Assembly: GCA_965262715.1 (NCBI GenBank)
Contig: OZ253553.1
Span: 1,984,001-2,048,000, forward strand
DNA length: 64,000 nucleotides
DNA from: Bdellovibrionales bacterium
GTDB taxonomy: Bacteria; Bdellovibrionota; Bdellovibrionia; Bdellovibrionales; JAUICD01
Direction of reading: 5' to 3'
The position numbers were made by a program, and so were the translations under genes. Below the pieces are notes generated by a model. It saw nothing but the letters and a program-made list of their open reading frames with translations. It ran no database searches and was not told where the DNA came from. This document shows, piece by piece, positions 1 to 64,000 of the stretch (position 1 is its first letter; the number at the start of each line of letters is the position of its first letter).

Positions 1-671
1 TTAAGAATACTAACAGCACCTTGGTTATCAATAAATTTTATTGTTACATTTGTTGCTTTAGGAATAACTACTGACTTCTCATTTGAATAAAAGTCTCCCT
101 CAGTCATAGAAGCCACATGCGACTGGCAATTACCATCCCACTGTCCCATGTAATGAGGATGATTTCTTACATACTGTTTGATCTCTTTAGGTACTCTTCT
201 GTCGGAATTTCCTTCACGTAAGACAGGGTTGACTGCGCTTCCTAAAACTTTTCTATATTTTAAATAAATTTCTTTTTTTGTATCTGTTTGTTTTGAATTA
301 TCATCTACAGTCACATTTTCAGGAAAAGAAGGTATATCAAATCTCTGATTTTGAAGTTCATTAATAGCAGTTTTTAATTGAGGCAAAGAAGCACTTATGT
401 TAGGAAGTTTAATAATATTAGCTATTGGTTGTTTAACAACCTTTGAAAGCTCTAAAAGATCATCTGAAGTTGATGTTTTAGATGGGCAAGGAAAACAAGC
501 TAAAATACGCCCTGCCAATGAGATATCTTTGATTTCAATAGGAATTTTCATCAAAGACAAAAATACTTTGATGATTGGAAACAAAGAATATGTTGCAAGA
601 GCAGGTGCTTCATCTGTCTTTGTATAAACAATCTTAGCATCATCGTTTTTATTAATTTGTTGTGTATTCAT
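1..671 (-). CDS. icd: Monomeric NADP-dependent isocitrate dehydrogenase, N-terminal part (runs off the window)
   Basis: Not in the ORF track. Manual translation from ATG at 671 gives MNTQQINKNDDAKIVYTKTDEAPALATYSLFPII...DISLAGRILA...NIIKLPNISASLPQLK...VLGSAVNPVLREGNSDRR, the signature motifs of monomeric IDH. Confidence 0.95.
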   Translation of the reverse strand, partial: MNTQQINKNDDAKIVYTKTDEAPALATYSLFPIIKVFLSLMKIPIEIKDISLAGRILACFPCPSKTSTSDDLLELSKVVKQPIANIIKLPNISASLPQLKTAINELQNQRFDIPSFPENVTVDDNSKQTDTKKEIYLKYRKVLGSAVNPVLREGNSDRRVPKEIKQYVRNHPHYMGQWDGNCQSHVASMTEGDFYSNEKSVVIPKATNVTIKFIDNQGAVSIL

Positions 672-701
672 TATTTCATTGCTCAAAAGATATAGATTTT
701 T

Positions 702-1184
702 TTATTCAAGAGAACTTTTTAACATCCAAGCTGTTTTTTCATGAAACTCAATTCTTGCGCCAAGCAAACTAGTTGTTCCTTCATCATTAGCATCACTTAA
801 TACAGTCAGGATATATTTTGCTGTTTTAATAATATGTTCATGATCTCTTAGTAAGTTTTCAATCATTATATGAGGTTCTACATCTAAGAACGGATCATCT
901 TTAATACCACTTAATTTAGCAAATTCTGTATGAGACCCAGGAGACTTAACTCCCATTACTCTTATCCTTTCTGCAATTTCATCGACAGCTAAAGCTAAGG
1001 CAGTGTATTGCTTTTCAAATAAATGATGTAGAGAGCCAAACATAGGACCTGTGACATTCCAATGATATTTGTGGGTTTTTAAATAAAGAGTGTGCGTTTC
1101 AGCAAGCAGTATAGAAAGTTCTTGAGCAATCTCTGAGCACTTAATCTCTGTAATTCCAATATTTAATCCTCTTACACTCCCCAT
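702..1184 (-). CDS. dps: Dps family DNA-protection/ferritin-like protein
   Basis: LYLKTHKYHWNVTGPMF..LH.LFE.QY...VDEIAERIR and HEKTAWML motifs; GGAGG RBS upstream. Confidence 0.95.
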   Translation of the reverse strand: MGSVRGLNIGITEIKCSEIAQELSILLAETHTLYLKTHKYHWNVTGPMFGSLHHLFEKQYTALALAVDEIAERIRVMGVKSPGSHTEFAKLSGIKDDPFLDVEPHIMIENLLRDHEHIIKTAKYILTVLSDANDEGTTSLLGARIEFHEKTAWMLKSSLE

Positions 1185-1500
1185 TTGTCCTCCTTTATAA
1201 CTTCATCAAAGATATACTTAAAGTCTATCATCAATAAGTCAAGCGCAGCAATGTTAAATCACCATTATTTTTTTTAAATCGATTATAGAATAAAAATTCT
1301 TTTAAAATCTTTATTTCATATAATATTCTGACTAGAAATGGATCGTCATAACTAAATCAGGATCTGCCAAAAGCAACTAGCGCGCTAAAACATATAAAAG
1401 TATTTCGCAATAAAAATCTGAACTCATCTTACGCAAGCTTTATAACTTTGAGAAAGCCGTTGTTGTTTATTAATTTATCTAAATTATGACCATCTATAGA

Positions 1501-1545
1501 ATCCGGGAATCTGGGAATCCGGGAACCCAGAAGTCTGGCAGTCTG
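1501..1545. repeat. Degenerate 8-bp tandem repeat (atccggga/atctggga/gtctggca) upstream of the four-helix-bundle gene
   Basis: atccggga atctggga atccggga acccagaa gtctggca gtctg; related tracts near 5340, 7932, 9773, 31765 and 53225. Confidence 0.6.
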
Positions 1546-1605
1546 TTTGTTTTGAATTTTCCCATAATTTTTTCCTCCTTTACCCCCAAAAAGAAATAGA
1601 AATAT

Positions 1606-1890
1606 TTTCCCTAACATATATGTAAAAAATGAGAAGTATCTTCTTACTAAAAATAAACAGATTTTTGAGACAATCAGCATTTTACTGACGGTGCTAACCG
1701 TCAAGCTAACTGATAAACAACACCGATTTCCTTAACATTGGGTCAAAAAATGAGGGGAGTCTCCCTACTAAAATGCATCTTTCTTTCTAGGTGATAACCC
1801 TTTTCTGATGGAGCCATCAGGGTTATCACCAGAAAGTAGCCAGAGGCTAGATGCATTTTAGTGAAACAGAGGCCAGTTTATTTTTAGTGA
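1606..1890 (+). repeat. Dispersed hairpin element, two nested units (1606-1726 plus 1868-1890 enclosing 1727-1867)
   Basis: Each unit starts tttcc(c/t)taacat. The outer arm actaaaaataaac of unit 1 pairs with gtttatttttagt located after unit 2; unit 2 has its own arms actaaaatgcatct/agatgcattttagt. Confidence 0.85.
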
Positions 1891-1912
1891 TATAGATTGG
1901 GAGAAAAAAATT

Positions 1913-2206
1913 ATGGGAAAATTCAAAACTTATCACTTAGCAACTCAATTCTATCATAAATCTAACAACTTAAGTTTAAGAGGGCCAATGAAAAACCAAT
2001 TTCAAAGAGCTTCCCTAAGTATCGTATTGAATCTGGCTGAAAGCTCTGCTAAATCTAGTGCTAAAGAACGTAAAAAATTCTATGAAATTAGCTTAGGTTC
2101 TCTAAGAGAGGTACAAACAATACTAACTCTTGTTAACCATCAAAAATTAATAAGAGAAGCTGATAAATTGGGTGCTTTCCTATATAAATTGTGTAAAAAT
2201 ACTTAA
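1913..2206 (+). CDS. Four-helix-bundle protein (23S rRNA IVS / Avd-like family)
   Basis: QFQRASLSIVLNLAE...ERKKFYEISLGSLREVQTIL matches the family pattern Q..RA..SI..NIAEG...F..IA.GSL.E; GGGAG RBS upstream. Confidence 0.85.
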   Translation: MGKFKTYHLATQFYHKSNNLSLRGPMKNQFQRASLSIVLNLAESSAKSSAKERKKFYEISLGSLREVQTILTLVNHQKLIREADKLGAFLYKLCKNT

Positions 2207-2243
2207 AGCTTGGCTTTAAACTCTTTGCGTAAGGTCTCAGTTA

Positions 2244-3719
2244 TTATTTTATTAAACTGTTCCCACAAGCAATATTTTGTTGTGCATGAGATGCTTGTAG
2301 TTCAAGAAGGAACTGATCAACTTCTTTATCTGTAATCTGTACTGCTCCACCATACGCTTCTAGGCCTTGACGTGAGGATGCACTCTGGCTCTTTTTAACA
2401 AGCAGGTCAACAATTAGATCGTTTGCAACACGAATCAGTGGTTCATTATGATAATGTTCATGTACATAATTAATGATATGACCTACCGCTCTTCCTGATA
2501 TATCAAAATTAAATCGACGTCTTCTTAAACTAGGTAAAATTGAGGTTTCTACTACATGCCTTAAATCTTCTTTAGACATTCTATTAGTTATAATTTCTTC
2601 AAAACTAAAAAAATCTTTAGGCATGTCTTGATAACCTTCTGTTGATGAAGCAGCTATTAATTTAATATGGTTTCTTTTTCGTAAATGCGAGCTTAACACT
2701 TGTCTTTGCGAAGCACTCAACTTATGGAATCTATCCATAAAAATGACAATCCTTACTTGAAGTCTCTGTTCTATATCTAAAACAGCCTCTAAATAATTTT
2801 TTAAGTTTTTTGCCTTAGAAAAATCATCTGCAAAACCTCTTTCTATCTTATTAATACGAGATGGATCTGTTTCTATAACATAAGTTTTTCTTCTAGTATC
2901 GCCAGATGCATCTGAAGGATGTTCTGTCATTGCTATTGTATTTATAACAGCCCGATTATCATCTTTTCTTCCAATAAGAATAGGAGCACTATTATTTTGA
3001 GTTGTTAAAGTATCAAGCACTTGACGGACTGCTTCTTGATGTACTTGATTACCACGAGATTCTTCAAAAAATAAGTGATCGCTTAAAAAGTGAACAGATC
3101 CTCTTCGAAACATGCGAATAGGCCTTCTAAAATTACGACTATTTGATTTAGAAAATAGAGAATATAATTGTGTAGTCAGTAAAGTATGATGATCTGTATT
3201 ATCTTGCATATCACTAAGAGTGTAAGAGCTTATATTCTCAGGATTTCTCGAAATGGCTCTATCTATAAGAGTCAAGAAATAAGGAGGCATACTTAATACT
3301 ATAGAACTTGACTGTATCTGCTCTTTCAATTGAATAAGCATAGAAGTATTTTGAGAGCTAAGAAATGGAGAAATTGCTGTCATCATCATTGACATTAATC
3401 TAATATGAGGTGGATTTCGGTCAATCTCTGTCAAAAGAGCTTCTAAAAAAGCTTGTTTAACTTCAAGATAATGAACAAAGTCTGTTAAATAATCCGCAGC
3501 TATTGATCTTTTTTCCTCATCATTTGAAGCTAAGTAATGGAGTTTTTCCTGTAATTGTTGATACTCTTCAGCAGTTGATATTATAGATAAGTCCGTATTT
3601 GACTGTTCTAACTGTGCAAAACTTTTAGTAAAACAAACAACTAAAAGTGAACTGAAGATTAAAAAAGAAAAACTCTTTGAAAATTTTCCAGATTCTCTTA
3701 GTAAGACTTTAATATTCAT
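2244..3719 (-). CDS. Predicted exported protein with a degenerate ClpA/ClpB-like AAA+ region
   Basis: N-terminal hydrophobic signal ending SFA-Q; NSAPILIG (Walker A lost), VIFMDRFHKL (Walker B-like), IKLIAASSTEGY; C-terminal CGNSL. Confidence 0.6.
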   Translation of the reverse strand: MNIKVLLRESGKFSKSFSFLIFSSLLVVCFTKSFAQLEQSNTDLSIISTAEEYQQLQEKLHYLASNDEEKRSIAADYLTDFVHYLEVKQAFLEALLTEIDRNPPHIRLMSMMMTAISPFLSSQNTSMLIQLKEQIQSSSIVLSMPPYFLTLIDRAISRNPENISSYTLSDMQDNTDHHTLLTTQLYSLFSKSNSRNFRRPIRMFRRGSVHFLSDHLFFEESRGNQVHQEAVRQVLDTLTTQNNSAPILIGRKDDNRAVINTIAMTEHPSDASGDTRRKTYVIETDPSRINKIERGFADDFSKAKNLKNYLEAVLDIEQRLQVRIVIFMDRFHKLSASQRQVLSSHLRKRNHIKLIAASSTEGYQDMPKDFFSFEEIITNRMSKEDLRHVVETSILPSLRRRRFNFDISGRAVGHIINYVHEHYHNEPLIRVANDLIVDLLVKKSQSASSRQGLEAYGGAVQITDKEVDQFLLELQASHAQQNIACGNSLIK

Positions 3720-4025
3720 ATAGTATCCTTAACCACATATCCGTCAAAATATCTCATATATATTTTTAAGCAATCACAACAAAATAATAAAATAATCAGT
3801 AAGCTACAATAATTGAATAAAACATTATATACAAGTGAACATATTTATATCCTCTATATTTAAAAATAAAGGATAGTTTTTATACACTTTTGAAAAAAAA
3901 TATATAGAGATTGTATGTAAAAACTTCATATATCATTATTTATTCTCTATTGGTATGAATTTTGCTGCCACTGGATATCAAAATAATCTCCAAAAATCAA
4001 AAATAACCTGATGTGTTATTTTTCC

Positions 4026-4053
4026 TTATCATTTTTAAACAATCTGCCGATAA
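4026..4053 (+). promoter_or_regulatory. Putative sigma-28 (FliA)-type promoter
   Basis: ttatcatttttaaacaatctGCCGATAA; a near-identical motif precedes the paralog (5472-5498). GCCGATAA is the sigma-28 -10 consensus; the -35 match is weak. Confidence 0.5.
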
Positions 4054-4111
4054 AAACACATTAGCAAATAAATTTTACTTAATACTTTAATTTTGAAAAT
4101 AGAAACTTAAT

Positions 4112-5296
4112 ATGTCTAAAAACAGTCCTCAAAACAGTTTAATATTTAAAGGTATCACTGCTTTTGCTTTTTTAGTCGGCATAGCTTTTATGCTTTCCTT
4201 TATGAACTGTTCTTTCAATGAAGAACCTATAATTCTTGACAGTCAACATTATTCACCTCTTTCAACACAACTTCCAAGTAGTTTTCCTCCTAATCCTAAT
4301 CCTCCCAATACTAATACTAATACCACTAATACCCCTACTACCACTTCTGATGATTGCTCTAATAATGCGCCTCAATCACAATTAAGTATTGTCCAACAAG
4401 TTGCTACAGAAACTGCTGATCTTTATAAAACAAATGTGCATCAATTTACCCGATACGTCGCTGAGTGCTTAAAAGATATCAACCCAAATTGGGGACGTCG
4501 AATTGATGATGTTGGTTCTCTATCTGGTGATACAATTGCATACTATATAGGCGACAATACAGATCCATATAGTGTTGACATTATAGACAGTTCAACTCCC
4601 TCAAACCCACAACTTGCATGGTTAGTACGGGGTACGATTGATGAATGCGGTCAAGTAGGAGGAACTTGGCAACGTGTGGATGGTGAATGCATTATAGGAC
4701 AGGTAGAGTCAGAGCCTGAAGAGCAATGTACACAAGAGCAATTAGATAATGATTATGCCACTATTAATGAGGAATGCCTAAAAACATGTGATAGTTTTGA
4801 CGACACTAATGCAGAAGGCGTAACAATTGGAAAAGGTGAACAGTGTAACGATACAAGAAACTACAATATTTTATCCATAAAAAATACCTTCGAGTCGGAG
4901 CTAGATGAACCACAAGCCTGTTGTAGGAGGTCTCCTAAAAGAAACTGTTTTAGTTCCAGTGGTTATCAGCTTGTCGTAGATAACTGTCAACCAACTTGCG
5001 CTCAAGCAGCTAAGTTAGCAGGTTACACTACTAATTATTATCTTTATACTAATAAATGTAGCGGGGGCTTTAGTAAGTTTTGTACAGAAAATTGTCAGGA
5101 ACTAAACAAACACGGTCATAAAGATTGGCTGGATTTTACATTTTATGATCCTTATAACTTTATAGAAGCTAGTAATAATACTGAAGGTCATTTATATTTT
5201 AGTGGTGATGACGATGGTTGCTGCATAAGAGCATCTCAAGATGAAACACCTGCTCAGTCTTATAATTCAAAAGGTTGGCATCCAGACGATTACTGA
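4112..5296 (+). CDS. Cys-rich lipoprotein, paralog of 5555-7900
   Basis: Lipobox-like SFMNC after a hydrophobic stretch; Pro/Thr/Asn linker; shares VQQ.A..T.DLYKT...VAECLKDI..NWGR and C.QAAKLAGYT...W.DFTFYDPY blocks with the next gene. Confidence 0.8.
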   Translation: MSKNSPQNSLIFKGITAFAFLVGIAFMLSFMNCSFNEEPIILDSQHYSPLSTQLPSSFPPNPNPPNTNTNTTNTPTTTSDDCSNNAPQSQLSIVQQVATETADLYKTNVHQFTRYVAECLKDINPNWGRRIDDVGSLSGDTIAYYIGDNTDPYSVDIIDSSTPSNPQLAWLVRGTIDECGQVGGTWQRVDGECIIGQVESEPEEQCTQEQLDNDYATINEECLKTCDSFDDTNAEGVTIGKGEQCNDTRNYNILSIKNTFESELDEPQACCRRSPKRNCFSSSGYQLVVDNCQPTCAQAAKLAGYTTNYYLYTNKCSGGFSKFCTENCQELNKHGHKDWLDFTFYDPYNFIEASNNTEGHLYFSGDDDGCCIRASQDETPAQSYNSKGWHPDDY

Positions 5297-5471
5297 TTAG
5301 ATTGATTGTACTACAAGGGACATCGGTAACAGATTCTTCAAGGCAATCTGTCTCTGGAAACTGTTTTTTGTAAGTCCGGGTCCAACGGCTCAACCCCAGG
5401 GACACAGGTAACAACTTATTTTATCTTTAAACATCAAAATATCAATTTCTTTAGATTTCTTTAATATTTTT

Positions 5472-5498
5472 TTATCATTTTTAAACAATTTGCCGATA
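5472..5498 (+). promoter_or_regulatory. Putative sigma-28-type promoter (second copy)
   Basis: ttatcatttttaaacaatttGCCGATA, about 55 bp upstream of the start. Confidence 0.5.
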
Positions 5499-5554
5499 TA
5501 TATAGTGTAAAAAAATAACTTTTAAGCCTTTATACACTCTAATGGAGATTTGAT

Positions 5555-7900
5555 TTGTTAAACATACAATCACTGAGAGTTAAAAATATTATTATTTTTG
5601 CTTTTTTCTTATTAGGTCTCTCCTTCCCACTTCTCTTTATGAACTGTTCCTTAGATGAAGGCAATAACACACTCAGAAGTAGTGATACTGGAGGTCCTGG
5701 AGACCCTGGAGATACTTCAGTTTATACAGAAAACCTTCCTCCTGACGAGTTTCCTGACCCCGATAATCCTAAAACTAGAGGTAAAATTGTATGGCCTCAC
5801 GGTATCAATACAGTTGAATGGACAGCCACATCCAAAATCACAAATTTAGATATTAATATTCAAAACGGACAAGTTAGTATCACACATACAAAAGCTGGTC
5901 AGTGGGATCCAACAACAAGTGTAAGTTCAGAAAGTGTTGAAGACCCCGTAGAAGGCAATGCATGGATTATTGTTCCACTCAATGGTAAAGGTTATGCTGC
6001 TCCCTATGATTGGATAGGAAAAGCAGACCCCGATCACATGTTAGATGTAGTAAACCTCGATGGTTTATACCAACAGTTACCCATACGCGCAAATGTATCT
6101 GCACTAGCTAGATGGGAGCCCCTGCCTGGAGATAAGATTGGCTTTATGGTATCAGGGCTTGTCAAAGGAGATATAAAAAATGTCGAAGAAAGATCAAAAA
6201 TGATACGTGTCACATTGCCTGACAAAAATGGAAAAATCTCCACAGAGACCTGCTCTCTAAGTGACCAGACCGTTGAAAATACAACTACTTCTACCCAAAC
6301 AACTACTACAACTCCAGAGACCACCGAAGATACAGATATTCCTACTTGTTCAGAAACATCTTGTGAAGCTCCAAACAGAATATCTATCATAGATGATGTC
6401 GTACACGAAAACAGAAGCGCATTCAGTAAGGCTATTGAACTCAATGCAGAAAGTGGCTCTGTGGAAGATGACGATGAACGTTGGGAATTTATGGATAAAG
6501 TGGTAAGAACTGTCCAAGCAACAGATACTGGTTTTGGTTATACATGTATTAATAAAGACTGTGAAAATAATATATCAACTAGTAAAATTGCCTACAAATG
6601 CAAAGAAAATACTGAAACATCCACCTCAGTCAATGAAACTATTATCACTATAGATTTTTTTAATAGCGATGGTTCCACTAAGTGGGCGCCTTCTGATCCA
6701 GAAGAGGATCAACCAGATGGATGGATATTTCTAAGGCCAGGAGCACCGGAGATTACTTCGGAAGGTGAAGGACCATGTTCTAGTGACAGGAACACTCCAG
6801 ACCGACAATCAACTGTTGTGCAACAAATAGCTGCAAAAACTGATGACCTTTATAAAACAAGTCCAGATGCATTCACCCAGCGTGTGGTCGAATGTTTAAA
6901 AGATATTGATGACAATTGGGGCCGTCATCTCGATGATTCTGGTATTGTTACAAAAGACATAATTGCATATCGCATAAATGAAGAAGAAGAGAACCCTTAT
7001 AGTATTAAAATCATTGCAGATGTAGATACTCAAAATCCAACCCTAACTTGGAGTATACAAAAAAACCCTAATAATAATCAATGTGGTCAAATAGGAGGCA
7101 CCTGGAGTGAAATTGTAGGTCAGTGTGTTATTGAACTAGAAGGGCATTGCACGCAAGAGCAAAGAGATAGTGGCAGCTATGGCACTATTAATGGAGAATG
7201 CCATCCAAAATGTGAGAGCTTTGCAGACAGTAATGTAGAAGGAGTATCCATCGCAACAGGAGACGAGTGCGATGACACTGCCAATTACAATATCTTGGCT
7301 ATCAAAAACACCTATGAAGAAAAATTGGACGGATCAAAATGTTGTAGAAGATCTGATAAAAGATTCTGTCTGAATGGTTATCTACTATATGGCGATAATT
7401 GCTACCCAACATGCAAGCAAGCAGCCAAATTAGCAGGTTATACAAACCCTAGCTATTATGACACATATGACAACTCTTTTGCTTCAGGTTTCTTTTTTCA
7501 AAGTACAGAAAACTGTGAGGATTATAAAGGTGGTGAAGATTGGGTAGACTTTACTTTCTACGATCCTTATAGATTTCAACAATCAAGAAATACTCAAGAT
7601 GTAGATATATGCAAAACTGGTTCATGTCCTGATGACACTGGTTGTTGTGTAAAAGATAATCCCAACAGCACACCCACTCATGCTTATGATTCAAACGGTT
7701 GGAACCAGCAAGATCGTGAACGTATATCTGCTGACTCATCTGGAGGGTCTAACACATCCAGTACCACAACAACAACAGTTGATAGCAGTAGTGGTGATGA
7801 ATGTACTATAGGTACTGCAGACACAGATTGTTTTGCAAGATGTAGTATGTCAGAAGCAGGAGAACCAACCTGCGAGAATGGAAGCTGTGTATGTCCCTAA
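5555..7900 (+). CDS. Large Cys-rich lipoprotein
   Basis: LLFMNC lipobox; GGAG RBS before a TTG start; Thr-rich linkers; C-terminal half homologous to 4112-5296; terminal Cys-rich module. Confidence 0.8.
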   Translation: MLNIQSLRVKNIIIFAFFLLGLSFPLLFMNCSLDEGNNTLRSSDTGGPGDPGDTSVYTENLPPDEFPDPDNPKTRGKIVWPHGINTVEWTATSKITNLDINIQNGQVSITHTKAGQWDPTTSVSSESVEDPVEGNAWIIVPLNGKGYAAPYDWIGKADPDHMLDVVNLDGLYQQLPIRANVSALARWEPLPGDKIGFMVSGLVKGDIKNVEERSKMIRVTLPDKNGKISTETCSLSDQTVENTTTSTQTTTTTPETTEDTDIPTCSETSCEAPNRISIIDDVVHENRSAFSKAIELNAESGSVEDDDERWEFMDKVVRTVQATDTGFGYTCINKDCENNISTSKIAYKCKENTETSTSVNETIITIDFFNSDGSTKWAPSDPEEDQPDGWIFLRPGAPEITSEGEGPCSSDRNTPDRQSTVVQQIAAKTDDLYKTSPDAFTQRVVECLKDIDDNWGRHLDDSGIVTKDIIAYRINEEEENPYSIKIIADVDTQNPTLTWSIQKNPNNNQCGQIGGTWSEIVGQCVIELEGHCTQEQRDSGSYGTINGECHPKCESFADSNVEGVSIATGDECDDTANYNILAIKNTYEEKLDGSKCCRRSDKRFCLNGYLLYGDNCYPTCKQAAKLAGYTNPSYYDTYDNSFASGFFFQSTENCEDYKGGEDWVDFTFYDPYRFQQSRNTQDVDICKTGSCPDDTGCCVKDNPNSTPTHAYDSNGWNQQDRERISADSSGGSNTSSTTTTTVDSSSGDECTIGTADTDCFARCSMSEAGEPTCENGSCVCP

Positions 7901-8010
7901 CCCTAAGTTTAACCAGGATATAATATTTATTCTCCGGAATTCTGGCAATCGGGCATTCCGGCAAACAGTGTCCGGGAACTGATCTCCGGCCTATCAGAGA
8001 ATAGAAATAA

Positions 8011-8156
8011 TTTCCTTAACATGCTATTAAAAAACAAGGATATCCTCCCCACTCAAAATAAACGGATTTTTGAGGTAGTTAGCATTTTCTTGAAGGCGTA
8101 AGCCTTCAGGCTAACTGCCCAAAAATGACCAGAGGTCAGTTTATTTTGAGTGAAAC
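8011..8156 (+). repeat. Dispersed hairpin element, complete single unit (146 bp), abutting the tRNA-Gly 3' end
   Basis: tttccttaacat...actcaaaataaac...ggtagttagc...tgaaggc-gtaa-gccttca..gctaactgcc...ccagagg..gtttattttgagtgaaac. Confidence 0.85.
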
Positions 8157-8159
8157 GAA

Positions 8160-8236
8160 TGGAGCGTAAGGCGGGACTCAAACCCGCGGCCTTCGCCTTG
8201 GCAAGGCGACGCTCTAATCACCTGAGCTACTCACGC
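8160..8236 (-). tRNA. tRNA-Gly (GCC)
   Basis: Reverse complement folds as GCGTGAG-TA-GCTC-AGGTGATTA-GAGC-G-TCGCC-TTGCCAA-GGCGA-AGGCC-GCGGG-TTTGAGT-CCCGC-CTTACGC-T-CCA: full cloverleaf, GCC anticodon, encoded CCA. Confidence 0.95.
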
Positions 8237-8326
8237 ATAGACACCTAGACTTAATATACTTTCATTGTAATATCAAATGAAAAAAACATCAAATTATGTT
8301 CTGATCAGGTCTTTAAAATATTAAAC

Positions 8327-9616
8327 TTAAGATTTAGAGATAACTTCTATACCATCCATATAAGGCTGTAATACTTTTGGTATAGATACAGAGCCGTCTT
8401 TCTGCTGATAGTTTTCCAAGATAGCTATCAGTGTTCTTCCTACAGCAAGTCCACTACCATTAAGAGTATGGACAAATTGTGTCTTACGATCTGAAGCCCC
8501 GTGATCTGAATATCCGCGAAAACGTATTTGAGCTCTTCTTGCCTGAAAGTCTCCGCAAAGAGAAACAGACGATATTTCCCTATAAGCATGTTGCCCAGGC
8601 AACCACACTTCAAGATCATAAGTTTTTAATGCAGCAAATCCTAAATCTCCCCTACAAAGATTAACCACCCTATAAGGCAATTCTAATTGTTTTAAAATCT
8701 CTTCTGCATGTAAGGTCATTTTTTCTAGCTCTTCGAAACTTTCATCTGGATGAACTATTTTGACAAGCTCTACTTTATGAAATTGATGCTGACGTATAAG
8801 ACCCTTTGTATCCTTACCATAACTACCTGCTTCAGAGCGAAAACAAGGAGTTAACGCTGCAAAAGCTAAGGGCAGATCTTCATAATTCAAAATCTCTCCT
8901 GCATAATAATTAGTGATGGGCACTTCTGCCGTAGGAATAGGGTATAAATCTCTGCTTTTAATATGAAAGACATCCTCTTTAAACTTGGGGAATTGCCCTG
9001 TATTCCATAATGATCTTTCTTTCACCACATAAGGAGGTGTTGTTTCAATATAACCATGTTTTTTTGTTTGTACATCTAACATAAATTGACAAAGTGCTCT
9101 CTCTAAACGCGCGCCCCAGCCCTGTAATATGACAAATCGAGCTCCAGAGATCTTAGCTGCTCTTTCAAAATCTATAATCTTTAGCTGATGTCCTAAAATA
9201 ATATGATCTCTTGGAGTAAAATCAAATTGGGGAATTTTCCCAACCTCACGTTCTACCTTGTTATCTGTCTCTGAAGTTCCAATTGGGGTTGACTCATGAC
9301 ATATATTAGGAAGCAGCGCAAGCCCCTCTAAATAATCTGCTTCAATTTTTTTAAACTCTCTTTCAGATTCTTGAATATCAACTCCTAACAATTTCATAGC
9401 AAGAATCATTTCTGAGGCATCTTCCTTTTTTTGCTTTTTAACCGAAATTTCCTTAGAAATACGATTTTTTTCTGCTTTTTGAGATTCAACTTTTGAAAGC
9501 CATTGTTTTCTTTGTTTATTTTTCTGAATAACATCTTCCAACGATTGAAGATCATATCCACGGTCTTTTAAACAAACTCGATAATCTTCTAAATCAATAG
9601 ATTGTATATCTATCAT
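8327..9616 (-). CDS. serS: Serine--tRNA ligase
   Basis: IPTAEVP, CFRSEAGSYGKDTKGLIRQHQFHKVE, YREISS and HTLNGSGLAVGR motifs. Confidence 0.98.
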   Translation of the reverse strand: MIDIQSIDLEDYRVCLKDRGYDLQSLEDVIQKNKQRKQWLSKVESQKAEKNRISKEISVKKQKKEDASEMILAMKLLGVDIQESEREFKKIEADYLEGLALLPNICHESTPIGTSETDNKVEREVGKIPQFDFTPRDHIILGHQLKIIDFERAAKISGARFVILQGWGARLERALCQFMLDVQTKKHGYIETTPPYVVKERSLWNTGQFPKFKEDVFHIKSRDLYPIPTAEVPITNYYAGEILNYEDLPLAFAALTPCFRSEAGSYGKDTKGLIRQHQFHKVELVKIVHPDESFEELEKMTLHAEEILKQLELPYRVVNLCRGDLGFAALKTYDLEVWLPGQHAYREISSVSLCGDFQARRAQIRFRGYSDHGASDRKTQFVHTLNGSGLAVGRTLIAILENYQQKDGSVSIPKVLQPYMDGIEVISKS

Positions 9617-9904
9617 CGTAAATCCTTTGTAGAACTTATGTCATAGTATAAATAGATCACCTAGATATTGTTACATGAACATCTCAATAATGAAAGGGTG
9701 AATTTCAAGTATTTTGATATAGTCTATACAAATAAGTACCTAATACACACTTACTCAGATCACCTTCTTTTGGAAAACTGGCAGTCCGGAAATCTGGCAG
9801 CAGTATCAGGTATTATCATTCGCGTTCAACCTTTGTATTTGAAAGCACTTTATACTGAATGCTAAATAATATGAGAATTGTAAAAGCTAATGGTAAGAAT
9901 GGAA

Positions 9905-9972
9905 AGAGACTCACCTTGAGAGGCTTGCCTCGAGAGGCTTGCCTCGAGAGGCCAGTTCATTTTGAGTGAAAC
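9905..9972 (+). repeat. Hairpin element right-arm remnant containing the 14-bp tandem unit ggcttgcctcgaga
   Basis: gagaggcttgcctcgagaggcttgcctcgagaggccagttcattttgagtgaaac; same terminus as 8156 and 1867. Confidence 0.75.
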
Positions 9973-9977
9973 AGTTT

Positions 9978-10064
9978 ATATTGAACATGATAGGCCATGT
10001 TGACTTAGCAAAACAGGCAGATCAACTAGGAGCTTATTTATATAAACTATGTCAAAATACTTAA
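9978..10064 (+). pseudogene. 3' fragment of a second four-helix-bundle gene
   Basis: Translates ILNMIGHVDLAKQADQLGAYLYKLCQNT*, versus ILTLVNHQKLIREADKLGAFLYKLCKNT* at 1913-2206. Confidence 0.8.
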
Positions 10065-10116
10065 GTTTTATTTGAGGGTTACTTTATTTGTAGAACACAC
10101 AAGATTTGAGATGACT

Positions 10117-11662
10117 TCAATGATTTACATCGAAATCTTGTGCCAGATTATCTACAAAGCTTTGAACACCTTTATTGAGCATTTCTATTATATAAATCGT
10201 CCTTTCTATATTTTCAATGTTGTTAATAACATCTTTGGAAAATAAGATAAGGTTAGATGTATAGGCATAGATCTCTTGATGGTTTAAATCTTGGTTATAT
10301 GGATCAGAACTCAAATTACCTAATTGTTGATTATATATGCCAACTTTTGATCTTCCATGAATAGCCCTAAATTGTGTATGATAAATAGACGGCTTATTTA
10401 CATAAGCTTTAAGGGTTAAAATAGCATGAGCTAACTCATGGCTTGTACCCACTAAACTATCTTCTAAATTCTTTTTTGAGTATATCTAAAGCAGCTTGAA
10501 TATCTAACTCTATTTCACCTATTACAGAAGGATATAAAGATATTTTAGTTCTAGAAGCATTAAATAATTCTACTTCTTTCCAATAAGAGAGCATAACCTT
10601 ATTACCATTTTCATGAACTCCATCAATAACCAGACTCAAAAGATAAACTCTTCTATTGAAAACATTAACTGGCTCTAATACTAATCTTGTGATTATTCCT
10701 TGTTTGCGCATCTCAGCAGATAGCTTCCTCATAAGCTCACTGTTTAATCTGACTAAATTATTACGAACAATAGTCCTATTTATAAGCGATAGAGATCTAT
10801 CGCTTAACGATTTATATAACTCTTCAATCTCAAAGAGATTTCTTCGAATACTATTTAAAATTTCATCTGTGATCGGTTTTGAAAGATCTGGCTGACTAGT
10901 TAAGGTTTCTCTTCTTGGTTTAAGTTTCAACCGATTTGCATTTACCGTTTTCGTTCCACTTTCATTTGGAGGATATTCTATAACTATCTGGCCGTTTTCT
11001 CTGATAGATATGATACGAGTTCTTATAGGAATGCCAATTGGATTGAAATAATAGACTTGTTTTCCAACTAAAATAGGTTGATAGGCATCATTTTTTGAAA
11101 TAATTGATTCTGCCATATCCTCATTTAGTCTGACATAGACATTGTCTCCTTCTACTCTTGTAATAACAACATTTTCAAGATAACCATTTGCATTGGTTCT
11201 TGATATAACAGCATTAGGAAAAATATTGGCTCTATTTGCAGGAGGTAAAGTTGTAAAATTTAGATATTCTATGGGATGAACATCTAATACTCCTCTATCT
11301 CTTAGAAAACTGATTGTCTTATCATCTAAGCCTATAATGCTACGAAGCATTTCATCTTGTTTCTGGGTATCTCTAATAATTCCTATTCGTAAGACATCTT
11401 CTACCTTTAATATATCAATGTTGAAAACTTTAAGCATTCTTCTTTTATATTCGTCATCAGGAATATCAATACTTTCTTGAAAAGACAATCTACTCCGTGG
11501 ATCATCATTTGTTAAGCTTTGCGCACACAGAATAAAGTTATTCATCTTTTCATCAAAAGATAAATTTTGAGGAGAGGCATTAGTCTCAAAAATATCTAAA
11601 AAGATGATATATAAGAATGTAAACAGAAAGTATCGGTTCATAATTAGCTTGTAATTTGTCAT
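10117..11662 (-). pseudogene. Predicted exported protein with an HExxH motif, split by a frameshift (ORFs 10457-11662 and 10117-10452)
   Basis: Removing one A from the A6 run near 10472-10477 gives the continuous reading ...ILKKNLEDSLVGTSHELAHA...; signal peptide followed by CAQSL. May be a sequencing indel. Confidence 0.65.
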
Positions 11663-11805
11663 TTAAGTAATCAGTTATCTGGTATAGAAAAACAGACAGT
11701 AATATTTCATTTTCCAAAAAATAGAGCTCGCTGGCAATAGATATAGATTTTACCTATATGCTAAAGTATGGAAATACAGACTTAAGTAACTCATCTAAAA
11801 TATAG

Positions 11806-14800
11806 TTAAGGCTTTGGATAAATTTTCATTTCTTGAAGTTTTTCCCAAAGTCCTTTTAAAGCGTCTGAAGTATCTAAATAAAAGGCACTTGATCTCACTC
11901 TCCAAAATGTCCAACCACATCTTTCTAGCTTCCATTGTCTTTCACAATCATTCTCTTCATGAGCTTCTGAATGATAAATATCACCATCGCATTCGATGGC
12001 TAATCTTCCATTAGAACCAATAACAACCATATCGATTCTATAATTTGACACTTTAAGTTGAGGAATAACTAAAAATCCTTTCATTGCAATTTCCCAAAAA
12101 ACTTTTACTTCAAACCAGCTTTCAAAAGGAGATGGCGCGTTTTGAGGTATTTTATTCTTCGTATTTTTAATTTTTTTATAGAGGTTTTGTAGTTCTTCTT
12201 GAGACCAACCAGTAGCCTTACTTTTATAATCCATACAATGGACCAACAGTTGTCTTCTAAAGTCATGAACAGATAAATCTTCAACTCCTACAGAATGAAA
12301 TAACCATAATTGATCTTTTCCTCGACTGGCAGCAACATTATATCTTTTTTTGTATGTATCTTTTGTTAAAGCATTAAAGTTATAATCATTAGAAATAGCC
12401 ATGCTAAGAAAAATTATATCTCTTTCATCACCTTGAAAGTCATAGGCACCACCAACCACAATTTCTCTTTTTTCTATAGTCTCTTTATCCAAATAATCTG
12501 TTAAGAATTTCTCTATAAGTTTTATTTGTAAGTGGCCTTGTAAACTTATGATTCCAAATGATTTACCATCATACCTAGAGTCTGAGATACAATCTTTAAG
12601 CTGTTTTACTATACCTTCAGCTTCTTCCTCATTTTGTGGATATTTTGCGCTACCCACTTTACTAACAGCTTTGTCTATAAAGGTGTGTTTGAGAGGTTCT
12701 AATCGAGTACTTCCATATTGTCTCATTGGGGCTAATGGTCTACCAGAATAAGACAGCTTGTTTGAAAATTGAATAATCTCAGGCATACATCTAAAATGCT
12801 CTCTTAATTGAATGCGGCTTTTAAAAGCAATATCACAATAATCATAATAACTGTATTCACGTCCGATATAATCAGAGTGTTTCATATCAGATAAATATTT
12901 CTTTTTTAAACTTTCAACATCTGCATCAACAATACCCGGCATTTCTGGACTGATTTGTTCATTATCTCCAACCACTATAATCTTACTGGCTAAATAATTT
13001 AACATCAGGCCCTCTGGTCCTGTTTGGCTTGCCTCATCTATAATAGCAATATCAAATGGTTTCGAACCTGGTTTGATATTTTCTACAACCCTATAAAGTG
13101 GCATAATCCATACTGGTATGGCTTCTTTACATTCAGACATTCTTTCTCTTGCTACTCTTCTGTGCTTTGAAGCTGTTTTTCCAGTTCCTTTACCAATTTT
13201 GCTGACTGCATAAGCCCAACCCTTTAAACTTGCTTGTTGCTCGCCAGTTATATTAGATAAGCAGTGATGCCAAGCTTTTTTAGCAACAAGTGTCTCAAGA
13301 TTTTTTTGGATCTCATCTATTAAGTCTTCTCTTTCCTCTGTTAAGTTTTGAAAAAAAGTTTCATCACTGTTTTCCCTTATCCAACAATTGACTCGATTCC
13401 ACGCCCAAGCCTCTTCAAATTTTGATAAGCGTTTTTGCCAATCCAAAACATTAATATTTTTTCTTAAAGTTTCAAAAAAAGTATCACTAACAGCATCAAT
13501 TTTTGTCTTAATAGGCATGATTTCCTGAAATATTTTTTTATTTTTATTAAAGTTGAAAATATTTGTATAAGCTTCACTAAACATCTCTATATTTCTATTC
13601 CTGTAAGCACTTATAAGTTGATTTGCAATTTGATTTTTTTGAGTGCTATAAGAGTTTAAAACAGAAATAGTTTTTTCAAATTCAGATGAAATCTTCTCCT
13701 GAATCCTCTTAGCATTTATAACTTTTACTATCTCTAGTTCTTTCTTTAGTGAATTTAAATCCCATTTAGGATAAGGAATTACATATTTATTAAGCATATT
13801 TTTCATATCACTAACGCATTTATGAACTTGTAAGCATTCTTCTAATGGTTCACAAAAGTCTTTACATAAATGATACATAGAAGCAAAACTGTCATCTTTT
13901 ATTTGTTCTTTATCTCTCCAATTTTTTAAAAGATCATACTTAGCAATTCTAGCTTTAGCATAATTATGCAGCTTCTCTGCTTCTAGATACGATCTACATT
14001 TTCTTCCATCAATTGTTACCACTTTTGTTATTTTTTTAACATTTCTAACTTCTTTAGAACAAAACCATCCCCATCTAGGGTTGTCTTCTAAAGTAAACTT
14101 ATTAAAAAAATCATCTAATACAGCTTTTAATTGTGTAAATCTTAACCTAATAGGATATTCTATTTTGAGTTTATCCATAGACAAAAAAACATCTTTATTT
14201 GTATCTAATATTTCATGAGTTCTCTTAAAAAGATATCTCCATGAACGATCTTTATCTAAAATACAATCATTAGCTGCTTGTTGAATCCATTCTTGTTGGT
14301 TAGGATTCATAAGATGTTCTGCTGTACTGATTAATTTCGATAAGAGATCAAAAAACAAATCACAGTCTTGAGTAGAAAAACTATAGTAAGCACTACGTTC
14401 TATTATTTCTTGATCAATTAAACTTTCTTCAATAACCTTTTTTGCTTCTTCTTCTTTTCGGATTTTCCTTTTAACCTCATCCAGATCAAAAAAGTTGTTT
14501 TCATCAGGAAGTTCTTCTTCAAATATACTCAGATCAGGTATAAGTTTTAGTTCTTTTAACAAACGAAATAGGGTTACTGCTTCATTATTCGAGATAGGCG
14601 AAGGTGAATGAGTGCTTGAATCTTTAATATCAAAATCATTTTTAATCCAAGCATATAAGTCCTGTTCTTCTTTTATTTGTTTTGCAATAAGAGCAGCACT
14701 GCCAGAGTAAAACCCAAAAAGATTTTTATATAATCTTGTTTCAAATTCTCTTTTATCAGCAAGTTTTCTTTCAAGATGAATCTTTTCTCCTTTAAGTTCA

Positions 14801-16263
14801 TTATCTCTTTTTTCAAGATACTCTATTTCTTTTTTGCATTCTTCGTTATTCCATTCTTGATATTTTGAATTGATAGAATTGACAGAGGTTTTTAGTTCTG
14901 ATAGTGATTTTTGATCTCGTCCTAATACTTCAACACAAAGAGGTTTTAAGTCACCAGGCAACTTACCTTTTAGAACTTTTAATGCTCTATCAGTTTGACT
15001 AGTGATCAATATCTTTTTTTCAGTGGCAAGTAAATGGCAGATAAGATTAGCAATAGAATGTGTTTTTCCAGTCCCCGGCGGTCCTTGAACAAGAACTCCA
15101 ACACTATCTGATAATTTTTTAATAATACTTTCTTGTTCTTGATTTACTGGAAGAGGAAAGTAATATTTTGTATTCAATTCTTGTAATGATAAGTCCCCAT
15201 CGACATCTTTTATACTCTGATCTTCATCAATTATATAATTTAGGCAGGGGTTAATTAGGTCTGCAGAATCTAGGTCTTCAATAACATTTTTATAAAACTG
15301 TGAAAATGTTCTTTCTCCACGCTTTCTAAGAATAATTGCTGGAGAAACACTTAATGTTGTAAATGATTCATCTGTATGACATAAGTCAAATTCAAGATAA
15401 AATTGACCTTGAGGATCATAACTATTGACCCAAGATTTTAAACAATCAATAAAATCTCCATCTATCCAAAAGTCATTATTTAACTGATTTAAATCAGCAT
15501 TGATTTTATCACTTGTATGAGGCTTCTCATTCATTTCCAGCATATCTAATTCTAAAGACATCTCTACATTTTGATCTCCAGGGCCAACTGTTATTGCGCC
15601 TGTTGCTTCATTAAAATGCATTGACAAAGGAGTTGTTACAATGTGTCGTTTAATGAATTTCCCTTTTTTTGTTTTAGTAGATAGCAAACCAAGTCCTAAT
15701 ATGACTTGGTAGTTTTCACCTTGATTTTTGTTTTTATGATATATCTCATAAAGATCATTGTATCTTTGCCATATAGGTTCTAATCTTTTTTTCTCCTCTG
15801 CCCAAGATTGCCACTGCTGCTCATAAAATTTCAAAAACTCATTTTGAATCTCTGGTACATCCTCAAGCAAAACCTTTGTTTGAAAAACTTCAGCATTTTC
15901 ACCGAGAGTCTCTTGTAAAATGCAATCAAGTAATTGAGGTTTCTTTTTATGATTTTCCAATGTAGATATTGAAATCCAATTTTTAATGACATCAGGAGGT
16001 TTTGGACAATCTGGTATTCTTGGTTTTTTGATTTCGATCCATTTATCATAATTATTGATACTGGATGGATCTATTGATAATCGATGTGTGATAGAATAAA
16101 CTTCTTTTTCTTTAGGAATTTGATCAACCCAAAGAACTTTTTCAAAATTATTGACATCTAAGACTTTTTTAGTTTTGAGATCACTTAACTCTCTCAAAAA
16201 TTGAAATAAGTCTTTAGCTTTTTCCTTACGTGATTTATGAATTCTCATAACATTTGCCATCAA
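11806..16263 (-). CDS. SF1 (Upf1-like AAA_11/AAA_12) helicase fused to a C-terminal Vsr/DUF559-like PD-(D/E)xK nuclease; probable defence protein
   Basis: VQGPPGTGKTHSIANL, IIDEASQ, VVGDNEQ, LREHFRC, FQGDERD, YNVAASR; C-terminal FESWFE...YRIDMVV...LAIECDG..YH...LERCGWTFWRVR. Confidence 0.85.
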   Translation of the reverse strand: MMANVMRIHKSRKEKAKDLFQFLRELSDLKTKKVLDVNNFEKVLWVDQIPKEKEVYSITHRLSIDPSSINNYDKWIEIKKPRIPDCPKPPDVIKNWISISTLENHKKKPQLLDCILQETLGENAEVFQTKVLLEDVPEIQNEFLKFYEQQWQSWAEEKKRLEPIWQRYNDLYEIYHKNKNQGENYQVILGLGLLSTKTKKGKFIKRHIVTTPLSMHFNEATGAITVGPGDQNVEMSLELDMLEMNEKPHTSDKINADLNQLNNDFWIDGDFIDCLKSWVNSYDPQGQFYLEFDLCHTDESFTTLSVSPAIILRKRGERTFSQFYKNVIEDLDSADLINPCLNYIIDEDQSIKDVDGDLSLQELNTKYYFPLPVNQEQESIIKKLSDSVGVLVQGPPGTGKTHSIANLICHLLATEKKILITSQTDRALKVLKGKLPGDLKPLCVEVLGRDQKSLSELKTSVNSINSKYQEWNNEECKKEIEYLEKRDNELKGEKIHLERKLADKREFETRLYKNLFGFYSGSAALIAKQIKEEQDLYAWIKNDFDIKDSSTHSPSPISNNEAVTLFRLLKELKLIPDLSIFEEELPDENNFFDLDEVKRKIRKEEEAKKVIEESLIDQEIIERSAYYSFSTQDCDLFFDLLSKLISTAEHLMNPNQQEWIQQAANDCILDKDRSWRYLFKRTHEILDTNKDVFLSMDKLKIEYPIRLRFTQLKAVLDDFFNKFTLEDNPRWGWFCSKEVRNVKKITKVVTIDGRKCRSYLEAEKLHNYAKARIAKYDLLKNWRDKEQIKDDSFASMYHLCKDFCEPLEECLQVHKCVSDMKNMLNKYVIPYPKWDLNSLKKELEIVKVINAKRIQEKISSEFEKTISVLNSYSTQKNQIANQLISAYRNRNIEMFSEAYTNIFNFNKNKKIFQEIMPIKTKIDAVSDTFFETLRKNINVLDWQKRLSKFEEAWAWNRVNCWIRENSDETFFQNLTEEREDLIDEIQKNLETLVAKKAWHHCLSNITGEQQASLKGWAYAVSKIGKGTGKTASKHRRVARERMSECKEAIPVWIMPLYRVVENIKPGSKPFDIAIIDEASQTGPEGLMLNYLASKIIVVGDNEQISPEMPGIVDADVESLKKKYLSDMKHSDYIGREYSYYDYCDIAFKSRIQLREHFRCMPEIIQFSNKLSYSGRPLAPMRQYGSTRLEPLKHTFIDKAVSKVGSAKYPQNEEEAEGIVKQLKDCISDSRYDGKSFGIISLQGHLQIKLIEKFLTDYLDKETIEKREIVVGGAYDFQGDERDIIFLSMAISNDYNFNALTKDTYKKRYNVAASRGKDQLWLFHSVGVEDLSVHDFRRQLLVHCMDYKSKATGWSQEELQNLYKKIKNTKNKIPQNAPSPFESWFEVKVFWEIAMKGFLVIPQLKVSNYRIDMVVIGSNGRLAIECDGDIYHSEAHEENDCERQWKLERCGWTFWRVRSSAFYLDTSDALKGLWEKLQEMKIYPKP

Positions 16264-16495
16264 TTATGGATCATTTTTATACAGTTCGTATTTTCCTATA
16301 TTCTCTGTTATTTATTTGCGTCTCAAAGCATAAATCTTCTTAACTCCTTTGTCGTTATCGTCTTATACATGCTATAACTTAATAAATTTATAGATATATA
16401 AGATTGCATTTTATTGTAGTGGATGTTAAGTGTCTTATTCATAGTGTAGAATACCTGTCCTCTCAAAAAGAGGTTTATTTTAAAGGATCAGAATA

Positions 16496-17764
16496 ATGAA
16501 AATTCAATCTGTAAGAGGAATGAAAGACCTTAGTCCAACAGAAAGTCCTTTATGGCTTCAAATAGAAAGACAAGCCTACAAAACCGCTTCTCTAGCTGGA
16601 TATACTTATGTGCGCACTCCTATTGTAGAAATGACAGATCTTTTTAAAAGGAGTATTGGAACAAACACTGATATTGTCGAAAAGGAAATGTACACCTTTG
16701 AAGATAAAGGTGGTGACTATTTAACACTTAGGCCAGAGGGTACAGCAGGCTTAGTGAGAGCCGCCATTGAAAACGGATGGATTTCATCACCAAATACAGC
16801 ATTGAAGCTCTTTTACCTAGGCCCTATGTACCGGAGAGAAAGACCTCAAAAAGGCAGATATAGGCAATTTCATCAATTCGGTTTAGAATTATTAGGAGTA
16901 GATAGCCCTTGTGGTGATGCTGAAATTATCTCACTAGGCTGGGATCTTTTGCAATCACTTGATTTAAAAGACATTCAATTGAGACTATCTACTTTAGGCA
17001 CTTTTGCTTGTCGAAAACTTTATCAGGAAAAACTTAAAAATGTCCTTAAACAAAATCTAGAACTTATCCCAAAGGATTTTGTCCACCGTATTGAATCTAA
17101 TCCTCAAAGAATTTTTGATCATAAAGATCCAAAAGTAAAAGAGCTCATTCCTAAACTTCCCGTCTTATTAGATCATCTAGATTTAGAAAGCCAAAAACAT
17201 TTCGAAAAAGTTCAGAAACACCTAACAGAAATGGATGTTCCCTTTACAATAGACCCTCATATTGTCAGAGGGCTTGATTATTATGGACATACAGCCTTTG
17301 AATACACATCAAACCACTTAGGACCTACCCAAAATGCTGTTGGTGGAGGTGGCAGATATGATGTTCTTGTGGAACAGTTAGGAGGAAAGCCTACTCCCGC
17401 TGTAGGTTTAGCAATGGGAATTGAACGCCTTACACTTTTAATTGATAATCTTCCTTTTGATAAATCTATATCTATTTATCTTATTATTCAGGATGTAGAT
17501 CTAAAGGACCTTGCTTTAAAATGGTCTCGCAAACTGCGACTCAGTGATATTAAGACACAAGTGAGTTTATCAGATAACTCATTAAAAAGTCAGATGAAAA
17601 AAGCAGACAAAATAGGCATCTCACACGTAGTGATTTTTGGCCAGCAGGAGATGACAAATCACCAAGTTACAATAAGAGATATGAAATCAGGAGATCAAAA
17701 ACTCATTGACTTAGATCAACTTACAGAACATTTAAAAACATTAAAAGTTGAGGAGAAAAAATAA
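16496..17764 (+). CDS. hisS: Histidine--tRNA ligase
   Basis: TDIVEKEMYTF, LRPEGTAG, RRERPQKGRYRQFHQ, VRGLDYY and GGGRYD motifs. Confidence 0.98.
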   Translation: MKIQSVRGMKDLSPTESPLWLQIERQAYKTASLAGYTYVRTPIVEMTDLFKRSIGTNTDIVEKEMYTFEDKGGDYLTLRPEGTAGLVRAAIENGWISSPNTALKLFYLGPMYRRERPQKGRYRQFHQFGLELLGVDSPCGDAEIISLGWDLLQSLDLKDIQLRLSTLGTFACRKLYQEKLKNVLKQNLELIPKDFVHRIESNPQRIFDHKDPKVKELIPKLPVLLDHLDLESQKHFEKVQKHLTEMDVPFTIDPHIVRGLDYYGHTAFEYTSNHLGPTQNAVGGGGRYDVLVEQLGGKPTPAVGLAMGIERLTLLIDNLPFDKSISIYLIIQDVDLKDLALKWSRKLRLSDIKTQVSLSDNSLKSQMKKADKIGISHVVIFGQQEMTNHQVTIRDMKSGDQKLIDLDQLTEHLKTLKVEEKK

Positions 17765-19593
17765 TGGCTAATAATTTAGATCTTAAGCGCACCTGTTTAT
17801 GCGGCCAGATATGTAGTGATCATGTAGAGAGTAAAGTGACTTTGATGGGGTGGGTAGATAGATTTAGAGATCATAAAGGTGCCTTTTTTATAGACTTGCG
17901 TGATAAGTCAGGAATTGTGCAAGTTGTTTTAGATATATCAAGACATTTCAAAGAAGTAAAAGAGATTAAAGAAGAATATGTTATAAAGGTTATAGGTACT
18001 GTAAAAAAAAGGCCAAGCCCAAATCCCAAAATCTCTACTGGAGAGTTTGAAGTTCATGTTGCAGAGATAAATATTTTATCTCCATCAGAGTCTCTTCCTT
18101 TTCAAAAAAACCCAAATGAAGATACCCGTCTTAAGTATCGGTACATAGATTTAAGGAATCCACAAATTCAAAAGAACCTAATCACACGTCATCAGCTTTA
18201 TCAATCTGTGCGCAATTATCTTTGTGAAAATCAATTTTTAGAAATAGAAACTCCTATTCTCTATAAGAGCACCCCTGAAGGGGCTAGAGACTATTTAGTA
18301 CCTTCACGTATTGATAAAGGTCATTTTTATGCACTTGTGCAAAGTCCTCAAATTCTCAAACAGCTGCTTATGGTAGGCGGCTTAGATCGTTATTTTCAAA
18401 TTGCTAGATGTTTTAGAGACGAAGATTTAAGAGCAGATAGACAACCAGAGTTTACCCAAATTGATATAGAAATGAGTTTTGTCAACTCTGATGATGTGAT
18501 GGATTTAACTGAAGGAATGATACGAAAAGTTTGGAAAGATGTTTTGGATATAGATATTCCAAAAATAAAAAAGATGTCTTATCAAAAAGCCATGGACCGT
18601 TATGGAACTGATCGACCAGATACAAGGCTTGATGAACTTTGCGACTTTACATCAACTAGTGAATTTTTAAAAAAATTAAATGAACAAGAAAACTCAGAAC
18701 TGTATTTTCGAGACCTTATTAATAAACATATTAAAGAAATTAGCGAAGAAAATAGAATTATAAAAGGCATTGTGATTTCTAAGGGTGGATCATTAAGTAA
18801 TACTCAGCTAAAAAAGATATTACTGAATGTAAAAAATAATAATGATACAACACATGGGCCCTTTTGGATTAAAGCTGATGCACAAGGAAACTTAAACAGC
18901 TCATTTTTGAACTACTTTAAATCTTATGCTCAATATGTTTTTGAATTTGCAAATGCTAAACCTGGTGATCTTATTTTTTGGCTCTCAGGTGAGAAAGAAA
19001 CAGTATGTAAAACTTTAGGACAACTTAGATTAGATTTAGCTCAAAAGTTTAACTTAATTGATAAAGATAAGTTTGAATTTGTATGGGTAACAGATTTTCC
19101 ATTACTTCATTATGACAATCAATCAAACCGATTTGTATCTTCACACCATCCCTTCACTTCTCCTACAGATGAGAGTGCTACTATGATTGATCAATTTTTA
19201 CCTGATGATACACAAGAACAGCACAATCAAATCCTCAACCTGAAAGCTAAGGCGTATGATTTAGTGTGCAATGGATATGAGATTGGCGGAGGTAGTATCC
19301 GTATCCATCAACCAGAGTTGCAACAGAAGGTATTTAAGTTATTGAATTTAACAGATCAGGAGATTCAAGATAAATTTGGTTTTTTTATCGATGCTTTAAG
19401 GTATGGCACACCTCCACATGGTGGGATTGCAATGGGTTTAGATAGGATGGCCATGCTACTTTCTAGGACTGATGCTATTCGAGATGTGATTGCCTTTCCG
19501 AAGACAACACGCGCGACTTGCTTGATGTCAAATGCTCCAAATGAAGTCAGTGAACAGCAACTTTCAGAGTTAGGTTTAGAAGTTAAAAAATAA
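17764..19593 (+). CDS. aspS: Aspartate--tRNA ligase
   Basis: STPEGARDYLVPSR, CFRDEDLRADRQPEFTQID and GTPPHGGIAMGLDR; 1-bp overlap with hisS. Confidence 0.98.
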   Translation: MANNLDLKRTCLCGQICSDHVESKVTLMGWVDRFRDHKGAFFIDLRDKSGIVQVVLDISRHFKEVKEIKEEYVIKVIGTVKKRPSPNPKISTGEFEVHVAEINILSPSESLPFQKNPNEDTRLKYRYIDLRNPQIQKNLITRHQLYQSVRNYLCENQFLEIETPILYKSTPEGARDYLVPSRIDKGHFYALVQSPQILKQLLMVGGLDRYFQIARCFRDEDLRADRQPEFTQIDIEMSFVNSDDVMDLTEGMIRKVWKDVLDIDIPKIKKMSYQKAMDRYGTDRPDTRLDELCDFTSTSEFLKKLNEQENSELYFRDLINKHIKEISEENRIIKGIVISKGGSLSNTQLKKILLNVKNNNDTTHGPFWIKADAQGNLNSSFLNYFKSYAQYVFEFANAKPGDLIFWLSGEKETVCKTLGQLRLDLAQKFNLIDKDKFEFVWVTDFPLLHYDNQSNRFVSSHHPFTSPTDESATMIDQFLPDDTQEQHNQILNLKAKAYDLVCNGYEIGGGSIRIHQPELQQKVFKLLNLTDQEIQDKFGFFIDALRYGTPPHGGIAMGLDRMAMLLSRTDAIRDVIAFPKTTRATCLMSNAPNEVSEQQLSELGLEVKK

Positions 19594-19769
19594 AATCAAA
19601 GAAATATACAAATGTTGTATAAATCTTGTATAATGAGAAAATGAACAAATTTCATCTAACAGATGAGAATCCTTCAGCTATAATATAAGTTTTTCATGAC
19701 ATTTTAAAAAAGTTTTGATTTGCTAAAGATGATAGATACAAAGACATTTAGGGATAAAAAGGTGATGAT

Positions 19770-22415
19770 ATGAATAAATGGCCTGGCGCAAAATGGTGGA
19801 AATTTGACTTTCATACCCATACACCTGCTTCAAAGGATTTTAGAGACAAGGATGTAACACCTAAAGATTGGTTAAAGAGGTTTATGGAGGCAAAGATAGA
19901 CTGTGTAGCTATCACTGATCACAACAGTGGAGCATGGATAGATAAACTTAAAGAAGCATTACAAGAATTAAATAATAACCAACCTGATTTTTATCACCCT
20001 CTTTATTTATTTCCAGGAGTAGAAATTTCTGCTCATGGAGGTGTACATATTCTAGCTATCTTTGACCCAAGTAAAACCACATCTCATATAGATTCATTAT
20101 TAGGAGCTGTTGGCTACAATGGCACAAAAGGAGACAGTGATGCTGTGACAGAGAAGTCTTTAAATGAAGTCATTGATCTAGTGAAAAGACATAACGCTAT
20201 TCCTATTCCTGCTCATGTGGATAAAAACAAAGGCTTATTTAAAGAATTTAAAGGAACCACACTTCAACAAGTACTGACTAATAATAATGTCTATGCAATG
20301 GAATTATGTGATACCAGCTATTCAAAACCACAGATGTATAATGATAAGAAAGTACAATGGACAGAAGTTTGTGGTTCGGATACACACTTTAAACAACATG
20401 ATCATTTTGGTGATTTTACATGGATAAAGATGGATCAGCCTTCTATTGAAGGTTTAAGATTAGCATTGATGGATGGTAAGACATCTGTTAATCTTTTTAT
20501 GCAGGATAATCCAAACCGGCACTCTCAATTTATTATTGAAGAAGTAGCTATCAAAAATACTAGGTACATAGGGCAGTCTCAAAAACTAACCATTAATTTC
20601 AGTCCATTTTTAAATTCTATTATCGGCGGTCGAGGCAGTGGCAAGTCTACATTATTAGAGTTGATCCGCCTTTTATTAAGACGGGATAAAGAAATTCCAG
20701 ATCCTTTAAAGAAAGACAGTGAAAAATACTTTTCTAAAGGTGATAACAATCTATTACTTGATACCAGTGAATTATCTTTAATTTATCGTAAAAACGATCA
20801 TCGTTATCGTCTTAATTGGTCATTCAAAGCTAATAGTCCTTCATTAGAAATTTGGGAAGAGGATAGTTGGAAACTTGAACATGGAGTTATTACAACATTA
20901 TTTCCTGTATATATCTACAGTCAAAAACAAATTTTTGCCTTAGCACAAGAACCCGATGCTCTATTAAGAATTATTGATAAAGACTCTAGTGTAAAATACG
21001 AGGAGTTGAAAAAAAGACAGATTGATTTCTTGAACTCTTACAAAAGATTACAACAAATGAGAAAGGAATTAAGTGAGAAAGTTGCAGAAGAAAGCAAACT
21101 AAAGGGTTTGCTTAATGATGTAACTCGACAGATAGAACAAATAGAAAAATCTGGACATAAAGATATATTGCAAGCCTACCGCTTACGTCAAAAACAATTA
21201 TCAGTCATTAACGACTTAGAGAGATCATGGGAAAATAAAATTCTACAGCTTCAAGATTTAGATAAATCTATTTACTCACCTCATAACAAGGACATTTTTG
21301 ATGACCATAAAGATATCTTACAAGCTATTAATGATATCAACAAACAGTGGGTAGATCTTAATAAAAGACTAACTCTTTTAGAGCAAGAAGCAAAAGACAT
21401 TTTAAATACTTGGGAGCAAGAAAAAAATAGCTCATCATGGATGGAATCCTTACAACACAATGTAGATCAATATAAAAAAATAAAAAATCAGCTGGAACAA
21501 CAAAAGATTGATCCTGAAAAATACCCTAACCTATTAACATTACAAGGACACTACCAAAAAGAGCTTGATAAAATCAAGGGATATACTGAGTTAGCTGAAA
21601 AATACCATCAAGACAGTCAAAATATACTAAAAGAGCTTCAACAAAATAGGGAGCAATTGACAAAAAATAGAATTTCTTTCTTACAATCAATTTTGAAGGG
21701 TAATTCATTTGTTCATATTGAGGTTAAACCTTTTGGCCAAAAATGGGAAGGAATAGAAAAAAGTTTACGTCAATTGTTACAATGTAAAGATAGTCGTTTT
21801 ATTGGAGATTTTGAGTTTTTAAAAAAGGAATATGGCAACAAGATCGATAAACAAAAAGCTATTGAAGATTTAAAGAATAGATTCAAAGATATTTATCAAA
21901 AAACTGAAATCAATGTTCAAGACCAACGTTTTGCCCAATACATCCAAGGACTTCCACAAGAAACCATTAGTAACCTGATGTGTTGGTTCCCAAAAGATGG
22001 TTTAGATATCACTTTTGGAAAAAAACGAAAGAACATCCGACAAGGCTCTCCAGGTCAAAAAAGTGCTGCACTACTAGCATTTATTTTGTCTTATGGTGAT
22101 GAGCCATTGTTATTAGATCAGCCAGAAGACGATCTGGACAATGCATTGATTTATGATCTGATTGTAAAACAATTACGTCAAATCAAATCTCAAAGGCAAG
22201 TGATTGTAGTCACACATAATGCTAATATTGTTGTGAATGGTGATGCCGAAATGGTATTTCCTCTCACAGTTAGGAGCGGACAATCTATAATAGATCACTC
22301 TTCTAGCATTCAAGATTCTCAAATTAGAAAGAAAATATGCAATGTGTTGGAAGGTGGGCAAGAAGCTTTTAAACAAAGATATAAACGTATTCATTTGGAG
22401 CAAGACAATGTATAA
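19770..22415 (+). CDS. PHP-domain phosphoesterase fused to an SMC/ABC-type ATPase (TrlF/Ppl-like defence protein)
   Basis: DFHTHTPAS, AITDHN, PGVEI, PAHVD and GSDTH (PHP); GGRGSGKS Walker A, coiled coil, SPGQ, LLLDQPEDDLDN, VTHNAN. Confidence 0.88.
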   Translation: MNKWPGAKWWKFDFHTHTPASKDFRDKDVTPKDWLKRFMEAKIDCVAITDHNSGAWIDKLKEALQELNNNQPDFYHPLYLFPGVEISAHGGVHILAIFDPSKTTSHIDSLLGAVGYNGTKGDSDAVTEKSLNEVIDLVKRHNAIPIPAHVDKNKGLFKEFKGTTLQQVLTNNNVYAMELCDTSYSKPQMYNDKKVQWTEVCGSDTHFKQHDHFGDFTWIKMDQPSIEGLRLALMDGKTSVNLFMQDNPNRHSQFIIEEVAIKNTRYIGQSQKLTINFSPFLNSIIGGRGSGKSTLLELIRLLLRRDKEIPDPLKKDSEKYFSKGDNNLLLDTSELSLIYRKNDHRYRLNWSFKANSPSLEIWEEDSWKLEHGVITTLFPVYIYSQKQIFALAQEPDALLRIIDKDSSVKYEELKKRQIDFLNSYKRLQQMRKELSEKVAEESKLKGLLNDVTRQIEQIEKSGHKDILQAYRLRQKQLSVINDLERSWENKILQLQDLDKSIYSPHNKDIFDDHKDILQAINDINKQWVDLNKRLTLLEQEAKDILNTWEQEKNSSSWMESLQHNVDQYKKIKNQLEQQKIDPEKYPNLLTLQGHYQKELDKIKGYTELAEKYHQDSQNILKELQQNREQLTKNRISFLQSILKGNSFVHIEVKPFGQKWEGIEKSLRQLLQCKDSRFIGDFEFLKKEYGNKIDKQKAIEDLKNRFKDIYQKTEINVQDQRFAQYIQGLPQETISNLMCWFPKDGLDITFGKKRKNIRQGSPGQKSAALLAFILSYGDEPLLLDQPEDDLDNALIYDLIVKQLRQIKSQRQVIVVTHNANIVVNGDAEMVFPLTVRSGQSIIDHSSSIQDSQIRKKICNVLEGGQEAFKQRYKRIHLEQDNV

Positions 22416-23622
22416 CACTCTATCTGAAATATTGGAAAAAATAACATTAGGTGAAGATTCTACTATTGAGTTTAAAGAAAGAATTTCTCACAAAGATAGC
22501 TTAGCAAATGAAATTGCTGCTTTTGCAAATACAAAAGGTGGAGTGATCCTTATTGGTATAGGAGATAACAAAGAAATTATTGGAATTAGTGAAAATGAGT
22601 TAGAATCATTTGAAAAAATAGTGATTGAAATTTGTCGAGATAGCATAGAACCAACTGTCAACATCTATACTGAAAAGCTACTTATTGAAAATAAAAATAT
22701 CTTAAAAATTGAAGTGTCACGTAGTCTTTTTGTCCACAAATCACCTCACGGTTACTTTAGACGACAAGGAAGTAGTAAGAGAGTAATGCCTACAGATCAG
22801 TTAGCTAGACTTATGCAGAGCCGTTCACAAGCACGTATTATAAGTTTTGATGAGCAGGCAGTTCCAAACACAGATGTGAATACATTAAATCAATCTCTAT
22901 ACATGAAATTTATTCCAAATAAAGATGATAAAATCAAATCACTCTATAAACGTCAATTATTACGAAAAGAAAATGGAAGTTACTGTGCTTCAGTTGCTGG
23001 TGTTTTAATGTGTTGTGATACACCTACAGAACATCTTTATCATAGTTTTATTCAAGCCGTTCATTATAGGGAAAAAATAAGAGATGCCAATTATCAAATT
23101 GATGCAAAAGACTTCAAAAACACATTAGATCGTCAAATTATTGAGGCTTTTAAATTTGTAGAAAGATATAATCAAGTTTCTGCAATCAAGATTGTTGGCA
23201 GAGAAGAAAGACCGCAATACAGTATGAAGGCTGTCTTTGAAGCCATTGTTAATGCTGTTGTGCATAGAGATTATTCTAAGCATAGTTCACATATACGTCT
23301 TTTTATGTTTTCTGATAGACTAGAAATTTACTCTCCTGGAGCATTAGCCAATACATTGACTATAGAAAACTTATCTGATAATTTAGCTACACGTAATGAA
23401 CTCTTATCACGTTTACTCTCTGAAATTACTTTAGATGATAACATCAACAAAACAGCCAATAGAAGATATTTTCTAGAACGTCGAGGTGAAGGAGTAGGTA
23501 TTATCCTTAATGAAAGCGAACAATTAAGTGGTAAAAAACCAATCTATGAAATGCTTGGTGAAGAATTAAAACTAACTATTTTTGCTGCCCAATCCCTACA
23601 AGATAACTCATCCCAAGTTTAA
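22408..23622 (+). CDS. AlbA_2 (Schlafen-like) domain plus HATPase_c_4-like ATP-binding protein
   Basis: True start is likely ATG 22408 (GGAG RBS, overlapping the upstream stop); GEDSTIEFKE, AAFANTKGGVILIG, EAIVNAVVHRDY, RLEIYSPG, ERRGEGV. Confidence 0.85.
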   Translation: MYNTLSEILEKITLGEDSTIEFKERISHKDSLANEIAAFANTKGGVILIGIGDNKEIIGISENELESFEKIVIEICRDSIEPTVNIYTEKLLIENKNILKIEVSRSLFVHKSPHGYFRRQGSSKRVMPTDQLARLMQSRSQARIISFDEQAVPNTDVNTLNQSLYMKFIPNKDDKIKSLYKRQLLRKENGSYCASVAGVLMCCDTPTEHLYHSFIQAVHYREKIRDANYQIDAKDFKNTLDRQIIEAFKFVERYNQVSAIKIVGREERPQYSMKAVFEAIVNAVVHRDYSKHSSHIRLFMFSDRLEIYSPGALANTLTIENLSDNLATRNELLSRLLSEITLDDNINKTANRRYFLERRGEGVGIILNESEQLSGKKPIYEMLGEELKLTIFAAQSLQDNSSQV

Positions 23623-23632
23623 AGGTAAAATT

Positions 23633-23880
23633 GGCCTTGTTGCACAAGCAGCAAGTTTAATGAGCTAAGAGATTTGTGAAAGGCATCTTCCATAGGCCTT
23701 AGGCAACCCCCGTGCCTTGTATTTCTATTGTTTTGAGTTTTTATTATGGGATTAAAGTACTTTAAGAGATATTTATTCCCTAAGGCACTGGCCTAGTCCT
23801 ATTTCAGAAGTCTTTCACAAATCTCATTCTTAAATCTTTATGGGATAATATCTTTTAAGAGTTTCATATATTTATTATTT
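23633..23880 (+). mobile_element. Left-end remnant of an IS5-family element, truncated by IS30
   Basis: Starts with the terminal repeat ggccttgttgcacaa, as at 35904/37251; 23669-23825 is homologous to the reverse complement of 37053-37207. Confidence 0.75.
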
Positions 23881-23979
23881 GGTGGATTCAAGTTGCAAGT
23901 GCAACTCCTTGCATAGTTATTTAAAGCGGGTTAGAGGAATACTCTAATCAATCTCTTTAAATAATGAAAGGAGTATTCC

Positions 23980-24933
23980 ATGAGCAATTACACTCATCTA
24001 ACCCAACATGAGAGATACCAGATTTTAGCTTTTTTGCAAAGTGGAAAATCAATAAGTTCAATTGCTACTCAGGTAGGTCGAGATAAAAGCACGATATATA
24101 GGGAGCTGAGTCGTAACAAAGGTTTGCGAGGTTATCGTGCTCAACAAGCCCATGAAAAAGCAGTCGATCGTCTTCAAAACTCTCATAGACATATAAAGAT
24201 AACACAAAAAGTCATTAATAAGCTTGAGAGGTTTCTTTGTGAACGTTGGAGTCCGGAACAAATATCCGGTTTTCTTAAAACAAAAGGTTTTTCTATAAGT
24301 CATGAGAGTATTTATCAACATATTCTGCGAGATAAGAAATCAGGAGGTGATCTCTACAAATTTTTAAGATGTCAGAAGAAACGCAAGAAGCGATATGGTA
24401 CAAGTAGGTTTGATAAAAGGGGTCAGATACAGAATAGAGTGAGTATTGATAAAAGACCTAAGATAGTAGATAAGAGGATTCGCATAGGAGACTGGGAAGG
24501 TGATTTAATGATAGGTAGACATCATAAAGGAGCTTTAGTCACACTGGTAGATAGATGTTCTAAGAAGACGAGGATTGTCAAAATAGAATCTAAGAGTTCT
24601 GAGGCAGTATTTCATGCTATTTCTAAAACTCTTAAAAGAGAGGTTGTTCATACAATGACTTTGGATAATGGTAAAGAGTTTTCGTGTCATGAGAAGATCA
24701 GCGAATATACCGGATGTAAAGTTTATTTTGCTCATCCTTACAGTTCATATCAGAGGGGTTTAAATGAGAACACGAATGGTTTAATCCGTCAGTATTTTCC
24801 AAAGAAGACAGATTTTAGAGAAATCACCTCTAAGGATGTAAAAAAGGTTGAGTTTCTTTTAAATCACCGCCCTCGAAAGAGTTTAGGTTTTCTAACTCCC
24901 AATGAGTTTCATAGACAGAAGATGATTTGTTGA
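23980..24933 (+). CDS. IS30-family transposase
   Basis: YTHLT..ERYQI, WSPEQIS, GDWEGD, TLDNGKEF, RGLNENTNGLIRQYFPK, RPRKSLGF.TP. Confidence 0.97.
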   Translation: MSNYTHLTQHERYQILAFLQSGKSISSIATQVGRDKSTIYRELSRNKGLRGYRAQQAHEKAVDRLQNSHRHIKITQKVINKLERFLCERWSPEQISGFLKTKGFSISHESIYQHILRDKKSGGDLYKFLRCQKKRKKRYGTSRFDKRGQIQNRVSIDKRPKIVDKRIRIGDWEGDLMIGRHHKGALVTLVDRCSKKTRIVKIESKSSEAVFHAISKTLKREVVHTMTLDNGKEFSCHEKISEYTGCKVYFAHPYSSYQRGLNENTNGLIRQYFPKKTDFREITSKDVKKVEFLLNHRPRKSLGFLTPNEFHRQKMIC

Positions 24934-24989
24934 AATCATTATCAATTCAAAATTACTTATCCTATATAACAGCTTTTTGTAAGTAAAAA

Positions 24990-25065
24990 TTGATGTTTAT
25001 AGTAAAGGCAAGTTTTTCCGCAGAGCTTTAGCTCGAGGACTACTTGCCTTTACTATAAACATCAA
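24990..25065. repeat. Perfect 24-bp-arm hairpin in the IS30 3' non-coding region
   Basis: ttgatgtttatagtaaaggcaagt ... acttgcctttactataaacatcaa; the loop holds an inner gagc-ttta-gctc stem. Confidence 0.9.
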
Positions 25066-25233
25066 AGTACATCTCTTCAAATAAAATAATTTACTGTAAT
25101 CTTTCACTATAATTAAAACTTTGTTGGAATATTAATCTTAAAATGATATAACTTTTAAAAATATCTATAACCGCAAAAGTGTTGCACTTGCGATTTGAAG
25201 TTACATTATATAAAACTTATACTGCTAATAGCA

Positions 25234-25725
25234 TTATCTATTATCCCAGATTTCTATAGTAGGATTACCTTCAATACTTTCAATAATTTCATATTCATCT
25301 GGAATACTGAGAAAATAAAGGAGTATCCTCCTATATTCCTCATCTGAAATATCTAATACTGGTGACGGACTATTTAATAATTCAACTAAACTGCTAATCG
25401 ACCATTTTATACCACGTTGTTGAGTAGTTTTTATATTAACAACAATTTGTTCAGCAATTTGAAGTCGAGCTTCTTCATCCAAGTCAAAATGTTCCGTTAT
25501 AGCAGAAAAAACTGCAAAGCTGTTATTGTTTTCTAGTGCGAGGGTTAGTGGCATAACTCCATCTGGACAAGGTGCGTTCATAGCTAATGGACCTTTAAGT
25601 TGAGCTTCTGACTCTACTTGGGGAGGTGTAGCTGACTGCCACCATAAGGGACTACATATATCTGCCCTAGCAAAACTGCCCATCATCATTAACCCTACAA
25701 TTAAAAAATATTTCATAAATTTCAT
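25234..25725 (-). CDS. Exported hypothetical protein, paralog of 25905-26954
   Basis: Likely start MKFMKYF after a GAAGGAG RBS; signal peptide ARA-D; shared N-terminus D.CS.LWWQS...MN.PCP.G..P..LALENN (ankyrin-like). Confidence 0.7.
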   Translation of the reverse strand: MKFMKYFLIVGLMMMGSFARADICSPLWWQSATPPQVESEAQLKGPLAMNAPCPDGVMPLTLALENNNSFAVFSAITEHFDLDEEARLQIAEQIVVNIKTTQQRGIKWSISSLVELLNSPSPVLDISDEEYRRILLYFLSIPDEYEIIESIEGNPTIEIWDNR

Positions 25726-25904
25726 AATTTGCTCTCCTTCTTTCATTTTGACAAACAATATCAATATATATTTCGTAACTTAAAATTACATACTTATTTA
25801 TTATTCTAACAACAACAGTAAAAACCCTTATTTCAAAAAGGATTTTTACCATTATCTTCTACACATAACTTATTCTTAAAAAAAAAAATTTTCCTCATAA
25901 AAGC

Positions 25905-26954
25905 CTATCTATTAGATTGGGCTGTAACAATTTCATAGATGACCAACCTAGTGCGATACCTTTCTAACCTTTGATTTGGCGATTGTGATGACAAAGTATT
26001 ATTATATGCATTATATATCCAATCATCATTATCATATTTGCCAACGCTATTAAAACCAATAAGAAGTGTGCTTATTGTTTCTTTCATATCATCAAAGCTT
26101 ATTCCTACAGGATCCCTATCATCATGGTTTTTAAAATTTATATCAACATCATTGATTAAGAGCCTTTTTAGTATTCCATCAGCATCAGGAACATCAACAG
26201 TGTGTACTACATGATGTGCAGCGAAGTCAGCTCCCTGTGATGGTGAGTCAGGTCGGATATCCCTTGATATTCCATCGAAACTTACTAACAAATCCCCATA
26301 AGCTTGATGAAGCTGCATAGCCGCAATATGTTCAATTTGATGTTGAGTTTCTTCATCTACTTCATACTCATACCCTTTAGGAATATCAAAAAAATGAACT
26401 GGCGCATGTAAAACATAGGTAGGTGTTGATGATCCAGATTCTGCAGCTATCGATTCTACAGTTGATAACAAGTCTCCATAAGCTTGACGGAGCTGCATAC
26501 CTGCAATGTGTTCAATTTGATATCGAATGTTTTCATCTAAACTATCTAGTTCATATTCATCAGGAATATCAATAAACCGGACTGGTACATGCACAACAGA
26601 AGCAGATGATCTTCCAATTATCGATCCCGCATCTGATAACAACCCTTCATAAGCTTGACGAAGCCTTCTATCTGCAAAATGTTGAACTTGATGTCGGGTT
26701 TCTTCATTTAAATCAAAATGTTCCATTATAACATTAAAAGTTAAAGGGTCTTCATTATTTTCTAATGCTAAGATCATTGGCAAAATTCCATTTGGACAAG
26801 GTACGTTCATAGCTAATCTACCTCTAAGTTGAACTTCGAATTCTATCTCAAAATCTTTAACCGACTGCCACCATAAGCCACTACATACATCTGCCCTGGC
26901 AAAACTGCCTATCATCATTAATCCTATAATCAAAAGATATCTCATAAACTTCAT
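25905..26954 (-). CDS. Exported hypothetical protein with three ~55-60 aa internal repeats
   Basis: Repeats LNEETRHQVQHFADRRLRQAYEGLLS / LDENIRYQIEHIAGMQLRQAYGDLLS / VDEETQHQIEHIAAMQLHQAYGDLLV. Confidence 0.7.
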   Translation of the reverse strand: MKFMRYLLIIGLMMIGSFARADVCSGLWWQSVKDFEIEFEVQLRGRLAMNVPCPNGILPMILALENNEDPLTFNVIMEHFDLNEETRHQVQHFADRRLRQAYEGLLSDAGSIIGRSSASVVHVPVRFIDIPDEYELDSLDENIRYQIEHIAGMQLRQAYGDLLSTVESIAAESGSSTPTYVLHAPVHFFDIPKGYEYEVDEETQHQIEHIAAMQLHQAYGDLLVSFDGISRDIRPDSPSQGADFAAHHVVHTVDVPDADGILKRLLINDVDINFKNHDDRDPVGISFDDMKETISTLLIGFNSVGKYDNDDWIYNAYNNTLSSQSPNQRLERYRTRLVIYEIVTAQSNR

Positions 26955-27357
26955 AATTTGCTCTCCTTCTTTCATTTTGCAAATAATACAAAAAATCTAC
27001 AAACCTTGTCAAATAAAAACCTACAAAGCTACCCTTTTTACAAAATTCCTATCACAAACATGAAATAATTACACAAAATAAAGCTTAGCATATGAAATAA
27101 TTACACAAAGCAAAAACTAATTGGATTTACTTAAAGCATTGTTATAAAGATAATAGTTCTTTAATTTTATTTTGAGATCATTCATTTGGAAAAAAGCATT
27201 AACCTTTTAATATCATTGATTTTTAAAAATATTTGTATTAAAAGTCATATTTATTTTTGTAAGATCAATTAAGATATTTTAATTTACTTTCTCTTAGGCT
27301 ATTTGAAGTTAAAACGTGAAAGAATAAGAGTTTATGTCAATTTCGAGTTAAAATGAA

Positions 27358-27506
27358 TAGAAGCCCTCTTATAAAATAATATTTAAGAAGTCGAATTGCA
27401 AAATGCAAAATATTATTTTATAAGATGGCTTCTAGTCAAAATGGACGGACTCTCTTAAAAGCGTGTATACGCACTTTTAAGAGAGTCCGTCCATTTTGAG
27501 TGAGAC
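27358..27506. repeat. Two adjacent long hairpins; the second is a divergent member of the dispersed hairpin family
   Basis: 27358-27434 has 27-bp arms with 1 mismatch. 27436-27499 has perfect 26-bp arms (tcaaaatggacggactctcttaaaag) and ends in the family terminus attttgagtgagac. Confidence 0.85.
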
Positions 27507-27574
27507 AGTCCTTTTATATAGAGCCTGAACTAAAAGGTTGTTTTGAAAATGTGAGCACAGGAAGTAATTTTGAG

Positions 27575-29956
27575 ATGAGTTCTAAGTTCAAGCTGTTTTT
27601 AATATTTTTATGTCTCATTGGTTGCTCTCCAGTATTTGCAAAAGATAAACCAGCAGCATGCGCTACAGCTCTGATGCCTTATGTAGGTTTATTCTTAAAA
27701 CCTAATAACAGCGAATTACAACAAGCAGTCTCTGTCTTATTAGAACAATCAGAAGAAGTAGGTGACCTTTTATTAGACCTCAATCAAAATCCCTCGAAAA
27801 GTGAGGTTTTAAATAATCATGTTGACAGGATCTATAAATTAAATCCTCAATCTGCTTTTATTTTAACTGCTGCTATTTTAAAAGCTTCATTAACAGATGT
27901 GAATAAAGAGATAATCAAAAAAACGTGGGATGAATTTATAAGCAGTTCAAAGGCTTCTGAAGAAGTGCAAAGAGCCATAAATCAAGCTTTTAAAAGACAA
28001 CCAACAAATAATGAAAGCACACCTCATAATCCTTATATAGATTCCCTTTCTTTGCGAACATTACTTTTACTAATAGAAGATCCAAATTATCAAAGTATAT
28101 TGGTATTGAAAGATAAAAATGAAACCATAAGTGGATATACTTCGTACAAACCTGGTGATTCTGAAGTTTTAAGTTATGTGCATTTGAATAACGCTTACAT
28201 CTTTTTTGAAACCTATAAACGTGTCTATGTTTTTCAAGTTCAACCTGAGAGTCATTTATCAACCAATGTTCTTGTATTTAATAAAAAGCAACCTAATCTC
28301 ATAGCTAATAACCTATACCATGAATATTTTGAAGAAATACAACATTATTTTAATTCTTCATATACCGAAATGAATGAAGAACTTATAGATAATGTTCTAG
28401 ATAATTTAGATATGATAACAACCACTGTTAAAAAATCAACCTTTTTTGAAAGATTTATTTACCGTCTTACAAGAATTCGAGATGCTTTTGAAATATCATC
28501 TCATTCAATCATCGACAATGCTATTACTAATTATAATGCTACAAAGAATGACTTTCAAGTTTCAACACTTTTAAAGATAGCTCATTATTTAAGAGTCAAA
28601 TTGTCAATTCTATTAAGTGATGAAGACTTGGTCCCTTATGCTCACATTGATCAAAGTAGACCTCCTTTATCAGATGAGTATATATATGAAGTAGAAAGAA
28701 ATATCAAAATAAAACTTAGAGATGCAATCAGAAAGTCTGACCTTACTTTATCAGATTTGGAAAATAAAAGTGGAGTATCTCTATCAATCCTTAACAAGAT
28801 ATTAGCAAGCTCATTTATTCCAAAATATTTAGTAATGAAAAATATTACAGATGTTTTAGGGATTGATATTAATGAATTTTTAATAAAAATTGTAAATGAT
28901 GTTCTAAAAAATATGCTACAACATCACTTTAACAACAACCAAGATCAACAAAATGAAGCAGCTATCTTAGAGCGTATTGGAAATCGTATTAAACAAGCGA
29001 TGTTTTTGGCAGGGTTTGATTTAAAAACAAGATTAACAGAAGTATTAGGAGTCCGCATAGATAATCTAGGTAAAGTGAATCCGCGATTTAGAGTTCTATT
29101 AACAACATCTTATGTAACAGGAATAAACCTATCAGTTCTAGTTGGTGATGCAAACTTAGAAGATCAAATTGACCCAAGCCTTGCAAGACACACTGAGATG
29201 CCAGAAGACTATTTTAGAAAAGCAAGGATCCTTATAATCTATTATATCAAAAAAAGAATGGTAGAATTAAATCTCTCCATAAGAGATCTTGCCTCTTTAA
29301 ATAGCGGGCTTAAACAAGATACAATACGCACATTGTTTAATGGAAGGCAAACCCCAGGCTATCTTTTACTTTCTAAAATAGCGGATACTTTAAAAACCAC
29401 ACTATCTGATCTACTACAAAATTTAGAAGAAGATATTGAACAATTTAACAGTTTAGATTTAAATATTGAAGTTCCTGCCTCTAATAGAAACAATATAACG
29501 GAGAGCGCTCTAAACGAACTTAATCGTTGGAGACAACGTATAATTCAAGCTGTAGAATTGAGTCGTATACCATCAAAGAGATTAGACAAAGAATTCAAGA
29601 TAAGACTCAAAACTTTCAGAGAAAAGAGACTAGCCACCCTTTTTAAAGCGGCTCATCTTGCAGGAATTACTGTATCAGAGCTTTTAGGTCATAGAGATCT
29701 TTCACAATTAATAAGTCCTCATCGTGATATAAAAGCAATAAGACCATTATCCGACTCTCAAATTAAAAGAAAGGTACATCAGTTTAGTCAAAATATTACA
29801 ATTCGAATGGAGAATGTTTATGGACATCCTTTACCTCCACATATTAGAAATCACATATCTACAGTATATGACAGCCTACTGGTTTCATCTTCTCGTATAA
29901 TACGATTATCTGAAGAGCTGAATGTAGATCCTGTGCATTTTTTTGCAGATTTATAA
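27575..29956 (+). CDS. Signal-peptide-bearing protein with multiple tandem XRE/Cro-like HTH modules
   Basis: Likely start MSSKFKLFLIFLCLIGCSPVFA. HTH-like repeats include LTLSDLENKSGVSLSILNKIL...ITDVLGIDINEFL and LSIRDLASLNSGLKQDTIRTLFNGRQTPGYLLLSKIADTLKTTLSDLL, plus further degenerate copies. Confidence 0.7.
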   Translation: MSSKFKLFLIFLCLIGCSPVFAKDKPAACATALMPYVGLFLKPNNSELQQAVSVLLEQSEEVGDLLLDLNQNPSKSEVLNNHVDRIYKLNPQSAFILTAAILKASLTDVNKEIIKKTWDEFISSSKASEEVQRAINQAFKRQPTNNESTPHNPYIDSLSLRTLLLLIEDPNYQSILVLKDKNETISGYTSYKPGDSEVLSYVHLNNAYIFFETYKRVYVFQVQPESHLSTNVLVFNKKQPNLIANNLYHEYFEEIQHYFNSSYTEMNEELIDNVLDNLDMITTTVKKSTFFERFIYRLTRIRDAFEISSHSIIDNAITNYNATKNDFQVSTLLKIAHYLRVKLSILLSDEDLVPYAHIDQSRPPLSDEYIYEVERNIKIKLRDAIRKSDLTLSDLENKSGVSLSILNKILASSFIPKYLVMKNITDVLGIDINEFLIKIVNDVLKNMLQHHFNNNQDQQNEAAILERIGNRIKQAMFLAGFDLKTRLTEVLGVRIDNLGKVNPRFRVLLTTSYVTGINLSVLVGDANLEDQIDPSLARHTEMPEDYFRKARILIIYYIKKRMVELNLSIRDLASLNSGLKQDTIRTLFNGRQTPGYLLLSKIADTLKTTLSDLLQNLEEDIEQFNSLDLNIEVPASNRNNITESALNELNRWRQRIIQAVELSRIPSKRLDKEFKIRLKTFREKRLATLFKAAHLAGITVSELLGHRDLSQLISPHRDIKAIRPLSDSQIKRKVHQFSQNITIRMENVYGHPLPPHIRNHISTVYDSLLVSSSRIIRLSEELNVDPVHFFADL

Positions 29957-29964
29957 CTCCTCCT

Positions 29965-30349
29965 GTTCCACTAAAAATAAACCAACCTCTGGTTGTTTTT
30001 GGGCAATGAGCATGACGGCTAACGCCCTCCTAAAATGCTCATTGCCTCAAAAATCCGTTTATTTTTAGTAATGAGAATTTTTTCTTTTTTTATACGATGT
30101 TAAGGAAAATGTTGCTGTTTACAAAGCAGCCTGACGATTCACATCGTCAGCAAATAGCTAACTGCCTAAAAAGCTTGAGGTGTTTTAGTAGGAAGAATCT
30201 CTTTATTCTCTTATATCATGTTAAGGAAAATATTGTTGTTTACAAATCAGCCTGAAGGTTTACATCTTCAAGAAAATGCTGACTGTCTCAAATATCCATT
30301 TATTTTTAGTAATGAGGGTCTCTTCTTTTTTTACAAAATGTTAAGGAAA
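29965..30349 (-). repeat. Tandem array of three hairpin-element units (29965-30108, 30109-30229, 30230-30349)
   Basis: atgttaaggaaa recurs with 121- and 120-bp spacing; each unit has a different but base-paired internal stem. Confidence 0.88.
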
Positions 30350-30614
30350 TCTTTCCTAATAGTTTTTTATTTTCTAAAAAATGTGTATTCCTTTCATTTT
30401 GTTAAAATGCATCTAAGCAAAGCAGTCATATTTTTACCTTAAAAACAGTTTAAAATAGGTTTTAAAGCAATCTTAAAAAATAATTCAGCCTAATCTTATT
30501 AAAAACTGCTTGTCATAAACTTAAGTTTAATGATAGAAAGTATCAATTGTTTTTGTGTATATCAAATTATAAAATATAAAATTTGGAATAGTTGTTGTAA
30601 GAGCGTACTAAATC

Positions 30615-31633
30615 ATGAGTCGAAATCAGGTATTAATTTATATTTTGTCTTTTTTGACAATTTTTATCATTACAACATTTAGTAGCTTAGGCTTATCTCG
30701 CCGCGCTAAACTTCCTAAATCATTAGAAGAAGAAAGGGTTGCCAGATTACTTTATGAACACATACTTCAAGATAACTTAGATGGATTTACGGAGATTTTA
30801 AATAATTACCCACAATATATCAATATTGCATATTATCACCCAAATTATGATGACTATCTTACACCTTTACAATCTGCTGCTCTATTAGGGAGAGATGATT
30901 TTATAGATGAGTTATTATTAAAAAGAAAAATCGATCTATTTTCCAGAACAACAAATAAAGGTAATTCTATTCTTCACCTCTCCAGCATACCTCATATTAC
31001 AAAAAGACTTATAGACCTTACTTTCAAGCTTGAAGCCCGCAATGCTCAACTTATGACTCCTCTACTTGCACAAGCCTACAAAACAATCCTTAACAGAGGA
31101 GTTATACATACCTTACTAGAAGCTGGTGCTAACCCGGATGCAAGGACTAATATTTCAGATTAACAGCCTTACATATTTTATTTAAGCCACATCATGCACA
31201 TAGCCATCGAGAAGACCTATTAGCTATTTTAGGAGATCTTTTAGAATATGGTGCAAGCGTAGATGCTACAACCAAACAAGGTGCAACTGCTTTACACTTT
31301 GCTGCAGGAAACAATGATGCTGAAGCTATAAGGATTCTTGTCAATAAAGCAAATCAAATAGGAATTAAAGATTCTTTTATTAATACACAAAACTCATCCG
31401 GCAATACTCCACTTTCTATAGCTTATAAACATCAATCTAAAGAAGCCATCACCCAACTGCTAAAACTAGGAGCAAATCCTTTCTTAAAAAATAATGATGG
31501 TGTATCAGTTAATGGAGATGCCCGCCTTCGAAGCAGTGAAGGAGAAGTTTTTGATTTTAGTAAATTTGTCTTAGATGAAATAAGACGATATATTAAACCA
31601 TCAGTCATTTGTGCCCAACCACTGACGACCTAA
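30615..31633 (+). pseudogene. Ankyrin array copy 1 (frameshift near 31158)
   Basis: One base is missing relative to paralogs (tcagattaaca vs tcaggattaaca/tcagaattaaca). The downstream frame continues LTALHILFK...VICAQPLTT* to 31633. Confidence 0.85.
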
Positions 31634-32112
31634 CGCGAATACTTAAACAAAAGTAAAGTTTTGTATTTTGCAAAATAAAAGTCCTCATCATTGTTTTTTT
31701 ATTCTGAAAAATCCTTTCAGAAAAAAGTGTAATCTATGTATACAGAATGGACCCTTTTACTTTCAGGCAAGCGGCTAAACAGTGTCCGGAAACTGATCCA
31801 AAGAACCGATTCCGGACTACCTCAATTACCGGAATGCTAGATAAAATAAATCCTCATTTTAGATTTCATTTCTAAAAAATGTGTATTCCTTTCATTTTGT
31901 TAAAATGCATCTAAGCAAAGCAGTCATATTTTTACCTTAAAAACAGTTTAAAATAGGTTTTAAAGCAATCTTAAAAAATAATTCAGCCTAATCTTATTAA
32001 AAACTGCTTGTCATAAACTTAAGTTTAATGATAGAAAGTATCAATTGTTTTTGTGTATATCAAATTATAAAATATAAAATTTGGAATAGTTGTTGTAAGA
32101 GTGTACTAAATC

Positions 32113-33147
32113 ATGAATCGAAATCAGGTATCAATTTATATTTTATCTTTTTTGACAATTTTTATTACTACAACATTTAGCACTTATAGTTTAGGCTTAT
32201 ATCGTGCTAAACTTCCTGAGTCGCCAAAAGAAAAAAGACAAGCCACATTACTTCATATACAAATACTTCAAAATAACTTGGATAAATTTATGAGGATTTT
32301 AGATAAATACCCACAATATATTAATGCTGTATACTATTATCCAAAATATGAGGATTATATAACACTTTTACAATCTGCTGCTATATTCGGGAGAGATGAG
32401 TTTATAGATGAGTTATTGAAAAGAAAAATCGATCTATTTCCCACAACAACGAATAAAGGTAATTCTATTCTTCACCTCTCCAGCATACCTCGTATTACAG
32501 AAAGATTCATAGACCTTGCTTTCAGGCTTGAAGCTCGTAATGATCAATTAATGACTCCTCTACTTGCACAGGCTTACAAAGACACCCTTAACAAAGAAGT
32601 TATACATACCTTATTAGAAGCTGGTGCTGACCCAGATGCGAAAACAGATATTGCAGGATTGACAGCCTTACATATTTTATTTAAGCCACATCATGCAAGC
32701 AGCCATCGGGAAGATCTATTAGCTATTTTAGAAGATCTTTTAGATCATGGCGCAACGGTATATGCTAAAACCAAACAAGGCGCAACTGCTTTACACTTTG
32801 CCGCAAAGAACAATGATGTTGAAGCTATAAGGATTCTTGTCGATAGAGCCAATCAAAGAAGAATTAAACACCTCTTCATTAATATGAGGAACTCAGATGG
32901 CGATACTCCACTTTCTATAGCTTATAAACATCAATCTAAAGAAGCCACCACCGAACTGCTAAAACTAGGAGCAAATCCTTTATTAAAAAATCATAGTGGT
33001 GTATCAGTCAATGGAGATGCCTACCTCCTCTTTCGAAGCAATCAAAGAAATAGCTTTGATTTTAGTAAATTTGTCTTAGATGAAATAGCAAAATATTTTA
33101 CACCCTCAGATCGTTGTGCCCAGCCACTAATGTCTGTTGGTTTATAA
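32113..33147 (+). CDS. Exported ankyrin-repeat protein, array copy 2
   Basis: Signal peptide; GNSILHL, LLEAGADPD, GATALHFAA, GDTPLSIA, LLKLGANP. Confidence 0.92.
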   Translation: MNRNQVSIYILSFLTIFITTTFSTYSLGLYRAKLPESPKEKRQATLLHIQILQNNLDKFMRILDKYPQYINAVYYYPKYEDYITLLQSAAIFGRDEFIDELLKRKIDLFPTTTNKGNSILHLSSIPRITERFIDLAFRLEARNDQLMTPLLAQAYKDTLNKEVIHTLLEAGADPDAKTDIAGLTALHILFKPHHASSHREDLLAILEDLLDHGATVYAKTKQGATALHFAAKNNDVEAIRILVDRANQRRIKHLFINMRNSDGDTPLSIAYKHQSKEATTELLKLGANPLLKNHSGVSVNGDAYLLFRSNQRNSFDFSKFVLDEIAKYFTPSDRCAQPLMSVGL

Positions 33148-33165
33148 TTAGAAAGTTGGATTCGA

Positions 33166-33220
33166 TTTTTAAAAAGTATCTATAAATCCAAAAGTGTTGC
33201 ACTTGCTATTTGAGCCTATA
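33166..33220 (+). mobile_element. Solo IS30-like right end after ankyrin copy 2
   Basis: tttttaaaaagtatctataaatccaaaagtgttgcacttgctatttgag versus the IS30 end cttttaaaaatatctataaccgcaaaagtgttgcacttgcgatttgaag (25152-25200). Confidence 0.8.
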
Positions 33221-33392
33221 TCTTAAAAACAATTTAAAATAGGTTTTAAAGCATTTTTAAAGGACAACTCAATCTAATTTTATTAAAAATTGCTTGTCAT
33301 AAACTCAGTTTAATGATAAATGATATCAATTATTCTTGTGATATCACATCATAAAACTTATAGAGGGATTACTATTTGAGAGTGTAAGAGTT

Positions 33393-34439
33393 ATGAATCG
33401 AAATCAGGTACTAACTTATATTTTATCTTTTTTGATAATGTTTATTACTACAACATTTAGCATTTATAGCTTATCTCAATTTCCTCAGCTTCCTAGATCA
33501 ATGGAAGAAAGAAAGCTCGCCGAATTACTCCATAAACGAATATCTCAAAATAATCTTGATGAATTTGTAAGGATTTTAGATGCGTACCCAAAATATATCA
33601 ATATTATAATTATACAATTTCATCCAGAATACACACGCACTCTTACTCCATTACAACATTCCACTATGTTAGCGAGAAATGAATTTATAGATGAGTTGTT
33701 GAAAAGAGAAGCTGATCCAACTTTAACAACTTTATCCGAAGATAATTCTCTTCTTCATCTTGCTTCTTCACCTCGCACAGCAAAAAAACTCATAGATTTA
33801 GGCCTTGACCTTGAGGCTACTAATTTTCAAGGTATGACACCACTGCTTGTAAAAGTTTTCAAAAGAACATTAGATAGAGAAGTTATACACACTCTACTAG
33901 AAGCTGGTGCTAATCCAAATGTAAGAACCGATATTTCAAGGATGACACCTTTACATATCTTATTTAAGCCACATCATATATTTCATACAGCCAGCCACGA
34001 AGAAGATTTATTAGTTATTTTAAAAGACCTCTTAGATCATGGCGCAAGAGTGGATGCTACAACTAAACAAAAAGAAACTCCTCTACATTTTGCAGCAAAA
34101 GCTAATAATGTTGAAGCTATAAGGATTCTTGTCGATAGAGCCAATCAAAGAAGAATTAAACACCTCTTCATTAATATGAGGAACTCAGATGGCGATACTC
34201 CACTTTCTATAGCTTATAAACATAAATCTAGAGAAGCTATTACTGAGCTTTTAAAACTAGGATCAAATCCTTTTGTAAAAAATAACTTCCTAGTATCAGT
34301 TAATGGAGATGCCCACACTCAAGAATTTAGAGGTAGTGGAGAAACTTTAGATTTTAGTAAGTTTGTTTTAGATGAAATAACAAAATATTTTACACCCTCA
34401 GATCGTTGTGGCCGATCACTAACGTCTGTTAGGTCTTAA
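33393..34439 (+). CDS. Exported ankyrin-repeat protein, array copy 3 (most divergent N-terminal half)
   Basis: Signal peptide and ankyrin motifs as in the paralogs. Confidence 0.92.
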   Translation: MNRNQVLTYILSFLIMFITTTFSIYSLSQFPQLPRSMEERKLAELLHKRISQNNLDEFVRILDAYPKYINIIIIQFHPEYTRTLTPLQHSTMLARNEFIDELLKREADPTLTTLSEDNSLLHLASSPRTAKKLIDLGLDLEATNFQGMTPLLVKVFKRTLDREVIHTLLEAGANPNVRTDISRMTPLHILFKPHHIFHTASHEEDLLVILKDLLDHGARVDATTKQKETPLHFAAKANNVEAIRILVDRANQRRIKHLFINMRNSDGDTPLSIAYKHKSREAITELLKLGSNPFVKNNFLVSVNGDAHTQEFRGSGETLDFSKFVLDEITKYFTPSDRCGRSLTSVRS

Positions 34440-34456
34440 TTAGAAAGACGGATTCG

Positions 34457-34512
34457 ACTTCTAAAAAAGCATCTATAAATCTAAACTGTTGCACTTGCTA
34501 TTTGAACTTATA
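34457..34512 (+). mobile_element. Solo IS30-like right end after ankyrin copy 3
   Basis: atctataaatctaaactgttgcacttgctatttgaac. Confidence 0.75.
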
Positions 34513-34864
34513 ATATTTACGAAAGAGTTTTTCAAAAATTCTCAAAATTCTTTATTTTGTAAATGTATCTTGAAAAAGATCCATTTTGGAGATGTAGATT
34601 ATAGTTTACCAGTTTCTTATTTAATAGACCGCCAGATAAAATTTTTATTTTTAAGATAGTCTCCAGCCTCAAAATAACTATATTTTTATCTTAAAAACGA
34701 TTTAAACTTGGTCTTAAAGCATATTTTAAGGAATTATCCATGATGATATTTTATTAAAAAATTTGTTTGTCATAAACTCAGTTTAATGATAAATGATATC
34801 AATTATTTTCTGTATATATCAAATCATAAAGTTTGGAATAGTTATTGTAAGAGTGTACTAAATC

Positions 34865-35902
34865 ATGAATCGAAATCAGGTATCAATTTATATTTTATCT
34901 TTTTTAACAATATTTATTACTACAACATTCAGCACTTATAGTTTAGGCTTATATCGTGCTAAACTTCCTGAGTCGCCAAAAGAAAGAAACCAAGCCACAT
35001 TACTTCATAAACAAATACTTCAAAATAACCTCGATGCATTTATAGAGTTTGTAGAGATTTTAGATAATTATCCACAATATATTAATACTGCATACTATTA
35101 CCAAAAATATGATGATTATCTTACACCTTTACAATCTGCTGCTCTATTAGGGAGAGATGATTTTATAGATGAGTTATTGAGAAGAAAAGTCAATCTATTT
35201 CCCACAACAACGAATAAGGGTAATTCTATTCTTCACCTTTCCAACAAACCTCATATTACAAAAAGATTTATAGACCTTGCTTTCAATCTTGAAGCCCACA
35301 ATGATCAATTAATGACTCCTCTACTTGCACAGGCTTACAAAAGAACCCTTAACAAAGAAGTTATACATACCTTATTAGAAGCTGGTGCTGACCCAGATGC
35401 GAGAACCGATACTTCAGAATTGACAGCCTTACATATGTTATTTAAACTACATCATGCAAGCAGCCATCGGGAAGATCTATTAGCTATTTTAAAAGATCTT
35501 TTAGATCATGGTGCAAAAGCATATGCTACAACCAATAAAGGCGCAACTGCTTTACACTTTGCCGCAGGAAACAATGATGTTGAAGCTATAAGAATTCTTG
35601 TCGATAGAGCAAATCAAAGAAGAATTAAACACCTCTTCATTAATATGAGGAACTCAGATGGCGACACTCCACTTTCTATAGCTTATAAACATCAATCTAA
35701 AGAAGCCACCACCGAACTGCTAAAACTAGGAGCAAATCCTTTATTAAAAAATAATAGTGGTGTATCAGTCAATGGAGATGCCCACCTTCGAAGCAGTGAA
35801 AGAAAGATTTTTGATTTTAGTAAATTTGTCTTAGATGAAATAGCAAAATATTTTACACCCTCAGATCGTTGTGCCAAGCCACTAATGTCTGTTGGTTTAT
35901 AA
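34865..35902 (+). CDS. Exported ankyrin-repeat protein, array copy 4
   Basis: Signal peptide and ankyrin motifs as in the paralogs. Confidence 0.92.
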   Translation: MNRNQVSIYILSFLTIFITTTFSTYSLGLYRAKLPESPKERNQATLLHKQILQNNLDAFIEFVEILDNYPQYINTAYYYQKYDDYLTPLQSAALLGRDDFIDELLRRKVNLFPTTTNKGNSILHLSNKPHITKRFIDLAFNLEAHNDQLMTPLLAQAYKRTLNKEVIHTLLEAGADPDARTDTSELTALHMLFKLHHASSHREDLLAILKDLLDHGAKAYATTNKGATALHFAAGNNDVEAIRILVDRANQRRIKHLFINMRNSDGDTPLSIAYKHQSKEATTELLKLGANPLLKNNSGVSVNGDAHLRSSERKIFDFSKFVLDEIAKYFTPSDRCAKPLMSVGL

Positions 35903-35903
35903 T

Positions 35904-37251
35904 GGCCTTGTTGCACAAAGATTTAAATAGTTTTTATTTTATTTATTTTTTAAGTAAGATTGTCATTTAATATTTTTTTATCAAGCTGAAAGAGAAGAAG
36001 GCACAATCATCTGATTAAGGATTTTACATTTAATAAACACTTCATTTGCTTGACGATGAAATTCTCTAGAAGATAATTTATCACCTAATAAAGTTTTAAA
36101 TCTATACATAGCTGTTTCTGATATAGACCTCCTGTGATATTTATGTTTTTTTTTCCACTTCTTTCTACCCATCTTCTTGATTTCTCTAATATAAGTATCT
36201 CTAAGAAGCGGCGATCCTCGACAATTTCCATGCCTCTTAATCACAGCATTCTTTCTAGGTGGAGCAACCAATTTTATACTTCTATCACTTGTAAACTGAT
36301 AACAATTCTTACAGTCATAAGCCCCATCAACTGAAACTTGGCCTATCTCATCTTCATATCCTGTCAATAACTCTTCAAAAACCTCATTATCCTTTACAGA
36401 ATTATCACTCAAAACAGATGCCTTAATCTGGGAATTTGACTCATCTACCGCTAAATGTAGCTTCTTCCAGGTCCTTCTCTTAGAATACCCATGCTGACGG
36501 ACTTTCCACTCTCCCTCCCCATAAACTTTAAGACCTGTGGAATCAATGACAATATGAGGACTCTTGTGAGAAGATAGCTTTCTTTCTAGTTTTACTGATA
36601 ACTTCTGTAATCTTCTGCAAAGAGTTGTATAATTAGGTATTTCTATATCAAGACACATAAGTTCAACTAGGGATTTAGCAAAACCTTCTGTAGATCGCAA
36701 TTTTAAACCAAATATGAATCTTAATATATTAAGAGTTTCAATAGCTTTATCAGAGTAAACTTGTTGACCCCCTTGCTTTGAAGAACATTTTGCATACCAA
36801 GATTTGACGATATCTGCTGAAAACCAAAAAGTGATTTGACCTCTATTGACTAGAGACTTATTATAAAGACTCCAGTTTATTTTTTTATTTTTACCCATCT
36901 CTAGCTCCTTCTGATTTAGTGATTGTGAAAGTTGGGGATGGGTAAATTTTATAATCACTAAAAACAAAAAATCAAAGTAATAGATATCAAACTCAGAAAA
37001 AATAGAGCTTAGGCAAAAAACTTCATATATGGTGCATAATAAACATCTGTAGGAGAATTATGGCAGGCTTCTGAAATAGGACTAGGCCAGTGCCTTAGGA
37101 GAAAAATATCTATAAAGCATTCGATACTATAATAAAATCTTAAAATAATAGCAATAAAAGGTACAGAGGCCCTCTAAGGCCTATGGAAGATGCCTGACTT
37201 AATTCTCTAACTTGTATACACATATTCCATAAATCTTTGTGCAACAAGACC
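35904..37251 (-). mobile_element. IS5-family (IS903-like) insertion sequence
   Basis: 21-bp terminal inverted repeats ggccttgttgcacaaagattt and aaatctttgtgcaacaagacc (1 mismatch); no target duplication visible. Confidence 0.92.
35981..36898 (-). CDS. IS5-family transposase
   Basis: NWSLYNKSLVNRG, IDSTGLKVYGEGEWKVRQHG, WKKLHLAVD, VDGAYD, YHRRSISETAMYRFK; start MGKNKK after an AAGGAG RBS. Confidence 0.96.
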   Translation of the reverse strand: MGKNKKINWSLYNKSLVNRGQITFWFSADIVKSWYAKCSSKQGGQQVYSDKAIETLNILRFIFGLKLRSTEGFAKSLVELMCLDIEIPNYTTLCRRLQKLSVKLERKLSSHKSPHIVIDSTGLKVYGEGEWKVRQHGYSKRRTWKKLHLAVDESNSQIKASVLSDNSVKDNEVFEELLTGYEDEIGQVSVDGAYDCKNCYQFTSDRSIKLVAPPRKNAVIKRHGNCRGSPLLRDTYIREIKKMGRKKWKKKHKYHRRSISETAMYRFKTLLGDKLSSREFHRQANEVFIKCKILNQMIVPSSLSA

Positions 37252-37525
37252 GATGTAGATTATAGTTTACCAGTTTCTTATTTAATAGACCGCCAGATAA
37301 AATTTTTATTTTTAAGATAGTCTCCAGCCTCAAAATAACTATATTTTTATCTTAAAAACGATTTAAACTTGGTCTTAAAGCATATTTTAAGGAATTATCC
37401 ATGATGATATTTTATTAAAAAATTTGTTTGTCATAAACTCAGTTTAATGATAAATGATATCAATTATTTTCTGTATATATCAAATCATAAAGTTTGGAAT
37501 AGTTATTGTAAGAGTGTACTAAATC

Positions 37526-38553
37526 ATGAATCGAAATCAGGTATCAATTTATATTTTATCTTTTTTAACAATATTTATTACTACAACATTCAGCACTTAT
37601 AGTTTAGGCTTATATCGTGCTAAACTTCCTGAGTCGCCAAAAGAAAAAAGGCTTGCCAAATTACTTTATGAACAAATACTTCAAGATAACTTAGATGTAT
37701 TTGTGAAGATTTTAGATAACTACCCACAATATATCAATATTGCATATTATCATCCAAATTATGATGACCATCTTACACCTTTACAATCTGCTGCTCTATT
37801 AGGCAAAGATAATTTTATAGATGAGTTATTGAGAAGAAAAGTCGATCTATTTCCCACAACAACGAATAAGGGTAATTCTATTCTTCACCTCTCCAACATA
37901 CCTCGTATTACAAAAAGATTTATAGACCTTACTTTCAAGCTTGAAGCTCGTAATGATCAATCTATGACTCCTCTACTTGCACAGACTCACAAAACAATCC
38001 CTAACAAAGAAGTTATACATACCTTACTAGAAGCTGGTGCTAACCCAGATGCGAAAACCAGTTTTTCAGAATTAACAGCCTTACATATTTTATTTAAGCT
38101 ACGTTATGCAAGTAGCCATCGGGAATACCTATTAGCTATTTTAGAAGATCTTCTAGATCATGGTGCAACAGTAGATGCTACAACCAAACGAGGTGCAACT
38201 GCTTTACACTTCGCCGCAGGAAACAATGATGTTAGAGCTATAAGAATTCTTGTCAATAGAGCAGATCAAATAGGAATTAAAGATTCTTTTATCAATACAC
38301 AAAACTTATTTGGCGATACTCCACTTTCTAAGGCTTATAACTATCAATCTAGAGAAGCTATTACTGAGCTTTTAAAACTAGGAGCAAATCCTTCTTAAAA
38401 AATAATCTAGGTGTCTCAGTCAATGGAGATGCCCACCTTCGAAGCAGTGAAGGAGAAGTTTTTGAGTTTAGTAAGTTTGTCTCAGATGAAATAATACGAC
38501 ATTTTAAACCATCAGATCGTTGTGGCCAATCACTAACGTCTGTTAGGTCTTAA
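37526..38553 (+). pseudogene. Ankyrin array copy 5 (frameshift near 38391 removes the C-terminal ~50 aa)
   Basis: aatccttcttaaaa versus aatcctttcttaaaa in copy 1; the shifted frame continues ...VSVNGDAHLRSS...DRCGQSLTSVRS*. Confidence 0.85.
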
Positions 38554-38570
38554 TTAGAAAGACGGATTCG

Positions 38571-38626
38571 ACTTCTAAAAAAGCATCTATAAATCTAAAC
38601 TGTTGCACTTGCTATTTGAACCTATA
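38571..38626 (+). mobile_element. Solo IS30-like right end after ankyrin copy 5
   Basis: Near-identical to 34457-34512. Confidence 0.75.
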
Positions 38627-38807
38627 TCTTAAAAACAATTTAAAATAGGTTTTAAAGCATTTTAAGGGCTAAGGAATTATTCAGAGTGATATTTTATTAA
38701 AAAAATCCTTGTCATAAATTGATTTTAATTAATATTAATGGTGTTTTGTAGGGTGATAATAGGCCAAATTCACTTACCGATAGGCGATTACTTAAGAGTG
38801 CTGAATT

Positions 38808-39842
38808 ATGATTCGAAATCAGGTATCAATTTATATTTTGTCTTTTTTGACAATTTTTATCATTACAACATTTAGTAGCTTAGTCTTATCTCGCCGCGCT
38901 AAACCTCCTAAGTCGCCAGAAGAAGAAAGGCTTGCAGGCTTACTTCAGGAACACATACTTCAAGATAACTTAGATGGATTTGTGGATGTTTTAGATAATT
39001 ATCCAGAATATATTAATATTGCATCCTATTATCTACAATATGATGATTATCTTACACCTTTACAATCTGCTGCTCTATTAGAAAGAGATGAGTTTATAGA
39101 TGAGTTATTATTAAAAAGAAAAATCGATTTATTTTCCAAAACAACGAACAAAGGTAATACTATTCTTCACCTTTCCAGTATACCTCGTATTACAAAAAGA
39201 TTTATAGACATGGCTTTCAAACTTGAAGTTCGCAATGCTCAATTTATGACTCCTCTACTTGCACAAGCCGACACAGCAATCCTTAACAAAGAAGTTATAC
39301 ATGTCTTATTAGAAGCTGGTGCTGATCCAAATGCGAGAACCAATATCTCAGGATTAACACCTTTACATATTTTATTTAAGCCATCAGACCATGCAAGCAG
39401 TGATCAACAATCTTTATTAGCTATTTTAGAAGATCTTTTACATCATGGCGCAACAGTAAATGCTACAACCAATCGAAATGAAACTCCTCTACATTTTGCA
39501 GCAAGAGCTAATAATGGTGTGGCTATAAGAATTCTTGTCAATAGAGCAAGTCAACTGGAAATTAAAAATTTTATTAATATGAGAGACTCAGATGGTAATA
39601 CTCCACTTTCTATAGCTTATAAAAATCAATCTAGAGAGGCTGTCACTGAACTTCTAAAACTAGGCGCAAATCCTTTTTTGAAAAACAACCTCCGCATATC
39701 AGTTAATGGAGATGCCCACATTCAAAGTGGTAGAAGTAGTGGAGAAACTTTACATTTTAGTAAATTTGTCTTAGGTGAAATAGCAAAATATCTTAAGCCA
39801 TCAGCTCGTTGCGCTCAACCACTAATACCTGTTAGGCCTTAA
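38808..39842 (+). CDS. Exported ankyrin-repeat protein, array copy 6
   Basis: Signal peptide and ankyrin motifs as in the paralogs. Confidence 0.92.
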   Translation: MIRNQVSIYILSFLTIFIITTFSSLVLSRRAKPPKSPEEERLAGLLQEHILQDNLDGFVDVLDNYPEYINIASYYLQYDDYLTPLQSAALLERDEFIDELLLKRKIDLFSKTTNKGNTILHLSSIPRITKRFIDMAFKLEVRNAQFMTPLLAQADTAILNKEVIHVLLEAGADPNARTNISGLTPLHILFKPSDHASSDQQSLLAILEDLLHHGATVNATTNRNETPLHFAARANNGVAIRILVNRASQLEIKNFINMRDSDGNTPLSIAYKNQSREAVTELLKLGANPFLKNNLRISVNGDAHIQSGRSSGETLHFSKFVLGEIAKYLKPSARCAQPLIPVRP

Positions 39843-39859
39843 TTAGAAAGTTGGATTCG

Positions 39860-39913
39860 ATTTTTAAAAAGCATCTATAAATCTAAACTGTTGCACTTGC
39901 TATTTGAACTTAC
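39860..39913 (+). mobile_element. Solo IS30-like right end after ankyrin copy 6, marking the end of the array
   Basis: atctataaatctaaactgttgcacttgctatttgaacttac. Confidence 0.75.
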
Positions 39914-39947
39914 GGATTAAAAAAAAGTATGAATGATATCTTTATCA

Positions 39948-40832
39948 TTATTGTTTGAGTTTTATGAGGTCTTCATTTAATTTTTGAAGCTGTGTATCTT
40001 CCGGTGGAAGAAGTGGACTTCTCATTTGGAGTGTTGAAATCATTTTTGATAAATAAAGAGCAGCTTTCATAGGTATAGGATTAGTATCAAAGTTTAATAT
40101 ATCAATATACCTTTTAATATCTTGAAACTTAGATCGGCCTTCATCAACATCTCCTTTCATATAAGCATTATAAACACTCACAGTCTGAGCAGGAAGTAGA
40201 TTAGAAATAACAGAAATAATTCCATCTCCCTTTATCTCCATAAAAGCATCAAATGTATTGTCATCTCCACTAAGCATTCTAAAGTCTTCATCTGATGAAA
40301 AGACTCTCATTAATTCTTTATCAAATTGAATATCTCCTGAGGCTTCTTTAACACCTATTATGTTTTTGCATTTTGAAAGACTCACAATAGTTTCTAAACT
40401 TAATGAAGTGATGGTTCTAGATGGAACATTGTAGAGTAAAATAGGAATATCTACAGATTTATCGATCCTTTGAAAGTGATGTAAAAGCCCTCTTTGTGGA
40501 GGTTTATTATAATAGGGTACAACACATAAAAGGGCATCCGCACCCCACTTCATAGCTTCTTGCGCTTTCTCAATAGTATCAACAGTGCTGTTAGAACCGA
40601 CACCTACAACCAACGGAACTTGACCAGAAACTTCTGATTGAACCACATCAAAAATTTGCTTTTTTTCTTTCCGAGTTAAAGTAGGGCTTTCTGCAGTTGT
40701 TCCTAAAACAATCAGGCCATGTATCCCTTCAGTTAATTGATGTTTTACAAGTTTTTGAAGAGATAATATATCTATTTGATTATCTTTAAATGGTGTGGCT
40801 AAAGCTGTTAAAACGCCTCTGAATGTGTGCAT
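39948..40832 (-). CDS. dapA: 4-hydroxy-tetrahydrodipicolinate synthase
   Basis: TALATPF, GTTAESPTL, PYYNKP, LYNVPSRT, GVKEASG, LSGDD, NPIPMK. Confidence 0.96.
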   Translation of the reverse strand: MHTFRGVLTALATPFKDNQIDILSLQKLVKHQLTEGIHGLIVLGTTAESPTLTRKEKKQIFDVVQSEVSGQVPLVVGVGSNSTVDTIEKAQEAMKWGADALLCVVPYYNKPPQRGLLHHFQRIDKSVDIPILLYNVPSRTITSLSLETIVSLSKCKNIIGVKEASGDIQFDKELMRVFSSDEDFRMLSGDDNTFDAFMEIKGDGIISVISNLLPAQTVSVYNAYMKGDVDEGRSKFQDIKRYIDILNFDTNPIPMKAALYLSKMISTLQMRSPLLPPEDTQLQKLNEDLIKLKQ

Positions 40833-40899
40833 AAATAACTCCTTTTTTAATACTCTCTATAAACAGTTTTAAAAGCTAAAAAGTCAAGAAATGAAATGA

Positions 40900-41057
40900 T
40901 TTTCTTAACATGATGTTAAGTAACGAGAACATCCTGCTACTAAAAATGAACATTTGAGATAGTCAGCTACTTATTGAAGGCGTGAGCCCTCAGGCTTATT
41001 ACCCGAAAATAGCCAGAGGCTCGCCTCGAGAGGCTTGCCTTGAGAGGCTTGCTTCGA
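40900..41057 (+). repeat. Hairpin element unit with an expanded 14-bp tandem repeat and truncated right arm
   Basis: tttcttaacatgatgttaag...actaaaaatgaac...tgaaggc-gtga-gccctca...ccagaggctcgcctcgagaggcttgccttgagaggcttgcttcga. Confidence 0.82.
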
Positions 41058-41161
41058 TATTTGATAAATATTTTTTTACTCTTTTTAAATTTACTCAGTC
41101 TAAAAGAGCTAATATTTTAGATTTTATGGAAAATTGATGAGCTATTCGAATTGCTTCACAA

Positions 41162-41830
41162 TTATAGGGTTGCTCCAGCTGCGCGTAAAGATTTTGCTAC
41201 TTCAGTATGGTCTTTGTCTTCTGCCCACTTTAAAGCCGTCCTGCCACGATCATCTCTTTTATTTACATCTGCTCCCCTACCAATTAAGATCTTTACAACT
41301 TCAAGATGATCATGTTGAACACCAATTATTAAAGCTGTAGTGCCACTAATGAAAGTATTCACTTTTGCTCCGGCCTCCAGCAAAGTTTCTACAACTTCAA
41401 AATGGCCATATCTAACACCAAACCTTAAAGCTGTGTAATTATATTCATTTACATCATCCACATTGGCCCCTGCTTCAAGAAACGTATTTACAATATAAAT
41501 ATCTTCACACGCAGTACCCCGCATTAAAGCTGTATTACCATATTTATTTGCTGCATTCACATCCGCACCTGCTATAAGCAACGCATTTATTACATCCAGC
41601 CGACAGAGAATGGTTGCCTGTATCAAAGGTGTTTCACCATATTGATTTGCTGCATCCACATTTGCTCCATTTTCTACAGCTATTTCTACACATTCAACTG
41701 TTTCACAAGAAAAAAGAGCTTGGGTAGCTTCGGGAGCTTCGGTAGCTTCGGTAGCTTGGGTAAATTTTGTAAACCCTGTTAAATAAAAAGATAAAAGGCA
41801 AATGATTATATTTAAAAGTTTAAATTTCAT
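41162..41830 (-). CDS. Exported ankyrin-repeat protein (distinct from the array family)
   Basis: Signal peptide; TQATEATEAPEATQA linker from 9-bp repeats; canonical GETPLI.A...LL.AGADVN repeats. Confidence 0.92.
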   Translation of the reverse strand: MKFKLLNIIICLLSFYLTGFTKFTQATEATEAPEATQALFSCETVECVEIAVENGANVDAANQYGETPLIQATILCRLDVINALLIAGADVNAANKYGNTALMRGTACEDIYIVNTFLEAGANVDDVNEYNYTALRFGVRYGHFEVVETLLEAGAKVNTFISGTTALIIGVQHDHLEVVKILIGRGADVNKRDDRGRTALKWAEDKDHTEVAKSLRAAGATL

Positions 41831-41963
41831 AACAATCCTATTTTGTTAAAAGTTTTTACGGAACATCAAAATTAGAACATGCAATAAATAAGCCAAACTA
41901 AAAAGCAATACATAGGGTACAGCCCCAATAAAAGTGACCTTTTTAGGCTTTCTAGTGACAATA

Positions 41964-42190
41964 CGTGTTACCCCAGAATAAATTGTTACCGAGCGATTGA
42001 GTATAAGAGTTAAGTTATTCCTTTGTTTTCCTTTGTTTATTATATAAGTTGAGTAATCTAAAGAATTCATCTAACTTTTTTTCTCTTTCTTTAACCAGTT
42101 CAAATGGGTTGAGTTTTCTTCTTTGCTTTATAAGAGCTTCCTTTTGCTTTTCGGATATATGAGAGGATGTCATTAATCTTTCATAAGAGA
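41964..42190 (-). mobile_element. IS remnant: C-terminus of a DDE integrase/transposase plus a terminal repeat
   Basis: The minus strand translates SYERLMTSSHISEKQKEALIKQRRKLNPFELVKEREKKL...*, followed by cggtaacaatttattctggggtaacacg; a related 19-mer lies at 45245-45263. Confidence 0.55.
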
Positions 42191-42261
42191 CGAATTAGCT
42201 TGGATTTGATTCATCAAGGATTGGATGTACAGCTTGTTTTGATGTTTATGGCAAAGCCAAG

Positions 42262-42320
42262 TAGCTCTCGAAAGGCTTATCTCGAGAGGTTTGCCTCGAG
42301 AAGTTGGTCTATCTTGAGGG
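42262..42320 (+). repeat. Degenerate hairpin-element right-arm remnant (three 14-bp units)
   Basis: ctcgaaaggcttatctcgagaggtttgcctcgagaagttggtctatcttgagg. Confidence 0.55.
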
Positions 42321-42337
42321 ATACAACATTTCCCTCC

Positions 42338-44068
42338 TCACAAAAAGAAATCTGTGATGACCCTAATACATTCTTTGATATAAAGAGATGATAGTCCACT
42401 GGCATACGGCAAATGAACTTCATATTCCATGGGCACTGATCGAATATAACCTCTTAGGTTTTCTGTCACCTCTACTCGTCTTAAGTCCTCTAATATCTCT
42501 AGAGTGTCAGCCTCTATATTTTGTACTTGTTGAAAGTTTGTATCTCTAGAGTTCTGGACAAAAACAGGTACTAAAGAAGACAATAAAGAGAGATTCCGAT
42601 TTAAAATATCTATTTGAAGTGTATCATTAAATAAAAAAGGAGGTTGTGTTAGAGAACTTGTCACCTCTGATGCAACAATTTGTGGAATGTTTTGATAGAA
42701 GTTCTCAAGGTCTTGAGTGTCTAATATACCTTCTCTTAAAACAAGATTAGTTATATCTTCTAATGTTCCAAAGTTTCTAATTAAGACATTTCTTGCTAGT
42801 AACCTTGCTTCTCTCATCCATTCATTTGCCTCCTCCATTAAGGAAGCTCTATAAACTTCCGGTAAATCATCTTTCCACTTGCTCCATTCTCGAGATGAAA
42901 AATAAAATATTTCAGTTATTATGTTTGGACAATATATTCCTATGATATCTCTTTGCCATCGACCTAACCCCAAGCAAATTCCTATATAAGCAGTCATTAA
43001 AATGCTGTCTCTTTCAGCCTCAGTTCGTATATATTCATAATAATTATTGTTACTGATAATTATCTCTTCAGCAACTTCACCTGCCAACAAAACCGCCATT
43101 TTATTGATTTGAATAGCTTTAGAGAAATAATAAGGAGTATATTCAACATTTGCTACACCTTTATAAGCTATCCATATTCCATCATGCAACTCTATTGAAG
43201 GGACTATAGAAAGGGAAGCTCTCATACTCATATCATCTACAAGTGCTCTTCTGACAAGCTCATGAGCAGGTTCATGAAAAGAAGTTATAACAAAACCTAT
43301 AATAGAACTAGCCGTATATACTAATTGAGGCTTAGTTTCTTCTACAATCCAATCAAGTTCTTTTATGTATCTTCCTTCTTCATCCTCTACAATAACTCCT
43401 ATATTGACTCTCTCTATATCTCTATAATTATCAACGAAAGTATTTGTTGGACTCAGATCTTTTAAATAAAGCGTAAGAGTATGATCTGGAGGAATATTCT
43501 CTCTTCTTAATAAATCCTCTAATGATCTTAAAAGGTTATGATGAATTTGATAAGATAAAACAGGTGGAGCGCCTAATATCCGCATATTAGATCCAAGTGT
43601 AAAATCAAAACTGCGACCTCCTCCTGTCCTTACTCCTAGATTTATCTCCCTGATTGCAGTGATATCTTCAGAAGTGCCTTTGATATTCTTGAGATACATC
43701 CAAATACTTGTATCTGCAATATTATTCCCTTCCAAAAAATCATTCAAAAATGGGTCAAAACGAACAGCTGAATTATCAATAGCAATGCTGTTTATAAACT
43801 GATCTCCATATCGCAGAAATTCACCTGTCCGTATCTCTAAGGCATGTACAATATTACCGTATTCAGTTTCATTAAGAAACTGTATTCTATAACCTCTTTG
43901 ACCTATACTTCTTGCTAAATCATAAAGATGAAATTTTGTGACTTCTTTAACAATGTGATAAGAAAAAGGGGAAGTTAAATAAATATGATTAACTTTTGCA
44001 TATACGTTATAATTTGCAAAAAGACCCATCATTAGAATAAAAAGTATGAGCTTTGTTTTTAGAATCAT
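42338..44068 (-). CDS. Predicted exported protein with an FtsH-like peptidase M41 domain
   Basis: Signal peptide (VYA-K); SFHEPAHELV (HExxH), MAVLLAGEVAEEII, and a helix LEDITNLVLREGILDTQDL resembling the FtsH C-terminus; no Walker A seen. Confidence 0.65.
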   Translation of the reverse strand: MILKTKLILFILMMGLFANYNVYAKVNHIYLTSPFSYHIVKEVTKFHLYDLARSIGQRGYRIQFLNETEYGNIVHALEIRTGEFLRYGDQFINSIAIDNSAVRFDPFLNDFLEGNNIADTSIWMYLKNIKGTSEDITAIREINLGVRTGGGRSFDFTLGSNMRILGAPPVLSYQIHHNLLRSLEDLLRRENIPPDHTLTLYLKDLSPTNTFVDNYRDIERVNIGVIVEDEEGRYIKELDWIVEETKPQLVYTASSIIGFVITSFHEPAHELVRRALVDDMSMRASLSIVPSIELHDGIWIAYKGVANVEYTPYYFSKAIQINKMAVLLAGEVAEEIIISNNNYYEYIRTEAERDSILMTAYIGICLGLGRWQRDIIGIYCPNIITEIFYFSSREWSKWKDDLPEVYRASLMEEANEWMREARLLARNVLIRNFGTLEDITNLVLREGILDTQDLENFYQNIPQIVASEVTSSLTQPPFLFNDTLQIDILNRNLSLLSSLVPVFVQNSRDTNFQQVQNIEADTLEILEDLRRVEVTENLRGYIRSVPMEYEVHLPYASGLSSLYIKECIRVITDFFL

Positions 44069-44227
44069 AGTCTTGCAAGTTTTGTCCAATCAAGATGAAT
44101 AATTAATCTTTATAATTGATGGTAACATCTTTATCTGATAAAACAAGGTCAGTCTTTTTAATATTATACAACGCATAAGAAACATTTATTTTTTAATAGG
44201 TTACTTCATTTAGAAAAAAGTTAAGAA

Positions 44228-45205
44228 ATGGGATATACTGTAGAAAGTTTATTAGAAGAATTTACAAATTCTGATTTTCAAGGGACTATTCCTTATAGTC
44301 TTCAACATGATTATCAAAATAGTTCATGTCACCTATTGACTATTTGTGCGACACATGGTGATGAAGTAGGGTCTTTACCTTCTGCTTTAAGGACTTTTAA
44401 ATTATTTACAGAAGGAAAAACTGGCTTTAAAGGTAAATGGACTTTGATCTGGGGAAATCCAGAGGCCAGCAAACTCCGTCAAAGGTTTGTTGAGCAAGAT
44501 CTAAACCGTGTTTATGGTCAATTAAATAGCAAGTCCTTAGAATGCCAAAGAGCAAAACAAATAGCTCCTTTTATAAAAGAGGCAACTGTCTTTGTTGATT
44601 TTCATCAAACAATTATGCCCACCTTAATACCTTTTTATTGTTCTAATATGTATAAAAGTTCTTATGATCTAGCAAGGGCATTAGGAGGGCCTAATGTTTT
44701 ATTTTCAACAAAAGCTCCTTCTAATAATAATTCTAAAGACCATCAAAAGATAAAAACTCAAAATGGCTTTGCTACTTTTCACAATATTCCATCTGTAACA
44801 GTAGAAATTGGGGTAAAAGGCTTTAACAAATCATCAGAAGTTTTAGCAGATCATCTCTTAAACAGATTACTAGAAGTAGCTGTTCTTTGTTCTTCTGATA
44901 AATCTACTACTGACATTTTATCTAAGGAAGCTCTTAAATATCCATCTCTTTCTATCTTTGAATGTTGTTACAAAGAGCCTTTTACAAACCCAGAAATGAC
45001 GCTACTTACAGGCTGGAAAAACTTTTCCCCTGTCAGCAAAGGAGAAATTATAGGACATAAAGATAGCCGGCAAAAAGAACCACTTATAGCTCCATGTAAA
45101 GGAGTTATTATTTTTCCAAAATATCCTAAACGTAATGAAAAAGGTGAAGTCGAAGGACCACTTCCTGATTACATTTATCTCTTAGCAGACGTAACATCCC
45201 ATTAA
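44228..45205 (+). CDS. Succinylglutamate desuccinylase/aspartoacylase family (M14-like) hydrolase
   Basis: THGDE, GNPEA, RFVEQDLNR, VDFHQT, TVEIG. Confidence 0.85.
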   Translation: MGYTVESLLEEFTNSDFQGTIPYSLQHDYQNSSCHLLTICATHGDEVGSLPSALRTFKLFTEGKTGFKGKWTLIWGNPEASKLRQRFVEQDLNRVYGQLNSKSLECQRAKQIAPFIKEATVFVDFHQTIMPTLIPFYCSNMYKSSYDLARALGGPNVLFSTKAPSNNNSKDHQKIKTQNGFATFHNIPSVTVEIGVKGFNKSSEVLADHLLNRLLEVAVLCSSDKSTTDILSKEALKYPSLSIFECCYKEPFTNPEMTLLTGWKNFSPVSKGEIIGHKDSRQKEPLIAPCKGVIIFPKYPKRNEKGEVEGPLPDYIYLLADVTSH

Positions 45206-45343
45206 ATTCAAGTGATTCACTCCGGACGCACGTGCGTGTGTTCGCGTGTTACCTCAGAATAAACTTGCTTTGATTTTGACATTAAAATATGATATATTAC
45301 AACACTTATTATATTACAGATATTATAGAGTCAAGAATCTTGA

Positions 45344-46243
45344 TTGAGGTCCATTTTGGCATTAATAAAAAATAATTATAACAATCATTTAGATATATTG
45401 TTTCAAAAAAATTTAGATCAACGGCTTCAAAATATTAAAGAATATTTACAATGTGAGGTATTTAGTATTTACGGCCCTATTTTTCCATGGCTTGATATAA
45501 AATTAAAGGATGTTATTGAAGATTTAACCACTAAAAACAATAAAAAGCATAATAAGTGTGTTATACTATTAGACACGCATGGTGGTAGTGTAGAATGTGT
45601 TGAAAAAATGGTTAATATTATTAGAAAACATTATAATGATGTGAGCTTCATAGTTCCATATCAAGCACTATCTGCCGGAACAATTTTGACAATGTCTGGT
45701 GACTCTATATATATGAGTTATCACTCTGTATTAGGTCCTATTGATCCTCAAGTTTATAAAAATAAAGAATTTATACCCGCTCTTTCATATCTTTATCAAT
45801 TTGAAGATCTTATTGAAAAATCTAAACAGAGAAACTTAACAACAGCTGAAATTGTTTTATTAGAAAAACTTGACCTTGGAGAACTATATACTTTCAAAGA
45901 AGCTAGAGACTTGTCCATAGAGCTTTTACAAAAATGGCTGTCTAATTACAAATTTAAAGATTGGCATGAAACTGAAAGTTTAAAGAAGAAAGTTACATAG
46001 CAAATGAAAATAAAAAGAGCTAGAGAAATTGCAGAGAACTTAAGTGATAATAAAAGATGGCACTCCCATTCTAGAGGCATCAACAGGGAAACATTACAAG
46101 ATGAATTAAACTTAAAGATTGATGACCTAGATGCCGATAATAAGCTAAGTTATTTAGTTTATTCTTATTCTGATTTGTTAATTGATGCATTAATTAAAGA
46201 AGCGGTAAAATTTTATATCCATTTTTACATTAAACAGGAATAA
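45344..46243 (+). pseudogene. SDH_sah / ClpP-like serine protease interrupted by an in-frame TAG at 45998-46000
   Basis: LDTHGGS, VPYQALSAGTILTMSGD, LGPIDPQ; reads ...KKVT*QMKIKRAREIAENLSDNKRWHSHSRGI in a single frame. Confidence 0.8.
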
Positions 46244-46255
46244 AGGAAGCAAGCT

Positions 46256-46492
46256 ATGAATGATGTTGTTTTTAAAAATAAGAATTTAAATATTCTTTCA
46301 GAAAACGAAGTTTATATCTCTGAGCAACAAAGAAAGCAATTAGATGCGTTTTATGAAATTCAAAAAAAACTAGGTTTGAAGAAAGAAAAAGGAGCAAGAT
46401 ATACTTTAAAGCACCCATTTGATAGAACAATACAAAGTGATTTTGAAAAAATAGCTATTCATAAGCCTCATCTTTATCTCAATCGTTCTTAA
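46256..46492 (+). CDS. Small hypothetical protein co-oriented with the SDH_sah gene
   Basis: 78-aa ORF starting 12 bp after the upstream stop, with an AAGGA RBS. Confidence 0.6.
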   Translation: MNDVVFKNKNLNILSENEVYISEQQRKQLDAFYEIQKKLGLKKEKGARYTLKHPFDRTIQSDFEKIAIHKPHLYLNRS

Positions 46493-46552
46493 GTAATCTC
46501 AGTTGTACATATCTCATAGAAACATCTGGAAATAACTAAAGGGGAAATATTT

Positions 46553-49480
46553 TTAAGAGATGGGCATTGGGCAAGTACAGAAGAAGTTTTTATCTCCATA
46601 AGAACTATCAACCCTGCCCACAGCAGGCCAAAATTTATTTTCTTTAAGATAAGGTAAGGGAAAAGCTGCTACCTCACGGTTATAGGAATGAGACCAATGG
46701 TCTGATGTCACCTCTAATGCTGTATGAGGTGCTTGTTTTAAAGGGTTATCTTCTCTATCAAAATCTCCTGATTCAATTTGCAAAAATTCTTTATAAATAG
46801 CAATCATAGCCTCACAAAAACGGTCCATCTCTTTTTTAGATTCACTCTCTGTGGGTTCTAACATCAATGTCTCCATAACAGGCCAAGACATTGTGGGAGC
46901 ATGAAACCCATAATCTATTAACCGTTTTGCTACATCTTCTACATGAATGCCTGCTCTTTTTTTCCAATCCCTTAAATCTAAAATACATTCATGGGCCACA
47001 TAACCTTTATGACCTTTATAAAGTATATTGTAATATTTTTGCAGTCGCTTTGCCATGTAGTTGGCATTAAGAATAGCTATCTCCGAAGTTGCTTTTAAAC
47101 CCTTTGCGCCTAACATTTGGATATACATCCATGACACAGGTAAAACAGAAGCACTGCCATAAGGAGCTTGTGAAATAGCTCCTATAGAAAGACTTTGATC
47201 TTCTGGTATTTGCGCTTGTGATTCTTGATGTGACGTTTTTTCATAAATATGCTTTGGCAAAAAAGGCTTGAGATGCTCTTTAGCAATCACAGGGCCAACA
47301 CCTGGCCCCCCACCTCCATGTGGAATAGCAAATGTCTTATGTAAATTCAGATGACAAATATCAGGTCCATAATCTCCAGGAAAACACAGTCCCATTTGCG
47401 CATTCATATTCGCACCATCAAGGTAAACCTGTCCTCCTACACGATGTACTTCTTCACAAATCTCTTTAATTGATAACTCAAAAACTCCATGTGTCGAAGG
47501 ATACGTAATCATGATAGCAGCTATGTTAGCTTGATATGTCTGGACTTTCTCTTTAAGGTCTTCAAGATCAATATTACCATCCTTATCACATTTCACAACA
47601 ACCACCTTCAGACCAGCCATAATAGCACTGGCTGGATTGGTTCCATGAGCTGATTGAGGAATAAGACAAATATCGCGATGTTCTTCTCCTCTAGAAGAAT
47701 GATACTTTTTTATCATTAACAACCCTGTATACTCACCTTGAGACCCAGCATTGGGCTGTATAGATGTGGCACTTAACCCTACACACTCTGCCAACCAATT
47801 TTCCAAATCCAAAATCATTTTAAGATAGCCGCTTGTTTGCTCTCGAGGTGCAAAAGGATGGATATTAGAAACAAAAGGCCATGTTACAGGTATCATCTCT
47901 GTTGTTGCATTCAGCTTCATGGTACATGAACCCAGTGGAATCATAGAATGAGCTAAAGACAAATCACGAGATTGCAATTTGAAAATATAACGGAGCATCT
48001 CTGTTTCTGAATGATAAGAATTAAATACAGGATGAGTTAAAAAATCTGATGTTCTCACCAGTTCTTTTGGAATACCTATATTCTGATCAATCTTTTTTTC
48101 TTGAATATCTTGATGAGCAACATCACTGCTGCACTCAGTAAATCTTTGAAAAAGAGAGATAAGTTTTTCTACATCTTTTTGTGTTGTTGTTTCATCTAAA
48201 GATATCTGTACCTCTTCAGAGTTGATATATCTTAAATTTATTTGCTCTTTGTAGCCTCGTTTTAAAACTTCATCTGCATTAGCTACTTTGACTTTTAAAG
48301 TATCAAAGAATCGATGACTTACAGAAAGATCCATCCTTTTTAAACCTTTTTGCAAATATTTAGTCATGTCTAAGATGTTTTGTGCTATATTCTTTAGCCC
48401 CTTGGGACCATGATAACAAGCATACATACTGGCCATAATGGCTAAAAGCACTTGTGAAGTGCAAATATTGCTTGTGGCTCTTTCTCTGCGTATATGCTGC
48501 TCCCTCGTTTGAAGAGTTAATCGGTAAGCTGTCCGTCCAGTCTTATCTTTAGATATGCCCACTATACGCCCAGGAATATGCCTTTTATATTCTTCGCGAG
48601 ATGCAAAAAAGGCAGCATGAGGTCCTCCAAAACCCATAGGGACACCAAATCTCTGAGTGTTCCCTACCACTACATCCACACCCATTTCACCTGGAGGTTT
48701 TAATAGAGTTAAAGATAAAAGATCTGCAATAACAATACTCTTACACCCTTGTGCCTGAGCTTTTTCGATTAAATTTGTGTGATCAGTTATACCTCCATAA
48801 GTATCTGAATATTGCAAAAGCAAGCCAAAATAATCAGAAAAATCTTCAATATGATTTATATCTTCTAAAGAGATTTGAAAACCAAGTGGTGCTGCTCTTG
48901 TTGCACAAACCTCAATAGAGGCCGGATGACAATCTTTAGAAATTAAAAACTTTTTTCGAAAGACATGAGTTTTTTTATAAGCCTGACCTTGCAAATGAAA
49001 CACCATATTCATAGCCTCAGCAGCAGCCGTGGCCTCATCTAAAAGAGAGGCATTGGCTAAAGGCATCGCTGTTAGATCACAAATCATCGTTTGAAAGTTC
49101 AATAGTGCTTCCAGGCGACCTTGAGCGATCTCTGCCTGATAAGGTGTGTATTGAGTGTACCAACCAGGATTTTCTAAAACATTTCGCTTAATCACAGAAG
49201 GAGTAAGGGTTGGATGATAACCCATGCCTATATAAGATTTGTAAACTTGATTTTGTGATAATATATCAGACAGGCTCTTCAGTGCTTCTTCTTCTGTAAG
49301 AGCAGGTGGCAAATTCATTTTCCGATCAGTCAGTATACTTTGAGGTATCGTATTTTCTATCAACTCAGATAAAGACTTCACCCCTATTATTTTGAGCATT
49401 GAAGAAATATCTTTATCCATAATTCCAATATGTCTATCTCGAAACTCTCTATTTTCAGATAACCCCTCTGATTTTTTCAT
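46553..49480 (-). CDS. gcvP: Glycine dehydrogenase (decarboxylating), P protein
   Basis: [59 protein letters not shown]. Confidence 0.98.
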
Positions 49481-49613
49481 ATTGCAACTCTCCATGCATT
49501 TTGGACACTTCTTTGAAAATCCTATTAGTAATAAGAATAAGATGGGTTGTCAATAAGTGATTTATTAATGATAGAGCATAGATAACATACATAAAATAAC
49601 TGATTACAATCTA

Positions 49614-50903
49614 CTACTCTGGTTGATAATGATCCATAAACATTCTTAAATAAAAAAATATTGAATGAAAATAAGATTTATTTTGTATGGGAAGATTATA
49701 AGAAACAGATAGACTTGTTAATGCCATAAGACAAATACTATCATTCATTTGTTTAGTTTGTGTCAAAACATTTAAAGCTTGCTTTAACTCACTTGTAATA
49801 TTATCGTAAGCAGACGAGCCATAATGGTCAAAAAGAGATAAATCATAAAAAAGCTGTATTAACATTGTTCTTCCCATGCGATCTTCTAAAACCTCTGCTA
49901 GCTGCTTAAGTTCAGAAGCTATAATATTGTAAAAAAACATAAAATTTCCTGAAGCTATTTGATGAACACCTTCTCTTCCAATATAATCTTCTAAAAAGCG
50001 CATTACTTCTTTTAAATCAAAGAAATAAACAGCAAGCTTTCCATCACTGAGCTTAGCAAGATTTTTTGTCATAACATTTATGATAGTTTCTTTTTCTAAT
50101 CCAGCATCTTCTAAATACCTTGTTATTTCTTTCAATTCTTCTAAACTTATTTCATCAAGTTGTCCAGTTCCTAAAAGCCCCAAAATATTTGTTCTTGGAA
50201 ATCCATATTCTAATAAAAAACTTATTTTTTCTCTGAAACCAGTAAAAGCAATATTCAAACTTGATAGATTACTTTTCATAAGTTCTATAATATCTGTTTT
50301 TGTAAATCCTTGCTCTTCTAAATATTTTAATACTTGTTCTAATTTATCAACACTCACAAAATCTAGGTCATTGTTGATTATAATTTCGATAGCAGTATTT
50401 TCATCTCCAACATAATCCTCTATAAAAAGTATGATGTGTTCTATATTTTCTACACCCTCTTCAAGTACTCGTACTTCAGGATTTGGCATCATATCATTTC
50501 CAGATTCTAACCTTCTTAAGATTTTTATTGATAATCCTTCTTTTCCAATATGTTCAACAAAAATATCCACCATTCTTGTAAAATCAGTATAGCTTACCTC
50601 TTGAAAATCAAGAATATGAAACCCATTTTTAATACTCTTTATAGTTTCTTCCGGCCCGATATTTTCTAATAGAAATCTTAAAAAGTTTCTAGCCTCTTCC
50701 ACAGTCCAACCTTCAGTCCTTTTTATAATATCACTTTGTAGATAAGGAGTTATTATTTCTTCGGCTTTCTCTTGCTTGTCTTCTAAATAATCTCTTGCAA
50801 ATTCAATAAAAACATATCCTGATGTTTCTTCAATTTGAGAAAAAACAGTAACGTGGGAGAATAAAATAAATGTGAAAAAAATATAAGATAAAAACCTCAA
50901 CAT
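49614..50903 (-). CDS. Predicted exported helical-repeat protein, mTERF-like
   Basis: Signal peptide (VFS-Q); ~33-37 aa repeats such as LEQVLKYLEEQGFTKTDIIELMKSN, FREKISFLLEYGFPRTNILGLL and LKEITRYLEDAGLEKETIINVMTKN. Confidence 0.6.
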   Translation of the reverse strand: MLRFLSYIFFTFILFSHVTVFSQIEETSGYVFIEFARDYLEDKQEKAEEIITPYLQSDIIKRTEGWTVEEARNFLRFLLENIGPEETIKSIKNGFHILDFQEVSYTDFTRMVDIFVEHIGKEGLSIKILRRLESGNDMMPNPEVRVLEEGVENIEHIILFIEDYVGDENTAIEIIINNDLDFVSVDKLEQVLKYLEEQGFTKTDIIELMKSNLSSLNIAFTGFREKISFLLEYGFPRTNILGLLGTGQLDEISLEELKEITRYLEDAGLEKETIINVMTKNLAKLSDGKLAVYFFDLKEVMRFLEDYIGREGVHQIASGNFMFFYNIIASELKQLAEVLEDRMGRTMLIQLFYDLSLFDHYGSSAYDNITSELKQALNVLTQTKQMNDSICLMALTSLSVSYNLPIQNKSYFHSIFFYLRMFMDHYQPE

Positions 50904-51133
50904 AAACTCTCTCTCTATTACAAAGGAAGGACAATTTACCATAAAAGTATTGACTTTACAAGATCATACAGAAAAAAATATTGAACTTTTTGGGTATAAT
51001 GAATACTTTATATGATTTTTTGTCCAGTAAAGTGAATTTAGGAAAAGATGAGCTATTATTTGAATATTTCATTTGGAAATGCTAATAAGTGAAAAAGGCT
51101 ATCAATGATAAATAACAAAAGGAGTGAGTAGTT

Positions 51134-51703
51134 ATGTATGAAACCAATGACTTTAGAAAAGGCTTGAAAGTACTTATAGATAATGAGCCTTATATAGTTA
51201 TAGATTTTCAACACAATAAACAAGGTAGAGGCGGCCAGTTTACCCGAACCAAATTAAAAAACATGATCACAAACATGAACTTAGAAAGGACATTTAAATC
51301 AGGTGAAAAGTTTAGTGTCCCGGATATTGTTTCAAAGGATGTTACTTTTTTATATAAAGATGATAGTGGTTTTCACTTTATGGATAAGAGCAATTATGAA
51401 CAGCACTCTCTAACAGAGGATGAAGTTTCAGATGTTAAGCTTTATTTGGTAGATTCGTTAGATGTCACTATGTTATTTTTTAACGATACACCTATCGGTA
51501 TAGATGTGCCTAATAGTGTTAACCTTACAGTTGCTAAGACTGAACCTGGGATTAAGGGCAATACTGTATCAGGAGGCAGCAAGCCTGCAGTGTTAGAGAC
51601 GGGACTGACTGTTAATGTTCCACTTCACATTAATGTATCTGATGTTTTAAGAGTCAATACCAAAACAGGTGAATACTTGGAAAGAGTCAAGACAAATAAG
51701 TAA
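51134..51703 (+). CDS. efp: Elongation factor P
   Basis: DFRKGLK, RTKLKN, TEPGIKGNT, KPAVLETGL.V.VPL, VNTKTGEY.ERV. Confidence 0.97.
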   Translation: MYETNDFRKGLKVLIDNEPYIVIDFQHNKQGRGGQFTRTKLKNMITNMNLERTFKSGEKFSVPDIVSKDVTFLYKDDSGFHFMDKSNYEQHSLTEDEVSDVKLYLVDSLDVTMLFFNDTPIGIDVPNSVNLTVAKTEPGIKGNTVSGGSKPAVLETGLTVNVPLHINVSDVLRVNTKTGEYLERVKTNK

Positions 51704-51714
51704 TAAGGAAAAAG

Positions 51715-53115
51715 ATGGCTATGTTGGATAATATCATTTTGATGACAGACTCTTACAAAGCCACGCATTGGAAAATGTATCCACCAAAAACATCTAAAGT
51801 GTATTCTTATCTTGAAGCAAGAAAAGGCGGTGAGTGTCCAGAAGTAGTTTTTTTTGGCTTGCAATATTTACTCCAACGTTATCTTGAAGGCAAGCGGGTC
51901 ACTCGTAAAAACATTGATGAGGCTAATACTTTCTTTTTATCTCACTTTGGTCAAAATCTTTTCAATAAGCACGGGTGGGAGTATATTGTTGATGTCCACA
52001 ATGGCAGGCTACCTGTCGAAATCCGCGCTGTACGCGAAGGAACTGTCATCCCTGAGGGGAATGTAGTGCTCACTATTGAAAATACGGATCCCAAATGCGC
52101 ATGGCTTACAAATCACCTAGAAACTCTTTTGGTTCAACTTTGGTATCCCTGCACAGTAGCAACAACTTCTAGACAGCAAAAAAAGATGATTGTTGCAGCA
52201 CTTGAAAAGTCTGGAACACCGAATCTAGCAGATCTTAAACTTCATGATTTTGGTTACCGAGGCTCCTCTTCAACAGAATCAGCTGCTATTGGTGGAGCTG
52301 CTCATTTAATTCACTTTCGAGGAACAGACACCTTAGCTGCTTGTGAATTTGCCATGAAATACTACAACGCTAGTATGCCTGGTATAAGTATTCCTGCTGC
52401 TGAACACAGCACTATCACTGCATGGGGGAAAAATGCAGAATACGATGCCTTTCGACATATACTTGAGGCATACCCCACTGGTTTAATATCCATTGTATCT
52501 GATTCTTGGGATATCCAGAAGGCTTGTAAATTATGGGGAACTGAGTTGAAGGATCATGTGATCCAACGAAATGGGATATTAGTGATTCGTCCAGACTCTG
52601 GTCAGCCAGAAAAGATTGTTCCTGATTGCCTTGATATACTTGGAGAAAAGTTTGGTTATAAAACTAACGATAAAGGCTATAAAGTACTTCCAGATTTTTT
52701 AAGATTGATTCAAGGTGATGGTATCTCCCGCCATACTCTAGGCAGAATTATCGATGCCATTATCCAGAGAGGTTGGTCACTTGACAACGTAGCATTTGGT
52801 TCTGGAGGAGGGCTGCTTCAACTTGTCAATCGTGATACACAGAGGTTTGCAATGAAGTGTTCTTATGTCGTTGTCGATGGTAAACAGCGAGATGTATGTA
52901 AAACACCAACTTCTGATTTAACAAAAAGCAGTAAAAAAGGGCGATTAAAGCTTATCAAAAAAGAAAACTCTAGTGATGGTGATGCCTTAATGAGTTATAA
53001 GACAGTTTCACAGCGCGCTCATGGTCAAGATGAATTGAAAGTTGTCTTTCGAGATGGTGAAATCAAATCTTACATTCATTTTGATCAAGTTCGAGAAACC
53101 GCTAAGGTCGATTAG
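51715..53115 (+). CDS. nadV: Nicotinamide phosphoribosyltransferase (NAMPT)
   Basis: TDSYKATH, LHDFGYRG, IPAAEHSTITAWG, SIVSDSWD, VIRPDSG, IQGDG, FGSGGGLLQ..NRDT. Confidence 0.93.
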   Translation: MAMLDNIILMTDSYKATHWKMYPPKTSKVYSYLEARKGGECPEVVFFGLQYLLQRYLEGKRVTRKNIDEANTFFLSHFGQNLFNKHGWEYIVDVHNGRLPVEIRAVREGTVIPEGNVVLTIENTDPKCAWLTNHLETLLVQLWYPCTVATTSRQQKKMIVAALEKSGTPNLADLKLHDFGYRGSSSTESAAIGGAAHLIHFRGTDTLAACEFAMKYYNASMPGISIPAAEHSTITAWGKNAEYDAFRHILEAYPTGLISIVSDSWDIQKACKLWGTELKDHVIQRNGILVIRPDSGQPEKIVPDCLDILGEKFGYKTNDKGYKVLPDFLRLIQGDGISRHTLGRIIDAIIQRGWSLDNVAFGSGGGLLQLVNRDTQRFAMKCSYVVVDGKQRDVCKTPTSDLTKSSKKGRLKLIKKENSSDGDALMSYKTVSQRAHGQDELKVVFRDGEIKSYIHFDQVRETAKVD

Positions 53116-53500
53116 AATAACCTTATACCAATAAAATCACCTCAATAAAAAAGTGGTTTATTTTTATGTACCTCAGATACATAGGCAATATCTTTTCAAA
53201 GTCATAGATTCCTCCTTTATTAAAACCTGTCAGGGCTCGGGACAAAATTTTTTAGATGCAAAAATTCAGACCAGATTCAGTTGCCAGCCCCAGTTTACCA
53301 GCTTTGCCTGAAACCTGATGTCAGATACCAAAAAAAGCTCAATTTGACAAGAAATAACTTATAATTTCAGTGAGTTATATTGAAACAGCAACAACCTCTG
53401 GTTATGAACCAAAATAAAATATGTATAATATATATCTTGACTGATCTATGGCATGGAAAATACAACAAAACATCGATAGATTTGTTTATAGGGGTGTTAT

Positions 53501-53602
53501 ATGAAAAAACATTTATTCGTCTTTCTTTATATTTTCATTGTCTTTTCTTCTTTTGCAAACAGCCAACAAGAAGCGCCACTCTCAATTGAACAGATTTTTT
53601 GA
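53501..53602 (+). pseudogene. Stub of an exported-protein gene (signal peptide only)
   Basis: GGGGTG RBS followed by MKKHLFVFLYIFIVFSSFANSQQEAPLSIEQIF*; a hairpin element follows within 30 bp. Confidence 0.45.
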
Positions 53603-53631
53603 TGCAATAAACTGATGATCTAAGGATAAAA

Positions 53632-53882
53632 TTTCCTAACATTGTATCAAAAAACGAGGGGTATCTGCTCTACTCAAAATAAACGGATTTTTGAGACAGT
53701 CAGCCTTTTATTAGGGGATACATCCCGTAGCGTGAGCCTTCATACTGACTGTCTAAAAACTGCCAGAGACTCGCTTCGAGAGACCAGATACATTTTAGTG
53801 CAGTTTCCTTAACATCATGTTAAAAAACGAAAAGTATCTCCCTCCTAAAAATGGTCAGAGACCAGTTTATTTTGAGTGAGAC
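53632..53882 (+). repeat. Hairpin element, two units (53632-53802 and 53804-53882)
   Basis: tttcctaacat / tttccttaacatcatgttaa starts; gacagtcag/ctgactgtc stem; the first unit's left arm actcaaaataaac pairs with the terminal gtttattttgagt. Confidence 0.85.
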
Positions 53883-54083
53883 TGGTGGACACTGTCGCAA
53901 CCAATTCGAACCCTTTCAGAAATAGATTTTGAGTTTTGTTGTCAAAGCCGAGAACTCTTTAAATATCAAGAAATTGCCCCAGTAGTTAAAAAATTGATCC
54001 AACTTGGTATGAATGATCGTCAGATTGCCTTACAAGTTGGAGTTGATCCTAAAATGGTAAAGAAAGTAAAGTTATATTTATAG
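53883..54083 (+). other. Putative att junction with a start-less 66-codon HTH-like reading frame (left boundary of the defence island)
   Basis: TGGTGGA (reverse complement TCCACCA) opens WWTLSQPIRTLSEIDFEF...KYQEIAPVVKKLIQLGMNDRQIALQVGVDPKMVKKV...*; in-frame TGA two codons upstream. Confidence 0.6.
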
Positions 54084-54244
54084 CTTATGACACTATGTAT
54101 TATTGAGACGTTTAAACAAGGAGTTACACGATTTAAATTACAATCTCTTTTAAAGTATATCTTTAGACGAAGTCTTTTTACAAGATACCTGATATTTTGA
54201 AATTCAAATATCCAAGCTTAACTAAACACCTTTGGCAAGTCTTT

Positions 54245-56272
54245 TTAAGATGAAATATTGGACATGTTTTTTACTTCAGTAGATATTTTCTTGCATTCAT
54301 CTCCTGTTAGAGTCGTTCCGGATATAAAATCCTCTTTTAAGTGAGAAAGATATTGAGAAAGACTTTGAGTTTTTGTTTGCCCATGTATGCAACGTTTTGT
54401 TGAATAGCTTAAAATACAACAGACCTTAGCTCTTGTTATCCCTACAAAAAGCATCCTTGCACCTTCCCTCTGCAACTTATCATTTACTTTTTGTCTCTCA
54501 TCAGGCAATACTCCATTCTCCAACCCAGGTATAAAAACAATATCACTTGATAGGCCTTTACATCCATGTAAGCTCATAATTTTTACTGCTTCTCTTTCCT
54601 CCATTTTTTCTACTGGTATTTCAAGCCTCTTATAAATGGATTTAATCACTATTTCTCTATTTTTAAAGTTATCGGTTCTTATGTAGTCTTTTAATTCCTG
54701 AAGAGTTGCTTGCTCAGGGATGTCCTTTAGAAATTCACATAAGGATTTTTTATCTTCACTGTCAATAGGGTTTATTAATTTTATAATGTTATCTTTCCTT
54801 ACTTTAATCGTATCGGTATTTTGCCAATCAGCAATTCTTTTTAATTCTTGACGAATTTCTTGAATCACTTTTTTGGCTTTTTTATTGAAAATTTCAAGTG
54901 AACTATCTTCAAAAACTTTTCTAAAATTCAGTGGAGAAGAGATAATTTTATTAACTATATGGTTAATAGTTTGTGGGCCCACTCCATTTTTAATTTTAAG
55001 AATAGATCTAAGTGCAATATAATCATCTTGTCTTTCATAAGGTAGTCCAATTAATCTGATCCAAGCCAGAAGTGTTCGACCGATTTTTGTATCTCGAAAA
55101 TTTTCTTCTTTAAGTAATTCACATCTTATTCCCAGTATATCAAGAAATCCTTTAATCTTAGGAAACTGCACTGGTCTATTCTTTAACAATATAAAAATTG
55201 AATTATAAGACAAACCAGCTTCTTTGAGTTTTTTACATGACTTTGCTATAGCTTCAGCCTCTTTTGTATATCCTCTAAATTTCCAGTATTTGGTTACCCC
55301 ATCTATTTTTGGATTAGAATTTTTGCACATTGAAATATATTCTTTCTTTATTCGTTTTTCACCTCCATATCTTTCAATCAAATCAATAGCAAGTTCTAAA
55401 ATAAAAGGAGGGCACCTAAAGCAATGAGAAAGAAAATATGTTTTTGAAGAAGGGTACTTTTTATCAAAATCTTGTATACCTATAGGTGATGCATGCCGAA
55501 AGCTATAAATACTTTGATCATCATCCCCGGCAACAAAAATTTTAATACCTGACTGAATAATTAATTCAACAAATTTTAAATCCATCGGATTTAGATCTTG
55601 AAACTCGTCAATAATTAAATAAGTAATATTTGTAAAAGATAAAATATTTCTTGAAGAATCTTTTTCAATTTCTTTTACACATGATCTAATTATTTCACCT
55701 GGTAAAATTGCTGCATACAAATTTGTTCTGGATTTATAAAATCTGTCAAAATCTTCTATTTCTTCTTTAGATATAATATTTTCTTCAGGAACAAGCTCGC
55801 TATTTGTTGCCCATATAGACTCATGGTGCTTCCTCATTTCAGCAGCACGTTTTTTATTACAATTTTTTGATATAGAAAATTCCAAATCAAAAATATTTTC
55901 TATTTCCCATTCATCTAATACTAAAGGATCAACTGGAAATTTACTTAATTTCCCTGAAGATTTAAGAATTTTTAAAGCAAGTGAGTGAAGTGTTGAAACA
56001 TTAATATCATCTATATTCATTATACTATTACAATTTTTACAGTATTTATAGATACGTCTCTTTAAATCATTAGCAGATGCACGGGTATAAGATATTACAA
56101 AAATATTTTTAGGTTTAGCTCCCTGGTTTAGCAAATGTGAAACTCTTTGCTCTATAACTTTTGACTTTCCCGTTCCAGGTCCAGCAATCAAGCGAATTAA
56201 CGAAGAGCTATCCTGAGCAGCTTTAGCCTGGTTTTCTTCAGCTTCTTCGCATTCTTGAGGATCAAACCCCAC
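54245..56272 (-). CDS. UvrD/Rep-family SF1 helicase (island-borne)
   Basis: LIAGPGTGKS, VSTLHS, IIDEFQD, AGDDDQSIYSFR, MSLHGCKGL, FVGITRAK. Confidence 0.92.
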   Translation of the reverse strand: MGFDPQECEEAEENQAKAAQDSSSLIRLIAGPGTGKSKVIEQRVSHLLNQGAKPKNIFVISYTRASANDLKRRIYKYCKNCNSIMNIDDINVSTLHSLALKILKSSGKLSKFPVDPLVLDEWEIENIFDLEFSISKNCNKKRAAEMRKHHESIWATNSELVPEENIISKEEIEDFDRFYKSRTNLYAAILPGEIIRSCVKEIEKDSSRNILSFTNITYLIIDEFQDLNPMDLKFVELIIQSGIKIFVAGDDDQSIYSFRHASPIGIQDFDKKYPSSKTYFLSHCFRCPPFILELAIDLIERYGGEKRIKKEYISMCKNSNPKIDGVTKYWKFRGYTKEAEAIAKSCKKLKEAGLSYNSIFILLKNRPVQFPKIKGFLDILGIRCELLKEENFRDTKIGRTLLAWIRLIGLPYERQDDYIALRSILKIKNGVGPQTINHIVNKIISSPLNFRKVFEDSSLEIFNKKAKKVIQEIRQELKRIADWQNTDTIKVRKDNIIKLINPIDSEDKKSLCEFLKDIPEQATLQELKDYIRTDNFKNREIVIKSIYKRLEIPVEKMEEREAVKIMSLHGCKGLSSDIVFIPGLENGVLPDERQKVNDKLQREGARMLFVGITRAKVCCILSYSTKRCIHGQTKTQSLSQYLSHLKEDFISGTTLTGDECKKISTEVKNMSNISS

Positions 56273-56376
56273 TTTTATTTCTCCTGTTAAATCAGAGTTA
56301 GAAGGTCTATTTTAAAAAAAATATTATTCAATTATAAGAAGTAATTTGTAAGTTACTTCAATATAACTTATAAAAC

Positions 56377-59300
56377 CTATTTTTCAAGTTCTTGTTGAAG
56401 TTTTTCAACTTCTGGGCACCCCATTTGAGCTAATAACTCAAACATTTCTTTAAAAGATTCTTTATTTTTTAAGTCGCCTTTTAGTCTTTTAATAAAGTAT
56501 TTAGCGATCTTTTCAAGTTCATAAAAATCATAAGTTGAGGATTCTCTTTTTCTATCTTTTAAAAGATGTTTAAAAAGTTTTAATGTGAGTTGAGGATATT
56601 TTTGGATTGGATTATATTCTTCGGTATCATGTGTTAGTCTATATGAAATAAGTGAGATATCTACTTCTGAACAATTTTTCCATTGAAGGATCAAATCGAT
56701 AGCCTCTTCATAATCCTGCTTATCAGTTAAAACTAGAGATAATCGTACTAAATTACTTTTTTCTTTGTTGTTTAAAGGTTTCGGTCTTCCGTATGTTCTT
56801 TCTTCCAAGTATTTTTTTATCCATCTTCTCCAAGATTTTGATCTCATTTCTGGTTTTGTATCTTTGAGTTGATTTGAGAGAATATAAGCAAAACTTTCAA
56901 GAGATTTTTCTGAAGCTTCTTGAATAAAATTGAAAAGCCATCCATTATCTAGAGGGGGTTTTTCTGCATATAGAGATAAAGCTGCTATGTAGTCAATAAA
57001 TCTTTCTTGTATTCTATCTTCAAAAACTTGAAGTCGATCAAATAATTTTTCAAATAATGGACGCATTTGAATAAAAAATTCATTAGACCATCTGCATGAA
57101 TAAAGATAACCTTCCCAAAAATGTTGAAATTTTTCATTTTTTTCTATATCAAAATATGGAATAATTTCTTTTTGTACCCACTCTTTTTCTATGGAATATA
57201 AAAAATAGATTTGCTCTGCTATAATGATTTGTCCTAATTCACCTTTATAAGAACTTTCTTTGAGTATAAGCTCTAAATTGTTTTTAATTCTTTGAGGTAT
57301 TTGTCTTTTATTTGATTTTTTTACAATTATAGCAAGTATATGATGCCAAAATTTAGATAATTTTCCTGCTTTACTATTTACAGAGGAAAACATCCAGTCA
57401 ATTTTTGCTTCTTTGTTTTCTTTAGAAAAAATAGATTCTTTTTTTATGATTTCTGCTTCATAACAATCAGTTTTGTCTTCCACTTTCCAAAGCTTTTCTG
57501 CTAAATCCATAGCATGATCTAACTCAGAAAATGGTATAAAATTCTTGTCTTTTTTAATTCCTTCCAAAAGTAGATCTGATGAATAATAAGCAGAATTTTT
57601 AAGAATAAAATGATGATCTGTAAGATAAGATAACACTGTTTGCCACTGTTTCTCATTTAAGTTAGAGTCTGCCCAGCCTTGTAAAATACTACTCCATAAG
57701 TCAGTTGTTTGATGAGATTTGTCAGTCAATAAATTGCAAAGCTTTAAACTCCAATCAAAATTACGAACTATGGCTTTTTGAATACTAGAAAGCAATGACC
57801 ATCTAGCATTAAAACGCTCGTCCCACTTTAGAAGTTTTTCTAAATGTTCTTCTAGATTCATTTGAAGTAAATCATCTACAGAATAAAGTGGCTTTCCAAA
57901 ACCCATCCTTATTGCAGAAGATCCTATTTTATGCCTAAAAGAAAAATCAACAGGCGGTACAAACTGATAATCTAATGATTCATCTTTTAATCTATCGATA
58001 GCATTATCAATTAAATTGCAGTCTGAAGATGATTCTTTTAAAAAGTACAGATATCTAAGGGCTTCAGGTTTGCTCTTAAAAGGCAATGATTTTATAAGAT
58101 TTATAAGTAAGACTTTATCATTCTTATCATTAGTGTTCAAATAAATCTCTTTCATTAATCTACAAAGCTCATGATATAAATAAATATCATTCATTAATTT
58201 ATTTTTTTCAAGCCAAGCAAGCTTTTGTGAAGGTGTATAACATTTTGTTTCTCCCATAGCAAAAACAGCAAATCGTTTAAGCCATATCACATCTAAATCA
58301 ATCCATTTTAAAGCCGTTTCAGTGAGATGTTTTGAATTTAATGATATCCATTCTATAACATCAGAGAAAACATCTAAGATAAAATGAAGTTCTTGATTAT
58401 CTGAAGTGTTTTTGTTATTTTTATGATGTCTTTCAATAGCAGGTCTTTTATTTGAAATTAAATCAGTTACTTTTGAATCTTTTTGGAAGAGATGATAAAA
58501 GTCATGTACTTCTCTGATATATTCTTGTAAAACATAAAACAACTCCTCTCCAAAAATATCTAGTTTATTTTTAAATAATTCATTCCAAATATTTATGATA
58601 TACATCTTATCTTGAATATTTAAAGAAAAAGCTATGTTTATTTTTTGACCTTGAAGAGTATGTATCATGTCTAACTCTTTTTTATCTTTTAATTTCTTTT
58701 TTATTTCTTCGAAATATTCATACATCTCAGATTTCATGATTTTTAACTTAGGTTTTAGCAAAAAAATAAATATCTTAAATGTTATTTTTTGAATATTTAG
58801 ATCTTGTGAGAATTTATATTCATCAAGAATATACAAAAGTAAATCGTTATTATTTCTGTCCGTAGCTTTATCTATCAAAAATGTGATCCAGAATTCTAGA
58901 ATATTGATATTTTCAGTTTTGGAGAAACTTTCATGTTTTTTTCGTATTGTACATGCAAGTTTATCCCAAAATATAGGCTGAATGTTTTGATTGTATTTTT
59001 CAATAATTTCAATTAGATATTTATGATGTTCAGTTATAAATTGATCTGTCAACCAGTCAGCAAGATATTGAGTTGATGAGAATTCCTTTATTTGGGAGTT
59101 TGAGTCAAATATATCCCTTAACAATCCTTTTTCATCTGTCCATTTTATCCACTCAGACTTATTTGCATATTTTATAAAATACTTTACACATTGTTGGTCT
59201 TGAATTCTATTTAAAATGTAGTCAGCTTCTTCTTTATCTATTGGAGGCATTGCAGATGCAATCTCTCTAATTTTTCTTTCATGCTCAAAAATTCCTCTAG

Positions 59301-60072
59301 ATAGATGGTCACTCCATTCTTTGACTCCTAAAATCAATTCTAAGTGATTTTTTTCTCCATTAGGATAAGTGATAGGAGTAAGTCCCAGTCGATTCCAATC
59401 TTTGTTTTTTTCATCTTCATTTTCAGGAATTAGGATAAACCTCGGACCTTTTGGAAGACCTCTTGATAAATAATCCATCAGCACATCATTATAACTATAA
59501 CCGATAAATAAGACTGTATTATGAAGCAGCATATCTTTGACAAACTTAGTAGCCCAGTCATCCAAAAAATAAGCTTGTGAGAAATCTTTATCTGTAAGAA
59601 CTAGACTCTTAAGATCCTTTTTGATCGATCCATGTAGATAAACCAATCCATTAAAACTTTTTCCTAAAGGCAATGCAGGGGCATAATAAGTTTCAGCCTT
59701 TAACTGATGTTTTTCTAAGGCAGATGAAAAATGAGTGTCAAAATTTGTTGTCACCAATCGTACTTTGTCTTTATGAAATAACTGTAAAAGGGAACTATGC
59801 AATCGATTAGATGTTTTTGAGGAAAATATGTCATAAGTAAGTTTTCTAATGTTTATTTCTAAAGCCTCCATTCTTCCCAGAACTTGTTCATAAGGTGGTT
59901 TGACTTGACTTTGAAATGGCGTGTTTTCTGCAAGTCTTTCGGTGAGTTCTTCCAAATCTGGAAGGTTAGAAGGATCTGCCTTTGACACACCTGCACCAGC
60001 AAAAATGACGAGAGAGCCGTCTTGTTGAGCATTTATAAGTTCTATTGGAATATCAATTTCTTTAAACAACAT
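56377..60072 (-). CDS. SIR2-domain protein with a long helical C-terminus (Dsr1/DUF4020-like NADase defence protein)
   Basis: VIFAGAGVS, TTNFD, VYLHGS, LVLTDKDF..AY, VLFIGYS; 1231 aa. Confidence 0.85.
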   Translation of the reverse strand: MLFKEIDIPIELINAQQDGSLVIFAGAGVSKADPSNLPDLEELTERLAENTPFQSQVKPPYEQVLGRMEALEINIRKLTYDIFSSKTSNRLHSSLLQLFHKDKVRLVTTNFDTHFSSALEKHQLKAETYYAPALPLGKSFNGLVYLHGSIKKDLKSLVLTDKDFSQAYFLDDWATKFVKDMLLHNTVLFIGYSYNDVLMDYLSRGLPKGPRFILIPENEDEKNKDWNRLGLTPITYPNGEKNHLELILGVKEWSDHLSRGIFEHERKIREIASAMPPIDKEEADYILNRIQDQQCVKYFIKYANKSEWIKWTDEKGLLRDIFDSNSQIKEFSSTQYLADWLTDQFITEHHKYLIEIIEKYNQNIQPIFWDKLACTIRKKHESFSKTENINILEFWITFLIDKATDRNNNDLLLYILDEYKFSQDLNIQKITFKIFIFLLKPKLKIMKSEMYEYFEEIKKKLKDKKELDMIHTLQGQKINIAFSLNIQDKMYIINIWNELFKNKLDIFGEELFYVLQEYIREVHDFYHLFQKDSKVTDLISNKRPAIERHHKNNKNTSDNQELHFILDVFSDVIEWISLNSKHLTETALKWIDLDVIWLKRFAVFAMGETKCYTPSQKLAWLEKNKLMNDIYLYHELCRLMKEIYLNTNDKNDKVLLINLIKSLPFKSKPEALRYLYFLKESSSDCNLIDNAIDRLKDESLDYQFVPPVDFSFRHKIGSSAIRMGFGKPLYSVDDLLQMNLEEHLEKLLKWDERFNARWSLLSSIQKAIVRNFDWSLKLCNLLTDKSHQTTDLWSSILQGWADSNLNEKQWQTVLSYLTDHHFILKNSAYYSSDLLLEGIKKDKNFIPFSELDHAMDLAEKLWKVEDKTDCYEAEIIKKESIFSKENKEAKIDWMFSSVNSKAGKLSKFWHHILAIIVKKSNKRQIPQRIKNNLELILKESSYKGELGQIIIAEQIYFLYSIEKEWVQKEIIPYFDIEKNEKFQHFWEGYLYSCRWSNEFFIQMRPLFEKLFDRLQVFEDRIQERFIDYIAALSLYAEKPPLDNGWLFNFIQEASEKSLESFAYILSNQLKDTKPEMRSKSWRRWIKKYLEERTYGRPKPLNNKEKSNLVRLSLVLTDKQDYEEAIDLILQWKNCSEVDISLISYRLTHDTEEYNPIQKYPQLTLKLFKHLLKDRKRESSTYDFYELEKIAKYFIKRLKGDLKNKESFKEMFELLAQMGCPEVEKLQQELEK

Positions 60073-60169
60073 ATTATTTTAGTAAATCCACTTGAACTTG
60101 AACTGTTAATAACGACTTTTTATATTAGGTTAATTAGAATTCTTTTAAATTTTTTCATTTTTTTAATCT

Positions 60170-63118
60170 TTAAAATTCAACTTCTTTAAGTGATGTCACA
60201 GTGTCAAAATCTACTCCAATCTCTCCGAAATGTTGGTGGCCACATTCAATTTTTTGCATTTCCTCTGGGCGAAGTTTGTCAAGATTGGTTGTGCTTTTTG
60301 TCTCTCGAACAAAATAAAGCTTTTCCTCTCTTTCAGTCACAAAAGCCCAATCAGGGTTATAAGGGCCTATAGGAGTATCTACTTTAAACCAATGTGGGAG
60401 TTTAACGAAAAGCTTGACATGTTCATTGTTATCAAGGTCTCTTGCAAAACGTTTTTCTATTTCCGATTCAAATTCTATAAAATCATAGAGAGATTTTTCT
60501 TGGTTTTTGATTTCATACAGATTTTTTATATAACCAGTAATTACTTTTTCAGCTTCTTTCTCAATCCTTTGCATTTCCCATAGTTCTTCCTTAATCTTTT
60601 TATACTGAATATTTTCTAACATAAGATATTTCATAGAAAAACTAATTTCATTGGCGACATTTTCCATAAATTGATATGGGTTTCTTAAGAAGTCCTCCAT
60701 TCTTTTAGATCTATGTAAAATTGTAACTAAGGCATGGCGGGTGAGCTGCGTTTTTTCTTGAAGATAGGAAATAATATCAGGTAACCGATCTGGCTTGATT
60801 TCATGATATTTTAATGGTGATGTCGTAGCTATTGTTTCAATACCTGCTAATGTTGGTTCCAAATTAGCCCGAGTTGAAGTGATTCTAATTGGACCAATTT
60901 CATTCATGTTTTTTATTCTGTCTATAGATTTTTTAATCAGTTCTTCTGTGTTGTAAAATACTGTGTAACGAGTTTTTTGACTAATTTTTTCCCAAAGTTG
61001 CTTAAAGTCTTCTCGTAGATAGACTTGTTTTTTAAATTTAACCTTCTCTCTTTTGTGTGCGTTAATAATTCTATCTCTAAAAATATATTTCTTCATTTCT
61101 TCAATTATTTTGTCAGTCAGATCTTCAAACTTTGAATCTATTTTTAAAATAAAATTTTCATTAGACGGGTCAAAAGAGTTTTGTATTTCTCCTGAAGAAC
61201 TTATGTACTTATTCTCTCTTAAGCTTTTCCAGATTTGATCAGACTTGTCTTGATCTATTTCTTTTTCTGTACCTTTTTCATCCCTACGAGTGATCTTAGC
61301 AAAAGTATGTTTTTCAATTATGCCAAATTTCACTCCAAGCTCTTCTTCATATTCACTTTGAAGTGCCCTAGCATATTCTTCATATCCTTCAGAGGCAATA
61401 ACTGTTAGACGATTTAAACTAGTATCATGAAGACGTTCACCTTTTTGGTTAACTGGCAAACGAAGTCCGCGACCAATTTGTTGGCGACGGTCTATTTCAG
61501 AACCAACTTCTCTAAGAGTGCAAACTTGAAAAACATTAGGATTATCCCAACCTTCTCTAAGTGCTGTATGGCTAAATATAAATCTAAGAGGCTGATTGAG
61601 GTCAAGTAAAAGTTCCTTATCTTTCATAATAAGAGAGTAAGTATCTTCATCATCTTTTGTATTTCCTTTCGTATCTTTCGTTCTTCCTTTTTTATCTTTA
61701 GAAAAATAACCATTGTGAATATCTTCTGTTTTAAAAGAAATAATATCTTTATATTCAGGTTTTTGAACAAATGCATTGTAATATTCTTCAAACCATTTTC
61801 CAATTTTTCCAAGACTTGTTGTTCCGTCTTGGTTATAAACCCTGTAATTTGAAACGTGGTCAATGAAGAATAAGGACAGGACTTTGACTCCTTGTCCTTT
61901 TACTGAAGCCTCTTTTTTAAGATGTTGCTCAATAGTCTCTTGCACCATTACTTTCATAACATCTTGATTGTTGCTTCCAATATTTTTTCCAATAGGGAGA
62001 CGTTGTCCTCTACTAAATTCTACATACCCATGTTGCTCTATAATATCAATATTTTTGACTATAAATCCTTGACGATAAGGTAAATGGTTTCCTGATTTAT
62101 GGTAGAGATCATCGTTTTGCTTAACTGCAATTTTATCAGTTTTAATGCCTGTAGCAGTTTTTTTATGGATTTCGAGTATAGCCCTAATACCACTATGTCC
62201 TCTTTTTTTATTTTCTCCATATAAATATTTAACATAAGCACTCGAATAATCTTCCTCTGCATGGATGGATGCAATTTCTATTCTCTTAACCAGTCGTTGG
62301 TCATAAGCCTCAATAGGACCTAGTTTGTAGAGAAGGTTGTAAGGGTTTCTATGAGTTGCACTATAACGTAAAATAACAGCAGGTTTAAGTTTTGTTATAG
62401 CAGCTTGAGATTTTGGAGTATTATCAACACTCTGAGGTTCATCTATGATCACAATTGGGCGAGTAGAGCTTATAAAATCAATAGGACGACCACCCATTCT
62501 ATCATTGTCTCGATAGATAACATTTGATTTCTGTTGATGATCAACTTGACTTTCAAGATCGATTTCTTCATCAGAAATATCCCTTTGAAAGGCTTGGATA
62601 TTCATCACCATAATTTGAATGTCATTGCTATCACGAAAGTTTCTAATATTATTTAAACATTTAGAATCATATAGATAATATTCGAAAGGAATTTTTTCAT
62701 ACTGGTCTTTAAAATGTTCTTTCATAAGACTAATGCTTTTCAAAACTCCTTCTCTAATGGCAATACTTGGAACAACCACAATAAACTTCTTAAAGCCATA
62801 ATGTTTGTTGAGTTCAAATAAAGTCCTAAGATAAACATAAGTTTTCCCAGTTCCTGTTTCCATCTCTATAGAAAAATTTCTTCCTTGCAATGAGTCAACT
62901 TTTGGAATATGATTTTGCTCTTGAATCTTATGTGTATTTGCAAGTAATTGTTCATCACTTAAAACAAAGTTATTGCTAACTCCTTGAAGAAAGCTTCTTT
63001 GCTGTCCTTCGATTTGAAAATTTGTTTGTCCAAAAGGTTGTCCATCAAATAAATTGACTACAGATTTGATAGCAGATTTTTGATATTTTAAGTTGGGATC
63101 AAATTTAAACTTCATCAT
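60170..63118 (-). CDS. res: Type III restriction-modification endonuclease (Res)
   Basis: FSIEMETGTGKTYVY, IIDEPQ, LRYSATH, ALREGWDNPNVFQ, QQIGRGLR, YNPDWA...ETK. Confidence 0.95.
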   Translation of the reverse strand: MMKFKFDPNLKYQKSAIKSVVNLFDGQPFGQTNFQIEGQQRSFLQGVSNNFVLSDEQLLANTHKIQEQNHIPKVDSLQGRNFSIEMETGTGKTYVYLRTLFELNKHYGFKKFIVVVPSIAIREGVLKSISLMKEHFKDQYEKIPFEYYLYDSKCLNNIRNFRDSNDIQIMVMNIQAFQRDISDEEIDLESQVDHQQKSNVIYRDNDRMGGRPIDFISSTRPIVIIDEPQSVDNTPKSQAAITKLKPAVILRYSATHRNPYNLLYKLGPIEAYDQRLVKRIEIASIHAEEDYSSAYVKYLYGENKKRGHSGIRAILEIHKKTATGIKTDKIAVKQNDDLYHKSGNHLPYRQGFIVKNIDIIEQHGYVEFSRGQRLPIGKNIGSNNQDVMKVMVQETIEQHLKKEASVKGQGVKVLSLFFIDHVSNYRVYNQDGTTSLGKIGKWFEEYYNAFVQKPEYKDIISFKTEDIHNGYFSKDKKGRTKDTKGNTKDDEDTYSLIMKDKELLLDLNQPLRFIFSHTALREGWDNPNVFQVCTLREVGSEIDRRQQIGRGLRLPVNQKGERLHDTSLNRLTVIASEGYEEYARALQSEYEEELGVKFGIIEKHTFAKITRRDEKGTEKEIDQDKSDQIWKSLRENKYISSSGEIQNSFDPSNENFILKIDSKFEDLTDKIIEEMKKYIFRDRIINAHKREKVKFKKQVYLREDFKQLWEKISQKTRYTVFYNTEELIKKSIDRIKNMNEIGPIRITSTRANLEPTLAGIETIATTSPLKYHEIKPDRLPDIISYLQEKTQLTRHALVTILHRSKRMEDFLRNPYQFMENVANEISFSMKYLMLENIQYKKIKEELWEMQRIEKEAEKVITGYIKNLYEIKNQEKSLYDFIEFESEIEKRFARDLDNNEHVKLFVKLPHWFKVDTPIGPYNPDWAFVTEREEKLYFVRETKSTTNLDKLRPEEMQKIECGHQHFGEIGVDFDTVTSLKEVEF

Positions 63119-63131
63119 AGTTATTAGTTCT

Positions 63132-64000
63132 TTAAACTGTAAAAAAATCTATTGTTGTTTCTTTGTGATGAGCTCTGGTTTTAAAGGTGTGGACAGCATT
63201 TGTTTTTAACTGGTCGTTATTTCTAAATCCTGCATCTAAACAGATTACTCTTTTTGGTGTTGGTTTAGTTTCTGCTAACTTAAGGATAAAATTTTCCGTT
63301 AACTCTCTGTCTAGACAAATAAGTAAAGCTCCTTTTTCTATTGAGTAACCTGTTTTTCCTAAGATGCTTAACTTTTTAATTGGAGTTGTTGGAGATAAAC
63401 CATCTTTAAGTATCAATTCATAAAGAATATCTTCATTTAAAGCTTTAGGATCAATATAATCTATTTGTTCTTCTATTTGTTTTAAGAGCATTTGTTGACT
63501 GATATTAGGATTGCCATCCCATTCTTTAAAACAGGATTTGTCTAATTTAAGTACTTTAAATCCTAAATCGAGATAATTTGAATTTGGACTTTTATCTTCA
63601 AATTTTCTTATAACCCTACGAATACGTTCTTTACCTATATCTGCTATAGTTTTATAGCCTGCTTTAAAGGCTTCTGATTCTTTAAGACAAGGCTCTGGAA
63701 GTTGAATCATTATAAATTTTCGATTAGTTTGATCTTTGTTATTAACTTCTAATACGGCTTGAGCTGTAGTTGCTGAACCTGCAAAAAAATCTAAAATGAT
63801 ATCTTCAGGTTTAATCACAATTGACGATATAAGTATTTTTAATAAGGAGACAGGCTTAGGATAAGAGAATATATTTTTTTTTTCAAATAAAGCTTCAACT
63901 TTAATTCCTCCATCACTTTTTAAGCTTAATATTGTTCTTAGTAAAAGATTTTCAACATCCTTTAAATATCCTATTGAACTGGGTTGAGTATTTTCATCTT
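63132..64000 (-). CDS. mod: Type III restriction-modification methyltransferase (Mod), C-terminal part
   Basis: The frame is open to the window edge: FSYPKPVSLL...IILDFFAGSATTAQAV...RKFIMIQLPE...DLGFKVLKL. Confidence 0.95.
   Translation of the reverse strand, partial: DENTQPSSIGYLKDVENLLLRTILSLKSDGGIKVEALFEKKNIFSYPKPVSLLKILISSIVIKPEDIILDFFAGSATTAQAVLEVNNKDQTNRKFIMIQLPEPCLKESEAFKAGYKTIADIGKERIRRVIRKFEDKSPNSNYLDLGFKVLKLDKSCFKEWDGNPNISQQMLLKQIEEQIDYIDPKALNEDILYELILKDGLSPTTPIKKLSILGKTGYSIEKGALLICLDRELTENFILKLAETKPTPKRVICLDAGFRNNDQLKTNAVHTFKTRAHHKETTIDFFTV

Follow-up and report, generated by a model that had tools for sequence, protein, structure and literature searches.

Units and related repeats in the window

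The window, a 64,000-nt stretch of a Bdellovibrionales genome (G000), contains nine units of a non-coding repeat at five loci when scored with a profile and a covariance model, and three of these units are complete. The first-pass annotation had counted about 12 units at eight loci; the dispersed repeat is real, and the count was too high. Each unit of about 160 nt consists of a purine-rich leader, an invariant head, a three-way-junction rod and a GAAAC tail. Without the leader, the model is 146 nt long.

At the first locus one plus-strand unit is nested in another. A purine-rich leader (1592..1605), of a type seen again beside related bodies at loci that are themselves unrelated, precedes the 5' part of the outer unit (1606..1712, model positions 1-107). 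The inner unit is complete (1727..1867, 141.7 bits) and is inserted between the CC and AGAGG of the outer unit; its 15-nt leader (1712..1726) stands in place of 14 nt of the outer unit. The residual 3' end of the outer unit follows (1868..1893), with an arm that matches the outer unit (0.93) and not the inner one (0.69). The target context is a plus-strand inverted repeat (1549..1929, arms 1549-1578 and 1900-1929) upstream of a four-helix-bundle gene (PF05635; 1913..2206, plus strand), which is a frequent neighbor and target of units. The nested pair occupies the loop of this repeat, a loop of 14 nt in empty paralogues.

A second complete unit (8011..8156, plus strand, 161.3 bits) has a purine-rich leader (7997..8010), a head at 8011-8030, an outer stem that starts near 8050, middle stems that carry a bulged A, a T-rich internal loop, an apical stem capped by GTAA, an AGA-triloop stem and a GTGAAAC tail. 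The CCA end of a tRNA-Gly gene (8160..8236, minus strand) lies 3 nt from this tail, antisense to the unit. The third complete unit (29965..30108, minus strand, 148.5 bits) is accompanied on the same strand by the 5' parts of two interrupted units (30127..30229, model 1-103; 30245..30349, model 1-106), each followed by a leader. A plus-strand unit at 40900..41057 carries 14-nt repeats in its AGA loop and lacks the tail. In another (53632..53800, plus strand), the apex has an additional hairpin, a 14-nt repeat is present and the tail is clipped; this unit is joined to the head of an internally deleted one (53804..53882, plus strand; model 1-52 and 108-146). The tail of the deleted unit lies directly against TGGTGGAC, which is complementary to a tRNA-like 3' end.

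Three stretches previously listed as units are something else. The sequences at 9905-9972 and 42262-42320 match neither the profile nor the covariance model and belong to plus-strand chimeras that end in the unit's tail: one joins the 5' part of another repeat family to 14-nt AGAGGCTYGCCTCG repeats and the tail (9812..9972), and the other joins an arm of the "F" hairpin family to degenerate 14-nt repeats and a unit-type tail (42238..42320). The element at 27430..27506 (plus strand, 31.8 bits) belongs to a sister family of simple hairpins that has the outer stem and tail in common with the unit; this family has 13 copies with orphan tails.

Copy number and range

The repeat family is real. A profile built from 51 seed copies found 457 matches in the genome, 286 with both ends, at 227 loci that make up 2.0% of the genome, and no match in the reversed genome. 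The head, TTTCCTTAACAT, occurs 240 times where an order-4 Markov model predicts about 1.1. Most matches (439/457) lie mostly outside ORFs; 129 of the 227 loci hold a single match, and most clusters are same-strand.

The related genome G001 had 566 head matches and G000 180, about a threefold difference; G003 contains no units. Among the genomes searched, the family was detected in one genus only. Scans of viral contigs and of metagenomes gave no match to the unit pattern, and a genome collection gave none with a strict pattern and 40 stretches, all within one record, with a looser one. At the gathering score, Rfam recognized tRNA alone in the window, and eight units searched against it had no match to E=1, so the family corresponds to no described Rfam entry. 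No published description was found in the literature searched, which most subscription journals lie beyond.

Fold and sequence conservation

In the fold, 28 of 37 pairs show two-sided changes and 95.7% of cells are paired, a level reached by 0/500 shuffles and compared with 33-49% in slid controls. The strong covariation noted in the first-pass annotation holds, as do its outer, middle and apical stems and T-rich bulge. The CCAGAGG motif, described there as unpaired, is a covarying 5-bp stem capped by an AGA triloop, and the top-covarying pair lies in this stem; the fold is therefore a three-way junction. A gag..ctc hairpin had been proposed as a fixed feature, but this element is 58% Watson-Crick and 22% A-C and contains no conserved helix. 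To the left of the head, the unit continues for about 14 nt as the variable purine-rich leader. We looked for covariation in the head palindrome and found none; its motif, TTAACA-N3-TGTWAA, resembles the operator of a dimeric protein.

The bulged A (179/182 units), the T-G pair at the stem base (175/182), the AGA loop and the unpaired head hardly vary. Watson-Crick pairs make up 90-97% of the helices, and 7048 stem cells include 140 G-T (2%) and 74 A-C. In the apical GNNA loop, position 3, the purine position of GNRA, is a pyrimidine in 54/182 units. GNNA and ANA loops are stable motifs in DNA. From these pairing and loop data, the pattern is best read as that of DNA rather than RNA, and a non-coding RNA family, also suggested earlier, is the weaker option. 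Folding is about equally good for the top and the bottom strand (24/40). The tail runs 5-7 nt beyond the stem.

The unit ends, TTTCCYTAA and TTAGKGAAA, are 72% pairable and could be taken for the imperfect terminal repeats of a MITE moved by a DDE transposase in a genome rich in what we take, from Pfam matches, to be IS30-, IS1634-, IS256-, IS3- and IS5-type copies. However, the ends do not covary, the tail pairs instead with positions 41-53, no short target duplication is seen, and none of the 10 IS ends listed (11 families tried) resembles the unit ends by eye. The MITE reading is largely refuted and, with target bases lost at most insertion sites (below), we consider it extremely unlikely. 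The earlier statement that terminal inverted repeats and target duplications are absent is right in substance.

Insertion junctions and targets

Comparison with relatives revealed filled and empty sites, including two filled in G004:C1 and empty in G000, genomes that are roughly 90% identical. Of 29 filled/empty pairs with a non-unit target, not all of them independent events, 25 lose target bases (median 19 nt); the median number of added nt is 19 for the head side and 1 for the tail side. Duplications of 1, 21, 25 and 29 nt occur in four of the 29, and short target duplications were not found at filled/empty sites. The tail junction is near-exact, with GAAAC followed directly by AR, and the head junction is ragged: a purine-rich leader of 5-34 nt is imported and 1-36 nt of target are removed. 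Similar bodies at unrelated loci have a common flank to about -13 at the head and for 2 nt only at the tail. After the tail come A and then a purine, and the third base varies; AG is found in 157/287 cases in G000 versus 59/185 in pooled other loci, where AA dominates. Three ideas about the leader found little or no support: AG marks its boundary in 7/33 and 3/53 shared blocks, an inverted copy of the right flank gave no register above z 0.5 against shuffles, and an inverted copy of the head gave a weak signal (9.6 vs 8.9) that comes partly from the adjacent F family.

The AGA loop is the favorite insertion site within the unit's own copies. Where a tail is followed by unit sequence, this resumes at the AGA loop in 21/41 cases in G000 and 29/87 in pooled other loci, and the residual arm fits the outer unit in 12/17 nested cases. 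The first spacer repeats the upstream flank in 12/26 arrays. Six identical bodies stand at distinct G001 loci, and mosaics are evident as identical bodies with different leaders and as one site with different bodies. Units take upstream flank with them; in one case, 11 nt from the 3' end of a tRNA-Pro recur at a second locus. In 5/34 tRNA genes (0.04 expected), an antisense tail falls -1 to +3 nt from CCA; two G001 cases have spacers of 3 and 8 nt. Tails also lie 1-6 nt from stop codons (9/66), and general crowding therefore accounts for part of the signal at tRNAs.

Unit orientation relative to the replichores is 129:117, with no lagging-strand bias. A local-skew measure gives 139-142 vs 104-107 toward the leading-like strand, a weak 57% lean (genes 54%), and the power of this test is limited because the genome's skew is rearranged. 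Orientation relative to transcription is slightly biased (120:88). No joint that skips a whole unit was seen among the 15 of 62 joints listed, which come from contigs of four runs and are uninformative on excision; the contigs showed no excised or circular form. Filled/empty sites and nesting support a folded, mobile, non-autonomous unit, as the first-pass annotation had supposed.

Units interrupt four-helix-bundle genes, Rpn genes, a CRISPR array and each other, and favor other hairpins and dispensable repeats. A host-domesticated element, such as an RNA-stabilizing hairpin or a nucleoid-protein site with structure kept for the cell and spread secondary, would fit the largely extragenic positions, the operator-like head and an array between rpsQ and rplN that persists in two genomes. 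This explanation seems very unlikely to us given the broken genes, the polymorphic sites, the one-genus range among genomes searched and the lack of an Rfam match.

Search for a mobilizing enzyme

We found no enzyme that would move the unit. The single Y1 match (PF01797) in G000 is a stand-alone IS200-type gene with its own ends, about 1.8 kb from the nearest unit fragment, and there is none in G001 or G004. The earlier proposal of a REP-, REPIN- or PATE-like substrate survives as an analogy and not as a partnership with this gene, and the unit has no GTAG 5' of the foot. The IS91 Y2 transposase (PF04986) is absent from all five family genomes, the PF03432 relaxase from G000 and G001, and, for the IS110 recombinase, PF02371 from G000 and PF01548 from G000 and G001. 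Pfam searches of G000, G001 and G004 gave no RAYT flanked by repeats. An HUH-motif scan returned 42 ORFs, of which the IS200-type TnpA was by eye the sole recognizable one. No convincing autonomous copy enclosed by head and tail was found. Five G000 Cas1 loci are each beside a short cas2-like gene (by eye), with no sign of a casposon, and dif/Xer, hammerhead-core and parS motifs were dropped with no full match.

Four-helix-bundle genes have a unit within 200 nt in 9/14 cases (background 11%, p 3e-6), and units are present at 9/9 such loci fetched in G001 and 0/11 fetched in G004. The protein's sole PDB match is 2gsc. Because units break these genes and the G004 loci are unit-free, we read the genes as targets and reject the protein as the mobilizer.

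G000 has three reverse transcriptase matches, including group II intron and retron enzymes; there is no PF00078 in G001 and no match in G004. The retron enzyme beside one unit was rejected as a partner, as this unit belongs to the adjacent tRNA-Asp end. We consider unlikely a bacterial SINE-like retroelement, in which an enzyme acting in trans would copy a trimmed, stable read-through RNA (leader plus rod) from its 3' end, starting where DNA is broken or at the 3' end of an RNA, with the cDNA joined loosely to the upstream target. The carried flank, the tails near CCA and the enzymes of G000 are consistent with it. 3' exonucleases stall about 5-7 nt past a stem, about the distance that the tail extends. 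Linear group II intron insertion likewise gives a precise 3' junction, with loss of target and added bases on the 5' side (PMC3280974). However, G001, with 566 heads against 180 in G000, has no PF00078 match, G-U pairs make up 2%, many loops are non-GNRA, the transcription bias is slight, stop-codon crowding and the G001 tRNA spacers dilute the CCA signal, and Ku was not found.

It is also possible, but we think unlikely, that no dedicated enzyme is involved: host repair or template switching would pick up pieces of hairpin at breaks, perhaps with help from the many Rpn nucleases, recombination would then spread and homogenize the copies, and arm correction during replication would produce much of the covariation. 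The sloppy junctions, mosaic bodies, preference for hairpins and dispensable repeats, and 43 (G000) and 57 (G001) Rpn matches agree with this; Rpn proteins are reported to be linked to RecA-independent transfer (PMC5350276). Yet arm correction would erase bulges, and the irregular features of the fold are near-invariant. Specific recognition is favored by a tail end that does not vary and by insertion at one hot spot, and G003, with 20 Rpn matches and no units, rules out Rpn as a sufficient cause.

Proposed mode of spread

Our preferred reading, to which we give a tentative probability of roughly 45%, is that the non-coding repeat moves as folded single-stranded DNA and that the enzyme acting on it is provided in trans. 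A protein would read the top-strand fold and bind the double-stranded head motif, and one catalyzed strand transfer would make the tail junction. Copying would stop loosely some way beyond the head, and host repair would join this loose end with loss of target DNA. Tandem arrays may arise by re-initiation at the same tail, and whole stems may be shuffled by recombination between copies. By analogy with REP/BIME and IS91 one-ended transposition, the chemistry would be HUH-like; the missing enzyme may have been lost, be on unassembled DNA or belong to an unrecognized family.

Several observations speak against this reading: no partner enzyme, tetranucleotide target, sequence-fixed leader boundary or lagging-strand bias was found, and both strands fold about equally. 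To our knowledge, HUH insertion does not typically remove 1-36 nt of target.

A bolder alternative, which we regard as unlikely, is that the unit is the substrate of an unrecognized mobilizing enzyme, distinct from the known HUH, RT, IS110 and DDE partners, which recognizes the three-way junction in DNA and whose insertions are one-ended and of the replacement type. Equally, the unit may be a bacterial SINE that is primed by the 3' ends of RNAs, tRNA CCA being an example. With about 570 heads, identical copies at several loci and none of the tested enzyme families, G001 may carry the enzyme unannotated. Few bacterial short-repeat families have a settled spreading mechanism. With hundreds of natural variants and a well-resolved fold, and with the self-target defined and filled/empty pairs that can be read, the recognition rules are directly testable here. 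A mobilizer outside known transposases and reverse transcriptases would, if true, be a new way of writing short structured DNA into genomes; an orphaned REP-like family would be a familiar kind of repeat at unusual density.

Comparison with known systems

The unit is a high-copy extragenic imperfect palindrome, as REPs are. As in REP/BIME/REPIN-RAYT systems (PMC3333891, PMC3116915), copies lie between genes by the hundred and the range is at the species level; the irregularities of the imperfect hairpin are conserved, new copies enter or adjoin older ones, and tandem arrays have locus-specific spacers. BIMEs also show variable flank capture and tandem amplification (PMC3333891). AG, which is CT on the other strand, often stands at the unit's tail junction. 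Unlike REPs, the unit is a 146-nt three-way junction rather than 30-40-nt hairpins in inverted doublets, an arrangement not found among its mostly single or same-strand loci; it has polar head and tail, target loss and no flanked RAYT. Its top-strand foot is CTAC, TTAC or CTCC (84, 53 and 19 of 182 units, respectively), so that on the opposite strand GTAG falls 3' of the foot.

IS91 (PMC13181058) similarly has two unequal ends, no target duplication, one exact end, flank capture past the loose end and palindromes near both ends. The unit differs in that no Y2 enzyme, CTTG/GTTC-type target or autonomous copy was found for it, and in deleting its target. Helitrons belong with IS91 in this comparison.

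In IS200/IS605, guide bases at the hairpin foot are complementary to the cleavage tetranucleotide. The unit is unlike these PATE-type ends, as foot positions 37-40 vary (CCCT, CCTT, TCCT) while the tail is fixed and lagging-strand orientation bias is absent. MITEs have terminal inverted repeats and target duplications, whereas the unit is asymmetric and has neither; it is like Rickettsia palindromic elements and ERIC/Correia MITEs in being a small, structured, non-coding repeat of narrow range. Linear group II intron insertion and SINE retroposition offer the same exact 3' junction and altered 5' target (PMC3280974), but the unit has no intron domain structure, is poor in G-U, and its copy-richest genome has no detectable reverse transcriptase. 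Cyanobacterial SDR5 (PMC4390886) differs in inserting precisely into HIP1, and is like the unit a small, structured, narrow-range repeat with a fixed insertion spot and no known enzyme.

A structured intergenic repeat family

The unit is a real, mobile repeat family. The 2.94-Mb genome that contains the window (G000) encodes 240 copies of the unit's head 12-mer, where about 1.1 are expected. A profile built from 51 seed copies finds 457 matches, 286 of them with both ends, in 227 clusters that make up 2.0% of the genome; the reversed genome, searched with the same profile, gives 0 matches. Only 18 of the 457 lie mostly inside an open reading frame of at least 100 amino acids; coding sequence makes up 78% of the genome. 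Contigs of the probable source sample and of two further studies stack up over the units, with summed depths of 88-457 in the two main unit bins versus about 6-11 on unique DNA (best runs), so the repeat is not an assembly artefact.

The motifs reported by the first-pass annotation are present in the window where it placed them. It counted about 12 units at 8 loci; the repeat is there, but by profile and covariance model the window has 9 units at 5 loci, 3 of them complete. The loci at 9905, 27430 and 42262 are chimeras or members of a sister family that has the unit's tail in common.

Fold

In 182 copies (after a 93% redundancy cut), each of the 16 best-scoring column pairs lies in a helix. 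In an alignment of 59 copies, two-sided changes occur at 28 of 37 pairs and 95.7% of cells are paired, a level reached by none of 500 shuffles (slid controls give 33-49%), which bears out the covariation claimed earlier; these cell counts overstate the number of independent events because the copies are related and recombine. The outer stem (model positions 41-53/129-141) is followed by a middle stem with a bulged A63, kept in 179 of 182 copies, a T-rich 7-by-1 internal loop, and an apical stem with a GNNA loop. CCAGAGG, previously described as unpaired, is the third arm of the fold, a 5-bp stem that closes AGA. Across the first 40 nt it is the sequence that is conserved, not the pairing.

One unit folds with a z-score of -8.1 when treated as DNA and -7.8 when treated as RNA; the junction comes out clean in the DNA fold. 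Among 7048 stem cells there are 140 G-T and 74 A-C pairs, and 54 of 182 loops depart from GNRA. The pair counts and the non-GNRA loops lean toward top-strand single-stranded DNA, in view of how such loops behave in DNA. Folding energy, used as a strand test, does not separate top from bottom (24 of 40).

Range among genomes and mobility

A DNA search of 41 genomes finds strong matches only in G000 and its relatives G001 and G004; three further matches are single, short and weak. Of 121 genomes in the order the covariance model hits 3, and of 141 in the phylum it hits 1, G000 itself. Head counts are 180 in G000, 566 in G001, 6 in G004, and 0 in two other relatives (G002 and G003). A pattern scan of GTDB genomes returns 40 stretches, all within one Bdellovibrionales bacterium record, whose loci are pooled with those of G001 below and not counted as independent. 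The G004 matches sit on three contigs (C1, C4, C11) that show synteny with G000, the main blocks matching it at roughly 82-92%. A second, distant rplN is also present in G004: the C11 copy is 98% identical to that of G000 and the C14 copy 79%. The three contigs look like misbinned DNA of a close relative; read this way, only one genus among the genomes searched has the family. In G000 (C1:2843535 and 2850419) and on G004 C11, the intact rplN is followed 4-7 kb downstream by extra partial copies.

Two sites have a unit in G004 C1 that is absent in G000, and one further site has an extra unit in G000. Among 108 G000 units with unrelated flanks no pair exceeds 96% identity (median 85%), so the spread in this genome is older or error-prone. 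In G001 an identical unit body is found at six loci, which could reflect recent insertion or gene conversion.

Junctions, nesting and arrays

An empty paralogue was found for 79 of 351 queries (72 distinct). Among 29 filled/empty pairs with a non-unit target, several of which stem from one event, the target was lost in 25 (1-36 nt, median 19) and duplicated in 4. In the target-losing pairs the head comes with 5-34 additional nt (median 19), the tail with a median of 1. Where similar bodies occupy unrelated loci, their flanks agree to about -13 on the head side and for 2 nt on the tail side, so the head-side extra is inherited; one copy carried 11 nt of a tRNA-Pro end to a second site. A leader consensus is visible in the pooled other loci. 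We rejected the leader as a copy of the right flank. The two bases after the tail are AG or AA in 224 of 287 cases in G000 and 160 of 185 in the pooled loci.

Where a tail runs into another unit, the sequence picks up again at the AGA loop in 21 of 41 cases in G000 and 29 of 87 in the pooled loci, and orientation is the same in 39 of 41 and 86 of 87, by a method blind to joins at the last few bases (for example, 13 tails on a reversed head). Of 17 leftover arms in nested units, 12 fit the outer unit and 3 the inner, with 2 ties; 19 other cases have no residual. A 14-nt repeat (176 in the G000 genome) also gathers at the AGA loop. The upstream flank recurs as the first spacer in 12 of 26 arrays, as it does between rpsQ and rplN. 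Host recombination alone is an unlikely source of the family. Several unrelated G000 arrays (e.g., C1:86592, 1808386, 2128862, 2133219, 2313983 and 2868256) repeat every 228-236 nt, perhaps reflecting a preferred size of the amplified intermediate.

Targets and neighboring repeats

Units favor hairpin-rich, dispensable DNA, including other repeats. They accompany 9 of 14 four-helix-bundle (PF05635) modules (p = 3e-6) and 9 of 43 Rpn genes (p = 0.04). A function for the host is improbable as an account of the units. No lagging-strand orientation bias was found. Antisense tails lie -1 to +3 nt from CCA at 5 of 34 tRNA genes versus 0.04 expected; tails also crowd stop codons, and the two G001 tRNA cases have spacers of 3 and 8 nt, so the association is suggestive only. 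The tRNA-Trp gene is preceded by four tandem tRNA-Trp-like pseudo-copies (G000 C1:2198524-2198955).

The four-helix-bundle genes make up a module present in many copies, at window 1480-2260 and at 18 further loci in G000. It combines heptamer-like tandem repeats with a hairpin, an arm of which is the complement of the ribosome site and start of the gene itself. Short terminal inverted repeats apparently flank some of the copies. There are 19 matches in G000, 14 in G001 and 19 in G004. Rpn-family matches, many fragmented, number 43 in G000 and 57 in G001.

A second family of hairpin repeats, F, measures about 200 nt, has a long hairpin and numbers about 57 copies (e.g., G000 C1:58025-58222; window 42238-42270); its G/A-rich end is hypervariable and usually runs into a unit head. 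By a loose test that counts palindromic double matches, 52 of 65 F copies reaching the purine-rich end have a unit head there, so some leaders are remnants of F. The F hairpin core is also part of another repeat, roughly 295 nt long, that finishes at an IS30-type end. A third family (about 165 nt, ending CAGCTC|AR; window 9812-9950 and G000 four-helix-bundle genes) appears to enter four-helix-bundle genes and unit heads at C|A with no bases of the target lost, and may offer a cleaner handle on a shared enzyme.

At C1:476743, 482121 and 490460 of G000, three related copies, a unit replaces the spacer between two CRISPR repeats; one lies at an array end beside cas2/cas1, and the genome has five cas1 loci. 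The window also encodes about six tandem ankyrin-repeat genes with near-identical upstream regions, split by an IS5-type transposase (30366-39951), and a defence-like cluster of a UvrD helicase, a SIR2-domain protein, a type III restriction subunit and a methylase (54245-63818).

Candidate enzymes and known systems

We favor, at a probability of roughly 0.45, movement of the unit as single-stranded DNA by an enzyme acting in trans. This tentative mechanism would account for the polarity of the unit, its single exact end, the capture of flank at the opposite end, the lack of a target site duplication and the tandem growth; target loss would need host repair at the loose end. G000 and G001 are single contigs of 90-93% marker completeness, and within that limit no Y2, IS110, PF03432 relaxase or Ku gene was found in either, and no Y1 gene in G001. 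The single Y1 gene of G000 is of IS200 type and has its own ends. None of the IS ends compared with the unit ends match.

Three reverse transcriptase matches occur in G000, presumably two of group II intron type and one of retron type as typed from sequence, and none was found in G001. A 590-amino acid reverse transcriptase that we take to be retron-type, with a long N-terminal extension, adjoins tRNA-Asp (locus L003, 1282-3054; G000 C1:2650522-2652294). A retro route driven by a reverse transcriptase is doubtful; we keep it as a rival because linear group II introns are described as leaving the same junction pattern on insertion (PMC3280974).

The unit is a non-autonomous structured repeat, undescribed in the literature searched. 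It differs from REP/REPIN as defined in PMC3116915 and PMC3333891 in having no RAYT, GTAG or doublets. It likewise lacks defining features of IS91, IS110 and MITEs, a MITE being a very improbable identity for it, and it does not belong to any Rfam family. In its pattern the polar unit resembles one-ended transposition of IS91 (PMC13181058) and also the BIME amplification model (PMC3333891).

What the first reader, a model, noticed from the sequence alone, without database searches (positions are those of the whole stretch)
30615..39913. Ankyrin gene array in which four of six genes are followed by a solo IS30-like right end
Seen: about 20 bp after the stop of copies 2, 3, 5 and 6 lies a ~55-bp block (ctataaatc(c/t)aaa..gttgcacttgctatttga) matching the right terminal repeat region of the intact IS30 at 25152-25205. 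Similarity between these blocks ends at or near the IS terminus for copies 3 and 6, and different upstream regions follow. Copy 4's downstream region is replaced by IS5; copy 1 lacks the block. Established: IS30 transposases act on their terminal repeats and on end-end junctions. Inference: [promoter-ankyrin-IS30 end] may be a unit amplified or rearranged by IS30 transposase in trans, i.e. a domesticated IS end driving expansion of an effector array.
Basis: partly seen in the sequence, partly recalled or inferred. Interest (0 to 1): 0.8.

Follow-up and report, generated by a model that had tools for sequence, protein, structure and literature searches.

The report
IS30 scar copied through ankyrin array
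Four of six tandem ankyrin genes are followed by the same decayed 55-base stump of a jumping-gene end, a kind of scar that is common in this genome; it was likely re-joined to new DNA once by the transposase and likely copied by ordinary recombination, rather than being a domesticated gene-amplifying device.

Summary
Observation confirmed: about 55-bp IS30 right-end remnants end at 33220, 34512, 38626 and 39914, behind copies 2, 3, 5 and 6, and share one left junction. They are not ankyrin-specific. The genome holds 24 full IS30s and 43 unpaired right ends; 16 of 40 (array counted once) are 45-61 bp; 0 of 76 other ankyrin-like ORFs carry one. A remnant elsewhere shows the route: insertion upstream of a paralog, then microhomology deletion. 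The array ends are among the most decayed, and the genes are recombination mosaics with lineages shared with relatives. Of five junctions, one lacks IS30 and one is marked by IS5. Copy 6's flank may be a relic of the copy-2/5 flank, so repeated use is unproven. Verdict: one ancestral scar, likely re-joined once, spread by recombination; domestication not shown. Relatives' DNA and reads could not be examined. The scan's look-ups found no earlier record of it on other DNA.

The parts
23881..25205 (+). Intact IS30-family element (1325 bp; transposase ORF 23980-24933), one of 24 full copies in the genome
   Evidence: Pfam HTH_38 + rve; 25-bp imperfect IRs; family pairs and 3-bp target duplications in 17 of 24
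30615..31633 (+). Ankyrin copy 1, frameshifted near 31160; no IS30 end behind it
   Evidence: its N-terminal ORF is 96-97% identical to intact proteins P0005/P0051 of relatives
32113..33147 (+). Ankyrin copy 2 (344 aa, hydrophobic N-terminus)
33151..33170 (+). Weak hairpin between stop and remnant, shared by copies 2, 3, 5 and 6 (terminator-like, or a relic of the IS30 left tip)
   Evidence: fold -4.2 to -6.3 kcal/mol, not better than shuffles; 8-9 of 11 match to the left tip, against at most 8 in 22 other remnants
33167..33220 (+). IS30 right-end remnant behind copy 2, joined at its tip to the conserved ankyrin upstream region
33393..34439 (+). Ankyrin copy 3 (348 aa), the most divergent; its 3' end through the remnant is identical to copy 5 over 93 bp
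34457..34512 (+). IS30 right-end remnant behind copy 3, joined at its tip to unique spacer X
34513..34688 (+). Spacer X (34513-34590, single copy) and Y (34591-34688, repeated behind IS5)
34689..34691 (+). Empty palindromic site upstream of copy 4, homologous to the site joined to the remnant upstream of copies 3 and 6 (also at 30437, 31935, 37350)
   Evidence: IS30 target score in the top 2% of intergenic positions, rank 12 of 331 locally
34865..35902 (+). Ankyrin copy 4 (345 aa)
35904..37251 (-). IS5-family element without target duplication at the copy 4/5 junction; the DNA after it repeats the upstream region and 5' end of copy 4
   Evidence: Pfam DDE_Tnp_1_5/DDE_Tnp_1; 9-bp duplication at 2 of 4 full copies examined, none here; c4=c5 identical run of 297 bp plus 98 bp upstream
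37526..38553 (+). Ankyrin copy 5, frameshifted near 38395 (ORF ends 38398; homologous stop 38553)
38571..38626 (+). IS30 right-end remnant behind copy 5, same flank as behind copy 2
38808..39842 (+). Ankyrin copy 6 (344 aa)
39862..39914 (+). IS30 right-end remnant behind copy 6, the only one whose last four bases match the majority tip; 33 bp from the convergent dapA stop
   Evidence: flank resembles the copy-2/5 flank (13 of 20)

Best explanation
The four blocks are copies of what is likely one old IS30 insertion in a spacer of the ankyrin cluster that likely collapsed by deletion to its last ~55 bp, was likely re-joined at its tip to a new target at least once by IS30 transposase, and was likely spread and homogenised by homologous recombination between the paralogues. 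Shown: the remnants, their shared left junction, tip-flush flanks, target-like flanks, mosaic genes, and the abundance of such remnants in the genome. Inferred: (1) insertion and imprecise loss of the IS body at an AT-rich microhomology, as at G000:2110436; (2) a visiting IS30 inserting next to the orphan right end, forming an active IRR-IRL junction that attacked a nearby AT-rich site, which gives either a spacer deletion or an unequal-sister duplication, with the visitor later excised; (3) unequal crossing-over and conversion copying the spacer along with the genes. The end is a passenger and occasional hinge in an array that expands and shuffles anyway, not a dedicated amplifier.
For: Remnants are ordinary here: 43 unpaired right ends, 16 of 40 being 45-61 bp, and a 47-bp one in relative G004. 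At G000:2110436 a 51-bp remnant sits upstream of one member of another paralogue array, and comparison with its sister gene shows a shared AT-rich stretch at the inner junction. Flanks change at the tip and fit the family target profile built from 48 flanks (combined p about 0.013 if three are independent). The upstream site is empty in copies 1, 2, 4 and 5. Three independent IS30 insertions in 9.3 kb have Poisson p about 0.002. Recombination tracts: c3=c5 93 bp through the remnant, c2=c3 116 bp, c4=c5 297 bp, c1=c2 167 bp. The remnants are 84-98% alike while gene dS is 0.12-0.59, which fits late spread or homogenisation. Paralogue lineages cross genomes (c3 with P0009, 100/100; copy 1 with P0005/P0051), and more distant lineages hold their own 2-5 paralogues. 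68 of 77 tandem paralogue groups in the genome have no IS30 end. PMC9333248: IS30 inserts next to IRs, including at the region with truncated IS30B (last 184 bp), and the junction drives hot-spot-targeted deletions. PMC5821093: ISApl1 leaves 42- or 90-bp right-end remnants.
Against: The copy-6 tip differs in its last two bases from copies 2, 3 and 5, which may mean a second source element. The inner 18 bp of the IR are invariant in all four while 11 of 38 flanking columns vary (Fisher p=0.011), more than neutral decay predicts. Copy 1, without the end, is 96-97% identical to its counterpart in relatives, while copies 2-6 reach only 73-80%; this fits faster turnover of the end-bearing part, though edge position would also explain it. 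The target profile is weak (52% of true flanks fall in the top 10%). No IR-IR junction was found in the assembly. The order of events cannot be read from one genome.
Confidence: 0.55

Rival explanations
1. Purely passive: one scar co-duplicated by unequal crossing-over, and the second flank arose by an ordinary deletion that happened to end at the IS tip.
For: The copy-6 flank resembles the copy-2/5 flank (13 of 20; 0 of 100 other flanks match copy 2's as well), so only one tip-flush event is needed. A 2-bp microhomology exists at that joint. Tips are decayed. Recombination is pervasive.
Against: The joint is both flush with the tip (roughly 3% by chance for a ~170-bp spacer; my estimate) and at a site in the top 2-6% of target scores.
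Confidence: 0.15
2. Several events of full-length IS30 (local hops or adjacent deletions made in cis) created the flanks first; the collapsed form arose afterwards and was imposed on all copies by recombination.
For: Two tip variants among the four. Local hopping followed by recombination between direct IS copies is the main IS deletion route in E. coli (PMC5009759 passages, where IS30 itself did not move). All flanks are target-like.
Against: It needs independent same-orientation insertions (p about 0.002 for three) or conversion of every full copy to one collapse point. No IS30 or remnant lies upstream of the first unit, where the site is empty.
Confidence: 0.17
3. One reading: [upstream region-ankyrin-IS30 end] is a retained unit that transposase supplied in trans repeatedly duplicates or shuffles, and selection keeps the end for that role.
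For: The geometry fits two nested one-ended duplications: the best self-match is the two-gene unit 31926-34510 versus 37341-39912, ending at the tips. Inner IR invariant. Non-coding remnants are more alike than the adjacent coding DNA in 5 of 6 pairs. It is the largest of 77 tandem groups and the only one with repeated ends. Copies 2-6 differ strongly from relatives' paralogues.
Against: Copies 3 and 6 are not sisters in the protein tree. The tips, which must be cut, carry 4 variable sites in 7. There is no association with other ankyrin genes. Copy 1-2 and copy 4-5 junctions formed without IS30. The latest duplication is marked by IS5.
Confidence: 0.13

Closest known systems
Truncated IS30B of E. 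coli K-12 and the IS30 IR-targeting / dimer-dissolution network (PMC9333248)
   Same: An orphan right end of an IS30-family element stays on the chromosome; IS30 inserts next to IRs, and the junction drives tip-flush rearrangements at AT-rich near-palindromic sites.
   Different: The remnant here is about 55 bp rather than 184 bp, is decayed, and is repeated four times in a paralogue array; this family makes 3-bp rather than 2-bp duplications. The passages read describe deletions, inversions and fusions, not gene-array growth. No activity was tested here.
ISApl1-mcr-1 single-ended derivatives keeping 42 or 90 bp of the downstream right end (PMC5821093)
   Same: IS30-family right-end remnant with a whole IRR directly behind a host gene, left by imprecise loss of the IS; proposed to remain usable.
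   Different: Those have an intact upstream ISApl1 and putative target duplications around the unit. Here there is no upstream IS or left end, no duplication around any unit, and no copy elsewhere in the genome.
IS-assisted tandem duplication followed by recombination in paralogue arrays (general; IS-anchored deletions in PMC5009759)
   Same: IS ends supply novel joints; homologous recombination changes copy number and makes mosaics.
   Different: The joint is marked by a short remnant rather than a whole IS; an IS5 marks another joint in the same array.
Two-ended non-autonomous IS derivatives with cargo (MITE/MIC/tIS; recalled)
   Same: Host gene next to IS-derived end sequence, transposase available in trans.
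   Different: No left end upstream of any copy; units are not dispersed.

Membership tests
IS30 family (intact element 23881-25205) | Single DDE transposase with N-terminal HTH and rve core | tested here: met
   Pfam HTH_38 E 1e-13, rve E 2e-8
IS30 family (intact element 23881-25205) | Imperfect terminal IRs of about 25 bp and short (2-3 bp, recalled range) target duplication | tested here: met
   IRs differ at 6 of 25; 17 of 24 full copies have a 3-bp duplication
Truncated IS30 right-end remnant (IS30B / ISApl1-IRR type) | Whole IRR plus short subterminal stretch, IS body absent | tested here: met
   53-56 bp alignable; 2-5 mismatches in the 25-bp IR to the best full copy
Truncated IS30 right-end remnant (IS30B / ISApl1-IRR type) | Outer flank is a target-like site starting at the tip | tested here: met
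   Top 11%, 19% and 1.5% of intergenic half-sites; true flanks have median 7%. The profile is weak.
Truncated IS30 right-end remnant (IS30B / ISApl1-IRR type) | Still bound and used by transposase (IR-targeting) | not testable with these tools
   Needs a binding or transposition assay; no IR-IR junction in the assembly
Single-ended composite transposon (ISApl1-mcr-1 type) | Intact IS or left end upstream of the cargo gene | tested here: not met
   No IS30 end between 25205 and 33167; upstream sites empty. The intact element 5.4 kb upstream is separated by three unrelated ORFs.
Single-ended composite transposon (ISApl1-mcr-1 type) | Unit found at several unrelated sites, flanked by target duplications | tested here: not met
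   The gene family (over 35% identity) occurs at this locus only
Two-ended non-autonomous IS30 derivative (MITE/cassette) | Functional left and right ends bracketing the unit | tested here: not met
   At most an 11-bp left-tip-like stretch inside the post-stop hairpin (8-9 of 11), without the inner IR and without a matching duplication
Domesticated IS end | Specific association with the gene class | tested here: not met
   0 of 76 non-array ankyrin-like ORFs versus 13 of 2262 other ORFs (home-made ORF set and ankyrin profile)
Domesticated IS end | Purifying selection on the end | tested here: inconclusive
   Inner 18 bp invariant (p=0.011) but tip variable; few independent lineages because of conversion
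Domesticated IS end | Conserved behind paralogues in related genomes | not testable with these tools
   Relatives with this family were reachable as proteins only
Integron-like cassette array | Tyrosine integrase nearby and attC-type site after each gene | tested here: not met
   No tyrosine recombinase family among 34 of the window's 44 ORFs scanned; the block is IS30-derived; no attC model was run

The most novel reading that the evidence does not exclude
The orphan right end is a reusable landing pad kept behind secreted ankyrin genes: passing IS30 copies dock next to it, fire duplication-and-collapse cycles that shuffle the array, and leave again, so a 55-bp scar works as a selected diversity hinge for host-interaction proteins.
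Probability: 0.13. Interest if true: 0.65.

Novelty: new member of a known kind. Interest (0 to 1): 0.27.

Why it matters
As read here it is a tidy natural example of IS30-family debris being re-used once and then carried through a shuffling gene array, behaviour already shown in the laboratory for IS30 and inferred for ISApl1. It would matter more if relatives show that the end is retained and repeatedly seeds duplications: that would extend IS30 IR-targeting from deletions to selected gene-family growth. The genome-wide peak of 45-61-bp right-end remnants is a side observation that may help define the minimal end or a preferred abortive-transposition break.

Tried and rejected
Ankyrin enrichment: none (0 of 76). 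Portable-promoter role: short solo right ends face a gene start in 21 of 34 cases against 57% for random intergenic points, and within 150 bp in 9 of 34 against 22%; no consensus sigma-70 promoter starts in the four ends. Collapsed two-tip mini-IS: 9 of 11 match is suggestive, but no matching duplication was seen and a terminator-like hairpin explains it equally. Rfam: 0 matches in 23500-35800. DNA of relatives: 30 relatives, 4 family genomes and 383 order genomes held no member of this family; genome and metagenome contig scans returned only generic ankyrins at 24-39% identity. The same-genus genome G001 (90% complete) has no synteny around dapA and no match to this IS30. G004 ankyrins near its remnants are unrelated, 28-31%. 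Sequencing runs holding the stretch were listed (11 holders, 6 studies, no RNA holder listed), but no reads were laid, so copy-number variants, circles and the two frameshifts remain unchecked. Three primary IS30 papers (IR organisation, subterminal sequences, IR targeting) were not held. Literature searches showed no paper on a solo IS30 end repeated in a paralogue array; this library lacks most subscription papers. Earlier-finding look-ups by sequence and words returned nothing.
Full report
Observation. The window is G000:C1:1984001-2048000 of a 2.94-Mb single-contig genome; earlier scan notes call it an uncultured Bdellovibrionota bacterium (not tested here). Six same-strand ankyrin paralogues lie at 30615-39842. 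They have a hydrophobic N-terminus, dS 0.12-0.59 and dN/dS 0.40-0.61 among the four intact copies. Copies 1 and 5 are frameshifted. 'Effector' is an inference; no function was tested. The intact IS30 spans 23881-25205. Right-end remnants of 53-56 bp end at 33220, 34512, 38626 and 39914, all with the same left junction behind a weak post-stop hairpin.

How special are the remnants? A genome-wide scan found 107 IS30 ends (67 right, 40 left); the reversed-genome control had 0 hits at up to 5 mismatches. They form 24 full elements, 17 with a 3-bp target duplication, and leave 43 unpaired right and 16 unpaired left ends. Counting the array once, 16 of 40 unpaired right ends are 45-61 bp long. With a home-made ORF set and ankyrin profile, 0 of 76 ankyrin-like ORFs outside the array have a solo right end within 300 bp behind the stop, against 13 of 2262 other ORFs. 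Of 77 tandem paralogue groups (this automatic set includes some split genes and IS pairs), 9 have any IS30 end and only this one has the same remnant repeated behind its genes. At G000:2110436 a 51-bp remnant lies upstream of one member of another paralogue array; its sister gene shows the empty site and an AT-rich stretch shared with the IS interior at the inner junction. That is the signature of insertion followed by microhomology deletion. Relative G004 has a 47-bp remnant ending at the same place.

The breakpoints. Pairwise homology ends at or within 7 bp of the tip for all pairs except copies 2 and 5, which share their flank. Against a profile from the 48 flanks of full elements, the flanks score in the top 11% (copies 2/5), 19% (copy 3) and 1.5% (copy 6) of intergenic DNA; true flanks have a median of 7% (combined p about 0.013 if independent). 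The site joined to the remnant upstream of copies 3 and 6 is present empty upstream of copies 1, 2, 4 and 5, scoring in the top 2-6%. Against my first reading of three separate joints: the copy-6 flank matches the copy-2/5 flank at 13 of 20 positions, reached by 0.9% of pairs of other flanks and by 0 of 100 flanks against copy 2's (a gapped local score was not exceptional, 17 of 100). It may be the relic of a lost seventh unit. So one original insertion flank plus at least one new tip-flush joint is the minimum. Whether that joint was a duplication or a spacer deletion cannot be told.

Age and recombination. The four ends score 36-40 of 50 against the best full copy, 4 of the 8 lowest among 34 unpaired ends, with 2-5 mismatches in the IR. 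Four of the outer 7 columns vary, 0 of the inner 18 and 7 of 31 subterminal columns (p=0.011). The tip, which must be cleaved (PMC3299598 passages on bipartite ends), is the most decayed part; the binding part is unchanged. This is the best hint of selection, but few lineages are independent. The genes are mosaics, with identical runs c1=c2 167 bp, c2=c3 116 bp, c3=c5 93 bp through the remnant and c4=c5 297 bp. The remnants are 84-98% alike, more than the last 90 coding bases in 5 of 6 pairs, which fits late spread, homogenisation or selection. The copy 1-2 junction has no IS30. The copy 4-5 junction is an IS5 without target duplication (2 of 4 full copies examined have 9 bp), followed by an exact repeat of copy 4's upstream region, so the most recent visible duplication is IS5-marked.

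Relatives. In the tree copy 3 groups with P0009 (100/100) rather than with copy 6, and more distant lineages form their own multi-paralogue clades. Copy 1 is 96-97% identical to P0005/P0051 while copies 2-6 reach 73-80% (the search lists 90% cluster representatives, so members may be missing). The family therefore expands in several lineages and turns over fast.

Mechanism. From PMC9333248 (abstract, whole-text parts 1-2 of 8, section 11, first part of the discussion and passages): IS30 inserts either at near-palindromic hot spots or next to its IRs; IR-targeting makes an active IRL-IRR junction, also in the region of the truncated IS30B; the junction attacks hot spots to give deletions and inversions, or excises the element. 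From PMC5821093 (abstract, passages, part 4 of 6 of the main section): ISApl1 is lost at 1-4-bp joints and sometimes leaves 42 or 90 bp with the whole IRR, possibly still usable. PMC9330008 (passages) states that adjacent deletions begin precisely at a terminus. PMC5009759 (passages) documents local hopping plus recombination. The IEE preprint 10.1101/2023.06.07.543989 was seen as abstract and outline only. No supplements were read. Applied here by inference: an old IS30 insertion collapsed to a right-end stump; a later IS30 docked beside it and the junction joined the stump to a new AT-rich site; unequal crossing-over and conversion copied it with the genes. I put this at 0.55, independent full-length events at 0.17, pure passivity at 0.15 and a selected, repeatedly firing unit at 0.13.

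Verdict. Real feature, known ingredients: a new member of a known kind. It works like IS30B or the ISApl1 IRR remnants. It is not a single-ended transposon or a two-ended cassette by the tests above, and domestication is not shown. Eight literature searches showed no description of this exact arrangement, within a library that lacks most subscription papers. Interest 0.27.

Noticed in passing
G000 genome-wide: Unpaired IS30 right ends outnumber left ends 40 to 16 (array counted once; binomial p about 0.002) and peak at 45-61 bp (16 of 40); 5 of 16 left remnants are 44-47 bp or close. No promoter-side enrichment was found. The cause is unexplained.
   Followed up: partly
window 24990-25065: Long near-perfect hairpin in the IS30 3' non-coding region (-44.3 kcal/mol, z -10.8); no Rfam match.
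   Followed up: partly
window 29963-30357: Two to three copies of a ~150-bp dispersed repeat with hundreds of genome-wide matches, often in periodic tandem runs; probably the repeat family described in earlier scan notes.
   Followed up: no
G000:C1:1479910-1482503 and 738257-741358: Transposase genes of about 550 aa flanked by exact direct repeats of 337 bp and 576 bp; resembles the long variable duplications recalled for the IS1634 family. One such repeat copies a 55-bp IS30 right end.
   Followed up: partly
G000:C1:2108062-2113525: Another tandem array of secreted-looking paralogues with a 51-bp IS30 remnant upstream of one member and a full IS30 at its edge.
   Followed up: yes
G000:C1:728779-736400 and 1719324-1731390: Duplicated type IV pilin-like gene clusters, with old IS30 right-end remnants at their edges.
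   Followed up: no
window 27500-29956: 818-aa ORF with several Cro/C1-type HTH domains directly upstream of the array.
   Followed up: no
window 25234-26975: Pair of paralogous secreted-looking ORFs with no Pfam match, abutting the right end of the intact IS30.
   Followed up: no
window 11806-16263, 19770-23622, 54245-63818: Defence-like genes: SF1 helicase with a REase_MTES domain, SMC/AAA ATPase next to a Schlafen AlbA_2 protein, and UvrD, SIR2 and type III restriction genes in a row.
   Followed up: no
window about 23630-23850: By eye, a fragment resembling the IS5 end region lies just left of the intact IS30.
   Followed up: no
G000:C1:1187362: Hybrid remnant: right-end interior with a left-end tip, suggesting exchange between the two IRs.
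   Followed up: no
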